Assembly (NCBI GenBank): GCA_964187785.1
Contig: OZ076409.1
Coordinates: 74,464,001 to 74,528,000 of the forward strand
DNA from: Amphiscolops sp. MND2022
Taxonomy: Eukaryota
Direction: 5' to 3'
Length of the DNA: 64,000 bases
The notes under the pieces were generated by a model. The model saw only the letters and a program-made list of their open reading frames with translations, had not been told where the DNA came from and did not search any database. Positions 1 through 64,000 of this stretch are shown piece by piece; within the stretch, counting starts at the first letter, position 1, and each line of letters begins with the position of its first letter. The position numbers and the translations under genes are program-made.

Positions 1-260
1 GAAAAATGAGCTATAGAACAACTCTGTAGCTTAATCTGACGTTGACTTATGACATTTTGAGTGTGAGCATCCTATAGGATTTTAATGTCAAAAATGAGAT
101 TTTGTAAGTCATGTCTCATCAAAAACTCATCGGAATACGTTCAATCATCCCCATAGCTGTTCAATCACCGTTGCTTAGTAGAGCAACGCCATTTAACGTC
201 TTTGGACCCATTTTGAAAATTTTCGAAATCGTCTTATTCGTCCGATATCACGAAACAGTT

Positions 261-304
261 GAGTACATTCCATCTCCCCCTTGGGGGGAGATGAGAATGT
301 ACTC
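261..304 (+). other. Subterminal hairpin H1 (representative copy; present in nearly all short units)
   Basis: GAGTACATTC-CATCTCCCC-loop-GGGGAGATG-A-GAATGTACTC: ~19-bp stem with one unpaired base on the 3' arm and a variable loop, ~270 bp before the junction. Confidence 0.85.
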
Positions 305-501
305 GCCAAAGACCTGATATAATGGCCCATATTGTTTTTTATTTAACCTTTCTCACGATATTGCACACGGATAGCTGTGTTTGGTAAACGTTTTCCTTTG
401 CACCATACCTCCAAAAGCTAAACCACTTTTTTAGCTTACTACTTCTACTCAAACATCACTAACGTCAACGCCACACACTCTCACTAACGCCCACCGTCCG
501 T

Positions 502-521
502 GGGCATGCCGAGGCATGCCC
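502..521 (+). other. Core hairpin GGGCATGCC-GA-GGCATGCCC (representative; 36 intact copies)
   Basis: Perfect 9-bp inverted repeat, usually preceded by two (T/C)AACGCC direct repeats ~20 bp apart and flanked by CGTC...GACG; lies 40-50 nt before the terminal CTRG. Confidence 0.9.
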
Positions 522-571
522 TTCGACGACGTATGCCAAATAGCGCCACAGGGCGCAAATATTTCCGCTAG

Positions 572-1641
572 GTGGTCAAGGGGGATGCCCATCAGAAAAT
601 ATTGCGAGGCCGGGGAGGGTCCCGATTGCCGAGCACATTCTATCAATTCCTACCTTCAGGATTGCGAAGTATTTTAACCGATCTCGAAATTCACCCGTAG
701 GATTTGTCTGAAACTTTGCATGTGGCTTTATCTCAAAAATTTAAGAATTTTTTTCTGCTGACGTTTTTCCAGGAAAATTCATTTTGTAGGTTTTTTTTGC
801 CTTTTTTTGGTTTTTTTCATCTTTTTTCATCTTTGATTAATCAATGACCGAATCAAAGGCCATTTTCACCATGAAGGAAAGCCCGTAGCGGCAAAGTGCA
901 CTCTTATGAAAATCATCAACGGTCAACGGTCTTTCGAACGGTCCAAAAAAATTTCCCCCCGGGGGAAACCAAAGTGCCGAAAAGTGCCAAAATTATTTTT
1001 TTGACTGAATCACTTTGATCAAATTGATGATTTGAGCAGCCGGAACGGTCCGCACGGTCTCGGACAATAAGGTCAAAAATTGTCAGCATCCAATGGGGGT
1101 TCCAAAAATGTAATTCGTTCACCTGTAGGAGACATCAGAAAAAAGTTGATTTTTTGGGGTATATGTCATTATGAGTGATTGGATGAGAAATAATTGTATC
1201 ACTTTCAGTTGGATATGATGCAGCACAGGAAGCAGCTGCAGCAAACTTGAAACTGAATATGGGGCTGGGGTTTACCCTCTGTATCGAGCAAAATAGCCCT
1301 AGGGCATAAGTTGTGCCAAAAAATGCCTCAAAGTGATGATTTGGTTATTGCAAATCGATCAGCAAAATTTATTGTCACCGGTGTTCCGAGAGTTGCGCAG
1401 CATCTCGCAGGAACAACGGTGCTTGCTTAGAAAGCAAAAAACCACAAAATCCCTTGAGTTAAGTTGACGGCAGTCACCATAGACATTCACTCGTCAGGGT
1501 GATGATATTTATCGTTCAATCCCAGAATAACTTACAAAAAATTGCTAGCCTCAATATTTCTTTTTCATACTCCATTAGCAAAGGTTGCGCTGTTAAGTTT
1601 AGGCCTTTTATTAGCAGTGCTCTAAATCGCTCCATCGCTAG
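572..1641 (+). mobile_element. Divergent single-copy 1070-bp unit lacking the standard core hairpin
   Basis: Bounded by CTAG|GTG at both ends. Has the GGGGAGGGTCC box and CGATCTCGAAA...GAAACTTTGCATGTGGC motif at the normal offset, but an unrelated interior and its own hairpins at 1376-1421 and 1587-1620. Confidence 0.7.
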
Positions 1642-3683
1642 GTGGTCGGGGTTCTCTCCCCACCTTTATTTGCGAGCGCGGGAGACGGGTCCTGTCGCGA
1701 GCCTTAGATACCAAAAATAGCCTATCCGCGACCGGGTCAAAAAAATGCGATCTCGAAAACTAGCCGTACGATTTGGCTGAAATTTGGCACACGGCTTCCT
1801 ATAACAGTTCTAAGAAACATTTACTACTGACGTTTTGCTGGCAAAAATCGAAAAGTGGGTCAAAATAACGGTTTTTGGGGTAAAAAGTAGCGTTTTTTTG
1901 AAAATTTTGCATTTCACAGCCAATTACTCGGAAATGGTCGATCCAGCGCAGTAACGCCTTGCTGATTTATTGTTGGGCACGTCAAGAGGCGTACGTACAC
2001 AAACTTTCGTCAAAATTGGACTGAAACTTGGGGAGATATTAACGGTTTTTTGGGGGTTTCAAACCGCTATTTTACCGGAAATTGCACTTTTTGACCGGGA
2101 AGGAGTTGTCTGAGTGCGGGGTCGTCTGGTAATGTTTTGTAGAGCATCTGGGGACGTAGTGGGGGACATGTAATTTAATGACCCCGGTTAACCCCTCGGA
2201 CGGGAAATGACCGTTATGTGGGTTTTAAATGTGGCCCCCGCCAATTTTCCCCGTTATTTCCGGTGTGAAGGAGTGGTAGTAGCGCGTCGGGTGCCTTATA
2301 TCAAAAGTACGTTTAGACAAGGACCTATAGGAAACATGTGGTTTGGGACCCTTTGAACGGACCCGTTAGCCGCTAATGGGGTGACTGCCTCCTTTTTTTG
2401 GGGGTAAAACCGTAAAACGGGCATTGAAGTGAAATTAACTCGTGAACGCGTGGAGCTATCGTGTCCTTCACTACTACAAGGTTTCATACCCATGATATGG
2501 TGCCTTCAGGGGGGCGAACAGATTTCCGCTATCTATCACCGTTACGGACTTGGCCCCCCAGCCTAACCGCTATGTGACCGGAAATGTCACTTTTTGAGCC
2601 CAAATTGTCAGTCCCAGCGTGGCAACGTTAGGTAACATATTGTAGTACTCATTGAGACGAGTTGGGGGATTTAGTTTCAGTCACACCCTGTTGGCCCGTT
2701 AGGTCGGAAATGACCGTTATGTAGTGAAAAATGGGATTTTTATAGTTTTTGAAGGCCATTTCGGGCAGGAAGGAGGGGTAATATGACTTTGGACACCATA
2801 TGATGGAAGACGTGAAGTGTGACGAGCATTCCGGATTAACCGTTATGATGACCCGGAAGTCCCCCTGGCCCCGGAAATGACCAAAAAAATGTAACATTTT
2901 GTGTTTTTTGATTAAAAATGTTTGTTATTTAACCGAATAAAGTACATGTTAGGTGTTTCAATTTCTTCCAGAGGTGAATATAGTCCAATTACATGGTGGG
3001 GGGTAACGGTATATTGCCCCGGAAGTCCAACCCGTTGGGTCTGAGTATGTTTTTCGGGTTTTAAAATGTGTCAAAACGTACTTTTGTGTAATAAATCTCT
3101 ATTGTAGGCTAATAAGGACCATTTTTGAAGAGTTTAAATTTCTTCATAGTAGTTTGTGGAACACCAAAACCTCAAATAACATATAACGTTATGATATATT
3201 ATGATATCACACGTTATATTATGATAGCCTTTCAAGTTGGCCTTGTGTCAACTTGGAAAGGCTATCCTTCAAGACTCATACAACAAAGAAGTTTTTGGGT
3301 ACATTTGTAATGCTTTAGTGTCAATTAGAGTATCAACAAGAGTATACCAAGCACTAAAACTATGTCTAGTTTTCGTTATTAGGATATTAGTTTCCTGAAT
3401 ATTTGTCGGAAATGCTTTTTTTAATCTCTTTTAATGTGGTCTAAATACTCTGAAAACACTTTATCGAACCAATTTTCTTGGATGAACCTTAGTAACAATA
3501 CTAAAAATCGTAGACAACCTTGCTTCGTTTAAATATATGAAGCTGAAACCGCACCTTACCGTTGCTCAAACTTCAACCCGACGCCCCATAGCATACATCA
3601 ACGCACATCGTCTGTGGGCATGCCGAGGCATGCCCTTCGACGACGTATGCCAAATACCTTTAACCCGACGCCCGCAGTCCTGG
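1642..3683 (+). mobile_element. Long unit family L1 copy 1 (~2.0 kb, ACCGGAART-rich, ends CTGG)
   Basis: Near-identical to 18785-20799 end to end; many GACCGGAAAT/GACCGGAAGT motifs; hairpin GATAGCC...GGCTATC at 3223-3266; standard core; ends CAGTCCTGG|GTG. Confidence 0.85.
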
Positions 3684-5861
3684 GTGGATGGTATTTTATA
3701 ACAATTAAAGTGTTTTTTTCCGGAGTTTGTGGCTTTGGAAAAAACAAAAGGCGAGAAATTGGGCACTCCAGGCTGAACCTAAAAACACCCTAAAATTCGC
3801 CCGATTTTTTTACGATCTCGAAACCCAACCGTACGATTTGGCTGAAAATTTGCATGTGGCTCCTAATCAATGAGTAATGAAAAAGTGTAGAAGTGACTTT
3901 TCCTGGGAAAATTGTTTTTGTTGCACTTTTTGCGCAATTTTTGACCCATTGTTGCGTTTTTTATGTCACTTTCGACTTTTCAGGCAAAAAACTCATAGAT
4001 GCTTTGATCCTAGCGCATCCAGTGTTTCGACCAAAAAGTTGCAACATGGTCTTTTACGTACGTTGTGAAAATTTGGTAGCCATCGTATCACCCCCCACTG
4101 AGTTAGAGGGGAACTTCCGGTGGATTTTAGCACCCTAAAAACAAGGACCTCCTAAACTTCAGCATGAAGCCGTAGTTTTAGCGTGCTCATAACCTGCTGA
4201 AGTTTTGTTGGGCATGTTGAGATAGTCATGATAGCATGTGTTTAGTTCACCCCCCATCACCCCCTGGACCGGAAATGAACTTTTTGTGCACTATCATTCC
4301 GGAAGTCTCCAGTTTCACCGTTAAGCAGTCCTTGTACGAGCAACTACCAGGTCATCAAAATTGAAGTACCACCTGAGGTCAACGTAGTGACTACGTGTTG
4401 TCCAGTCATAGGTTCCTCTATGACCGGAAATGGGGTCAAAACCCCCTTTTTTGGTTGTTTTTTAACAATTTGACTAGTGTTTGGTCCACAATCAAGTCGC
4501 GTAAGTCCATTGAATCAGTGAGAGCAGAAATTGTATGTTCACTGCGTAGACATAACTGACTCTGACAGATACCGGAAGTAACCCCCCGTGACCGGAAGTT
4601 GTCATTTTTGACCGGAAATGGTCCAAAATAAAGCGTAAAATCAGTTTTTCACTGCTTTTTAAAGTCAACTTATTACTTTTTCAATCTTCGCGAGCTTGTA
4701 TTCAGATTCGTTTGTGTTACCCGTGCACTTTGCAACGAATATACATCTGTAAAGTTTTCTCTATATTATAGTCTGATAGAGAAATAACGTGTTTTTGGGA
4801 CTTTTTTCAAAATTATTAGACTATATCTGTCATTTTGACCCAACGTTATTCAACAGTACAACCACAGTGGTTAGTCTCTGCCCAAATATATGCCTAACAA
4901 AACTATTTGGCCCATTGGCCTCAGTTTGAGCGTTCCAGCTTTGCGTGTTCATTAGCTAAGGGACTTGAAAAATTTTCAAACTTTTTCAAAAAAAATTTTT
5001 CTCATATTTTTGTCTCCCAGAGTGAAGAAACTTTCACACAACTAGGATTGCTACTGGATGCATGTGGCAAGCCCTATAATTGAAGGGAAAAATTCCGCTT
5101 AGAACGTCTCTTTATCGTAACTTGACGTTAACGTATGGTGCTTTGAATGAGAGCTTGATAAGAGGTCGAGAAGTCAAAGTGTGTGAATGGAACGTATGTC
5201 TCGTCGCAAACTCATCGGAATACATGCAATGAACCCCAATTGTCCTGAATTGCAGTTGCCTACTGCAACAACGTTTTTCTGGTACATTTTACTCTTTTTC
5301 ATAAGTGTCAAAATTAGTTTTAAATTCAGTTAGCAAGAAACAATTGAGTACATTTTCATCTCTCCCCAGCGGGTGAGATGAGAATGTTCTTGCTAAATGC
5401 CAGGTACTACGGCCTCCTTTTGTTTTATTGCGATGCATTCTCTGCTTCAGCACATAGATATTTTATTTCGCTTGATTGTTTGTATACTCTCTGACTTGTT
5501 ATTATAAATTTCTCGTCATTACTTTACATAAATTTGCAACCATGAAACGGTATCGTCAACGCCACATACATTTAGACGCCACCATTCCGTAGGTATGTCG
5601 AGGCATACCTTTCGATTACGTATGTCAAAACGCAAACGCGATAAAAAATGCTGAAAGTCTGAAACAGTGACAAACAATTTTGACTATTTGACATATGGTA
5701 TGTTTTTATATGGAAGTTACGCATCACAGACATTTCACAACTTTCCAGCTGACGCCCACATACCAACATCAACGCCCACCGTCCGTGGGCATGCCGAGGC
5801 ATGCCCTTCGACGACGTATGCCAATTTCTATATATCTACACCCAATTGCGGTAGCAGCTAG
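3684..5861 (+). mobile_element. Chimeric 2.18-kb unit with an extra degenerate core
   Basis: Region ~4080-4690 is homologous to ~10070-10670 of unit 9696-11083. The 3' half carries short-unit modules (hairpin at ~5346-5390), a decayed core at ~5575-5628 and an intact core at ~5778-5823. Confidence 0.75.
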
Positions 5862-7141
5862 GTGGCCGGAAATTTTTTTTTTCAGCAAAATCTTTGCCAT
5901 TGGGGGAGGGGCCCCGGATGGCCAGTAGTTCGGCTTGGCTACCTGCAAAATCAGGTACAAAAAAACACGATCTCAAAATTGGCCCGTCAGAATTCGCTCA
6001 TTTTTTGCATGCGGCCCTAGAATCAATATATAAGAACAAAGTCCTGCTGACGTTTTACCCAAAAAACATTTTTTGTTGACCAAAAATAACATTTTTCATG
6101 CCAAAATGACCGTTTTTTCACATTTTTCAACTTTGAGAGCTCATATCTCGTTCCCAAGTGCCCGGAGCGGTTCGCCCGTGAACTGCAAAATTGCTCAGCG
6201 TTGTTAGCGGAGTGCGTGGACAAATTTTGGTCCAAATCGGACTCAAACTCGGGGAGATATAAACGGATTTTTGGGGGTTTCCGGGGTAAATTTTTTAACG
6301 GTCCAGCTTATCTTTGCCATTTTTTGGAAAATGTACTCGCCTAAAGGCCTCCCCCTGGCCGAATTTACTCCCAGCAAAACCATTTGGCCCTAAATACGGA
6401 GTTTCAGCGTTCTAGCATTTCCGGGCGAAAAGTTGTGGGACTTAGAAAAAATTCAAAATTTTTCAAAAAAATTTTTTTTTTCGTTTTCCGGCCCCCAATG
6501 AAGGGGAACGACCCCCCAACTAGGATTTTTGGTGAATCCATGCGAAAAGGTCTTGTTTAGTGGAGAAAAATGCCGTCTAGAGCGACTTTTTATCTTAACT
6601 TGACGTTGACTTATGTCGTTTTGAATTTGATATTAGTATGTGTTGAGCATGTGAAAAGTTGAATATTTCAGTTGTTCTTTCGTGTTAGCCATTGAGATAC
6701 AAGCTGTAGTGATCAAATTGTGATTTTTTGCAGTTTCGTGGTGCTTTTGGTGTATTTTGATTCATTTGATAAAAAAGTTGTTCTTTATATATTGACAATT
6801 TTGGTGTATTGATTCAAATGAACATGAAACAGTTGAGTACATTTCATCTCCCTCTTGAGGGAGATGAGAATGTACTCGCTAAAGTCCTAGTACTATGGCC
6901 CGTTTTTGTTTTTATCAGACGTAGATACTGCCAACGGATACTTTTTGTTGGTGCAACTTTCCTGTGCACAATGTCTTTAGAAGCTAGAAAACTCTATGTC
7001 TCTAGCTTACTTCTCCTACAAATTCGTCACCAACGTCAACGCCACACACTCTCACTAACGCCCACCGTCTGTGGGCATGCCGAGGCATGCCCTTCGACGA
7101 CGTATGCCAAATAGCGCCACAGGGCGCCCAATTTTGTCTAG
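5862..7141 (+). mobile_element. Short unit family B copy 1
   Basis: Near-identical over its full length to 29878-31155 (GTGGCCGGAAATTTTT...GGGCGCCCAATTTTGTCTAG) but with different neighbours on both sides. Confidence 0.85.
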
Positions 7142-9695
7142 GTGGCCGCGTCTTTTAGATGGACTTTTAGCCCTGAGGCGCGGGTAGGGTCCTGCGCCGA
7201 AACAGAGAAATTATACTACTGCACATAGCCCCGGTCCAGACACGATCTCGAAAACTGACCGTTAGAAATTCCTGAAAATTTGCATGTGGCCCCCAATTGG
7301 CGAGCAATGAAAAAGTGTAGGTGGTCGTTTTTCCCAAATTCCACTGTGAGAGGAGATATATGAAAAAAACGGACCCCAAAATGACGAAATTTTCACTTTT
7401 TGACCAAAAATGTGACATTATCTCCTCAGACAAGGCTCGGAGCAAAATTTGTCAGAACCCAAACCTGCAGCAGACTGTTAGAGCAGTGCACACAGTAAGT
7501 TTGAAGGAAATCGGATAATCACATGTGGAGAAATTGACGTTTTTCCGGCGAAATTTTTCGCAAATGCAGTCTATCTCTGCCGTTTTTTGCCCAAAATTTT
7601 TCCGAGACCTTCTCCTAAAGGCCTCCCCTGGCCCAATTTCCTCCCAAAAAAACCATTTGGCCCTAAATACGAGGTTTCAGCGTTCCAGCATTCCCCAGTG
7701 AAAAGTTATGGGACTTAGAAATTTTTCAAATATTTTCAATTTTTTTCTAAAAAAGTTCAGGCCGCCCAAAGTGAAGAAACTTCCACACAACTAGTATTGC
7801 AAGTGAATGCATGTGGAAAGCCCTGCACTTGACGAGAAAAATGCCGTTTAGAACGTCTTTTTATCTTTACTTGATGTTGACTTATGATCTTTTGAGTAAC
7901 GTATAACACGTGATCACAGTAGTGAAAATCCTAATTTTCAATAATTTTCAAACAAAAACGCATGAAAAGAATCTGGAAAGGTTCCGATGGGTCAGTCGGG
8001 ATGTCTGAAGCATGTGTACATTCCCGTAGTGTATAGCGGATGTTTTGGGACTTATTAGAAATTGTGATATATTTTATACAAGTCTTTGTTTCTCATAGAA
8101 TCTTATGCAGTTGAGTACATTCCATCTCCCTCTCAGGGGAGATGTGAATGTACGTTTGCCAAATGCCTTGTAAAGTTCACATGTTTGATGGACTTAACTA
8201 AAGAAACAAGTGTGAGTTGCGTTTGCCGAATCGCTACAGCAAAAAATACTAAAACTTTAGTCAGATTGAATGGTTTTTGTCGTTAGTGTTTCTTCTTGTA
8301 TAGCCGACTTCCACATCCAATTATCAACGCCCACCGTCCGTAGGCATGCCGAGGCATGCCTTTCGACGACGTATGCCAAATACCCAATGCCACACAGTCT
8401 TTCCCCGCTAGGTGCCGGTGTATTTTTACACAATGGGGGATGTTGCGCGTGTGGGGAGGGTCCCTGACGCGCTTCCGTGGTTTCGGGTCTTCTAACCTAT
8501 GATAGCGTGACACCTGACTTCGATCTCGTAAACTAGCCGTACGATTTGGCTGAAATTTGGCACACGTACCCCCCTCGGCACGGTGAAGATGATTTCCTAC
8601 TGACGTTTTTCCCGCTAAACATTTTTTGTTGACCAAAATAACGGTTTTTGGGGTAAAATTTTCAACTTTTTTTAAATTTCATCTTATATCTCGCCACGGG
8701 TACACGCTAGCGCTTCCAAACCTTGCTGACGAAAGTTTGCAAACTGTCTCAGGAATGCTGTGTGAAATTTTCAGCTCAATCGGACTCAAACTTGAGGAGA
8801 TATAGCGTTTTTCCGGAGCGGGGGGGTTTCATTTTTCTAACGGTCCAGCTTATCTTTGCCATTTTTTCGAAAATGCACTCGCCTAAAGGCCTCCCCTGGC
8901 CGGTTTTATTCCCAGCAAAACCATTTGGCCCTAAATACGGAGTTTCAGCGTTCCAGCATTCCTGGGCGAAAAGTTGTGGGACTTAGAAAAGTTCAAAAAA
9001 TTTCAAAAATTTTTTTTCCGTTATTTGGGCCCCCAAAGTGGGGGAAAAGACCCCCCAACCAGTAAAGCAAGTGAATGCATGTGCAAAGCCCTTGTTTAGA
9101 GGAGAAAAATGCCGTTTAGAACGTCTTTTTATCTTGGCTCAACGTTGACTTATGACGTTTTGAAGGTGATGTTTGGATGTGTAAAGCACGTGAATAGTAA
9201 ACGTTATGAGTATTTATCTGATCTGAAAGCCATTGAGATGCAATATGGTTTGCTCAAAACGTAATTCATGGCAGTTTGGCAATCAATCAACACCCGTTGT
9301 CGTTTGACATACTTTTTTGTTGTTATAAAAAAAATTTTGTGTAATTATTCATTTTTTTCTCATCAAATAACTTGAAACAGTTGAGTACATTCCATCCCCC
9401 CTTCCGGGGGAGATGAGAATGTACTCGCAAAAAGCTCCGAATTACGGCCCTTACCTTCCCGAGCTACGCAGTATAAGGATTGCATATTGGTTCCGACATT
9501 TTCATAGAGTTAAATCTTGGTAATCTGTCTGGATATGCAGAAAAATCAGCACGTGCCTTTTAATACCAAGTTGCTTACAACGACAATTATTTTATATCAA
9601 CGCCCCCATATTTATCAACGCCCCCCGTCCGTGGGCATGCCGAGGCATGCCCTTCGACGACGTATACCAAGATATGCGTTAACGCGTTAGCCTAG

Positions 9696-11083
9696 GTGGT
9701 TGGGGCGGTCCCCAGAACGCACAAGGAGGCGCGGGGAGGGTCCTGCGCCGACGTAGAATAATTTCATATAATACTAGTATCCTACATGGGTGTTTTAGAG
9801 GCGATTTTGGAATCTAACCGTAGGATTTGGATAATTTTTTGCATGCGGCCATAACTCGAAATTCTAAGAACTTTTTCTTACTGTCATTTTCCCCGCAAAT
9901 TGTTTTTCGTTGACTTATGGCCGAAAAACCGGAAATAACGTCCTTTTTAGACGTTATATCCGAAGTGTCGTCATAACTTTTTTCCAGGGCATGCTAGCGT
10001 TCTCGTTCACTTTTACACTTAGTTGCAGCATCTCAAAATACAACTGGTGGAAAATTTTGGTTGCATTCGGATCACCCCCCACCGAGATAGTAGGGTTCCC
10101 CCCTCCAGTTTTACCCCCCAAATTTGCAAAATAGCCAATTTTGAGCATGAAGCCGAGGATTTAGCGTACCCGCACCCTTCTGATGTTTTGTTGTACGTAT
10201 TGGGGTCAATCTGACCACATGTGTGGTTTTCACCCCCAACCCCCCCTGGGACCGGAAATGACATTTTTTTGTGTTTTTTGGCAGAATTTAGCCTTTTTCA
10301 TTATTAGGCAGTCGTTTTAGGGACTCTTAGCAGGATATCGAAATTGAAATACAACCTGATCACAACCCAGTGACAACATGTTGGCCACTTGGAGGTATCA
10401 TCATGACCGGAAGTGGGGTCAACCCCCCTTTTTGTGACCGCTTTTTGACCTTGTGCACCAAAATGCCAACATCTTGAGGCCTAATGAGGCATTCAAATCT
10501 GTACAAAGATAAAATGTTAGACAACCGAAGTCCCGGAAGATCTTTAGCATATACCGGAAGTTACCCCCCATGACCGGAAGTTACCCAATGTGACCGGAAA
10601 TGGTCCAAAAATTAATGTAAAGTTGAATTTTTCACTACTTCAAGACCACTTAATTGAAACTTTTCAATCTCAAAACTAGTGTACTGGCTTGTTTTGCTGA
10701 ATTTATGGAAATTGATGAGCTCTATCGCCCCCGATAGCCTTCGAAGTTGACCTTCCGTCAACTTTGGAGGCTATCGATAAAGAAAAATGAACAACAAAGT
10801 ACATTGTTGCTCTCGTTTTTTCCCGTTGTTTTTCCTCAAACATTCTTGAGACATATACATGGCCGTTAGTTGAAATCAATATTTAGGCCATGTTATAGCT
10901 GGAGCAGCGAAGCGTTACACAGACTAGTGTGGTTTTGAAATCACACTATTTAAATTAACAACTGACCGTCTTAGTCAACTCCACACATTCATACCAACGC
11001 CCAACGTCTGTGGGCATGCCGAGGCATGCCCTTCGACGACGTATGACGAATCCATTCCAACGACACCCGCAGTCCTCAGCTAG
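9696..11083 (+). mobile_element. 1.39-kb single-copy unit, ACCGGAART-rich, with GATAGCC-type hairpin
   Basis: Bounded by CTAG|GTG; hairpin at 10733-10775; standard core near 11005-11045. Confidence 0.75.
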
Positions 11084-12358
11084 GTGGCCGGGAACTTTTT
11101 TTCCTGCATTTTTCTGTCCAATTGGGGGAGGGGCCCCAAGTGGCTGTTATCCGGTTTTACTACCTACCCTAAACACGCTCAAAAAATGACGATCTCGAAA
11201 ACCACCCCTTAGATTTTCCTGAAACTTTGCATACAGGCCTAGAATCAAATCCTAAGAACTATTTCCTACTGGCGTTTTTCCGAATTTTTTCAAAAAGTTG
11301 GTCAAAAATGCAACAAAAGTTGCCAATGGACATAAAAAACGCAACTTTTCGACTTTGAGGGCCCATAACTTTTTTCAGAGTGCCCGGAGCGATTCGCACA
11401 ATGAAAACAATATTGCTCAGCATTGTCGGAGGAGTGCGTGGACAAATTTTGGTTTGAATCGGATGAAAAATGACTGAGAAATAAACGCAAATTTTCGTGC
11501 ATTTGTTGCAAATACCAGTCTATCTCTGCCATTTTCGCACAAAATTTTTCCCAGAGCCTTTACAGGAGGCAACCCCTGCCCCAATTTCTGCCGAGCAAAC
11601 CCATTTGGCCCTAAATACGGAGTTTCAGCATTCTAGGATTCCCGGGCGAAAAGTTGTGGGACTTAGAAAAATTTCAAAAAAACGCAAAAATTGTAAAAAG
11701 TAACTTCAGGCGCCCCAAAGTCTCAAAACTTCCACACAACTAGTATTGCAAGTGAATGCATGTGGAAAGTACTCGGATAGACGAGAAAAATGAGCTATAG
11801 AACAACTCTGTAGCTTAATCTGAAGTTGACTTATGACTTTTTGAGTGTGAGCATCCTATAGGATTTTAATGTCAAAAATGAGATTTTGTAAGTCATGTCT
11901 CATCAAAAACTCATCGGAATACGTTCAATCATCCCCATAGCTGTTCAATCACCGTTGCTTAGTAGAGCAACGCCATTTAATGTCTTTGGATCCATTTTGA
12001 AAATTTTCCTTACCGTCTTATTCGTCCGATATCACGAAACAATTGAGTACATTCCATCTCCCCCCTTGTGGGGGAGATGAGAATGTACTCGCCAAAGACC
12101 TAATACAATGGCCCATATTGGTTTTTATTTGACTTTTCTCACAATATTGCACACGAATAACTGTGTTTGGTAAAAGTTTTCCTTTGCACCATGTCTCCAG
12201 AAGCTAAACCACTTCTTCAGCTGACTACTTCTACTCAAACATCACTAACGTCAACGCCACATACTCGCATCAACGCCCACCGTCCGTGGGCATGCCGAGG
12301 CATGCCCTTCGACGACGTATGCCAAATAGCGCCACCTGGCGCCCCCAATTTCCGCTAG
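11084..12358 (+). mobile_element. Short unit family C (relatives: partial unit 1-571, 49854-51126, truncated 51127-52103)
   Basis: Shares the GTCATGTCTCATCAAAAACTCATCGGAATACG module with the listed units, and complete members end in TAGCGCCAC...GGCGC tails. Confidence 0.8.
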
Positions 12359-15300
12359 GTGCCGGTGGTTTTTTACACAAAGGGGGATGTTGCGCGTGTG
12401 GGGAGGGTCCCTGACGCGCTCCCGGGATTTCGGATTTTTTAACCTTTACGTACCCATCAAAAATTTTGGGATCTCGAAAACTAGCCGTACGATTTGGCTG
12501 AAATTTGGCACACGTACCCCCCTCGGCACGGTGAAGATGATTTCCTACTGACGTTTTTCCCGCTAAACATTTTTTGTTGACCAAAATAACGGTTTTTGGG
12601 GTAAAATTTTCAACTTTTTTTAAATTTCATCTTATATCTCGCCACGGGTACACGCTAGCGCTTAAAAACCTTGCTGACGAAAGCTTGCAAACTGTCTCAG
12701 GAATGCTGTGTGAAATTTTCAGCTCAATCGGACTTAAACTCGAGGAGATATAGCGTTTTTCCGGAGCGGGGGGGTTTCATTTTTCTAACGGTCCAGCTTA
12801 TCTTTGCCATTTTTTCGAAAATGCACTCGCCTAAAGGCCTCCCCTGGCCGGTTTTATTCCCAGCAAAACCATTTGGCCCTAAATACGGAGTTTCAGCGTT
12901 CCAGCATTCCCGGGCGAAAAGTTGTGGGACTTAGAAAATTTCAAAAATTTTCAAAAAAAATTTTTTCCGTTATTTGGGCCCCCAAAGTGGGGGAAAAGAC
13001 CCCCCAACCAGTAAAGCAAGTGAATGCATGTGGAAAGCCCTTAGTTAGATGAGAAAAATGGCGTTTAGTTTGTCGTTTTATCTTGACTTGACGTTGACTT
13101 ATGTTGTTTTGAAGGTGATGTTTGGGTGTGTGAAGCACGTGAATAGTAAACGTTATGAGTGTTTATCTGATCTGAAAGCCATTGAGATGCAATATGGTTT
13201 GATCAAAACGTAATTCATTGCAGTTTGGCAATCAATCAACACCCTTTGTTGTCGTTTGACATACTTTTTTGTTGTTATAATAAAAAATTTTGTGTTTTTA
13301 TTAATTTTTTTCTCATCAAATAACTTGAAACAGTTGAGTACATTCCATCCCCCCTTCCGGGGGAGATGAGAATGTACTCGCAAAAAGCACCGAACTACGG
13401 CCCTTACCTTCCCGAGCTACGCAGTATAAGGATTACATATTGGTTCCGACATTTTCATAGAGTTATATCTTGGTAATCTGTCTGGATATGCCGAAAAATC
13501 AGCACGTGCCTTTTAATACCAAGTTGCTCACAACGACAATTATTTTATATCAACGCCCCCATATTTATCAACGCCCCCCGTCCGTGGGCATGCCGAGGCA
13601 TGCCCTTCGACGAGCCGCACCAAAATATGCGTTAGCGCGGTAGCCGCTAGGTGCCGGGATTTCTATTCGTTCGAGTATGTGGCGCGTGTGGGTAGGGCCC
13701 CTGGCGCGCTCTTGTGTTTGGGGGTTTCCTACTTCTAAATCACGTTCAGATTTCCGGGATCTCGTAAACTATCCATACGATTTGGCTGAAATTTGGCACA
13801 CGTACCCCCCTCGGCACGGTGAAGATGATTTCCTACTGACGTTTTTCCCGCTAAACATTTTTTGTTGACCAAAATAACGGTTTTTGGTGGAAAATTTTTG
13901 ATTTTTTTTAAATTTTATCTTATATCTCGCCACGGGTCCACGCTAGCGCTTCCAAACCTTGCTGACGAAACCTCGCAAACTGTCTCAGGAATGCTGTGTG
14001 AAATTTTCAGCTCAATCGTACTTAAACTCGGGGAGATATAGCGTTTTTCCGGAGCGGGGGGGTTTCATTTTTCTAACGGTCCAGCTTATCTTTGCCATTT
14101 TTTCGAAAATGCACTCGCCTAAAGGCCTCCCCTGGCCGGTTTTACTCCCAAAAAAACCATTTGGCCCTAAATACGGAGTTTCAGCGTTCTAGCATTCCGG
14201 GGCGAAAAGTTGTGGTACTTAGTAAATTTCAAAAATTTTCAAAAATTTTTTTTTCGTTATTTGGGCCCCCAAAGTGGGGGAAAAGACCCCCCAACCAGTA
14301 ATTTGAGTGAATTCATGTGGAAAGGCCATGTTTAGCGGCGAAAAATGCTTTTTAGATCGTCTTTTTATTTTAACCTGTTGTTGACTTATGTTGTTTTGAA
14401 GGTGATGTTTGGATGTGTGAAGCATGTGAAAAGGTAATTTTTTGTGTCTTTATCTCTTCTAAAAGCCATTGAGATGCAATCTGTTTTGCTCAAAACGTAA
14501 TTCAATGCAATTTGGCAGTCAATGAACACAATTTGGTGTCTTTTGTTATATTTTTCTGTTGATATAATAAAAAATTTTGTGTCTTTATTAATTTTTTTTA
14601 AATAAAATAACTTGAAACAGTTGAGTACATTCCATCCCCCCCTTCCGGGGGAGATGGAAATGTACTCGCTAAAAGCCGCGAACAAGAGCCCATACCTTCC
14701 TGCGCTACGCAGTATAAAGATTGCATGTTGGTTCCGACTTTTTGGTAGTGTTATATCTTGGTAATTTGACTGAATATGGAGAAAAATCAGCAAGTGCTCT
14801 TTTATAGCAAATTGCTGACAACGACAATTTTTTTATATCAACGCCCCCATATTTATCAACGCCCCCCGTCCGTGGGCATGCCGAGGCATGCCCTTCGACG
14901 ACGTATACCAAGATATACTCCCGAGCGCGGTAGCCGCTAGGTGCCGGGATTTCCATTCGATAAGGAATTCTGCGCGTGTGGGTAGGGCCCCTGGCGCGCT
15001 CCTGTGTTTTGGGTTTTCCTACTCTAAATTCACACATCAGTTATCTCGGATCTCGAAAACTAGCCACACGATTTGGCTGAAATTTGGCACACAGCTCCGT
15101 TGGAACATTGTAAGAACAAATCCCTACTGACGTTTTGCCCGCTAAACATTTTTTGTTGGTCCAAAATGCGATTTTCCGACAAAATTTTGGACTTTTTTTT
15201 CTTTTTCAACTCATATCTCGCCACAGGGTCACGCTAGCGCTTTGCAACCTATGATCCTTTTTGTAGGGCATTGCATGTAGAACACGTATGCCAAATTTGG

Positions 15301-18300
15301 TGGCGATCGGACTTGAACTCAGGGAGATATAACGATTTTTTAGGTGCATTTTTTGACATTTTTTGCAATTGCTGATTTATCTTTGCCGTTTTTTGCCCAG
15401 ATTTTTTTTGAGACACTCTCCTAAAGACCTCCCCTGGCCGGTTTACATCCCAGCAAAACCATTTGGCCCTAAATACGAAGTTTCAGCGTTCTAGCATTCC
15501 CGGGCGAAAAGTTGTGGGACTTAGAATAATTTTTTGGAAACGCAAAATGTGTAAAGTCAACTTCAGGCCTCCCAAAGTCAAGGAACTTCCACACAACTAG
15601 TATTGCAAGTGGATGCATGTGGAAAGTACTGGGATAGACGAGAAAAATGAGCTATAGAACGACTCTGTAGCTTAACTTGACGTTGACTTATGATGTTTTG
15701 AGTGTGTGCTTGCTAAGGGGTCCGAAATTGAAAATTTGTAGAGAAAACTAATATCGTCAAAAATTCATCGGAATGCCTGCAATATACAGTAGAGCGTGTT
15801 CAATTGTAGCTGACTAATGCATCAACGCCGTTCAAGGTCTTTTAACTCAGTTTCAAAATTTTTTACACTGTATTATCCATCCGAGAGATCGAAACAGTTG
15901 AGTACATTCCATCTCCCTCCCGGGGGAGATGAGAATGTACTCGCTAAAATCCAGATACCATAGCCCATATTTGTTTCTCTGCAACGCCATCTATGCTACT
16001 GCACATAACTACTAATCTCAAGACTGAATTTTGCCTTCACTTTGACTTGACATATGCTGAAGATTTGATCCTTACAAACATCATCAATACCTGAACAAAA
16101 CAATCCTAACATCAACGCCCCACACTCATATCAACGCCCACCGTCCGTGGGCATGCCGAGGCATGCCCTTCGACGACGTATGCCAAACACAAACGCGGTA
16201 GCCGCTAGGTGCCGGGATTTCTATTCGATAAAGTATGTGGCGCGCCTTGGGTAGGGTCCCTTGCGCGCTTTTGGGTATGGTGTTCACCAGCTAGGAAATA
16301 GGGGTCGATTTTTCGGGATCTCCTAAACTAGCCACACGATTTGGCTGAAATTTGGCACACGTACTCCCCTCGGCACGGTGAAGATGATTTCCTACTGACG
16401 TTTTTCCCGCAAAATTTTTTTTGTTGTCCAAAATAACGGTTTTTGGTGGAAAATTTTGAATTTTTTTTAAATTTTATCTTATATCTCGCCACCGGTTTAC
16501 GCTAGCGCTTCAAAACCCTGCTAAAGAAAGCTTGCAAACTGTCTCAGGAATGCGGTGTGAAATTTTCAGCACAATCGGACTTAAACTCAAGGAGATATAG
16601 CGTTTTTCCGGAGCGGGGGGGTTTCATTTTTCTAACGGTCCAGCTTATCTTAGCCATTTTTTCGAAAATGTACTCGCCTAAAGACCTCTCCTGGCCGGTT
16701 TTATTCCCAGCAAAACCATTTGGCCCTAAATACGGAGTTTCAGCGTTCCAGCATTCCCAGGCGAAAAGTTGTGGGACTTAGAAAAGTTCAAAAATTTTCA
16801 AAAATTTTTTTTCGGTTTTCCGCCCTCCCCCCCGAGGGGTAAAGACCCCCCAACCAGTAATTTGAGTGAATTCATGTGGAAAGGCCATGTTTAGAGGAGA
16901 AAAATCCCGTTTAAATCGTCTTTTTATCTTTATTCAACGTTGACTTATGACGTTTTGAAGGTGATGTTTGGAAGGTGTGAAGCACGTGAAAAGTAAACGT
17001 TATGAGTATTTATCTGATCTGAAAGCCATTGAGATGCAATCTGTTTTGCTCAAAACGTAATTCATATCCGTTTGGTAGTCAATCAACACCCTTTGTTGTC
17101 ATTTGACATCTTTTTTTGTTGAAATAAGAAAAAATTTTGTGTATTTATTCATTTTTTTCTCATCAAATAACTTGAAACAGTTGAGTACATTCCATCCCCC
17201 CTTCACGGGGGAGATGAGAATGTACTCGCAAAAAGCCCCAAACTACGGCCCTTACCTTCCTGAGCTACGCAGTATAAAGATTGCATATTGGTTCCGACAT
17301 TTTAATAGAGTTATATCTTGGTAATCTGTCTGGGTATGCAGAAAAACCAGCACGTGCTTTTTTATACCAAGTTGCTCACAACGACATTTATTTTATATCA
17401 ACGCCCCCATATTTATCAACGCCCCCCGTCCGTGGGCATGCCGAGGCATGCCCTTCGACGACGTATACCAAGATATGTTCGAGCGCGTTAGCCTAGGTGC
17501 CGGGATTTCTATTCGATAAAGTATGTGGCGCGCCTTGGGTAGGGTCCCTTGCGCGCTTTTGGGTATGGTGTTCACCAGCTAGGAAACAGGGGTCGATTTT
17601 TCGGGATCTCCTAAACTAGCCACACGATTTGGCTGAAATTTGGCACACGTACTCCCCTCGGCATGGTGAAGATGATTCCCTACTAGCGTTTTGCTCGCAA
17701 AATTTTTTTTGTTGTCCAAAATAACGGTTTTTGGGGGAAAATTTTTAATTTTTTTTAAATTTTATCTTATATCTCGCCACCGGTTTACGCTAGCGCTTCA
17801 AAACCCTGCTAAAGAAAGCTTGCAAACTGTCTCAGGAATACGGTGTGAAATTTTCAGCTCAATCGAACTTAAACTCGGGGAGATATAGCGTTTTTCCGGA
17901 GCGGGGGGGTTTCATTTTTCTAACGGTCCAGCTTATCTTTGCCATTTTTTCGAAAATGCACTCGCCTAAAGGCCTCCCCTGGCCGGTTTTATTCCCAGCA
18001 AAACCATTTGGCCCTAAATACGGAGTTTCAGCGTTCCAGCATTCCCGGGCGAAAAGTTGTGGGACTTAGAAAAGTTCAAAAATTTTCAAAAAATTTTTTT
18101 TCCGTTTTCCGCCCTCCCCCCCGAGGGGAAAAGACCCCCCAACCAGTAATTTGAGTGAATTCATGTGGAAAGGCCATATTTAGAGGAGAAAAATGCCGTT
18201 TAGAACGTCTTTTTATCTTGGCTCAACGTTGACTTATGACGTTTTGAAGGTGATGTTTGGAGGTGTGAAGCACGTGAAAAGTAAACGTTATGAGTATTTA

Positions 18301-18784
18301 TCTGATCTGAAAGCCATTGAGATGCAACCTGTTTTGCTCAAAACGTAATTCATAACAGTTTGGTAGTCAATCAACACCCTTTGTTGTCATTTGACATCTT
18401 TTTTTGTTGATATAAGAAAAAATTTCGTGTATTTATTCATTTTTTTCTCATCAAATAACTTGAAACAGTTGAGTACATTCCATCCCCCCTTCACGGGGGA
18501 GATGAGAATGTACTCGCAAAAAGCCCCGAACTACGGCCCTTACCTTCCTGAGCTACGCAGTATAAAGATTGCATATTGGTTCCGACATTTTGATAGAGTT
18601 ATATCTTGGTAATCTGTCTGGGTATGCAGAAAAACCAGCACGTGCTTTTTTTACCAAGTTGCTCACAACGACATTTATTTTATATCAACGCCCCCATATT
18701 TATCAACGCCCCCCGTCCGTGGGCATGCCGAGGCATGCCCTTCGACGACGTATACCAAGATATACATCGAGCGCGTTAGCCTAG

Positions 18785-20799
18785 GTGGTCGGGGTTTTCT
18801 CCCCACCTTTATTTGCGAGCGCGGGAGACGGGTCCTGTCGCGAGCCTTAGATACCAAAAATAGCCTATCCGCGACCGGGTCAAAAAAATGCGATCTCGAA
18901 AACTAGCCATACGATTCGGCTGAAATTTGGCACACGGCTTCCTATAACAATTCTAAGAAACATTTCCTACTGACGTTTTCCCGGCAAAAATCGAAAAGTG
19001 GGTCAAAATAACGGTTTTTGGGGTAAAAAATAGCGTTTTTTTGAAAATGTTGCATTTCAGAGCCAATTACTCGGGACTGGTTGGTCCAGCGCAGTAACGC
19101 CTTGCTGATTTATTGTTGGGCACGTCAAGAGGCGTACTTACACAAATTTTGGTCCATATCGGACTGAAACTTGGGGAGATATTAACGGTAGTTTGGGGGT
19201 TTCAAACCGCTATTTTACCGGAAATTGCACTTTTTGACCGGGAAGGAGTTGTCTGAGTGCGGGGTCGTCTGGTAATGTTTTGTAGAGCATCTGGGGACGT
19301 AGTGGGGGACATGTAATTTAATGACCCCGGTTAACCCCTCGGACGGGAAATGACCGTTATGTGGGTTTTAAATGTGGCCCCCGCCAATTTTCCCCGTTAT
19401 TTCCGGTGTGAAGGAGTGGTAGTAGCGCGTCGGGTGAATTATATCAAAAGTACGTTTAGACAAGGACCTATTGGAAACATGTGGTTTGGGACCCTTTGAA
19501 CGGACCCGTTAGCCGCTAATGGGGTGACTGTCTCCTTTTTTTGGGGGTAAAACCGTAAAACGGGCATTGAAGTGAAATTAACTCGTGAACGCGTGGAGCT
19601 ATCGTGTCCTTCACTACTACAAGGTTTCATACCCATGATATGGTGCCTTCAGGGGGGCGAACAGATTTCCGCTATCTATCACCGTTACGGACTTGGCCCC
19701 CCAGCCTAACCGCTATGTGACCGGAAATGTCACTTTTTGAGCCCAAAGTGTCGGTCCCAGCGTGGCAACGTTAGGTAACATATTGTAGTACTCATTGAGA
19801 CGAGTTGGGGGATTTAGTTTCAGTCACACCCTGTTGGCCCGTTAGGTCGGAAATGACCGTTATGTAGTGAAAAATGGGATTTTTATAGTTTTTGAAGGCC
19901 ATTTCGGGCAGGAAGGAGGGGTAATATGACTTTGGACACCATATGATGGAAGACGTGAAGTGTGACGAGCATTCCGGATTAACCGTTATGATGACCCGGA
20001 AGTCCCCCTGGCCCCGGAAATGACCAAAAAAATGTAACATTTTGTGTTTTTTGATTAAAAATGTTTGTTATTTAACCGAATAAAGTACATGTTAGGTGTT
20101 TCAATTTCTTCCAGAGGTGAATATAGTCCAATTACATGGTGGGGGGTAACGGTATATTGCCCCGGAAGTCCAACCCGTTGGGTCTGAGTATGTTTTTCGG
20201 GTTTTAAAATGTCTCAAAACGTACTTTTGTGTAATAAATCTCTATTGTAGGCTAATAAGGACCATTTTTGAAGAGTTTAAATTTTTTCATAGTAGTTTGT
20301 GGAACACCAAAACCTCAAAAAACATAACCGTTATAATATGATAGCCTTTCAAGTTGGCCTTGTGTCAACTTCGAAAGGCTATCCTTCAAGACTCATGCAA
20401 CAAAGAAGTTTTTGGGTACATTTGTAATGCTTTAGTGTCAATTAGAGTATCAACAAGAGTATACCAAGCACTAAAACTATGTCTAGTTTTCGTTATTAGG
20501 ATATTAGTTTCCTGAATATTTGTCGGAAATGCTTTTTTTAATCTCTTTTAATGTGGTCTAAACACTCTGAAAACACTTTATCGAACCAATTTTCTTGGAT
20601 GAACCATAGTAACAATACTAAAAATCGTAGACAACCTTGCTTCGTTTAAATATTTGAAGCTGAAACCGCACCTTACCGTTGCTCAAACTTCAACCGACGC
20701 CCCATAGCATACATCAACGCACATCGTCTGTGGGCATGCCGAGGCATGCCCTTCGACGACGTATGCCAAATACCTTTAACCCGACGCCCGCAGTCCTGG
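18785..20799 (+). mobile_element. Long unit family L1 copy 2
   Basis: Near-identical to 1642-3683; hairpin at 20340-20383; ends CTGG|GTG; different flanking units. Confidence 0.85.
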
Positions 20800-23700
20800 G
20801 TGCCGGGATTTCCATTCGATAAGGAATTCTGCGCGTGTGGGTAGGGCCCCTGGCGCGCTCCTGTGTTTTCGGTTTTCCTACTCCAAATTCACACCCCAGT
20901 TATCTCCGATCTCGTAAACTATCCATACGATTTGGCTGAAATTTGGCACACGTACCCCCCTCGGCACGGTGAAGATGATTTCCTACTGACGTTTTTCCCG
21001 CTAAACATTTTTTGTTGACCAAAATAACGGTTTTTGGGGTAAAATTTTCAACTTTTTTTTAAATTTTATCTTATATCTCGCCACGGGTACACGCTAGCGC
21101 TTCCAAACCTTGCTGACGAAAGTTTGCAAACTGTCTCAGGAATGCTGTGTGAAATTTTCAGCTCAATCGGACTTAAACTCGAGGAGATATAGCGTTTTTC
21201 CGGAGCGGGGGGGTTTCATTTTTCTAACGGTCCAGCTTATCTTTGCCATTTTTTCGAAAATGCACTCGCCTAAAGGCCTCCCCTGGCCGGTTTTATTCCC
21301 AGCAAAACCATTTGGCCCTAAATACGGAGTTTCAGCGTTCCAGCATTCCCGGGCGAAAAGTTGTGGGACTTAGAAAATTTCAAAAATTTTCAAAAATTTT
21401 TTTTTTCCGTTATTTGGGCCCCCAAAGTGGGGGAAAAGACCCCCCAACCAGTAAAGCAAGTGAATGCATGTGCAAAGCCCTTGTTTAGAGGAGAAAAATG
21501 CCGTTTAGAACGTCTTTTTATCTTGGCTCAACGTTGACTTATGACGTTTTGAAGGTGATGTTTGGAGGTGTAAATCACGTGAATAGTAAACGTTATGAGT
21601 ATTTATCTGATCTGAAAGCCATTGAGATGCAATATGGTTTGCTCAAAACGTAATTCATGGCAGTTTGGCAATCAATCAACACCCTTTGTTGTCGTTTGAC
21701 ATACTTTTTTGTTGTTATAATAAAAATTTTGTGTATTTGTTCATTTTTTTCTCATCAAATAACTTGAAACAGTTGAGTACATTCCATCCCCCCTTCCGGG
21801 GGAGATGAGAATGTACTCGCAAAAAGCAGCGAATTACGGCCCTTACCTTCCCGAGCTACGCAGTATAAGGATTACATATTGGTTCCGACATTTTCATAGA
21901 GTTAAATCTTGGTAATCTGTCTGGATATGCAGAAAAATCAGCACGTGCCTTTTAATACCAAGTTGCTCACAACGACAATTATTTTATATCAACGCCCCCA
22001 TATTTATCAACGCCCCCCGTCCGTGGGCATGCCGAGGCATGCCCTTCGACGACGTATACCAAGATATACATCGAGCGCGTTAGCCTAGGTGCCGGGATTT
22101 CTATTCGATAAAGTATGTGGCGCGCCTTGGGTAGGGTCCCTTGCGCGCTCTTGGGTATGGTGTTCACCAGCTAGGAAATAGGGGTCGATTTTTCGGGATC
22201 TCCTAAACTAGCCACACGATTTGGCTGAAATTTGGCACACGTACCCCCCTCGGCACGGTGAAGATGATTTCCTACTGACGTTTTTCCCGCAAAATTTTTT
22301 TTGTTGTCCAAAATAACGGTTTTTGGGGTAAAATTTTGAATTTTTTTTAAATTTTATCTTATATCTCGCCACGGGTTTACGCTAGCGCTTCAAAACCCTG
22401 CTAAAGAAAGCTTGCAAACTGTCTCAGGAATGCGGTGTGAAATTTTCAGCTCAATCGGACTCAAACTTGGGGAGATATAGCGTTTTTCCGGAGCGGGGGG
22501 GTTTCATTTTTCTAACGGTCCACCTTATCTTTGCCATTTTTTCGAAAATGCACTCGCCTAAAGGCCTCCCCTGGCCGGTTTTATTCCCAGCAAAACCATT
22601 TGGCCCTAAATACGGAGTTTCAGCGTTCCAGCATTCCCGGGCGAAAAGTTGTGGGACTTAGAAAAGTTCAAAAATTTTCAAAATTTTTTTTTCTGTTTTT
22701 TGGGCCCCCAAAGTGGGGGAAAAGACCCCCCAACCAGTAAGGCAAGTGAATGCATGTGCAAAGCCCTTGTTTAGAGGAGAAAAATGCCGTTTAGAACGTC
22801 TTTTTATCTTGGCTCAACGTTGACTTATGACGTTTTGAAGGTGATGTTTGGAGGTGTAAAGCACGTGAATAGTAAACGTTATGAGTATTTATCTGATCTG
22901 AAAGCCATTGAGATGCAATATGGTTTGCTCAAAACGTAATTCATGGCAGTTTGGCAATCAATCAACACCCTTTGTTGTCGTTTGACATCTTTTTTTGTTG
23001 ATATAAGAAAAAATTTTGTGTATTTATTCATTTTTTTCTCATCAAATAACTTGAAACAGTTGAGTACATTCCATCCCCCCCTTCCGGGGGAGATGAGAAT
23101 GTACTCGCAAAAAGCACCGAACTACGGCCCTTACCTTCCCGAGCTACGCAGTATAAAGATTGCATATTGGTTCCGACATTTTCATAGAGTTAAATCTTGG
23201 TAATCTGTCTGGGTATGCAGAAAAACCAGCACGTGCTTTTTTATACCAAGTTGCTCACAACATTTATTTTATATCAACGCCCCCATATTTATCAACGCCC
23301 CCCGTCCGTGGGCATGCCGAGGCATGCCCTTCGACGACGTATACCAAGATATGTTCGAGCGCGTTAGCCTAGGTGCCGGTGTCTTTTTACACAATGGGGG
23401 AAGTTGCGCGGTTGGGGAGGGTCCCTGACGCGCTTCCGTGAGATCAGGTTTTTCAACTAGTGAAATCGACAAAGAAAATTGAGATCTCGTAAACTAGCCA
23501 TACGATTTGGCTGAAATTTGGCACACGTACCCCCCTCGGCACGGTGAAGATGATTCCCTACTGACGTTTTTCCCGCTAAACATTTTTTGTTGACCAAAAT
23601 AACGGTTTTTGGGGTAAAATTTTCAATTTTTTTTAAATTTCATCTTATATCTCGCCACGGGTTTACGCTACCGCTTCCAAACCTTGCTGACGAAAGTTTG

Positions 23701-24646
23701 CAAACTGTCTCAGGAATGCTGTGTGAAATTTTCAGCTCAATCGGACTTAAACTCAGGGAGATATAGCGTTTTTCCTGAGCGGGGGGGTTTCATTTTTCTA
23801 ACGGTCCAGCTTATCTTTGCCATTTTTTCGAAAATGCACTCGCCTAAAGGCCTCCCCTGGCCGGTTTTATTCCCAGCAAAACCATTTGGCCCTAAATACG
23901 GAGTTTCAGCGTTCCAGCATTCCCGGGCGAAAAGTTGTGGGACTTAGAATTTTTCAAAAATTTTCAAAAAAAAATTTTTCCGTTATTTGGGCCCTCAAAG
24001 TGGGGGAAAAGACCCCCCAACCAGTAAAGCAAGTGAATGCATGTGGAAAGCCCTTGTTTAGACGAGAAAAATGCCGTTTAGAACGTCTTTTTATCTTAAC
24101 TTGACATTGACTTTTGTCGTTTTGAAGGTGACCGTTAGATACGGAAAATTGATGTTTTGAGTATTTATCCCATCTGAAAGCCCTTGAGATACAACATGTT
24201 TTGATCAAAACGTGTTTCAATGCAGTTTCGCTGTCCATTATCACCCTTTGGTGTCTTTTCACGTAATTTTCGTTTCTATAATAACAATTTTTTTGTGTAT
24301 TTATTCTTTTTTTCTCATCAAATAACTTGAAACAGTTGAGTACATTCCATCTCCCTTCCCGGGGGAGATGAGAATGTACTCGCTAAAGGTCAGGAACTAC
24401 GGTCTATATCTTCCACAACACAAAAGGGATTGCAAATGGTTTCAGTTTGTCGCAGAAAACTTCTTTTTGCCCTCTGTGACTCGACAAAATGAACGTTTCT
24501 TACTTACTTTGAAACTCAGCATACCACAACTCATCTCTAACGTCAGCGCCCCCCTACTTGCATCAACGCCCACCGTCCGTGGGCATGCCGAGGCATGCCC
24601 TTCGACGACGTATACCAAGATATACCTGGAGCGCGGTAGCCGCTAG

Positions 24647-26616
24647 GTGCGGGGGGGAAACCCCATCCCTTATCTTGGAGGATTCGGGTAGGGTCCTGAA
24701 TCCGATCTTAGTTCGCCCAGCTCTCAGTAGAAATCTGGGAAATTTTTTGCGATCTCGTGATCTAACCATAGGATTTTAAAGTTGGAGCGGCCCCCACCAG
24801 ATTTTCCAAAGTTATTCGCCCCCCACCGGGTTCCAGCGTGATTGAAATATTTTGACGGGGTACACGGGCGACCGTTAGGGGTCATTTTGGGGGTAAAATT
24901 TATATCCGGTCGCATAACTTTTTTCCTGTTGGATTAAAACTTTGGGACCCTACTAAAAGTTTCTTGACCGTGTTGCGGGGGCTCCGGAGGTCCAAACCAA
25001 ATTTTTCTATCTTGAAGCTATCTCCAAGTACCCCCCCGCCCAAAACGTTATTTTTCCGGAAACGCAGGTTTTTGACCCGGAAGGAGTCGTCGGAGCGCGG
25101 GGTCGTTAGGTGATGTATTGGGGACGGCCTTAAGACGAAGTGGGGGACATGCAGTTTGCCAACCCCAGTTTACCCCCCGGACGGGAAATGACCGTTATAT
25201 GAGCGGGAAAAATGCCCCCCTCCACGTTTTACCGCTATTTCCGGTGTGAAGGAGTGGGAGTAGCGCGTCGGGTGCCATATATCAAAAGTAGGTTTGAACA
25301 AGGAACTATCGGAAACATGTGGTTTGGGACCCCCTGGACCAACCCGTTAGCGGGAAATGGGGCTTCCGCCTCCTTTTTTTACTGCTAAAACAGTAAAATG
25401 GGCATTGAGGGGTAAATATCTCGTGAACGCGTGGAGCTACGGTGTCCATCACTACTACAAGGTTTCATACCCATGATATGGTGCCTTCAGGGGGGCAAAC
25501 AGATTTCCGCTATCTATCACCGTTACCGACTTGGCCCCCCAGCCTAACCGCTATGTGACCGGAAATGTCACTTTTTGAGCCCAAAGGGTCGGTCCCAGCC
25601 GGGGAACGTTAGGTAAATTATTGTAGTACTCAATGAGACGAGTTGGGGGATATAGTTTCAGTCACCCCCCGTTACCCCTTGGGATCGGAAATGACCGTTA
25701 TGTGGGTAAAATTGCAATTTTTATACTTTTTCAAGTGTATTTAGGTGCGGAAGGAGTGGTAATAGGTGCTTGGACACTATATGAGGTAAGGGAGGACGTG
25801 AGGCGAGCATTCGGAAATAACCGTTATGTTGACCCTAAAGTCCCCCTGGTACCGTAAACGACCGGAAATGGTCAAATTTTGTGTCTATTGGGTACAAATG
25901 TTTAGTATTTTGTAGATAAAAGTATCTATTAGGTGTTTCGACGGTCTGCAGTAGTGAACATAGTCATGAAACCTTGTGGGGGGTAACGGTATATAGCACC
26001 GGAAGTCCAAACCGTTGGTGACAGGATAGGTTTTTTGGTTTTAAAATGTCTTTCGGCGTACCTTTGTCGACTATTAAGGACTATTTTTAAAAATTAAAGA
26101 TTTTCCATATAGTTTCAGAGACCTCGAAACCTCAACCAACATAACCGTTACCTCATGATAGCCTTTCAAGTTGGCCTGGTGTCAACTTGGAAGGGCTATC
26201 CTTCAAAAATCGTCAATCAAGTGTGTTTTTGGGTATGTTTGTATCATTTTAGAATCAATTAGAGCTTCAAGAAAAGTTTCCCAACAACAAAAACTATGTC
26301 GTGAAGATTCCGTTACTAGAATTATAGTTAGCAAATTGTTGAGAAAATTTTTTTTTCCAAATTAAATGTGTCCTAAATGCCAGGAAACCTATTTTACTAA
26401 CAAATGGTATTGATTGGAATGTATGTAACAGATTTATAAAAGTTCAAATTGATTATTAGGTTTCATTATGGAAGCTGAAACGTAATATTTTAGTTTAATT
26501 AACGTCAACGTCACATACTTTTTATCAACGCCCACCGTCTGTGGGCATGCCGAGGCATGCCCTTCGACGACGTATACCAAATACATACCTAACGACGCCC
26601 GTACATCCCGGGCTAG
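24647..26616 (+). mobile_element. Long unit family L2 copy 1 (~1.97 kb)
   Basis: Starts GTGCGGGGGGG...CCCCATCCC; middle is homologous to L1; hairpin at 26157-26200; copies at 27906-29877 and 31156-33148. Confidence 0.85.
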
Positions 26617-27905
26617 GTGCCGGGATTTTCTATTCGACAAGTTTGCGCGCCTTGGGGAGGGTCCCTTTGCGCGCTTTAAGATCCAGGTGTTTCCAACTCC
26701 TAAACGGGCATGTGATTTCGACGATCTCCTAAACTAGCCATACGATTTGGCTGAAATTTGGCACACGTACCCCCCTCGGCACGGTGAAGATGATTCCCTA
26801 CTGACGTTTTTCCCGCTAAACATTTTTTGTTGACCAAAATAACGGTTTTTGGGGTAAATTTTTGAACTTTTTTTTAAATTTCATCTTATATCTCGCCACG
26901 GGTACACGCTAGCGCTTCAAAACCTTGCTGATGAAACCTTGCAAACTGTCTCAGGAATGCTGTGTGAAATTTTCAGCTCAATCGGACTCAAACTCGAGGA
27001 GATATAGCGTTTTTCCGGAGCGGGGGGGTTTCATTTTTCTAACGGTCCAGCTTATCTTTGCCATTTTTTCGAAAATGTACTCGTCTAAAGGCCTCCCCTG
27101 GCCGGTTTTATTCCAAGCAAAACCATTTGGCCCTAAATACGGAGTTTCAGCGTTCCAGCATTTCCGGGCGAAAAGTTGTGGGACTTAGAAAATTTCAAAA
27201 ATTTTCAAAAAAAATTTTTTTCGTTATTTGGGCCCCCAAAGTGGGGGAAAAGACCCCCCAACCAGTAGAGCAAGTGAATGCATGTGCAAAGCCCTTGTTT
27301 GGACGAGAAAAATGCCGTTTAGAACGTCTTTTTATCTTGGCTCAACGTTGACTTATGACGTTTTGAAGGTGATGTTTGGAGGTGTAAAGCAAGTGAATAG
27401 TAAACGTTATGAGTATTTCTCTGATCTGAAAGCCATTGAGATGCAATATGGTTTGCTCAAAACGTAATTCATTGCAGTTTGGCAATCAATCAACACCCTT
27501 TGTTGTCGTTTGACATACTTTTTTGTTGTTATAATAAAAAATTTTGTGTATTTATTCATTTTTTTCTCATCAAATAACTTGGAACAGTTGAGTACATTCC
27601 ATCCCCCCCTTCCGGGGGAGATGAGAATGTACTCGCAAAAAGCACCGAACTACGGCCCTTACCTTCTCGAGCTACGCAGTATAAGGATTACATATTGGTT
27701 CCGACATTTTCATAGAGTTATATCTTGGTAATCTGTCTGGATATGCCGAAAAATCAGCACGTGCCTTTTAATACCAAGTTGCTCACAACGACAATTATTT
27801 TATATCAACGCCCCCATATTTATCAACGCCCCCCGTCCGTGGGCATGCCGAGGCATGCCCTTCGACGACCCGCACCAAAATATGCGTTAGCGCGGTAGCC
27901 GCTAG

Positions 27906-29877
27906 GTGCGGGGGGGTAACCCCATCCCTTATCTTGGAGGATTCGGGTAGGGTCCTGAATCCGAGTTCAGTGCCGCCAGCTCTCAGTAGAAATCTGGGCA
28001 TTTTTTTGCGATCTCGTGATCTAACCATAGGATTTTAAAGTTGGAGCGGCCCCCACCAGATTTTCCAAAGTTATTCGCCCCCCACCGGGTTCCAGCGTGA
28101 TTGAAATATTTTGTCGGGGTACACGGGCGACCGTTAGGGGTCATTTTAGGGGTAAAATTTATATCCGGTCGCATAACTTTTTTCCTGTTGGTTTAAAACT
28201 TTGGGACCCTGCTAAAAGTTTCTTGACCGTGTTGCGGTGGCTCCGGAGGTCCAAACCAAATTTTTCTATCTTGAAGCTATCTCCAAGTACCCCCCCGCCC
28301 AAACCGTTATTTTTCCGGAAACGCCGGTTTTTGACCCGGAAGGAGTCGTCTGAGCGCGGGGTCGTTAGGTGATGTTTTGGGGACGGCCTCGAGACGAAGC
28401 GGGGGATATATAGTTTGCCGACCCCAGTTTACCCCCCGCACGGGAAATGACCGTTATATGAGCGGGAAAAATGCCCCCCTCCACGTTTTACCGCTATTTC
28501 CGGTGTGAAGGATTGGGAGTAGCGCGTCGGGTGTTATATAACAAAAGTAGGTTTAGACAAGGACCTATCGGAAACATGTAGCTTGGGACCCCCTGGACCA
28601 ACCCGTTAGCGGGAAATGGGGCTTCCGCCTCCTTTTTTTACTGCTAAAACCGTAAAATGGGCATTGAGGGGTAAATATCTCGTGAACGCGTGGAGCAATC
28701 GTGTCCATCACTACTACAAGGTTTCATACCCATGATATGGTGCCTTCAGGGGGGCAAACAGATTTCCGCTAACTATCACCGTTACCGACTTGGCCCCCCA
28801 GCTTAACCGCTATGTGACCGGAAATGTCACTTTTTGAGCCCAAAGGGTCGGTCCCATCCGGGGAACGTTAGGTAACTTATTGTAGTACTCAATGAGACGA
28901 GTTGGGGGATATAGTTTCAGTCACCCCCCGTTACCCCTTGGGACCGGAAATGACCGTTATGTGGGTAAAATTGCAATTTTTATACTTTTTCAAGTGTATT
29001 TAGGTGCGGAAGGCGTGGTAATAGGTGCTTGGACACTATATGAGGTAAGGGAGGACGTGAGGCGAGCATTCGGAAATAACCGTTATGTTGACCCTAAAGT
29101 CCCCCTGGTACCGTAAACGACCGGAAATGGTCAAATTTTGTGTCTATTGGGTACAAATGTTTAGTATTTTGTAGATAAAAGTATCTATTAGGTGTTTCGA
29201 CGGTCTGCAATAGTGAACATAGTCATGAAACCTTGTGGGGGGTAACGGGGTATATAGCACCGGAAGTCCAAACCGTTGGACACAGGATAGGTTTTTGGTT
29301 TGAAAATGTCTTTCGGCGTACTTTTGTCGACTATTATGGACTATTATTAAAAATTAAAGTTTTTCCATATAGTTTCAGAGACTCCGAAACCTCAACCAAC
29401 ATAACCGTTACATTTTGATAGCCTTTCAAGTTGGCCTGGTGTCAACTTGGAAGCGCTATCCTTCTGAAATCGTTAATCAAGAGTGTTTTTGGGTAGGTAT
29501 ATATTGCATTAGTACCAATTAGAGCTTCATCAACAGTGTATCAACGACAAAAACTATGCCGTCATGATTCCGTTATTAGAATCATAGTGAGCAAATTGTT
29601 GAAAAAAATGGTTTTTACCATACAAAACGTGTCCTAAATGCCAGGAAACCTATTTACCTAACAAATGGTATTAATTGGAATGTATGTAACAGATTTATAA
29701 AAGTTCAAATTGAATATTACATTTCATTATGGAAGCTGAAACGTCATATTTTAGTTTAATTAACGTCAACGCCACACACTTTACATCAACGCCCATCGTC
29801 TGTGGGCATGCCGAGGCATGCCCTTCGACGACGTATGACAAATCCATATCAAACGACGCCCGTATATCCCGGGCTAG
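27906..29877 (+). mobile_element. Long unit family L2 copy 2
   Basis: Highly similar to 24647-26616; hairpin at 29417-29460. Confidence 0.85.
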
Positions 29878-31155
29878 GTGGCCGGAAATTTTTTTTTTCA
29901 TCAAAATCTTTGCCATTGGGGGAGGGGCCCCGGATGGCCAGTAGTTCGGCTTGGCTACCTGCAAAATCAGGTACAAAAAAACACGATCTCAAAATTGGCC
30001 CGTCAGAATTCGCTCATTTTCTGCATGCGGCCCTAGAATCAATATATAAGAACAAAGTCCTGCTGACGTTTTGCCGAAAAAACATTTTTTGTTGACCAAA
30101 AATAACATTTTTCATGCCAAAATGACCGTTTTTTCACATTTTTCAACTTTGAGAGCTCATATCTCGTTCCCAGGTACCCGGAGCGGTTCGCACGTGAACT
30201 GCAATATTGCTCAGCGTTGTTAACGGAGTGCGTGGACAAATTTTGGTCCAAATTGCACTTAAACTCGGGGAGATATAAACGGATTTTTGGGGGTTTCCGG
30301 GGTAAATTTTTTAACGGTCCAGCTTATCTTTGCCATTTTTTGGAAAATGTACTCGCCTAAAGGCCTCCCCCTGGCCGAATTTACTCCCAGCAAAACCATT
30401 TGGCCCTAAATACGGAGTTTCAGCGTTCTAGCATTTCCGGGCGAAAAGTTGTGGGACTTAGAAAAAATTCAAAATTTTTCAAAATTTTTTTTTTCGTTTT
30501 CCGGCCCCCCAATGAAGGGGAACGACCCCCCAACTAGGATTTTTGGTGAATCCATGCGAAAAGGTCTTGTTTAGTGGAGAAAAATGCCGTTTAGAGCGAC
30601 TTTTTATCTTAACTTGACGTTGACTTATGTCGTTTTGAATTTGATATTAGTATGTGTTGAGCATGTGAAAAGTTGAACATTTCAGTTGTTCTTTCGTGTT
30701 AGCCATTGAGATACAAGCTGTAGTGATCAAATTGTGATTTTTTGCAGTTTCGTGGTGCTTTTGGTGTATTTTGATTCTTTTGATAAAAAAAATGTTCTTT
30801 ATATATTGACAATTTTGGTGTATTGATTCAAATGAACATGAAACAGTTGAGTACATTTCATCTCCCTCTTGGGGGAGATGAGAATGTACTCGCTAAAGTC
30901 CTAGTACTATGACCCATTTTTGTTTTTATCAGACGCAGATACTGCCAACGGATACTTTTTGCTGGTGCAACTTTCCTGTGCACAATGTCTTTAGAAGCTA
31001 GAAAACTCTATGTCTCTAGCTTACTTCTCCTACAAATTCGTCACCAACGTCAACGCCACACACTCTCACTAACGCCCACCGTCTGTGGGCATGCCGAGGC
31101 ATGCCCTTCGACGACGTATGCCAAATAGCGCCACAGGGCGCCCAATTTTGTCTAG
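29878..31155 (+). mobile_element. Short unit family B copy 2
   Basis: Near-identical to 5862-7141. Confidence 0.85.
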
Positions 31156-33148
31156 GTGCGGGGGGGAAACCCCATCCCTTATCTTGGAGGATTCGGGTAG
31201 GGTCCTGAATCCGAGTTCAGTGCCGCCAGCTCTCAGTAGAAATCTGGGCATTTTTTTGCGATCTCGTGATCTAACCATAGGATTTTAAAGTTGGAGCGGC
31301 CCCCACCAGATTTTCCAAAGTTATTCGCCCCCCACCGGGTTCCAGCGTGATTGAAATATTTTGACGGGGTACACGAGCGACCGTTAGGGGTCATTTTGGG
31401 GGTAAAATTTATATCCGGTCGCATAACTTTTTTCCTGTTGGATTAAAACTTTGGGACCCTGCTAAAAGTTTCTTGACCGTGTTGCGGGGGCTCCGGAGGT
31501 CCAAACCAAATTTTTCTATCTTGAAGCTATCTCCAAGTACCCCCCCGCCCAAACCGTTATTTTTCCGGAAACGCAGGTTTTTGACCCGGAAGGAGTCGTC
31601 TGAGCGCGGTGTCGTTAGGTGATGTATTGGGGACGGCCTTGAGACGAAGCGGGGGATATATAGTTTGCCGACCCCAGTTTACCCCCCGGACGGGAAATGA
31701 CCGTTATATGAGCGGGAAAAATGCCCCCCTCCACGTTTTACCGCTATTTCCGGTGTGAAGGAGTGGGAGTAGCGCTTCGGGTGCCATATATCAAAAATAA
31801 GTTTAGACAAGGACCTATCGGAAACATGTAGTTTGGGACCCCCTGGACCAACCCGTTAGCGGAAAATGGGGCTTCCGCCTCCTTTTTTTACTGCTAAAAC
31901 CGTAAAATGGGCATTGAGGGGTAAATATCTCGTGAACGCGTGGAGCAATCGTGTCCATCACTACTACAAGGTTTCATACCCATGATATGGTGCCTTTAGG
32001 GGGGCAAACAGATTTCCGCTATCTATCACCGTTACCGACTTGGCCCCCCAGCCTAACCGCTATGTGACCGGAAATGTCACTTTTTGAGCCCAAAGGGTCG
32101 GTCCCAGCCGGGGAACGTTAGGTAACTTATTGTAGTACTCAATGAGACGAGTTGGGGGATATAGTTTCAGTCAACCCCCGTTACCCCTTGGGACCGGAAA
32201 TGACCGTTATGTGGGTAAATTTGCAATTTTTATACTCTTTGAAGTGTATTTAGGTGCGGAAGGAGTGGTAATAGGTGCTTGGACACTATATGATGTAATG
32301 GAGGTCGTGAGGAGAGCATTCGGAAATAACCGTTATGTTGACCCCGAAGTCCCCCTGGTACCGTTAACGACCGGAAACGGCCAAATTTTGTGTCTATTGG
32401 GTACAAATGTTTGGTATTTTATGGATAAAAGTACCTGGAAGGTGTTTTAAAGGCCTCCAGAAGTGAACATAGTCATGAAACCTTGTGGGGGGTAACGGTA
32501 TATAGCACCGGAAGTCCAAACCGTTGGTCACAGAATAGGTTTTTTGGTTTCAAAATGTCTTTAGGCATAGTTTTGTGGGTTGAATCGTCATAAAATCAAC
32601 TAATACGGACTTTTTTCGAGAATTAAAATTTTTTCACATTAGTTTCAGGGACCTCCAATGCTTCAGTCAACATAACCGTTACATTTTGATAGCCTTTCAA
32701 GTTGACCTGGTGTCAACTTGGAAGGGCTATCCTTCTAAAATCGTTAATCAAGAGTGTTTTTGGGTAGGTATATGTTGCATTAGTACCAATTAGAGCTTCA
32801 TCAACAGTTTGCCAACGGCAAAAACGATGTCGTGATAATTCCGTTATAAAAATATTAGTTAACAAATTGTTTTCAAAGTTGATTTTTTCCATTAAAAATG
32901 TGTCCTAATGCCACCAAATTGAATAATATAATAAATGGTATTGACTAAAACTAAATAACAATGAAAAAGAAGATCAACATTTTTATTAGGTCTCATTATG
33001 GAAGCTGAAACCTCACGTTTTAACTTAATTAACGTCAACGCCACATACTTTACATCAACGCCCACCGTCTGTGGGCATGCCGAGGCATGCCCTTCGACGA
33101 CGTATACCAATTACATATATATCTACACCCACCCGCGGTAGCAGCTAG
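31156..33148 (+). mobile_element. Long unit family L2 copy 3
   Basis: Similar to the other L2 copies, more diverged in its 3' third; hairpin at 32688-32731; tail resembles that of unit 3684-5861. Confidence 0.85.
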
Positions 33149-36100
33149 GTGCCCGGATTTCTATTCATTAAAGTATGTTGCGCGTGTGGGTAGGGCCCCG
33201 TGGCGCGCTCTTGTGTCCCTGTTCTAAAATCTGTAATTTCCGGCAGCATTCTGAGCGATTTTCTAAACTATCCATACGATTTGGCTGAAATTTGGCACAC
33301 GTACCCCCCTCGGCACGGTGAAGATGATTTCCTACTGACGTTTTTCCCGCAAAATTTTTTTTGTTGTCCAAAATAACGGTTTTTGGGGTAAAATTTTGAA
33401 CTTTTTTTAAATTTCATCTTATATCTCGCCACGGGTTTACGCTAGCGCTTCAAAACCCTGCTAAAGAAAGCTTGCAAACTGTCTCAGGAATGCTGTGTGA
33501 AATTTTCAGCTCAATCGGACTCAAACTCGGGGAGATATAGCGTTTTTCCGGAGCGGGGGGGTTTCATTTTTCTAACGGTCCAGCTTATCTTTGCCATTTT
33601 TTCGAAAATGCACTCGCCTAAAGGCCTCCCCTGGCCGGTTTTATTCCCAGCAAAACCATTTGGCCCTAAATACGGAGTTTCAGCGTTCCAGCATTCCCGG
33701 GCGAAAAGTTGTGGGACTTAGAAAAGTTCAAAAATTTTCAAAAAATTTTTTTTCCGTTTTCCGCCCTCCCCCCCTAGGGGAAAAGACCCCCCAACCAGTA
33801 ATTTGAGTGAATTCATGTGGAAAGGCCATGTTTAGAGGAGAAAAATGCCGTTTAGAACGTCTTTTTATCTTGACTCAACGTTGACTTATGACGTTTTGAA
33901 GGTGATGTTTGGAGGTGTAAAGCACGCGAATAGTAAACGTTATGAGTATTTATCTGATCTGAAAGCCATTGAGATGAATATGGTTTGCTCAAAACGTAAT
34001 TCATGGCAGTTTGGCAATCAATCAACACCCTTTGTTGTCGTTTGACATACTTTTTTGTTGTTATAATAAAAAATTTTGTGTATTTATTCATTTTTTTCTC
34101 ATCAAATAACTTGAAACAGTTGAGTACATTCCATCCCCCCCTTCCGGGGGAGATGAGAATGTACTCGCAAAAAGCACCGAACTACGGCCCTAACCTTCCC
34201 GAGCTACGCAGTATAAGGATTACATATTGGTTCCGACATTTTCATAGAGTTAAATCTTGGTAATCTGTCTGGATATGCAGAAAAACCAGCACGTGCTTTT
34301 TTATACCAAGTTGCTTACAACGACAATTATTTTATATCAACGCCCCCATATTTATCAACGCCCCCCGTCCGTGGGCATGCCGAGGCATGCCCTTCGACGA
34401 CGTATACCAAGATATACATCGAGCGCGTTAGCCTAGGTGCCGGGATTTCTATTCGATAAAGTATGTGGCGCGTGTGGGTAGGGTCCCTGGCGCGCTCTTG
34501 GGTATGGTGTTCACCAGCTAGGAAATAGGGGTCGATTTTTCGGGATCTCCTAAACTAGCCACACGATTTGGCTGAAAATTGGCACACGTACTCCCCTCGG
34601 CATGGTGAAGATGATTCCCTACTAGCGTTTTGCTCGCAAAATTTTTTTTGTTGTCCAAAATAACGGTTTTTGGGGGAAAATTTTGAACTTTTTTTAAATT
34701 TCATCTTATATCTCGCCACGGGTTTACGCTAGCGCTTCGAAACCCTGCTAAAGAAAGCTTGCAAACTGTCTCAGGAATGCGGTGTGAAATTTTCAGCTCA
34801 ATCGGACTTAAACTCAGGGAGATATAGCGTTTTTCCGGAGCGGGGGGGTTTCATTTTTCTAACGGTCCAGCTTATCTTTGCCATTTTTTCGAAAATGTAC
34901 TCGCCTAAAGACCTCCCCTGGCCGGTTTTATTCCCAGCAAAACCATTTGGCCCTAAATACGGAGTTTCAGCGTTCCAGCATTCCCGGGCGAAAAGTTGTG
35001 GGACTTAGAAAATTTCAAAAATTTTCAAATTTTTTTTTTCGGTTTTCCGCCCTCCCCCCCCCCCGAGGGGAAAAGACCCCCCAACCAGTAATTTGAGTGA
35101 ATTCATGTGGAAAGGCCATGTTTAGAGGAGAAAAATGCCGTTTAGATCGTCTTTTTATTTTAACCTGTCGTTGACTTAAGACGTTTTGAAGGTGACCGTT
35201 AGATGTGTGAAGCATGTGAAATGTTAGTATTATGTGTCCTGAAAGCCATTGAGATACAAGCTGTATTGTTCAAATCGTGTTTTATAGTAGTTCTCTAGTG
35301 AATTGGGTGTTTTTGGAAAAAAATATTATCAAATAAAGAAAATGTTTGTGTTTTTATTCATTTTTATCTCATCTTTTAACTTGAAACAGTTGAGTACATT
35401 CCATCTCCCGCCCCGGGGGAGATGAGAATGTACTCGTTAAAGGCCGAGCACTACAGTCTTTGTATTCCACAACACATAAAAGACTGCAAATGGAATTAGT
35501 TTCTATGAAAATTTCATTTTTTTGCACTCTGACTCGACATGCTGAACGACGGTTCTTACCATACATTTCCATACTACCACAACACATCCCTAACGTCAGC
35601 GCCCCATACTCTACACCAACGCCCCCCGTCCGTGGGCATGCCGAGGCATGCCCTTCGACGACGTGCACCAAGATATACCCCCAAGCGCGTTAGCCTAGGT
35701 GCCGGTGTCTTTTTACACAATGGGGGAAGTTGCGCGGTTGGGGAGGGTCCCTGACGCGCTTCCGTGAGATCAGGTTTTTCAACTAGTGAAATCGACAAAG
35801 AAAATTGAGATCTCGTAAACTAGCCATACGATTTGGCTGAAATTTGGCACACGTACCCCCCTCGGCACGGTGAAGATGATTCCCTACTGACGTTTTTCCC
35901 GCTAAACATTTTTTGTTGACCAAAATAACGGTTTTTGGGGTAAAATTTTCAACTTTTTTTAAATTTCATCTTATATCTCGCCACGGGTACACGCTAGCGC
36001 TTCCGAACCTTGCTGACGAAAGTTTGCAAACTGTCTCAGGAATGCTGTGTGAAATTTTCAGCTCAATCGGACTTAAACTCGAGGAGATATAGCGTTTTTC

Positions 36101-39100
36101 CGGAGCGGGGGGGTTTCATATTTCTAACGGTCCAGCTTATCTTTGCCATTTTTTCGAAAATGCACTCGCCTAAAGGCCTCCCCTGGCCGGTTTTATTCCC
36201 AGCAAAACCATTTGGCCCTAAATACGGAGTTTCAGCGTTCCAGCATTCCCGGGCGAAAAGTTGTGGGACTTAGAATTTTTCAAAAATTTTCAAAAAAATT
36301 TTTTTCCGTTATTTGGGCCCCCAAAGTGGGGGAAAGCACCCCCCAACCAGTAAAGCAAGTGAATGCATGTGGAAAGCCCTTGTTTAGAGGAGAAAAATGT
36401 CGTTTAGAACGTCTTTTTATCTTGGCTCAACGTTGACTTATGACGTTTTGAAGGTGATGTTTGGAGGTGTAAAGCACGTGAATAGTAAACGTTATGAGTA
36501 TTTATCTGATCTGAAAGCCATTGAGATGCAATATGGTTTGCTCAAAACGTAATTCATTGCAGTTTGGCAATCAATCAACACCCTTTGTTGTCGTTTGACA
36601 TACTTTTTTGTTGTTATAATAAAAAATTTTGTGTATTTATTCATTTTTTTCTCATCAAATAACTTGAAACAGTTGAGTACATTCCATCCCCCCTTCCGGG
36701 GGAGATGAGAATGTACTCGCAAAAAGCACCGAACTACGGCCCTTACCTTCCCGAGCTACGCAGTATAAGGATTAGATATTGGTTCCGACATTTTCATAGA
36801 GTTAAATCTTGGTAATCTGTCTGGATATGCAGAAAAATCAGCACGTGCCTTTTAATACCAAGTTGCTTACAACGACAATTATTTTATATCAACGCCCCCA
36901 TATTTATCAACGCCCCCCGTCCGTGGGCATGCCGAGGCATGCCCTTCGACGACGTATACCAAGATATACATAAGCGCGGTAGCCGCTAGGTGCCGGTGTT
37001 TTTTTACACAATGGGGGAAGTTGCGCGTGTGGGGAGGGTCCCTGACGCGCTCCCGGGATTTCGGATTTTTTAACCTTTACGTACCCATCAAAAATTTTGG
37101 GATCTCGAAAACTAGCCGTACGATTTGGCTGAAATTTGGCACACGTACCCCCCTCGGCACGGTGAAGATGATTCCCTACTGACGTTTTTCCCGCTAAACA
37201 TTTTTTGTTGACCAAAATAACGGTTTTTGGGGTAAAATTTTCAACTTTTTTTAAATTTCATCTTATATCTCGCCACGGGTGCACGCTAGCGCTTCCAAAC
37301 CTTGCTGACGAAAGTTTGCAAACTGTCTCAGGAATGCTGTGTGAAATTTTCAGCTCAATCGGACTTAAACTCGAGGAGATATAGCGTTTTTCCGGAGCGG
37401 GGGGGTTTCATTTTTCTAACGGTCCAGCTTATCTTTGCCTTTTTTTCGGAAATGCATTCGCCTAAAGGCCTCCCCTGGCCGGTTTTATTCCCAGCAAAAC
37501 CATTTGGCCCTAAATACGGAGTTTCAGCGTTCCAGCATTCCCGGGCGAAAAGTTGTGGGACTTAGAAAAGTTCAAAAATTTTCAAAAAAATTTTTTTCCG
37601 TTATTTGGGCCCCCAAAGTGGGGGAAAAGACCCCCCAACCAATAAGGCAAGTGAATGCATGTGCAAAGCCCTTGTTTAGAGGAGAAAAATGCCGTTTAGA
37701 ACGTCTTTTTATCTTGGCTCAACGTACTTATGACGTTTTGAAGGTGATGTTTGGAGGTGTAAAGCACGTGAATAGTAAACGTTATGAGTATTTATCTGAT
37801 CTGAAAGCCATTGAGATGCAATATGGTTTGCTCAAAACGTAATTCATGGCAGTTTGGCAATCAATCAACACCCTTTGTTGTCGTTTGACATACTTTTTTG
37901 TGGTTATAATAAAAAATTTTGTGTATTTATTCATTTTTTTCTCATCGAATAACTTGAAACAGTTGAGTACATTCCATCCCCCCTTCCGGGGGAGATGAGA
38001 ATGTACTCGCAAAAAGCACCGAACTACAGCCCTTACCTTCCCGAGCTACGCAGTATAAGGATTACATATTGGTTCCGACATTTTCATAGAGTTAAATCTT
38101 GGTAATCTGTCTGGATATGCAGAAAAACCAGCACGTGCTTTTTTATACCAAGTTGCTCACAACGACAATTATTTTATTTCAACGCCCCCATATTTATCAA
38201 CGCCCCCCGTCCGTGGGCATGCCGAGGCATGCCCTTCGACGACGTATACCAAGATATGTTCGAGCGCGTTAGCCTAGGTGCCGGTGTTTTTTTACACAAA
38301 GGGGGATGTTGCGCGTGTGGGGAGGGTCCCTGACGCGCTCCCGGGATTTCGGACTTTTTAACCTTTACGTACCCATCAAAAATTTTGGGATCTCGAAAAC
38401 TAGCCGTACGATTTGGCTGAAATTTGGCACACGTACCCCCCTCGGCACGGTGAAGATGATTCCCTACTGACGTTTTGCTCGCTAAACATTTTTTGTTGAC
38501 CAAAATAACGGTTTTTGGGGTAAAATTTTCAACTTTTTTTAAATTTCATCTTATATCTCGCCACGGGTTTACGCTAGCGCTTCAGAACTTTGCTAACGAA
38601 AGTTTGCAAACTGTCTGAGGAATGCTGTGTGAAATTTTCAGCTCAATCGGACTTAAACTCGAGGAGATATAGCGTTTTTCCGGAGCGGGGGGGTTTCATT
38701 TTTCTAACGGTCCAGCTTATCTTTGCCATTTTTTCGAAAATGTACTCGTCTAAAGGCCTCCCCTGGCCGGTTTTATTCCCAGCAAAACCATTTGGCCCTA
38801 AATACGGAGTTTCAGCGTTCCAGCATTCCCGGGCGAAAAGTTGTGGGACTTAGAAAATTTCAAAAATTTTCAAAAATTTTTTTTCCGTTATTTGGGCCCC
38901 CAAAGTGGGGGAAAAGACCCCCCAACCAGTAAAGCAAGTGAATGCATGTGCAAAGCCCTTGTTTGAACGAGAAAAATGCCGTTTAGAACGTCTTTTTATC
39001 TTGGCTCAACGTTGACTTATGACCTTTTGAAGGTGATGTTTGGAGGTGTAAAGCAAGTGAATAGTAAACGTTATGAGTATTTATCTGACCTGAAAGCCAG

Positions 39101-42100
39101 TGAGATGCAATATGGTTTGCTCAAAACGTAATTCATTGCAGTTTGGCAATCAATCAACACCCTTTGTTGTCGTTTGACATATTTTTTTGTTGTTATAACA
39201 AAAAATTTTGTGTATTTATTCATTTTTTTCTCATCAAATAACTTGAAACAGTTGAGTACATTCCATCCCCCCTTCCGGGGGAGATGAGAATGTACTCGCA
39301 AAAAGCACCGAACTACGGCCCTTACCTTCCCGAGCTACGCAGTATAAGAATTACATATTGGTTCCGACATTTTCATAGAGTTATATCTTGGTAATCTGTC
39401 TGGATATGCCGAAAAATCAGCACGTGCCTTTTAATACCAAGTTGCTCACAACGACAATTATTTTATATCAACGCCCCCATATTTATCAACGCCCCCCGTC
39501 CGTGGGCATGCCGAGGCATGCCCTTCGACGACCCGCACCAAAATATGCGTTAGCGCGGTAGCTGCTAGGTGCCCGGATTTCTATTCATTAAAGTATGTTG
39601 CGCGTGTGGGTAGGGCCCCTGGCGCGCTCTTGTGTCCCTGTTCTCATAACTGCAATTTCCGGCAGCATTCTGAGCGATTTTCTAAACTATCCATACGATT
39701 CGGCTGAAATTTGGCACACGTACCCCCCTCGGCACGGTGAAGATGATTTCCTACTGACGTTTTTCCCGCAAAATTTTTTTTGTTGTCCAAAATAACGGTT
39801 TTTGGGGTAAAATTTTGAATTTTTTTTAAATTTTATCTTATATCTCGCCACGGGTTTACGCTAGCGCTTCAAAACCTTGCTAAAGAAAGCTTGCAAACTG
39901 TCTCAGGAATGCTGTGTGAAATTTTCAGCTCAATCGGACTCAAACTCGGGGAGATATAGCGTTTTTCCGGAGCGGGGGGGTTTCATTTTTCTAACGGTCC
40001 AGCTTATCTTTGCCATTTTTTCGAAAATGCACTCGCCTAAAGGCCTCCCCTGGCCGGTTTTATTCCCAGCAAAACCATTTGGCCCTAAATACGGAGTTTC
40101 AGCGTTCCAGCATTCCCGGGCGAAAAGTTGTGGGACTTAGAAAAGTTCAAAAATTTTCAAAAATTTTTTTTTTCGTTTTCCGCCCTCCCCCCCTAGGGGA
40201 AAAGACCCCCCAACCAGTAATTTGAGTGAATTCATGTGGAAAGGCCTTGTTTAGAGGAGAAAAATGCCGTTTAGAACGTCTTTTTATCTTGGCTCAACGT
40301 TGATTTATGACGTTTTGAAGGTGATGTTTGGAGGTGTAAAGCACGTGAATAGTAAACGTTATGAGTATTTATCTGATCTGAAAGCCATTGAGATGAATAT
40401 GGTTTGCTCAAAACGTAATTCATGGCAGTTTGGCAATCAATCAACACCCTTTGTTGTCGTTTGACATACTTTTTTGTTGTTATAATAAAAAATTTTGTGT
40501 ATTTATTCATTTTTTTCTCATCAAATAACTTGAAACAGTTGAGTACATTCCATCCCCCCTTCACGGGGGAGATGAGAATGTACTCGCAAAAAGCACCGAA
40601 CTACGGCCCTAACCTTCCTGAGCTACGCAGTATAAAGATTGCATATTGGTTCCGACATTTTGATAGAGTTATATCTTGGTAATCTGTCTGGGTATGCAGA
40701 AAAACCAGCACGTGCTTTTTTATACCAAGTTGCTTACAACGACATTTATTTTATATCAACGCCCCCATATTTATCAACGCCCCCCGTCCGTGGGCATGCC
40801 GAGGCATGCCCTTCGACGACGTATACCAAGATATTCCCGAGCGCGTTAGCCTAGGTGGCCGGAAATTTTTTTTTCATCAAAATCTTTGCCATTGGGGGAG
40901 GGGCCCCGGATGGCCAGTAGTACGGGATAGCTTCCTACCAAATCCAGGCGGAAAAAACGTGATTTTGGAAACTAGCCGTCAGAATTTGCTCAAATTTTGC
41001 ATACGGCTTCCTATGACAATCCTAAGAACTAATCCCTACTGGCATTTTGCCCAAAAAAACGCAAAAAGTTGGTCAAAATCTTAGTTTTTTGGTCAAAAAA
41101 TGGCGTTTTTTCGAAAAAAAAATTTTTCAGAGACAATTACTCGTAACTGGTTCACCCAGCGCAAAAACGCCTAGCTGATTTATTGTTGGGCACTTCATGA
41201 GGAGTGCGTATACAAATTTTCGTCCAGATCGAAAAAAAAATGACTAAGTATTAGCCGGAATTCGGACGCATTTTTTCGCAAATTTTTGAAAACCTAGTCT
41301 ATCTCTGCCGTTTTTTGCCCAGATTTTTTTCCAGGTCCTCTCCTAAAGGCCTCCCGTGGCCGGTTTACTTCCCAGAAAAACCAATTGGCCCTAAATACGG
41401 AGTTTCAGCGTTCTAGCATTCCCGGGCGAAAAGATGTGGGACTTAGAAAAAATTCAAAATTTTTCAAAAAATTTTTTTTCGTTTTCCGGCCCCCCAATGA
41501 AGGGGAACGACCCCCCAACGAGGATTTTTGGTGAATTCACGTGGAAAGGCCTTGTTTTGTGGAGCAAATTGCCGTTTAGAGCAACTTTTTATCTTAACTT
41601 GACGTTGACCTCTGTCGTTTTGAATTTGATATTAGTATGTGCTGAGCATGTGAAAAGTTGATGATTTCAGTTGTTCTCTCGTGTTCAAGCCATTGAGATA
41701 CAAGCGGTAGTGATCAAAATGTGATTTATCGCAATTTGATGGTGCTTTTGGTGTATTTTGATTCTTTTAAATAAAAAGTTGTTCTTTATATATTTGGTGT
41801 ATTGATTCAAATGAACAAGAAACAGTTGAGTACATTTCATCTCCCCCCTTGTGGGGGAGATGAGGATGTACCCGCTAAATGACACGCACAATGGCCTAAT
41901 TTTATTTTTATGCGACATTTTCTAGGCTTTTGCGCAAGCCCACTAAAATTTAGACTGGTTTCCTTTTCTTTTACTCCAAAATTTTCCGTACTAACCACCT
42001 TACGCACCACCAGCTCAACGTAACATCTGTAACGTCAACGCCACACACTCTCACTAACGCCCACCGTCCGTGGGCATGCCGAGGCATGCCCTTCGACGAC

Positions 42101-45100
42101 GTATGCCAAATAGCGCCACAGGGCGCAAACATTCCCGCTAGGTGGCCGTGTCTTTTCGACGTGCTTTTGCATTGAGGAGTGGGTAGGGCCCCGCGACGAC
42201 CTAGAAGAATTGGATGCTCACCGAAACGTGCAGAATTCTACGAGATCTCATAGTTTGAGCCATACGATTTTTCTGAAATTTGGCATGTGGCCTGGAATTG
42301 GTGAGTAGGTAAAACGTGTAGAAGGTAATTTTTCCCAAATTCCACTGTGAGAGGAGATATGGGCAAATAACGGACCCAAAAATGGGGAAAATGCACTTTT
42401 TTCAAGTTTGTCAGCCCATATCTCGTTCCCAGGTGCCCGGAGCGGGACGCGTTAAGCTGATTATAAACTCTAGGGTGTTGAGGCTGTACGGGGAAGTCAG
42501 GCCCGTTCCGATCGGACTTGTAGTCTTGGAGAAATAACGGTATTTTTGGGGAACCTTTTCTAACGGTCCAGCTTATCTTTGCCATTTTTTCGAAAATGTA
42601 CTCGCCTAAAGGCCTCCCCCTGGCCGAATTTACTCCCAGCAAAACCATTTGGCCCTAAATACGGAGTTTCAGCGTTCCAGCATTCCCGGGCGAAAAGTTG
42701 TGGGACTTGGAAAATTTTCAAAAATTTTCAAAAATTTTTTTTTCGTTTTCCGGGCCCCCAATGAAGGGGAAACGACCCCCCAACCAGTATTTTGAGTGAA
42801 TTCATGTGGAAAGCCCTTGTTTTGACGAGAAAAGTACCGTTTAGAACATCTTTTTATCTTGACTCAACGTTGACTTATGACGTTTTGAATGTGATGTAAG
42901 GATGTAGGAGGCATGTGATAAGTTGATGTTTTGAGTCTTTATCTCATATGAAAGCGGTTGAGATGCAAGCTGTCCTGCTCAAAACGTCTTTCGTTGTAAT
43001 TTTCTAGTGCACCAATACCCTTTGGTGTCATATAAACATACTTTTCGTCGATATATTAACAATTTTAATGTATTTATTCCAATTTTTATTATCTTTTAAC
43101 TCAAAACAGTTGAGTACATTTCATCTCCCTTTCGGGGGAGATGAGAATGTACTCGCTAAAGACCTAGCGCCATGACCAAAAGTTTGAAACCCACGTTTTT
43201 TATCTTCTTACAGACTTGTTTTTGTATTTTTTCGGAATTTTTTAAAAATTAATATACTTGAAATACATTACTTGACTTTACTACTACAATCCACCTCCAA
43301 CGTCAACGCCCCCTTGCTTGCATCAACGCCCACCGTCCGTGGGCATGCCGAGGCATGCCCTTCGACGACGTATGCCAAATGCCCAGTGCCACGCAGTCAT
43401 TATCGCTAGGTGCCGGGATTTTCTATTCGACAAGTTTGCGCGCCTTGGGGAGGGTCCCTTTGCGCGCTTTAAGATCCAGGTGTTTCCAACTCCTAAACGG
43501 GCATGTGATTTCGACGATCTCCTAAACTAGCCATACGATTTGGCTGAAATTTGGCACACGTACCCCCCTCGGCACGGTGAAGATGATTTCCTACTGACGT
43601 TTTTCCCGCTAAACATTTTTTGTTGACCAAAATAACGGTTTTTGGGGTAAAATTTTCAACTTTTTTTAATTTTCATCTTATATCTCGCCACGGGTACACG
43701 CTAGCGCTTCCAAACCTTGCTGACGAAAGTTTGCAAACTGTCTCAGGAATGCTGTGTGAAATTTACAGCTCAATCGGACTTGAACTCGAGGAGATATAGC
43801 GTTTTTCCGGAGCGGGGGGGTTTCATTTTTCTAACGGTCCAGCTTATCTTTGCCATTTTTTCGAAAATGCACTCGCCTAAAGGCCTCCCCTGGCCAGTTT
43901 TATTCCCAGCAAAACCATTTGGCCCTAAATACGGAGTTTCAGCGTTCCAGCATTCCCGGGCGAAAAGTTGTGGGACTTAGAAAAGTTCAAAAATTTTCAA
44001 AAATTTTTTTTTCCGTTATTTGGGCCCCCAAAGTGGGGGAAAAGACCCCCCAACCAGTAAAGCAAGTGAATGTATGTGGAAAGCCCTTAGTTAGATGAGA
44101 AAAATGGCGTTTAGAACGTCTTTTTATCTTGGCTCAACGTTGTCTTATGACGTTTTGAAGGTGACCGTTAGATACAGAAAATTGATGTTTTGAGTCTTTA
44201 TCCCATCTGAAAGCCACTGAGATACAACATGTTTTGCTCAAAACGTATTTCATTGCAGTTTCGCTGTCCATTAACACCCTTTGGTGTCTTTTGACGTGTT
44301 TTTCTTTTCTATAATAACATTTTTTCTGTGTATTTATTCATTTGTTTTTCATCAAATAACTTGAAACAGTTGAGTACATTCCATCTCCCTTCCCGGGGGA
44401 GATGAGAATGTACTCGCTAAAGGCCGCGAACTACGGTCTATATCTTCCCCAACACAAAAGAGATTGAAAATTGTTTCATTTTGTGGAAAAAGTTCTTCTT
44501 TTTGTACACTGTGACTCGACAAAGTGAACGTTTCTTACCTATTTTGAAACTTCCCTCACCAAAAACCATCTCTAACGTCAGCGCCCCCCTACTTGCATCA
44601 ACGCCCACCGTCCGTGGGCATGCCGAGGCATGCCCTTCGACGACGTATACCAAGATATACCTGGAGCGCGGTAGCAGCTAGGTGCCGGGATTTCTATTCG
44701 ATAAAGTATGTGGCGCGTGTGGGTAGGGCCCCTGGCGCGCTCTTGGGTATGGTGTTCACCAGCTAGGAAATAGGGGTCGATTTTTCGGGATCTCCTAAAC
44801 TAGCCACACGATTTGGCTGAAATTTGGCACACGTACCCCCCTCGGCACGGTGAAGATGATTTCCTACTGACGTTTTTCCCGCAAAATTTTTTTTGTTGTC
44901 CAAAATAACGGTTTTTGGGGTAAAATTTTGAATTTTTTTTAAATTTTATCTTATATCTCGCCACCGGTTTACGCTAGCGCTTCAAAACCCTGCTAAAGAA
45001 AGCTTGCAAACTGTCTCAGGAATGCGGTGTGAAATTTTCAGCTCAATCGGACTCAAACTCGGGGAGATATAGCGTTTTTCCGGAGCGGGGGGGTTTCATT

Positions 45101-48100
45101 TTTCTAACGGTCCAGCTTATCTTTGCCATTTTTTCGGAAATGCACTCGCCTAAAGGCCTCCCCTGGCCGGTTTTATTCCCAGCAAAACCATTTGGCCCTA
45201 AATACGGAGTTTCAGCGTTCCAGCATTCCCGGGCGAAAAGTTGTGGGACTTAGAAAAGTTCAAAAATTTTCAAAAAAATTTTTTTCCGTTTTCCGCCCTC
45301 CCCCCCTAGGGGAAAAGACCCCCCAACCAGTAATTTGAGTGAATTCATGTGGAAAGGCCATGTTTAGAGGAGAAAAATGCCGTTTAGAACGTCTTTTTAT
45401 CTTGGCTCAACGTTGACTTATGACGTTTTGAAGGTGATGTTTGGAGGTGTAAAGCACGTGAATAGTAAACGTTATGAGTATTTATCTGATCTGAAAGCCA
45501 TTGAGATGAATATGGTTTGCTCAAAACGTAATTCATGGCAGTTTGGCAATCAATCAACACCCTTTGTTGTCGTTTGACATACTTTTTTGTTGTTATAATA
45601 AAAAATTTTGTGTATTTATTCATTTTTTTCTCATCAAATAACTTGAAACAGTTGAGTACATTCCATCCCCCCTTCCGGGGGAGATGAGAATGTACTCGCA
45701 AAAAGCACCGAACTACGGCCCTTACCTTCCCGAGCTACGCAGTATAAGGATTACATATTGGTTCCGACATTTTCATAGAGTTAAATCTTGGTAATCTGTC
45801 TGGATATGCAGAAAAACCAGCACGTGCTTTTTTATACCAAGTTGCTTACAACGACAATTATTTTATATCAACGCCCCCATATTTATCAACGCCCCCCGTC
45901 CGTGGGCATGCCGAGGCATGCCCTTCGACGACGTATACCAAGATATGTTCGAGCGCGTTAGCCTAGGTGCCCGGATTTCTATTCATTAAAGTATGTTGCG
46001 CGTGTGGGTAGGGCCCCTGGCGCGCTCTTGTGTCCCTGTTCTCATAACTGCAATTTCCGGCAGCATTCTGAGCGATTTTCTAAACTATCCATACGATTCG
46101 GCTGAAATTTGGCACACGTACCCCCCTCGGCACGGTGAAGATGATTTCCTACTGACGTTTTTCCCGCAAAATTTTTTTTGTTGTCCAAAATAACAGTTTT
46201 TGGGGTAAAATTTTGAACTTTTTTTAAATTTCATCTTATATCTCGCCACGGGTTTACGCTAGCGCTTCAAAACCCTGCTAAAGAAAGCTTGCAAACTGTC
46301 TCAGGAATGCTGTGTGAAATTTTCAGCTCAATCGGACTTAAACTCAGGGAGATATAGCGTTTTTCCGGAGCGGGGGGGTTTCATTTTTCTAACGGTCCAG
46401 CTTATCTTAGCCATTTTTTCGAAAATGTACTCGCCTAAAGACCTCCCCTGGCCGGTTTTATTCCCAGCAAAACCATTTGGCCCTAAATACGGAGTTTCAG
46501 CGTTCCAGCATTCCCGGGCGAAAAGTTGTGGGACTTAGAAAATTTCAAAAATTTTCAAAAATTTTTTTTCCGTTTTCCGCCCTCCCCCCCTAGGGGAAAA
46601 GACCCCCCAACCAGTAATTTGAGTGAATTCATGTGGAAAGGCCATGTTTAGAGGAGAAAAATCCCGTTTAAATAGTCTTTTTATCTTTATTCAACGTTGA
46701 CTTATGACGTTTTGAAGGTGATGTTTGGAGGTGTGAAGCACATGAAAAGTAAACGTTATGAGTATTTATCTGATCTGAAAGCCATTGAGATGCAACCTGT
46801 TTTGCTCAAAACGTAATTCATATCAGTTTGGTAGTCAATCAACACCCTTTGTTGTCATTTGACATCTTTTTTTGTTGATATAAGAAAAAATTTCGTGTAT
46901 TTATTCATTTTTTTCTCATCAAATAACTTGAAACAGTTGAGTACATTCCATCCCCCCTTCACGGGGGAGATGAGAATGTACTCGCAAAAAGCCCCGAACT
47001 ACGGCCCTTACCTTCCTGAGCTACGCAGTACAAAGATTGCATATTGGTTCCGACATTTTGATAGAGTTATATCTTGGTAATCTGTCTGGATATGCAGAAA
47101 AACCAGCACGTGCTTTTTTATACCAAGTTGCTCACAACGACAATTATTTTATATCAACGCCCCCATATTTATCAACGCCCCCCGTCCGTGGGCATGCCGA
47201 GGCATGCCCTTCGACGACGTATACCAAGATATACATCGAGCGCGTTAGCCTAGGTGCCCGGATTTCTATTCATTAAAGTATGTTGCGCGTGTGGGTAGGG
47301 CCCCTGGCGCGCTCTTGTGTCCCTGTTCTCATAACTGCAATTTCCGGCAGCATTCTGAGCGATTTTCTAAACTATCCATACGATTCGGCTGAAATTTGGC
47401 ATGTGAGTTCCTATGACAGTTCTAAGAAACATTTCCTACTGGCGTTTTGCCCGGAAAATTTTTTTTGTTGACTTATAACGGTTTTTTTGGCCAAAAAATG
47501 CAATTTTTTCAAAAAAATTTTTTTTCGGAGCCCATATCTTTTTTCAGGGTGCCCGGAGCGGGACGCGTTAAACTGATTATAAACTCTACGGTTCATGGGC
47601 TTTACGGAGAATCTAGGCTCGTTTCGATCGGACAAATAGTCTTGGAGATATAACGGCATTTTTTGGGAATTTTTTGGAAATTTTTCTAACGGTCCAGCTT
47701 ATCTTTGCCATTTTTTCGAAAATGTACTCGCCTAAAGGCCTCCCCTGGCCGGTTTTAATCCCAGCAAAACCATTTGGCCCTAAATACGGAGTTTCAGCGT
47801 TCCAGCATTCCCGGGCGAAAAGTTGTGGGACTTGGAAAAATTTCAAAATTTTTCAAAAAAATTTTTTCCGTTTTCCGCCCTCCCCCCCGAGGGGAAAAGA
47901 CCCCCCAACCAGTAATTTGAGTGAATTCATGTGGAAAGGCCATGTTTAGAGAAGAAAAATGCCGTTTAGATCGTCTTTTTATTTTAACCTGTCGTTGACT
48001 TATGTTGTTTTGAAGGTGATGTTTGGATGTGTGAAGCATGTGAAAAGGTAATTTATTGTGTCTTTAGCTCTTCTAAAAGTCATTGAGATACACGGTGTGT

Positions 48101-51100
48101 GACTCAGAACGTGTTTAATTCTAATTTAGCAATGCATCAACACTTTTTTGTGTCTTTTGACTCTGTTTTAAAAAATTTTTCCGACTAAAATCAAAAATTA
48201 TTTATAATTATTCACATTTTTTTTCTGATCTCATGACTCGAAACAGTTGAGTACATTCCATCTCCCTTCACGGGGGAGATGAGAATGTACTCTTTAGAGA
48301 CCAGGTACTACAGTACGTACCTTCCCTGAGCAACGCCCCATAAAATTGCGTTTTGATCCAGATATTTTGACATAATTTTATCTTTGTAATTTGACTGGAA
48401 ATGAAGAAAATGCCGCACGTGCTCTTTTATATCAAGTATCTTAACAACGCCATCTCTTTTACGTCAACGCCCCATAGTTCACATCAACGCCCACCGTCCG
48501 TGGGCATGCCGAGGCATGCCCTTCGACGACGTATACCAAGATATACTCCCGAGCGCGGTAGCAGCTAGGTGCCGGGATTTCTATTCGATAAGGTATGTTG
48601 CGCGTGTGGGTAGGGCCCCTGGCGCGCTCTTGGGTATGGTGTTCACCAGCTAGGAAATAGGGGTCGATTTTTCGGGATCTCCTAAACTAGCCACACGATT
48701 TGGCTGAAATTTGGCACACGTACCCCCCTCGGCACGGTGAAGATGATTTCCTACTGACGTTTTTCCCGCAAAATTTTTTTTGTTGTCCAAAATAACGGTT
48801 TTTGGGGTAAAATTTTGAATTTTTTTTAAATTTTATCTTATATCTCGCCACCGGTTTACGCTAGCGCTTCAAAACCCTGCTAAAGAAAGCTTGCAAACTG
48901 TCTCAGGAATGCGGTGTGAAATTTTCAGCTCAATCGGACTTAAACTCGGGGAGATATAGCGTTTTTCCGGAGCGGGGGGGTTTCATTTTTCTAACGGTCC
49001 AGCTTATCTTTGCCATTTTTTCGAAAATGCACTCGCCTAAAGGCCTCCCCTGGCCGGTTTTATTCCCAGCAAAACCATTTGGCCCTAAATACGGAGTTTC
49101 AGCGTTCCAGCATTCGCGGGCGAAAAGTTGTGGGACTTAGAAAAGTTCAAAAATTTTCAAAATTTTTTTTTCCGTTTTCCGCCCTCCCCCCCTAGGGGAA
49201 AAGACCCCCCAACCAGTAATTTGAGTGAATTCATGTGGAAAGGCCATGTTTAGAGGAGAAAAATGCCGTTTAGAACGTCTTTTTATCTTGGCTCAACGTT
49301 GACTTATGACGTTTTGAAGGTGATGTTTGGAGGTGTAAAGCACGTGAATAGTAAACGTTATGAGTATTTATCTGATCTGAAAGCCATTGAGATGAATATG
49401 GTTTGCTCAAAACGTAATCCATGGCAGTTTGGCAATCAATCAACACCCTTTGTTGTCGTTTGACATACTTTTTTGTTGTTATAATAAAAAATTTTGTGTA
49501 TTTATTCATTTTTTTCTCATCAAATAACTTGAAACAGTTGAGTACATTCCATCCCCCCCTTCCGGGGGAGATGAGAATGTACTCGCAAAAAGCACCGAAC
49601 TACGGCCCTTACCTTCCCGAGCTACGCAGTATAAGGATTACATATTGGTTCCGACATTTTCATAGAGTTAAATCTTGGTAATCTGTCTGGATATGCAGAA
49701 AAACCAGCACGTGCTTTTTTATACCAAGTTGCTTACAACGACAATTATTTTATATCAACGCCCCCATATTTATCAACGCCCCCCGTCCGTGGGCATGCCG
49801 AGGCATGCCCTTCGACGACGTATACCAAGATATGAATTAACGCGTTAGCCTAGGTGGACGGGAATGTTTTTTTCCAACCAATTCGATGCCAACTGGGGGA
49901 GGGGCCCCTGGTGGCTGTTACCCGAAATACATACCTACTAAATTCCGGTCACCTGAGTACGATCTCGAAAACCACCCAATAGATTTTTCTGAAAATTTGC
50001 ATACAGGCCTAGAATCAAATCCTAAGAACTATTTCCTACTGGCGTTTTTCCGAATTTTTTCAAAAAGTTGGTCAAAAATGCAACAAAAGTGGCGGATGGA
50101 CATAAAAAACGCAACTTTTGGACTTTGAGGGCTTATAACTTTTTCCAGGGTGCCCGGAGCGGTTCGCACGTGGACCACAACATTGCTCAGCATTGTCGGA
50201 GGAGTGCGTGGACAAATTTTGGTTCGAATCGGATGAAAATTGACTGAGAAATAAACGCAAATTTTGGTGCATTTGTTGCAAATACCAGTTTATCTTTGCC
50301 ATTTTCGCCCAAAATTTTTCCCAGAGCCTTCACAGGAGGCAACCCCTGCCCAAATTTCTGCCGAGCAAACCCATTTGGCCCTAAATACGGGGTTTCAGCG
50401 TTCCAGCATTCCCGGGCGAAAAGTTGTGGGACTTCGAAATTTTTCAAAAAAACGCAAAAATTGTAAAAAGTAACTTCTGGCGTCCCAAAGTCAAGAAACT
50501 TTCACACAACTAGTATTACAAGTGAATGCATGTAGAAAGCACTTGGATAGACGAGAAAAATGAGCTGTAAAACGACTCTGTAGCTTAATCTGACGTTGAC
50601 TTATGACATTTTGAGTGTGAGCGTCCTATAGGTTTTTAATGTCAAAAATTAGATTTTGTAAGTCATGTCTCATCAAAAACTCATCGGAATACGTTCAATC
50701 AGCCCCATAGCTGTTCAATTACCGTGGCTCAGTAGAGCAACGCCATTTGATGTCTTTGGACCCTTTTTGAAAATTTTCGATACCATCTTATTCGTCCGAT
50801 ATCACGAAACAGTTGAGTACATTCCATCTCCCCCTTCGGGGGAGATGAGAATGTACTCGCTAAAAGTCAGGTACTATAGCGCCTATTTTGTTTTTTTTTG
50901 TTACATGTGATGCTATTGCACGCGAATGCATTCGTATGGTCATATCATGTTTGACATGCTGAATCTTACTTTACCCTAAGTTTACATTTACTTACTACTA
51001 CAACATCGCATGGCTAACGTCAACGCCACATACTCGCATCAACGCCCACCGTCCGTGGGCATGCCGAGGCATGCCCTTCGACGACGTATGCCAAATAGCG

Positions 51101-53696
51101 CCACAGGGCGCAAACTTGTCCGCTAGGTGGCCGGGAATTTTTTTTCTGCTCAATTCTTTGCCAACTGGGGGAGGGGCCCCTGGTGGCTGTTACCCGAAAT
51201 ACATACCTACCCAAATCGTCCGCTCCGGATACGATCTCAAAACTGAGCCACACAATTTTCCTGAAACTTTGCATGTGGGCCTAAAATGAGATTGTAAGAA
51301 CAATGATATAGGCGTTATTCCTGAATTTTTTCAAAAAGTTGGTCAAAAACGCAAAAAATGGGTCAAAATTGACCTCTTTTTCAACTTTTTTATTTTTGAG
51401 AGCCCATATCTCGGAACGAGGTGGCCGTAGCGGGCCGCATAAGGACTCCGTTTTTGCTGGGCACTTGATGAGGAGTACGTGGACAAATTTTCGTCCAAAT
51501 CGAAGTAAAATTGACTGAGTAATGAGTGATTTTTTTGTGACCTTTTTGCGAACCCTATTGTATCTCTGCCATTTTCCGCCAAAATTTTCAAAAGTGGTTC
51601 TACAGGAGGCAACCCCTGCCCAATTTTCTGCAAAACAAAACCATTTGGCCCTAAATACGAGGTTTCAGCGTTCTAGCATTCCCCGGTGAAAAGTTATAGG
51701 ACTTAGAAATTTGTCAGTGAAACGCAAAATTTGTAAATTCAACTTCCGGTGCCCAAAAGTCACAAAACTTTCACACAACTAGTATTGCAAGTGAATGCAC
51801 GTGGAAAGTACTGAAATAGACGAGAAAAATGAGCTATAGAACGACTCTCTACCTTAACCTGACGTTGACTTATGATGTTTTGAATGTGAGCATCCTATCT
51901 GATTTTAATGTCAAAAATGAGATTTTGTAAGTCATGTCTCATCAAAAACTCATCGGAATACGTTCAATCATCCCCATAGCTGTTCAATTGCCGTGGCTTA
52001 GTACAGCAACGCCATTGAATGTCTTTGGACCCATTTTGAAAATAATCGATACCGTCTTATTCGTCCGATATCACGAAACAGTTGAGTACATTCCATCTCC
52101 CCCTTCCTTCTCGTTTTAATTTTAGTAGTGCAACGACTAAAAAATTAATGTCAGTATCTAGTACATATGGAATGCTTCCAATGAGCACATTAGCCAACAA
52201 GCCGAAATGTCCTTTTCGCGTCATATGGCACACTGGAGTTTCACATAGTAAAAAAATGCCCCATCGGAGATTTTGAAAAAAAATAAATTGAAGCACGACT
52301 GTAATTGAAACGTAAGAATTTTTTTCCCGTAAATTTAGCAGCACGATTTGAGTAGTTCACGCCGAATCGAGCCCGAAGTTAGGATTATATTAGGCTCCTC
52401 AAAGTCACACTGGAAATGATTTAAATTTGCTGACCGGAAATTATTTCAGTGATGAACGAAATTTCTGTTGCCGCACCTGCATTTTCAAAAGCATACATTT
52501 GAGGCCGAAAGTTTTGGCAAACCAAAAGATATTGTAACAAAAAACCAAAAGGAGTTTCGTTGTCTACTAATCCGTTGCATAGCCTCTGTTTCGCAATCAG
52601 ACGATGATTCGGACTGGCATTATGTGAATCAGCGTTCTTATATTCTTCTTATGAAAAATGAACAGCGTGATACGTTTTTTCCGGTCATTTTTGAAAAAAT
52701 CGTTGCAAAACCTGTTTTACAAAGTCTTTTGGTCTCAAGTGTATGATCTTTCATCAATTTAAAAAAAACTCGATTTAATAAAACTTTATATAAAATGATA
52801 CCAAATAACTCCTTTTTGAGAAATGGAAGGCCCCTTATAAATGTTGAGATTTATACGTTATGAAAGACTTTAGATGGTGTTCAATTTTTGAGCACGAAGT
52901 GTAAAATATCGATAATCAAAAGGCCGGGAACGGACAATGTCGTCGCAATATCGAAAGCTCAAAATTGTAAAAGAAAGAATCTTTGTGTGTTTTGTAACTT
53001 CTGTCGGTTGCAAATTATAAACAAATTGAAAAGAGGAACCTGAGAGACTTTGAATACTTCAAAACACGTTTCAAAATGAGATTTTCGATTAGTTTCACAA
53101 GGCTGAAAAACGTATCCGAGACGAATCTTCGGGAATTTTGACATCCATTGTGCCACATAATATCGAAACAAACGAAGAAGAAACCCTCAGGTGCAATCCA
53201 AAAAGTTTCCAAAAAAGTCGCATAGTGCTGAAAAAAAAACGGAGTGAAAAACAGCAAAATGGAATCCTTCGTAGGTCTTTGAGGTTTTGGACGTCAAAGT
53301 TTTTGTTTTGAACGATGTTCTGGCGCTTTGAGTATGTTCTGGATGTCCGGTGTTCAAGTCGATGTTGTTGAACAAATAAACTGAAAGTAAACCTTACGTG
53401 TCTAAAAGATACCCACTGTAAGAATCGGGCACTTTTCTTTAAGAGCGCGGACTAAAAACACAAACCATGAAATACTCTGTTGGGCAAAATTTCTTATTCA
53501 GGAATTAGTTGAAACTTCACATGGAAATTCAGCACTATATCTATTACTTAATCAAAAATTAGGTAAAAAGTATTGAACACAAAATTACGAAAAACATATC
53601 ACACAGTGTCAAAAAATGTTAAAGGGGAGACTTCAGAATTGTCCGGTTTTGTGTGTTACGTTCGAAAAAAAACACTTGGCAAAAACTTGGTTGCGT

Positions 53697-53887
53697 TTCC
53701 CAGGTTATCGTTCAGAACAATTTGAACAAAAAATATACTGAGAACTTCGATTAAATATACTTCACTCATTTCATCCCACATTCATCCACATTCAGTTCCC
53801 AGGTTATCGTTCAGAACAAACTGAACAAAAAATATACTAGGATCTTCGATTAAATATACTTCATTCATTTCATCCCAGCTTCATCCT
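53697..53887 (+). repeat. Two-copy direct repeat, period 99 bp
   Basis: TTCCCAGGTTATCGTTCAGAACAA...CTTCGATTAAATATACTTCA.TCATTTCATCCCA begins at 53697 and again at 53796. Confidence 0.9.
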
Positions 53888-54005
53888 GGAGGTATCCTTG
53901 CTAAAAAATAATTAGAGATGTTTTAGTAAAACGTTATATCCAAACTTTGAAAATGTTGAAAATGTTACATCCGAACTTTGATGCTGTCAAATTATTATAT
54001 AAATC

Positions 54006-54291
54006 TAAATCGTAAACTAAGAGGGTTAGAAGATTTTTAATGACATATTTGGAATCGTATAGAGGGGGCGCCAGGGGGCGCGCGGCTGACCAATATCCAT
54101 TTGGCGCAACATGTGATGACGCTGGAGGCACGGCCGCTCAATTACACTACTGATGACAAGGTGTTGAGCCTCCAACGTCATCACATGTTCAGCCAAATGG
54201 ATATTGGTCGGCCGCGCGCCCCCTGGCGCCCCCTCTATACGATCCCAAATATGTCATTAAAAATCTTCTAACCCTCTTAGTTTACTATTTA
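54006..54291. mobile_element. Foldback / MITE-like long inverted repeat
   Basis: Arms 54006-54129 and 54168-54291 (~124 bp, few mismatches) around a 38-bp spacer; no target-site duplication identified. Confidence 0.75.
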
Positions 54292-55770
54292 CATTCATTC
54301 ACCCGAACTTGATGATGGTTTAAATATTGGTACTAAATAATAATATTGAAATGAATAAATAATTTAAAAATATATTTGAAAACGTATTTAAATGTAAAAG
54401 GTATTCAAAAGTTAGTATACAGACGAACATATTCTAAATATGTACACCACCAAAAAACACTTTTTATGTTTCAGCATGTCCAAGGACTTTTAAAATTGAA
54501 TTTGAATAATTTATTTAGATTATGAGACTTTGCAAAAAAGAAAAGTTTGCAGTACTGAGTTTGTTCATCACTTGATTCAAAAGATGACAAAAATTTGGCG
54601 AAACAGCATTATGTTTTTTGTGTGAAATGATTAAACGCATTTTGACACTCAACTTACTTTCTTGTCCTGTTCTTTTTCAACAGAAGTAGTGAACAAAATT
54701 TTGCATTGATGTAAAGCTTGAAATCTCCCACTTTTGATTTCCTGTTTGATCAGGAAACTTTGAAAACTTATTCTTAAAAATTTTACGTTTCACTGACGAC
54801 TTACATCATTCAACACTATCATCAACCATTTGCTCCGCAACTGTTATTTTAGTTGGAAAACTTGACGTTTGAGAAAGTACATCTGTTTCATTCATTTTTG
54901 ATCTTCTTTAATTTTTCGATGATAGATGATAGCCAACCCCAAGATCTATGAAACGTAACTTTCTATAAAATGCTTCGTTGGGCCAAATAATCATTTCTGC
55001 GTCATCTAGAAAATTATAAAACTGATGCGGCCTATTTCAAACTAAGGGTTCTGTCGTCGAATCCTTGTTTTTTTTAAAAAAAATTAACACTCTTGCAGGT
55101 AATGACGAAAGCGAGTAATGGATAAGTTCGCTGTGGACTTTCACTATATTGTTAAGAGTCAATGCATCATCATCACTTACTAGTAGTGCTTTATTCTTAA
55201 AGTTCCAGTGCTTATTCTTTATACAAGTAGCAGAACTCTGAGTTGCAAAATGGATGTTTTCGGTATTTTTTGCAAACTCACAAAATATAAATTTCTGTGA
55301 GAAATCGATCCGGAATCTATGAATTTACTTCTGAAAGTTGGCATAAAATATTTTATACCAATCATTTTTGTAAAAACGATTAAATATACCACAGTTGAAT
55401 TCACCTAATTGGTATCGCTAAGGATCGAATAAAATAGTACGATTAATTACTTACGAATTTACCGGATATTTCTTTGGTCGTCACATCGGGTCTCAGATAC
55501 ATACGAATTAAACAAAAATCCGAATTATCCGGATACGAATTATTTACCGGAGTTGAGTTTATATTATTTTTCCCAGTAATTCCATGCTATAATAACTGAT
55601 CGTTATGCAGCATTGCGAAGTTGAAAAATAACAATTAGGGCTTAGTTTCGACTTAAGCTTGTTATTTTCCGCCACCACAATTTATTGTTTTATGCGTTTT
55701 TTCCAAATTCTGCCAAATCTCCACAATCTCCATGTCAGTTGCTCTCTGTTAGTTGATATTTGAAATACGA

Positions 55771-55810
55771 TGGCTCAGTTGGTAGTGCACCCGTCTATCA
55801 ATCGGTGTTT
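55771..55810 (+). other. tRNA-like 5' fragment (Pol III A-box), possibly a decayed SINE head
   Basis: TGGCTCAGTTGGTAGTGCAC resembles a tRNA D-arm/A-box; no intact T-arm or acceptor stem. Confidence 0.3.
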
Positions 55811-56680
55811 TGGCCACTAGCACTGTTCAAATAACGCTTTTGAGGGTCCAAGTTTTTTTCTAGTGGTCGCAGAGGCGCCGTATTCACACCACGTAAGCAG
55901 TGCCTCTAGTATTTGATAAAAAAGGTGCAATTTCTATCAAATTTTAGTACAGCGATTTTAAGACTGTGCAATTTTCGTAAAAACAATCCTAGGTACCCTC
56001 AGGCATCATAAAACCACTTGATATCAAGCTAGAGCATAATTCCACAAATCAAAGATCCCATATAACGTGTCAGTGTTTAGTTGGTTCATGGGCACCAATA
56101 AAGTTATTTCTCTAGCCAAGAACAAAGGGTTGAGCAAAAGGTTAGTGTTGGATACTGACTCTAGCACCGTTTAAAAGAGCGCTTTTGAGGGTCCGAACCT
56201 TTTTCTAATTGCCATAGAAGCGTCTAATTGACATCGCGTAAGGTGTGCCCATGTTATTTGACGAAAATGGGTGCATTTTGGACCAACTCCCCGTATAGAG
56301 ATTTTCGGGCGGTGCCAGAAGTTCACTTCGAAGAGCGATTTTCGTGAAAACGTTCTTAGGTGTCCTCAGCCATCATAAAACCACTTGAGATCAATCTAGA
56401 GCACACGTTCACATATCAGAGGTCCGATAGGTTTCGTTAGTGTTCTTTAGTTGGTTATTGGGCACCATTAAAGTTATTTCTCTAGCCAAGAACGATTTAA
56501 GTGTTGAGCAAAAGGTTAGTTTTGGCTACTAGCATCGTTTAAAAGAGCGCTTTTGAGGGTCGGAAATTTTTCGTAGTCGTCGTCAAAGTTCCACCACGCA
56601 AGTTGTACTGAAAGTATTTGACAAGCGGGTATTAGAGAATTTGGACTAACCCCAACCCTAGCGATTTTCTAGCAGCCAAA
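55805..56680 (+). repeat. Diverged tandem repeat, ~345-370 bp period, about 2.5 copies
   Basis: CTAGCA..GTT.AAA...CGCTTTTGAGGGTC at 55817, 56161 and 56529; GGGCACCA.TAAAGTTATTTCTCTAGCCAAGAAC and CATCATAAAACCACTTGA each occur twice. Confidence 0.8.
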
Positions 56681-57102
56681 AAAAACTTTTTTCTAACCCT
56701 AAGACCTTAAAACCCCATTTGTATTTTTAATATTTCTACTTTAGCAGGAATATTATTGTAACCTCAAACTTTCTACTTTTTTTCAGTACATATTTTCGGA
56801 CGATCTGAATAATTCAGATATTTTGTTCGGGAGTGAGTGTGAACGTGAGACTCAAAATTCTCAAGCTGCCGACGACAATTCGTTTCTCGTGCGATAAAAC
56901 GAGCGAGTGGTAATTATGCATTCGTACGCCGAATTCATTGACATGAAGCGAATGAGTATTAATTATTCGTTCGCCGAGAGCTTTGGCCGCAATTTCTTTT
57001 TTAGTGACATTAGCCTTTATAACTATAATGAACATGTATCTATTGGGACACGATTCAAAAGTTTTTGTTCAGTTATCAATAATCAAAAATCAAAACCACT
57101 CT

Positions 57103-57370
57103 AAAAATGCAAGCTACGTAATAATTGGAGACAGCCATTTAAAACGCATTAACCCTAATCAAATCCAAGGTGATGTGACTGTTGTTGCCCGTGATTGGCC
57201 TTCGAGCAAATCGTATTATCGAAAACTTTCTCCAACAATATCCAACTAAAGAGGTCTGCTTCCTCCTCGTCGGTAGGAATGACATAAGTTTTCATCCAAC
57301 CTATAACCTACATCCCAAAGCTGCACAGCAAACTGCTCACCGAATAATCAGTTGTCAAATTTTAATTGAA
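57103..57370 (+). pseudogene. Frameshifted SGNH/GDSL hydrolase-like fragment
   Basis: Frame of 57121 gives YVIIGDSHLKRI (block I GDS). After a +1 shift near 57190 the next frame gives VIGLRA (block II G) and CFLLVGRNDI (block III GxND). No block V DxxH seen. Confidence 0.55.
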
Positions 57371-57562
57371 ATTTTTTTCCGAGCTCGAAAGATTTTAAAT
57401 AGACCTGCACGTATGTTACAGCCGCCTTTAACAGTTTTTTCGTTTGTTATATCATGTTTACGGACATTTTTTGATAATTTGATAACATTTCGGCTGGTTA
57501 ACTTTTCGGCTCTGCGTGTATGAAGCTGCAAAAGTGAAAGGTACGTTTAAACGGCCTTTCAT

Positions 57563-57860
57563 TGGGTTGACCAAACGCCCCAGTAGGTCTGGCACGCGTT
57601 TCGCCACCGCGTTTCCTGAAGCCGCTGAGATAGGTAGGTTGTTTTCAATAAAAGGTAACTCAAAAATTTTTACTTATGGATTGACCAGACGCCCCAGTTG
57701 GTCTGGCACGCTTTTCGGCACCGTGTTTCCTGAAGCCGCTGAGATAGGTAGGTTGTTTTTCATAAACGGTAGCTCACAAAATTTTTTCTTTATGGGTTGA
57801 CCAGACGCCCCAGTTGGTCTGTCACGCTTTTCGGCACCGCGCTTCCTGAAGCCGCTGAGA
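57563..57860 (+). repeat. Three-copy tandem repeat, period 114-116 bp
   Basis: TGG(G/A)TTGACCA.ACGCCCCAGT.GGTCTG...TTCCTGAAGCCGCTGAGA at 57563, 57677 and 57793. Confidence 0.9.
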
Positions 57861-57900
57861 AAGGTGAATTTAAATCCCTTCAACATTCTGCGTTTGAACT

Positions 57901-57980
57901 CCTAGCAAGACCATCTAGCCCTTTTCACGCCATTTCAGCGTTCCAGCATTCCCGCGGGTATAAGATAAATGACTTAGAAT
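57901..57980 (+). other. Solo copy of the array's conserved internal motif F
   Basis: CCTAGCAAGACCATCTAGCCCT...TTTCAGCGTTCCAGCATTCCC...GACTTAGAA is colinear with the array's CCCAGCAAAACCATTTGGCCCT...TTTCAGCGTTCCAGCATTCCC...GACTTAGAA, including a 21-nt exact match. Confidence 0.8.
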
Positions 57981-58015
57981 TTTAGGCATTGTTTTCTAGA
58001 ATGGAGTTAACTTGC

Positions 58016-58352
58016 CTTAGGTTTCCTACGTTTACGATTCTAACGCTTAGGTTTTAGGCTTGCATTTGTTAGGCTTAGGCTTCTCTGGTTTAAGTTTTTA
58101 GGCTTAGGTTTTTTAGGTTAGGTTCATTAGGCTTTGCTTTTTTGGCTTAGATTTTATAGGATTTGGTTTATTACGCTTAGGTTTCTTAGTCTTAAATTTC
58201 TTAGGATTAGGTGTTTCAGTTTAGGTTCTTAGGCTTAGTAGGCTTAGGTGTCTTAGACTTAGGTTTATTAGGCTTAGGTTTCTTAGTCTTAGGTTTTAGG
58301 ATTAGGTTATCTAGGATTTGATTCATTAGGCTTTTGTTTGTTAGGTTTAGGT
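58016..58352 (+). repeat. Degenerate TTAGG(C/T) telomere-like microsatellite
   Basis: Dense TTAGGC/TTAGGT/TTAGGA units with T-rich spacers, e.g. TTAGGCTTAGGTTTCTTAGTCTTAGGTTTTAGGATTAGG. Confidence 0.8.
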
Positions 58353-58964
58353 TTTCTAAATTATGTCTCTGTTTTAAGTTTCAACGGTTAACTAAAATTT
58401 TCCTATTAAAAAAACCTCAAAACTTTTTATTTCTGTATATACAAGGTCAGCAGCTCTTCGTCTTCGAGCCCAGTAGGAACTGCAGCCGGAAAAAAAGATA
58501 TGAACATTTTTAAAACATTTTGCTTTTCTTCAAGTATTTTTGATATCCCATTTGATTACATTCGAATTCAACTTTTCCCAAGATTATTTCAACAATCAGT
58601 TTTCAACTTCTTGTTTGTTCAATAATTCCAAGATACAAGTTACAGTCTTCAAAACCAAGGTTCAAGATCTAAAAAATCAACAAGCAATACGATAACCACT
58701 TGTGTTAATTAAAAACAAGATATCTGAACAGTTGGTACTTTCAAGACTTCAAATGTTGCAAAAAACTCTTTATTGGATTCAAGAAATCAAAATGTAACAC
58801 AAGACGGACTTCTAAACTTCAAATACGAGTTCCTGTTGGCATATACGTCCTGCAAAAATTGCTCAATGTCAAATTTCATATTTACTTCACTCAATAACGT
58901 TTGTTACATATGTTTCCGCAGTTTTATTTAGCTTCATGAATTCCTAGGTATCGCTGTATTTGTA

Positions 58965-59120
58965 ATGTCTGGTGTTTGGTTATGGTTCTGTGTGTGCTTG
59001 TGCGTGCGGTATCAGGTTGTCTGCACGATTTTGTGCGTGTGCTGTGAAGTTGTGTCCTTGTGCTTTTGAGTGTCTTTGTATGGTGCGGCTGTGTGCGTAT
59101 ATGTGTGTGGACGTTTGTTT
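58965..59120 (+). repeat. TG-rich low-complexity tract
   Basis: Degenerate (TG)n, e.g. TGTGTGCTTGTGCGTGCGG...GTGTGCGTATATGTGTGTGG. Confidence 0.6.
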
Positions 59121-61087
59121 GTTTCTAATATCAAATGAAAAAGGATTGTATGTTGTTCAGGTTACCTTTCATTGACGTGAATCAATCGAATCCAGATAAA
59201 ACGAGCTAAGAAGCGCAAAATCAAGGCAAAGACGTGGTCACTTCTTCACCCAGCATTTCGAACAACAAGTGTATATTTCATTGGTTAATTTGAAAGGGTC
59301 CAGTACTTAGAACGTTTTGTTACTATATGTTTTGTTTTGCTTTTGACATGCGCTCTCCTTTGGAAACAAGTTAATCCTTTTAGTATCCGAGGTATGAAAG
59401 TTATATGAGAAATGCCCGATTTGTAAAAATTATAAATCCATCGAACGCAGCGACCTCTGTGATCTCCTAATAGGCCACAATGATGTCATGTTTCATGTTT
59501 GCAAAAATCCAAACCCAAAAACTGCTCTACATAAAGCTGGAAACCAGCAATTGTCAATTGTCTTATATCGATCAATGTCTATAGGTTTTCGAAGCTTGAA
59601 GTTTGAATCTGTAAGCTTTTTTGAAAAATGGAATTGATATATCTTTCTTTAGAAGTTGTGGTCTTCAATTATTCCACAATTTTCCTTGAAGAGCAGCTTT
59701 TTACCTTAAATTTGGCCTCCATGTAGATAAACAGGACAAAGTGCAACCTTGTATACAAAATAATTGAAGACATTTGTAAACTGCCTGAGATGATCTGATC
59801 TTTCAATTTGATTCTTTGCTCCTCAATGATGTAATTTTTTGATTAAATGAAATTAATTTTTTGATTAATTGAACTTGACACATTCTCGTTTATTATACCT
59901 TCTATTATAACGTAGAAAACACCGTTTGTTCGAAAACAGTTTTATTTGAAGTAATCCAATGTCAATTTATTTAGCTGAAACGGTTCAATGAACATTAGTC
60001 ATTGTCTGCACCTAAATTGCGTTTTAATAATTTGTCTCGGGGAATCCCTAGCGTTAACGTTTCAATTGTTTCTCGCTCTCAATTGTGATTCGTGATAACT
60101 TTAATTTTTCACACACTTTTTAACAAGTAAATGATTGAGGTAAAAATCACTTAAACCCTACAATAACAAAACAAGCAGTTAATATAAATTACATTGCTGT
60201 GAAACTGATTTAACAAGAAAAATAACAGTTAATATTTTCAGACTTTCGCATGAACAGAGTCTCATTCCATTTTCAAATTTCAAGAAAATCCATCTCATTC
60301 ATTCAAGAAGGAAGCGACACTTAATAAAATGGGAAACAAAAACGTATGTACCATGCTGTTTTTATTTTCTCCCAATTTAGCAACATTAAAGAATAAGCTT
60401 TTTTAAACTTCAGCGAAAACGGAACAGGTGTGGTGTGTGTCAAACCTTCATTGGTAACAGTTTCGCCTTTTGCAGTATGCATCAACCACGACATGATGAT
60501 GCAGTTAGTGTTTAGAATAATATAAAATAAAACCAATTAAAACCAATAAATTGCTGTTATAATCATCAAACTTGATTTTAAGGCCCACACAGACATCCAT
60601 GAAGCCCCTAGTTGCAAAAGACGTCAATTAGAAAGTAAGTGGATCTATTTAGTAGAAAAAATACATTCTCAAATAGATTTTATAGACACCTGTGTGTCTC
60701 TACTGAGCTATGTAAAAAAGCCATTATCAAACTACATCAGGTCAAATTTCTCCCATTATAAATGAACAAATCGATTGTATTTGGCCGTTCGCTGCTTCCA
60801 GTTTCTTGTCTCAACCGTCTTTTTTGTGATACGCTATCTGTTTCCATGAGTTCTGCCATTGTCCCACGAACCACGTTTCTTTTGTTTAAGGCTCCAATAT
60901 TGCAGGACCATCTTCATCAGTTGTTCTACACACACACCTTCCTCTGTCACCAGAGCAACTTACGATTGACGAACACTTACGCCAAACTGCTAGTGTTGGA
61001 TCTTCCGAACATAATGACCATACTGTCCCGTCTTCATCGACCTTTGAAACTCCAACTAGTAACCCTCACGATGACCACTTCAATTTG

Positions 61088-64000
61088 ATGCACAAGCTGA
61101 AAAATCATTTAGTATCTATGACCGGTGAAACCATGAATACAAACAACACGTCATCCATAGGTCTTTCCTGTGACAAATGTTTGCGGAAGTCAACAGTGTC
61201 CCACGAGATTAGCGTTTGTACTTACAACACCTCTGAACTTCAGATTAAGAACAGAAAGTTTGGTCGAAAACTTCCCTCAACTGATTACATCAACCTTTGT
61301 GCCCCTTGTCTTGAGTACACGACATCTGATTCCACAACGTTCAGAACTGCATGGCCGAGTATTTTGTGCTCCTATTGGGGTAATGAAGACAAAGATGAAG
61401 CCATTATAGAAAAACTAATTTCCTTTCTTCCTTGTACAATTATTGAAATGTTCTGTCATTCAATGGACAAATACAGTCAAGTTTTCAAAAAAGCCATACA
61501 GCACACTAACTTGTTGGTAAAAGACAGAACATCCGACAGAACTCTTCTCCTACAGGCTAAAATTGAACTCAAGGGTGCTGATTTGAAGCGTAATTTTGAC
61601 AAATTTCCTCTTCCCGATGTTATTTGTCCCTGGGGCTGCTGGGATTTTGTGGAAAGATGTCAAACACTGTCGTTCGAATTTTTCCTTGCCAAAATTGATA
61701 AAGATTTTCGCTTTTCGACCAACCAGGAATCGCTGTTAATGGGTGTTACATCCAATTTTCCAGAGGGTTATACTTTGCTGCAACAATTTGAGATTACACC
61801 CGCTGTAATTATAGAAGAAGATGGCCACTTTGCATTTCTTACTTGTTCTAAGCATTCGGGCGAAACTTTGCAATATCTTCATCCCCCCCGAAACCCAATA
61901 CTTAGCAGTGTCTCTCCCAACAAACCAGAGCGACTGGCTCTAACTCAACAGCAACTGAATATAGTTAAAACTGGCAAACCGAAGTTTAACTCTCACTCTA
62001 GTCACCTAATCGAAGAAAGAGGAAGTTTTACCGGCATCAGCAGTAGCACTCTTCAATTCCCCACGTTTCTAGAAAGTTCAACTCCATTGAACGACCTTTC
62101 CGAGTTTGTTATTTCAAAAGGACGTTCCGATGTCTACCCCCTGGTCGATTACTTTTTAGAAAACAATATTGTTGATCAAAATTTTGCTGACTTCTTGTTC
62201 AACAGTACCCTCAATCTCAGCCAAAATGAAATTGCAGCTGCAATTTCTGATTCAACGAATGTGTCTCTTTACGACGCTTTCAAGTTGCAGATGCATTTGA
62301 ATGAGAACCAGAATACTGAAGAACTGGAGATTTCTTTCCCCGTCTACGCACACAATCTCGGAAAAAACTCTGAATATGGATGTGTGCCACCACGTGTTTT
62401 CTCATCTGGAGCCATCGCAATTGTCTTTGAAGGATTAGGTCGTTTTACGGCTTCATTTCTTCCGAGTTTGCTCAAGTCTGATATTGACTCTCTTCGCCAG
62501 CTTTCTCAAAAATTCTGCAATCTTTTGTTTTTGACGGGGTCATCTAGACGTCGGATTCGCGCCGCCAAAGCTAAGGTTTCGATAATTGCTGAAAACATCA
62601 CTGAGCAACTTTCTGACAACTCTTCATCATTGAATAGCTTCTTCGAGTATCTGGTTGCTGGAAATTTAACTGCCTTCAAAGTGCCATCTCGTTCGTTCAC
62701 AAGTCTTCCCCCGACTGCTACAAACTCTGTCGATGGGCCGCTTTTTGTTTTTGCTCCCTCCCGGTCAGAGCGTGATTGTATTATACCACCAGATACTTTG
62801 ACACATAATTCGAAGATTTATCAACTTGTCTTCTTGAGCAAAAAGTTTTGGAATGCTGAATTTTACTGCCGCCATCAAAGAATTAATTCTGCATGGTTCG
62901 AGTCTTTTTCGTGTTTGAATTCGTTTACAGAGACCAGTTTTGGTAACTTCTACGATTTCGCAGCAAAAGGAACTTGGGATGTTGCTGTCTACGAGAAGCA
63001 GGATTCGTCTGATAGCCAAACGATGCTTAGAAGCTTTTTGAAAAGTATCGGGGGTCAGAACAACCTATCATGCGGAAGACACAATTGTCTATTGATTCAA
63101 AGGAATCCATCGGATACATTGACTTGCTTCAACACTTCATGCAGGAAAAAAGCCAAATGGGTATGCCCAAAAGTCGATTGCAATACTGGGGTGTGCAAAC
63201 AACACTCTGAAGACCTGATAAACGGTTCTTCAATGTGTGCGGTTACAAGTAATAAAGAACGAACTGTTCCACTTTTCCCAGAGGAATTTCAAAACCAAAA
63301 TGATAATAGTTTGGACAACGTAGCAAATAATGAACCTAACAGTCTTGAGTTACAACCTGAGTTAGACCTAATTTTTGAACCAGACAACTACTTGACCATG
63401 TCTGTTGACACATCAGATCAGACCCTTCCATTATCGTCCAATTCTGGTGTTCCTTTTGTCTCGTACTTCACTGAAGAAACCCACACGAAACGAGTACCTA
63501 CAAAAGTACTACTCAACAATTACTTGAATGTTCTTCAACGCTCCAAAGTACCTATTTGGACAACCAACGCCCACAAAAACTTTCTGCAGAGCATTGTAAG
63601 CAGAATTCCCAATACTTCTGCCCCACTTTTATACCCAGAAGCTCTCTTGTTCCCCAGTATTTTTTGGAAGCAACAAGAAGATGGCTCCTATGCAGGTGCT
63701 CTTCCATCCTGCCTACTCCAGTCAGACAAACTGAATACCAAACTTGGATTTGCAACTGTTTCGAAACATCTCTGGAACAGACTAACGAATGGGAGCTTGC
63801 TTACATCGAGCAGTATCGGCTATGCAAGTTTTGCTTTTGACATCAAAATGAACCAAGAGCTCAATAGAAGTCATAGCAACTACATTGTGTTCAAAAGAGG
63901 TTTTGAAGATTACTTGGGTGCAGATGAGGCCTTGAAGCTCCCCAATTGTGCCATCAAATGGGATGGACTCGACAGCTCGAAGAGGGTCCAAGAAGTTGCA
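61088..64000 (+). CDS. Large ORF (at least 971 aa, runs off the window); probable N-terminal part of a Helitron-like Rep/PIF1-helicase protein
   Basis: Hand translation is stop-free from 60890 to 64000; first ATG at 61088 (MHKLKNHLVSMTGETMNTN...). Motifs: CDKC...CAPC, AWPS, CPWGC (61625-61639), LTCSKH, YLHPPRNP, a Cys/His cluster at 63071-63205, and LLYPEALLFPSIFW (63626-63667)...GALPS...HLWNRLTN...FAFDIKMN. From memory this order precedes the HUH Rep domain in Helitron-like PIF1-annotated proteins; no search was run. The ORF is solid, the product call less so. A possible splice acceptor TTTCTTTTGTTTAAG ends at 60890. Confidence 0.75.
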   Translation, partial: MHKLKNHLVSMTGETMNTNNTSSIGLSCDKCLRKSTVSHEISVCTYNTSELQIKNRKFGRKLPSTDYINLCAPCLEYTTSDSTTFRTAWPSILCSYWGNEDKDEAIIEKLISFLPCTIIEMFCHSMDKYSQVFKKAIQHTNLLVKDRTSDRTLLLQAKIELKGADLKRNFDKFPLPDVICPWGCWDFVERCQTLSFEFFLAKIDKDFRFSTNQESLLMGVTSNFPEGYTLLQQFEITPAVIIEEDGHFAFLTCSKHSGETLQYLHPPRNPILSSVSPNKPERLALTQQQLNIVKTGKPKFNSHSSHLIEERGSFTGISSSTLQFPTFLESSTPLNDLSEFVISKGRSDVYPLVDYFLENNIVDQNFADFLFNSTLNLSQNEIAAAISDSTNVSLYDAFKLQMHLNENQNTEELEISFPVYAHNLGKNSEYGCVPPRVFSSGAIAIVFEGLGRFTASFLPSLLKSDIDSLRQLSQKFCNLLFLTGSSRRRIRAAKAKVSIIAENITEQLSDNSSSLNSFFEYLVAGNLTAFKVPSRSFTSLPPTATNSVDGPLFVFAPSRSERDCIIPPDTLTHNSKIYQLVFLSKKFWNAEFYCRHQRINSAWFESFSCLNSFTETSFGNFYDFAAKGTWDVAVYEKQDSSDSQTMLRSFLKSIGGQNNLSCGRHNCLLIQRNPSDTLTCFNTSCRKKAKWVCPKVDCNTGVCKQHSEDLINGSSMCAVTSNKERTVPLFPEEFQNQNDNSLDNVANNEPNSLELQPELDLIFEPDNYLTMSVDTSDQTLPLSSNSGVPFVSYFTEETHTKRVPTKVLLNNYLNVLQRSKVPIWTTNAHKNFLQSIVSRIPNTSAPLLYPEALLFPSIFWKQQEDGSYAGALPSCLLQSDKLNTKLGFATVSKHLWNRLTNGSLLTSSSIGYASFAFDIKMNQELNRSHSNYIVFKRGFEDYLGADEALKLPNCAIKWDGLDSSKRVQEVA

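Follow-up and report, generated by a model that had tools for sequence, protein, structure and literature searches.

What gives rise to a long run of DNA units that differ in sequence, all point the same way and all meet at one short motif? The question is raised by a 64,000-nt stretch of the genome of Amphiscolops sp. MND2022 (GCA_964187785.1, OZ076409.1, positions 74,464,001-74,528,000, forward strand; hereafter the window). The motif CTRGGTG occurs there 37 times on the plus strand (35 CTAG and 2 CTGG) and twice on the minus strand, and these 39 occurrences compare with 8.3 ± 2.9 in shuffled sequence, where none of 100 shuffles reached as many. Motif count and shuffles thus bear out the 37 co-oriented CTRG|GTG junctions described in an earlier note on this DNA. 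The claim is not circular, because two hairpin markers defined independently of the motif agree with it: all 36 of the 3' core hairpins begin 58-74 nt 5' of a junction and all 36 of the 5' hairpin signatures sit 38-43 nt 3' of one, and the minus strand is free of both (for each marker a single junction is an exception, since the family in question has a different end).

The junctions delimit 36 complete units (Table 1), and the array continues for at least 50 kb upstream of the window. A major family of 1.26-1.32 kb accounts for 21 of the 36, and the remaining families have as little as 0-15% alignable sequence in common, so that the barely related unit families noticed earlier do coexist; likewise, none of the 36 is interrupted internally. 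Both copies of the 2.04-kb family end in CTGG despite having different neighbours, which identifies the terminal tetranucleotide as the element's own. A 4-bp CTAG target duplication was rejected, as the tetranucleotides of solo copies differ on the two sides and the end travels with the family. The short units show no ORF pattern, and hence no passenger genes, and a search of Rfam gave no match in window positions 44000-64000.

Table 1 Positions of junctions, units and coding features within the window
Feature	Position	Strand
3' part of a 1272-bp unit beginning upstream of the window	1..571	+
First CTRG|GTG junction of 37	568..574	+
Junction starts, 2nd-13th	1638, 3680, 5858, 7138, 8408, 9692, 11080, 12355, 13647, 14937, 16205, 17493	+
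Junction starts, 14th-25th	18781, 20796, 22085, 23369, 24643, 26613, 27902, 29874, 31152, 33145, 34433, 35695	+
Junction starts, 26th-37th	36986, 38274, 39565, 40851, 42138, 43406, 44678, 45963, 47250, 48565, 49850, 51123	+
36 complete head-to-tail non-autonomous cassettes, each GTG...CTRG, 1070-2178 bp	572..51126	+
1070-bp family without the common 3' core hairpin, same termini	572..1641	+
2.04-kb family, CTGG end (second copy, 18785-20799, has other neighbours)	1642..3683	+
2178-bp family, variant 5' hairpin	3684..5861	+
Major 1.26-1.32 kb family, example; mosaic bodies	8412..9695	+
1.97-1.99 kb family, example (others 27906-29877, 31156-33148)	24647..26616	+
Example 3' end: core palindrome hairpin, variable tail, terminal CTAG	51068..51126	+
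5' 12.9 kb of the 21,489-bp transposase-bearing cassette (end at window-equivalent 72615)	51127..64000	+
Cassette 5' end: GTG, hairpin 1, hairpin 2 (GGG-KAGGGY-CCY top, covarying stem)	51127..51190	+
First 980 bp of cassette, 98-99% identical to a 1267-bp non-autonomous unit family	51127..52106	+
Internal unit motif, second copy (first at 51663); the 'array motif' of the earlier note	57933..57953	+
5' part of RepHel-like ORF; first ATG 61088 or 61118	60890..64000	+

The last unit of the window is far longer than the others. It starts at the junction at 51127 and closes with the same core and CTAG|GTG 8.6 kb beyond the window, after which the array picks up again. Hairpin 2 has covarying stems (3.92 paired versus 2.66 ± 0.16), and the unit motif recurs 5' of the ORF of this cassette, as had been observed. 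Within the window the ORF encodes a predicted USP-like fold without the conserved catalytic Cys, a Cys/His cluster (at 63071) and a conserved pre-Rep block (at 63623); the HUH, tyrosine, helicase and degenerate GIY-YIG parts fall beyond it. Compared with two sibling copies, the local ORF has a 17-bp deletion 340 bp past the window, which shifts the frame between the HUH and tyrosine motifs. Of the large intact ORF that the earlier note placed downstream of the array, the orientation and the open frame within the window therefore stand, but the gene lies inside a cassette and this copy is frameshifted. The siblings (contig C1, 71.35 Mb; contig C7, 65.22 Mb) have an intact gene and are 98-99% identical to it from first to last base; the three are collinear over their full length, while their neighbours differ on either side. 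One long element contains a 5'-truncated unit. That the ORF might have unrelated termini of its own was rejected, since the cassette has the same GTG...CTRG ends as the array units. The association of ORF and array extends to other loci, all eight ORF elements examined being cassettes with these ends inside arrays.

The full ORF matches Helitron_like_N (E 2.3e-6) and PIF1 (E 2.2e-9) in Pfam, with no Pfam match in its window part alone or in the C-terminal 150 aa. A single-sequence search of the PDB returned nothing useful, while a 50-sequence profile aligned Rep motifs I-III with Helraiser 7LCC (E 1.2e-5), which was also the sole match of the predicted Rep fold at E<0.001. HUH, YxxKY and Walker A/B motifs are present in all seven full-length array ORFs translated. 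Judged by these motifs, profiles and predicted folds, the product is a divergent Helitron-like HUH(Y2)-PIF1 transposase, in line with the original assignment. The proteins are 2,200-2,850 aa long (a 2,370-aa RepHel among them), with a predicted N-terminal USP-like fold and a C-terminal GIY-YIG domain that is in frame clade-wide (12 of 16 homologs). OTU occurs in 4 of the 16; the transposase has no AP endonuclease match, and DUF6570, found in five of six in-genome HLE2-like controls, is missing from all 16 homologs and from four further full-length relatives. Helitron_like_N scores of 26-46 bits compare with about 200 for the canonical Helitrons of the same genome, which are dispersed. A quick tree, with long branches, in-genome references only and 5 of 10 reference rows left out because the motif anchor was not found, sets 35 rows apart from three canonical and two HLE2-like rows with support 99. 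The transposases of the arrays are 33-100% identical to one another. Related protein clusters number 1,082, mostly unnamed, and an Atlas search returned generic Helitron clusters; viral contigs contained neither a relative nor the core motif.

To define the insertion site, paralogs without the insertion were compared with occupied flanks in four sets. Empty sites read CTAG|ATC in 11 of 11 paralogs, CTTG|ATT at six of the seven loci fetched (the remaining one without alignable flank) and CTCG|ATA in seven of seven, one of them TTCG, and an 8-unit array occupies CTAG|TTGGAT (9 of 12 paralog sites exact; 3' side 11 of 12). Of 40 free ends, 38 have T at +2, and non-array starts follow CTNG in 14 of 21 cases; the other seven, whose boundaries are candidates, follow GTCC, TCTG, TTTA (three times), TTCA and ACAA. 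All units start with GTG, the boundary being set by the empty sites. Insertion is exact and one-way, with a CTNG-type tetranucleotide on the 5' side and (A/T/G)T following, and duplicates no target sequence. The empty sites, CTNG|(A/T)T, show that the target looks like the element end, as in bacterial IS91. In arrays, 201 of 204 heads are preceded by CTAG or CTGG, the other three having CTTG, CTGT or a deletion that spans the joint. One unit sits within another unit's head. A strong 3' hairpin 58-74 nt from the end is found in most families, with 8 of 24 lacking it. For one tail type the next base is G in 1,899 cases and something else in 43 (about 98% G); among the first 100 G cases listed there is one solo. 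This is far more G than a short motif would account for. A circle-joined end and an array junction look the same at the sequence level.

How the arrays grew can be read from their order. Near-identical units share neighbours in none of 114 comparisons, and adjacent twins occur once in 166. This pattern means that the arrays were assembled one unit at a time, as the earlier note had proposed for addition at junctions, and in the stretches read it speaks against concatemers or block duplication, which were rejected. Head type and tail type go together within units (none of 5000 shuffles was as strong) and show no linkage across the junction (p 0.15). In the major family, head and tail types are unlinked within units (p 0.19), and four-gamete conflicts in the bodies climb from 0.44 to 0.79 with distance; breakpoints in unit bodies, which had been named as evidence against the junction model, are thus found in part, as copies of this family exchange body sequence. 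The arrays, called shuffled at the outset, do mix about 24 body families, but like-family neighbours are in excess (103 of 166 versus 83 ± 4 expected). One family is found solo three times and as the last unit in three arrays, a placement that might fit addition on the 5' side, but it is common inside arrays too. An assembly artefact was rejected: the units differ in sequence, their neighbours are unique and solos have clean empty sites.

Across the 1.07-Gb genome there are 4,921 junction-plus-hairpin matches against 0 in the control, and the first 100 listed all fall in four clusters. Over about 6 Mb of this contig, of which about 250 kb were read, all 36 transposase matches have the same orientation; the domain holds dozens of different transposase genes and an array end at 76.005 Mb. 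Single-orientation megabase domains occur on at least three large contigs, array sizes span 8 units to about 6 Mb, and the flanks of elements are other elements or dispersed repeats, not telomeric repeats. Nearly all copies abut another copy, and transposase-bearing elements are ordinary members of the stacks.

We consider it likely that the units are a selfish, Helitron-like rolling-circle radiation that targets its own junction. The long members, of 13-25 kb, carry the transposase gene and those of 1-5 kb are their non-autonomous relatives, all of them sharing GTG...CTRG ends and two 5' hairpins. Targeting of the own junction is what we infer from these patterns. The HUH domain would treat CTRG^GTG as its own origin and nick it; a circular intermediate would carry this joint. 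The joint of two residents has the same sequence and the same flanking hairpins and may thus be the enzyme's best target, to which the incoming strand would be joined. Each insertion would then turn one joint into two with no resident broken, so that larger arrays would, in this proposal, grow faster. Family zones may reflect some bias towards cognate ends or reinsertion over short distances.

Against this reading stand the seven starts without CTNG, the unit within another unit's head, the three deviating array heads, the recombination of major-family bodies and the clustering by family. The junction preference could also have its source in chromatin, or in dispersed copies having been lost, rather than in the enzyme. 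The same transposons might read only the short CTNG|DT, with arrays arising from a chromatin domain, the neighbourhood of the donor or the purging of dispersed copies (gene-free arrays surviving). Solos at relaxed sites, an insertion 16 bp away from another element's end rather than at it, family zoning compatible with local hopping and a predicted USP-like module that could bind chromatin all speak for this; we nevertheless regard it as unlikely, since the window contains 161 CTAG, 35 of them junctions, yet all its complete units are uninterrupted, and small 8-unit arrays stack just as exactly. Identical segments in arrays on different contigs indicate that movement is not only local, and selection would have to purge nearly all insertions expected from about a million motifs (CTAG[AGT]T sites number very roughly 1.1 million).

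Growth of the satellite type, in which unequal exchange, gene conversion, rolling-circle concatemers or 3' block read-through multiply a few tandem insertions, would account for the recombination signal in major-family bodies and for homogeneous zones (for example on contig C3 at 2.66 Mb), and tandem Helitron arrays and concatemers are described from plants and bats (PMC5876387, PMC5148889). It is largely refuted for the stretches read, and we rate it very improbable: neighbours are not shared and twins are almost never adjacent, linkage stops at junctions, the many body families and divergent transposases coexist, and the 21-kb siblings differ in neighbours at both ends. Slimmest of all in our estimate is the prospect that a resident enzyme maintains an integron-like or centromere-like domain for the benefit of the host. 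The megabase single-orientation domains, the many long open ORFs, a dN/dS of 0.22 in one pair (dS being saturated between most families) and the Paramecium Helitrons described as capping chromosome ends (PMC13085455) lend it some colour, but the enzyme genes are multi-copy mobile cassettes, the short units lack passenger genes, contig C1 alone carries at least five arrays, which differ greatly in size, and purifying selection is expected of any active transposon.

The radiation favoured here shares features with several known systems. Integrons have a tyrosine-recombinase integrase, a fixed att site and gene cassettes. Co-oriented unlike cassettes, one invariant crossover and one-at-a-time addition recur here, but a tyrosine recombinase, a single attI site or promoter and passenger genes are all missing, and the enzyme gene is itself a cassette. 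The dedicated adjacent enzyme serving an integron-like stack that the earlier note envisaged is not supported: its gene is mobile, present by the dozen in the domain and broken locally, the short units are non-coding relatives of long ones and solo insertions occur at relaxed CTNG sites. The HeT-A/TART telomeric arrays are head-to-tail stacks that extend a chromosome end. Drosophila R1 and hobo dimers and arrays are described as head-to-tail stacks formed by repeated insertion at one kind of site (PMC5932611). These Drosophila stacks involve a duplicated host target between copies or chromosome-end extension, and mostly one family, whereas the joint here consists of two element ends alone and dozens of families are mixed.

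With canonical Helitrons (HLE1; Helraiser 7LCC) the elements share the HUH Y2 Rep and PIF1-like helicase, 3' CTRR, absence of target duplication and non-autonomous relatives with shared ends; Helraiser circles are reported to be joined CTAG|TC, a joint cleaved in vitro (PMC5876387). They differ in the 5' end (GTG rather than TC), in the target (CTNG|DT, the empty-site sets being G|A, G|A, G|A and G|T, rather than A|T) and in the length and terminal domains of the protein. HLE2 (Helitron2, Helentron) has a RepHel core, a long ORF and OTU in common with them, but T|T targeting, DUF6570 (0 of 20 relatives) and AP endonuclease are missing here, and GIY-YIG is in frame clade-wide; HELIANO is reported to place UCH domains in subgroups c and d of HLE2 and to include a single Sphagnum family with a captured GIY-YIG (PMC11417382). 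The third Helitron clade of Paramecium lies outside HLE1/HLE2, as the present elements probably do, and is described with very long ORFs, absolute orientation bias and a 3' end CCAA resembling its target, C4A2 repeats (PMC13085455). There, however, the target is the host telomere repeat, repeats stay between elements and the portion of the account available describes no exact element-to-element joint (PMC13085455). Replitrons, described with a Y1 Rep, no helicase and terminal direct repeats (PMC10288648), differ from the present Y2 and PIF1 and from flanking tetranucleotides that can differ.

IS91, IS801 and IS1294 are described as inserting orientation-specifically, without duplication, beside CTTG, GTTC, GTCC or CTCG, which resemble the terminal cleavage site, and as having two palindromes at the ori end (PMC13181058). 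The targets here (CTTG, CTCG, CTAG and CTGG among them) are similarly alike to the own end, but IS91 has a small Y2 transposase without helicase and a prokaryotic host in place of a eukaryotic RepHel, and the available part of that source describes no self-stacked arrays (PMC13181058). The likeness lies in the logic of ends and target and need not imply homology of the ends. A Helitron-like lineage that obeys this logic is added thereby, and tools keyed to TC...CTRR or inverted repeats would overlook it. The arrays outline a route from transposons to megabase tandem DNA without unequal crossing-over or concatemers, the joint being regenerated by each insertion.

Literature outside Repbase and most subscription papers yielded no description of the clade or of exact multi-family stacking. 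A wider reading, which we put forward tentatively as possible rather than probable, is that an undescribed and widespread Rep-PIF1-GIY-YIG clade uses its HUH enzyme as an iterative site-specific integrase that reads its own reconstituted origin, adding 1-25 kb of cargo with no scar while preserving the site, and building one-way megabase stacks in many species from selfish elements alone. It would represent a eukaryotic counterpart of cassette arrays arising from selfish elements. If the preference lies in the enzyme, it would offer a natural, scar-free way to insert kilobase cargo again and again at a site that renews itself, and target choice by an HUH transposase would be directly testable with short junction substrates. 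Metagenome contigs contain 44 loci with relatives, 1-17 kb long and thus too short to reveal arrays, and no terminal repeats were found in them. One element among these has, as a lead, a hairpin-2-like stem 1.6 kb 5' of its ORFs (chance alone would give an estimated 0.4 bare motifs per 287 kb).

The CTRG|GTG joint described in the earlier note holds up: the motif occurs 37 times on the plus strand of the window and twice on the minus strand, against 8.3 ± 2.9 expected. Two independent markers place the unit boundaries alike, the core (the 3' hairpin of the units) starting 58-74 nt 5' of the junction in 36/36 cases and the second 5' hairpin lying 38-43 nt 3' of it, again in 36/36. Complete units number 36, with lengths of 1070-2178 bp. 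One family accounts for 21 of them, and the remainder show little similarity to it or among themselves. Exceptions to the exact joint number three among 204 array heads, with one nested insertion and one truncated unit as further cases. Across the 1.07-Gb source genome the junction-plus-hairpin pattern matched 4,921 times (control, 0), and the first 100 matches listed all fell within four clusters. The window spans 74,464,001-74,528,000 of its contig (C1), on which plus-strand cassettes were found in 8/8 samples between 70.45 and 75.3 Mb and none in samples at 70.44, 76.5, 76.7 and 77.0 Mb.

Head type and tail type are linked inside a unit and unlinked across the junction (94 contiguous units). 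When 184 units were pooled, near-identical pairs had a common neighbour in 0/114 comparisons and only 1/166 adjacencies were twins, which means that, in the stretches read, the arrays did not grow chiefly by concatemers or block duplication. This much agrees with the one-at-a-time addition put forward earlier, but the accompanying idea of a shuffled array fares less well: like families adjoin in 103/166 cases vs 83 ± 4 within stretches, on crude classes, and the bodies of the major family recombine, both of which speak against a pure shuffle.

The earlier note also placed an intact, co-oriented ORF downstream of the array. The ORF is real and co-oriented, but it lies inside a cassette with array ends. 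The array extends at least 50 kb upstream of the window and restarts 8.6 kb past it, and everything from junction 51127 to this restart is a single 21,489-bp element ending in the common core and CTAG|GTG. Two siblings are 98-99% identical to it from first to last base, internal indels aside, and are flanked at either end by other neighbours. Measured between stops, their ORFs are 2367 and 2370 codons long; the window copy is frameshifted by a 17-bp deletion located 340 bp beyond the window's end. Over its first 980 bp the long cassette is 98-99% identical to a non-coding unit of 1267 bp. Ends were examined for 8 of 139 protein matches, and in 8/8 the ORF-bearing element (13.5-25 kb, Rep segment identity down to about 42%) was bounded by GTG...CTRG within arrays. 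The ORF is itself a mobile cassette of the array, and the system, set beside the familiar features of integrons, is not an integron, contrary to the integron-like reading.

Locations of the arrays, the long cassette and associated features (C, contigs of the same genome; L, individual DNA stretches read)
Feature	Location	Observation
Array-bearing region	C1 70.5-76.5 Mb	Plus-strand transposase matches 36/36; read by point samples; array end at 76.005 Mb
Diverging array	C2 102.0-103.9 Mb	Matches 8 minus, then 8 plus; single strand switch; C2 array reaches contig end
Diverging array	C3 2.4-3.9 Mb	Matches 3 minus, then 7 plus; single strand switch
Converging arrays	C1:23.96-24.02 Mb	Meet at about 23.978 Mb
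Siblings of long cassette	C1 71.35 Mb; C7 65.22 Mb
Transposase ORF	window 60890-64000 onward
Predicted USP-like part	window 62340-63020
Internal palindrome	window 52080-52106	In 1.27-1.29 kb families, position about 960-1010 of many units; similarity of long cassette to short relative stops exactly at its loop
300-bp inverted repeat	window 53990-54300	Arms 87%; also in both siblings
Minisatellites in long cassette	window 57563-57865, 58038-58355; L001:8500-10000 with L002:1-1030	114-bp repeats; TTAGG-rich degenerate tract; about 300-bp repeats (next row)
Repeats 3' of ORF		About 300-bp repeats (common to two related long elements) and 1273-bp higher-order duplication
Nested insertion	L051:1560-2800	Unit at TTCA within another unit's head, outside arrays; nesting can occur
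Near miss of exact joint	L198:2509-4491	Two elements 16 bp apart, own CTRG before each
Metagenome stem-loop	L100:195-225; L104:1-25	About 1.6 kb before ORFs

Empty copies of the target could be read because four filled sites sit in repeats. They were CTAG|ATC in 11/11 copies, CTTG|ATT at 6/7 loci, CTCG|ATA in 7/7 (one of them TTCG) and, for a whole 8-unit array, CTAG|TTGGAT (9/12 exact, the match on the 3' side extending about 12 nt). In all four sets the inserted element is GTG...CTAG, with neither duplication nor loss at the target. Among 21 non-array starts, part of them picked by a pattern that excludes CTAG, 14 follow CTNG and 7 do not, and T stands at +2 in 38/40 free 3' ends, some of which lack the core and may belong to other families. 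On sequence grounds, the junction CTAG|GT is therefore a perfect target. One solo element (L047) has its empty site in a tRNA-like dispersed repeat of high copy number (684 candidates; L135-L145).

One common tail precedes G in 1,899 cases and A or T in 43, and a rough extrapolation from 193 kb of DNA outside arrays puts CTAG[AGT]T sites at about 1.1 million. Since a short motif on its own would leave the elements dispersed, these counts indicate that something beyond it draws them to junctions. The main rival explanation seats this preference in chromatin or selection, which we consider improbable. We favour a step modelled on Helraiser, which is reported to nick its 5' end, to form circles in which the two ends are joined precisely, and to cleave this joint in vitro (PMC5876387, PMC4778049). 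By analogy, the enzyme would nick and circularise at CTRG^GTG, and each resident junction would then be an origin-like substrate; in what we regard as a rather probable step, its nicking would free a CTRG 3'-OH to which the incoming 5' end is joined, so that every insertion would leave the old ends intact and add one joint. Two 5' hairpins common to all head types are likely recognition features, and the outer stem of hairpin 2 covaries, with 3.92 bases paired against 2.66 ± 0.16 over 36 contexts, including 5 that were mis-anchored. In one metagenome element, whose transposase is 26% identical, a stem-loop carries the same GGGAGGGTCCC top, a single case consistent with possible conservation of the 5' hairpin across distant hosts.

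The same target logic, a target resembling the element end, applies to IS91, whose targets CTTG, GTTC, GTCC and CTCG are similar to the site at which its terminus is cleaved (PMC13181058). The present GTG...CTAG elements are unlike both canonical Helitrons (HLE1; TC end, A|T insertion) and Helitron2/Helentron (HLE2; inverted repeats, T|T insertion), as characterized in PMC11417382. Other sources report tandem Helitrons in plants, bats and flies (as cited in PMC5148889, PMC5876387), a Helitron-like subtelomeric expansion in Hydractinia (PMC11934779), Drosophila TE dimers that arise from insertion-site preference (PMC5932611) and, in Paramecium, a third clade that targets telomeres (PMC13085455); PMC6213432, PMC10288648 and a centromere atlas preprint (10.64898/2026.09.17.752431) offer further comparison, as do HeT-A/TART arrays. 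A literature search of incomplete coverage found no account of the present clade or of exact multi-family stacking. We conclude that the system is a real, new variety of rolling-circle transposon with self-stacking behaviour, known here from the sequence of one genome.

A domain search of the ORF returned PIF1 (E 2.2e-9) and Helitron_like_N, whose E of 2.3e-6 lies just below the cut-off. All 7 full-length array ORFs contain the HUH, YxxKY and Walker motifs. Rep motifs I-III align to Helraiser in a profile, and the Helraiser structure 7LCC is the sole match at E<0.001 to the Rep fold as predicted (pLDDT 82). Related protein clusters number 1,082 at E<=0.001, some probably from the source or near species; among 16 homologs scanned, 15 carry PIF1, 12 a C-terminal GIY-YIG, 4 OTU and none DUF6570. 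The GIY-YIG part is degenerate in the window's family, and therefore this nuclease is probably dispensable for movement. In the N-terminal model, residues about 409-633 are predicted to fold like a USP (Z about 11, rmsd 4, about 190 aligned), with no invariant catalytic Cys; together with a conserved Cys/His cluster 3' of it, this could possibly form a ubiquitin- or chromatin-binding module. In a quick tree with few references, a long branch separates all 35 array and homolog rows from the canonical-type and HLE2-like rows. Canonical-type Helitrons (about 200 bits) and DUF6570-bearing HLE2-like/Helentron-like elements (about 70 bits) with long open frames also occur in the source genome (loci L202-L217), both scattered among the places listed. 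Five metagenome relatives (L080, L100, L102, L105, L120) have a second long ORF of 426-986 codons downstream of the transposase, on the opposite strand.

What the first reader, a model, noticed from the sequence alone, without database searches (positions are those of the whole stretch)
60890..64000. Unannotated >1000-codon open frame missed by the ORF track
Stop-free for 3111 nt to the window edge; the only convincing coding sequence in 64 kb. It has several Cys/His clusters, a segment (YQLVFL...FYCRH...WF...WDVAVYEK, ~62820-63000) loosely like the C-terminal half of a USP/peptidase C19 fold without the catalytic His, and the YPEALLFPSIFW block. Its intactness suggests a young or selected element. 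A possible acceptor at 60890 implies upstream exons.
Basis: partly seen in the sequence, partly recalled or inferred. Interest (0 to 1): 0.7.

Follow-up and report, generated by a model that had tools for sequence, protein, structure and literature searches.

The report
Divergent Helitron transposase, front half
The long reading frame is the front part of the mobility enzyme of a rolling-circle transposon (Helitron type) from a widespread, apparently undescribed branch that carries a catalytically dead deubiquitinase fold and a new zinc-binding region; this particular copy is probably broken just beyond the window.

Summary
The 1037-codon open frame (60890-64000, +) is real. It is the N-terminal ~44% of an intronless ~2350-aa Rep-helicase (RepHel) transposase. 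Two 99%-identical copies (P0171, P0173) run on through HUH, YxxKY and Pif1 motifs. A protein identical to the window (P0234) passes the HUH motif, then stops ~115 codons past the edge; the rest is a separate ORF (P0170), so this copy is probably broken. Residues 497-705 model as a USP/C19 fold (Z 11.7) with no catalytic Cys+His pair in 0 of 137 relatives; residues 80-495 form a confident Cys/His-rich region with no structural match. The family is large (690 clusters at 50%), reaches Perkinsus, usually ends in a GIY-YIG nuclease (decayed here), has a lengthened HUH motif and no DUF6570. In Rep and helicase trees it is a long-stem clade apart from sampled HLE1 and HLE2 (99/97); sisterhood with HLE2 is not rejected. 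It differs by motif from the 2026 Paramecium clade. Upstream exons are not needed. Termini and expression are untested. Verdict: new variant of a known kind.

The parts
60890..64000 (+). Open frame, N-terminal 1037 codons of a RepHel transposase (full length about 2350 aa); continues past the window
60887..60890 (+). In-frame TAA bounding the frame; overlaps the AG (60889-60890) proposed as splice acceptor (untested)
60944..60946 (+). Codon 19 (CTG): position where six relatives have their called start
61088..61135 (+). In-frame ATGs at codons 67, 77, 82; sisters P0171 and P0173 are called from codon 77; likely start (inferred)
61127..62374 (+). aa 80-495: well-predicted region with conserved C94/C97, C137/C140, C246/C250, C319/H322/H331 (probable Zn sites); no fold match (best Z 3.5)
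62378..63004 (+). aa 497-705: USP/peptidase C19 fold without catalytic Cys or His (pseudo-deubiquitinase)
63071..63205 (+). aa 728-772: second Cys/His cluster (C728 H731 C746 C751 C759 C764 C769 H/C772), probable two-Zn finger
63275..63484 (+). aa 796-865: acidic, predicted disordered linker
   Evidence: pLDDT < 50
63485..64000 (+). aa 866-1037: pre-Rep block with YPEALLFPSIFW (63632-63667), leading into Helitron_like_N (match starts at about 63983)

Best explanation
The frame encodes the front of an intronless RepHel transposase of a Helitron-like rolling-circle transposon. In intact sisters the HUH/two-tyrosine Rep nicks the element's 5' end and the Pif1 helicase peels off the strand, which is circularised and integrated elsewhere (mechanism inferred from Helraiser work, recalled and as summarised in PMC13085455 section 14; not tested here). 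The window part adds a Zn-binding region, a dead USP fold (most likely a ubiquitin/SUMO-binding or scaffolding module, inferred) and a second Zn finger. The family is a long-stem clade of its own with a lengthened HUH motif and an ancestral C-terminal GIY-YIG nuclease, decayed in this subfamily. This copy is probably disabled by a lesion between HUH and the catalytic tyrosines and could move only in trans.
For: Shown: P0171 and P0173 are 99.2% and 98.9% identical to aa 77-1037 and continue through FxTxTC, EFQTSQGNLPHIH, RYIAKY and GKPGTGKS, with Pfam Helitron_like_N and PIF1. PIF1 in 17 of 17 and Helitron_like_N in 13 of 17 long homologues, OTU in 4, GIY-YIG in 6. At least 17 clusters at 90% identity are tied together by shared contig lengths, several with many members: a dispersed multi-family repeat (inferred). 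USP fold Z 11.7, rmsd 3.9, 187-196 aligned; 36 chains at Z >= 8; Cys and His together in 0 of 137. Rep tree: family 99/97, HLE1-type 100/99, HLE2-type 99/93, HLE1+HLE2 98/90; helicase tree family 100. P0234 equals window aa 104-1037 exactly and ends 8 residues after leaving the sisters at P0171 residue 1076; P0170 from a contig of the same length resumes at 1087.
Against: Termini, hairpins and target sites were not found (no genome held), so transposition is inferred from protein architecture and copy number. Helitron_like_N scores are near or under the cut-off (26-35 bits against 28.9) and a family Rep profile found nothing in the PDB, Helraiser included. The AU test does not reject family+HLE2 as one clade (p 0.108); the root is a long branch, and the HLE2 set lacks algal/fungal Helitron2, Proto-Helentron and HELIANO subgroups c/d. 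That P0234 and P0170 are this locus rests on identity and contig length, and the break may be an assembly error.
Confidence: 0.9

Rival explanations
1. The family is a very divergent branch inside HLE2 (for example related to the GIY-YIG-bearing moss family HelenSM92 or to UCH-bearing subgroups c/d), not a separate clade.
For: Pre-Rep block and PLG..W.R.EFQ resemble Helitron2 rows of Bao and Jurka's alignment and align with an HLE2-type protein (prob 71, E 4e-5); AU p 0.108 for family+HLE2; HELIANO reports GIY-YIG in one HLE2 family and UCH and 2OG oxygenases mostly in HLE2.
Against: No DUF6570 in 0 of 17, 0 of 20 and 0 of 6 family proteins against 7 of 12 HLE2-type controls (7 of the 8 long enough); no AP endonuclease; motif 1 is HLE1-like (FxTxTC); HUH spacing never canonical (0 of 144); sampled HLE2 is monophyletic without it (99/93).
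Confidence: 0.3
2. The copy in the window is intact; the stop in P0234 is a sequencing or assembly indel, or P0234 comes from another identical copy.
For: Other clusters also show split pairs on one contig (P0189+P0254, P0258+P0265, P0283+P0284), as indel errors would give; the frame has no other lesion in 1037 codons.
Against: P0234 matches the window at 934 of 934 residues after its start while sisters differ at 8 or more; the same assembly yields many unbroken 2300-aa ORFs.
Confidence: 0.25
3. The gene belongs to an endogenous virus or other rolling-circle replicon rather than a transposon.
For: Distant relatives lie in gene-dense, intronless contigs with unannotated ORFs; HUH Rep and SF1 helicase also serve replicons (recalled).
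Against: No relative confirmed among 28 pattern matches in viral contigs; no capsid or polymerase family among 25 neighbouring ORFs; the shared neighbour looks like a POT1/RPA OB-fold protein (0.90, a lead), a known Helitron passenger; no other gene in the 60 kb upstream.
Confidence: 0.06
4. It is a domesticated host gene with upstream exons spliced onto 60891.
For: Pyrimidine tract plus AG at 60889-60890; CTG rather than ATG at codon 19.
Against: Many dispersed near-identical and diverged copies; relatives are single ORFs; ATGs at codons 67-82 precede all conserved residues; probable break downstream.
Confidence: 0.04

Closest known systems
HLE2 (Helentron/Helitron2) RepHel transposases
   Same: Rep + Pif1 in one long ORF; optional N-terminal OTU; C-terminal extra nuclease; E.l.FP.lF pre-Rep block and P[IL]G...R.EFQ context
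   Different: No DUF6570, no AP endonuclease (GIY-YIG instead), HUH motif EFQxxxGNLPHIH instead of EFQxRGSPHxH, motif 1 FxTxTC, pseudo-USP and two Zn regions inserted before Rep
HLE1 (canonical Helitron; Helraiser, PDB 7LCC)
   Same: HUH/Y2 Rep, Pif1 (7LCC hit E 3e-4 over the helicase), motif 1 FxTxTC, LPH in motif 2; RPA-like passenger gene in relatives (lead)
   Different: About 850 aa longer; N-terminal 1000 aa unrelated by sequence or fold search; no RG and two extra residues in motif 2; separate clade
HLE Paramecium (PMC13085455)
   Same: A clade outside HLE1/HLE2; long intronless ORFs; copies sit among satellites
   Different: One copy read by eye (Hel01Copy001) has canonical EFQERGSIHFH and no GIY-YIG tail; 3052-3592 aa. 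Not placed in my tree.
HELIANO 'unclassified' HLEs and HelenSM92 (PMC11417382)
   Same: Unclassified elements occur in 19 genomes (sponges, polychaetes, springtails, mosses and others), some with OTU; HelenSM92 has GIY-YIG
   Different: Not described by motif or architecture in the passages seen; sequences not available to me, so identity with this family is open
USP/C19 deubiquitinases and pseudo-USPs (USPL1, CYLD, PAN2, Sad1)
   Same: Fold of aa 497-705 (Z 10-11.7)
   Different: Minimal (~210 aa), no Cys box or His box; embedded in a transposase ahead of Rep. HELIANO's UCH is in a separate ORF; an HLE1-type control has an active-looking UCH at its C-terminus, without sequence similarity to this family

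Membership tests
Helitron-like elements (superfamily) | HUH Rep with motif 1, HUH and YxxKY | tested here: met
   In 99% sisters P0171/P0173 and across the family; P0234 has motifs 1-2, P0170 has YxxKY
Helitron-like elements (superfamily) | Pif1-family SF1B helicase C-terminal to Rep in the same ORF | tested here: met
   PF05970 E 6e-9 in P0171; in this copy probably in a separate broken-off ORF
Helitron-like elements (superfamily) | Dispersed multicopy families | tested here: met
Helitron-like elements (superfamily) | Defined termini with hairpin, no target-site duplication | not testable with these tools
   No genome or sister DNA held; no GC-rich perfect hairpin of stem >= 7 in 52100-60950; metagenome pairs ran to contig ends
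HLE1 | Motif 2 E[FWY]QKRGLPH and placement in HLE1 clade | tested here: not met
   0 of 144 with RG or 5-residue spacing; outside HLE1-type clade
HLE1 | 5'-TC, 3' hairpin + CTRR, AT target | not testable with these tools
   ends not located
HLE2 | DUF6570 upstream of Rep | tested here: not met
   0 of 43 family proteins; control 7 of 12
HLE2 | Placement within the HLE2 clade | tested here: inconclusive
   Outside 13 sampled HLE2-type rows; sister position not rejected; subgroups a, c, d and Proto-Helentron not sampled
HLE2 (Helentron) | C-terminal AP endonuclease | tested here: not met
   None; GIY-YIG instead; control 6 of 12
HLE2 | Asymmetric terminal inverted repeats, TT target | not testable with these tools
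   ends not located
HLE Paramecium | Clade membership | tested here: inconclusive
   Motif 2 of one copy is canonical, unlike this family (by eye); no joint tree
USP/C19 deubiquitinase | USP fold | tested here: met
USP/C19 deubiquitinase | Catalytic Cys and His | tested here: not met
   No Cys at aa 503-511 or His at 652-658 in the window; both present in 0 of 137 relatives, Cys alone 13, His alone 20; sites assigned by motif register, not by coordinates

The most novel reading that the evidence does not exclude
This is a further major clade of Helitron-like transposons, beside HLE1, HLE2 and the Paramecium clade, spread across protists and at least one satellite-rich eukaryote with many active families. 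It pairs Rep-Pif1 with a GIY-YIG nuclease where Helentrons use an AP endonuclease, and keeps a dead USP fold plus a zinc-binding region of new fold across its whole diversity, suggesting that the transposase reads ubiquitin or SUMO marks to find chromatin targets or avoid degradation. Its sequences fall under standard Helitron profile cut-offs, so it is probably under-annotated.
Probability: 0.55. Interest if true: 0.65.

Novelty: new variant of a known kind. Interest (0 to 1): 0.52.

Why it matters
Helitron classification rests on two clades plus one added in 2026. A large family (690 clusters at 50% identity) that scores 26-35 bits on Helitron_like_N, where canonical controls score 78-202, would be missed or mislabelled as 'Pif1 helicase' in genome annotation. 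It bears on the open origin of RepHel and on why Helitrons keep capturing deubiquitinase domains (OTU, VTD, UCH, Ulp1): here the domain is kept though dead, which points to binding rather than cutting. Intact 99%-identical sisters give ready material for a transposition assay. The window's own copy is probably a disabled member.

Tried and rejected
No whole genome held. Pfam on the window frame: 0 families; PDB by sequence: only E > 0.5; Rfam on the window: 0. Sequencing runs: none was listed, so splicing, expression and the break were not examined. Viral contigs: no relative and no canonical Helitron motif. ESM Atlas on aa 80-495: no usable hit. Fold searches on aa 80-495: no match, best Z 3.5; this does not show a new fold. 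Family Rep profile against PDB sequences: 0. Upstream OTU exon or second family fragment in six frames: none. Accessory OB-fold gene of relatives in the window: none by tblastn. Element ends from paired metagenome loci: shared sequence ran to contig ends. Link between the 1.29-kb satellite and the element: none shown. Similarity of the family to an active Helitron UCH: none. Earlier scan notes: nothing. Literature searches that found no description of this family; subscription journals and Repbase Reports are not in the library. The AU test was run only for family+HLE2.
Full report
Observation. The frame 60890-64000 (+) has no stop for 1037 codons and runs off the window; the next longest of 39 frames of at least 100 aa is 148 aa. 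Shuffling its bases 200 times gave at most 228 open codons. The default ORF list omits it because it is open at the edge. It has no Pfam hit and no meaningful PDB sequence hit. The window is eukaryote-like: bases 1-52107 are an array of ~1.29-kb units. The host was not determined.

Identity. A search with aa 600-1037 among longer proteins gave 17 hits of 1855-2752 aa; PIF1 is in 17 of 17, Helitron_like_N in 13, OTU in 4 and GIY-YIG in 6. P0002 and P0003 are 80% identical over the whole frame. Their cluster holds P0171 (2294 aa) and P0173 (2317 aa), 99.2% and 98.9% identical to aa 77-1037, which continue through Rep motif 1 (FFTLTC), HUH (EFQTSQGNLPHIH), RYIAKY and the Pif1 motifs. The frame is thus the N-terminal ~44% of a RepHel transposase; Helitron_like_N begins at about aa 1032. 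The YPEALLFPSIFW block corresponds to the pre-Rep motif seen in both Helitron1 and Helitron2 rows of Bao and Jurka's alignment, closer to Helitron2 (by eye), and the region aligns with an HLE2-type protein.

State of this copy. P0234 (1058 aa) equals window aa 104-1037 exactly, continues 123 residues through motif 1 and HUH, leaves the sisters after P0171 residue 1076 and ends 8 residues later. P0170 (1208 aa), from a contig of the same length, resumes at residue 1087 with YxxKY, Pif1 and the tail. I infer a lesion about 345 nt past 64000 that separates HUH from the catalytic tyrosines. It may be an assembly error; split pairs occur in other clusters too. At least 17 clusters at 90% identity are linked by shared contig lengths, so one genome seems to carry many families, some with intact near-identical copies (inferred).

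Start and splicing. Six relatives have their called start at the window's codon 19, which is CTG here; the window has ATGs at codons 67, 77 and 82 where those relatives have K, K/N and I, all before the first conserved Cys, C94. The caller writes M for ATG, GTG or TTG, so the ancestral codon is unknown. Residues 1-78 model as disordered. OTU-bearing relatives extend upstream in the same ORF, and no OTU or family remnant lies upstream in the window. Upstream exons are not needed, but were not tested.

Anatomy. A model from 40 sequences has pLDDT 76.9, pTM 0.79. Residues 497-705 match USP domains: Foldseek top hits are all USPs (best E 6e-4); VIA-align gives Z 11.7 to USPL1 and CYLD and 36 chains at Z >= 8; viral hits agree. 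By motif register the catalytic Cys falls near G507 and the His near N655; both residues occur together in 0 of 137 relatives that cover both sites (Cys alone 13, His alone 20), while G497 (141 of 149) and R661 (149 of 166) are kept. Residues 80-495 model well (pLDDT 81.6) and match nothing (best Z 3.5); C94, C97, C137, C140 and C246 are invariant, C250, C319, H322 and H331 are kept in 93-99%. A second cluster, C728-C769, is kept in 96-100%. Zinc binding is inferred.

Family. phmmer found 690 representatives at E <= 0.001 among 1.84 billion; named members are Perkinsus olseni proteins; 37 metagenome loci were confirmed among 276 pattern matches. A GIY-YIG pattern ends 68 of 91 full-length proteins (a rough regular expression that misses some Pfam-positive ones); the window's subfamily keeps only a decayed version. 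One locus adds Ulp1. Five unrelated loci share a neighbouring gene that looks like a POT1/RPA OB-fold protein (0.90, a lead only). Of 144 representatives of at least 1300 aa, 104 have 7 residues between ExQ and HxH, 21 have 8-9, 19 gave no match and none has the canonical 5 or RG; all 23 rows of the published alignment have 5 (by eye).

Placement. A motif scan of prokaryotic genome records returned 51 loci, mostly Helitron-bearing contigs that I take as eukaryotic contamination; I used 15 HLE1-type, 13 HLE2-type and 3 G2P-type Reps, leaving out short fragments and duplicates. Because they were chosen by the canonical motif they are no control for motif spacing. DUF6570 is in 7 of 12 HLE2-type rows scanned (four misses are cut short) and in 0 of 43 family proteins. 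The Rep tree (68 rows, 363 columns) gives family 99/97, HLE1 100/99, HLE2 99/93 and HLE1+HLE2 98/90; the unrooted helicase tree gives the family 100, with only two long HLE1 rows. Against this, family+HLE2 is not rejected (p 0.108), the outgroup is long, and much of HLE2 is unsampled.

Literature. HELIANO (PMC11417382; passages, section 22, supplement searches) has HLE1, HLE2 and unclassified elements in 19 genomes, some with OTU, and one moss HLE2 family with GIY-YIG; these may overlap with this family, but I saw no sequences. Arnaiz et al. 2026 (PMC13085455; abstract, passages, sections 14, 34, part 1 of 18, supplement 3 part 2) describe a Paramecium clade; one copy has canonical EFQERGSIHFH and no GIY-YIG tail by eye. 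Its supplements 5 and 9 and figure images could not be read. Passages of PMC3627910, PMC8788227, PMC6431247, PMC9741609 and PMC12730594 give two Helitron groups and active VTD deubiquitinases in Helentrons, proposed to protect transposition proteins. Eight searches found no description of this architecture; Repbase may hold members unnamed as a group.

Mechanism. Shown: domains, motifs, near-identical copies, loss of the USP catalytic pair. Inferred: rolling-circle peel-and-paste transposition by intact sisters; GIY-YIG as an optional target or flap nuclease in the slot Helentrons fill with AP endonuclease; the dead USP as a ubiquitin/SUMO-binding or structural module; trans-mobilisation of this copy. 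Termini, expression and activity remain untested.

Verdict. A Helitron-like transposase (0.9) of a probably undescribed deep branch (0.55-0.65); new variant of a known kind; interest 0.52.

Noticed in passing
window 1-52107: Array of ~1.29-kb units, interleaved with ~2-kb inserts; each unit has two GC-rich hairpins (27 copies of one anchor) and a CTAG some 30-40 nt after the second. It resembles concatenated non-autonomous Helitron/Helentron-type units (recalled resemblance); the array ends abruptly inside a hairpin at about 52107. No link to the RepHel element shown.
   Followed up: partly
window 58038-58355: Degenerate TTAGG/TTAGGC minisatellite: 26 of the window's 64 TTAGG words lie in 57982-58351. 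Telomere-like, 2.5 kb upstream of the ORF; Paramecium Helitrons insert into telomeric repeats, so worth checking in sister copies.
   Followed up: partly
window 53999-54298: MITE-like inverted repeat, 131-nt arms, 94% complementary, 38-nt spacer.
   Followed up: no
window 57563-57865, 53697-53886, 55817-56571: Short tandem repeats (114 nt x 2.6; 99 nt x 1.9; ~350 nt x 2 at 73%) between the satellite and the ORF; 57892-57983 resembles a piece of the satellite unit.
   Followed up: no
window 60762-61088 (+): 108-codon ATG-started frame overlapping the 5' end of the main frame in another phase; probably chance, could act as an upstream ORF.
   Followed up: no
L004:1183-2622(-), L019:10095-11372(-), L024:11400-12782(-), L030:7388-8728(+), L033:7173-8891(-): Conserved accessory gene of 430-570 aa beside RepHel in five unrelated loci, no Pfam hit, POT1/CTC1/RPA-like by Atlas features.
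   Followed up: partly
L019:1387-2286, L004:6284-7660, L003:6195-7079 and 7109-10066: Neighbouring ORFs with HxD...H patterns like 2OG-Fe(II)/TET-JBP oxygenases (by eye; no Pfam hit).
   Followed up: no
L003:2-6169: Family member with a C-terminal Ulp1 (Peptidase_C48) domain after GIY-YIG; P0035 has OTU after GIY-YIG: repeated capture of Ub/SUMO proteases.
   Followed up: no
L060:176-6106: HLE1-type RepHel with a strong UCH (USP) domain fused at its C-terminus (E 4e-35); branches basally in HLE1.
   Followed up: partly
L038-L088: About 40 prokaryotic genome records carry contigs with eukaryote-type Helitron transposases, most likely binning contamination.
   Followed up: partly
L008:1-209, L004:22-57, L033:6972-7015: Long palindromes near family genes in metagenome contigs; could be termini or assembly artefacts.
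   Followed up: no
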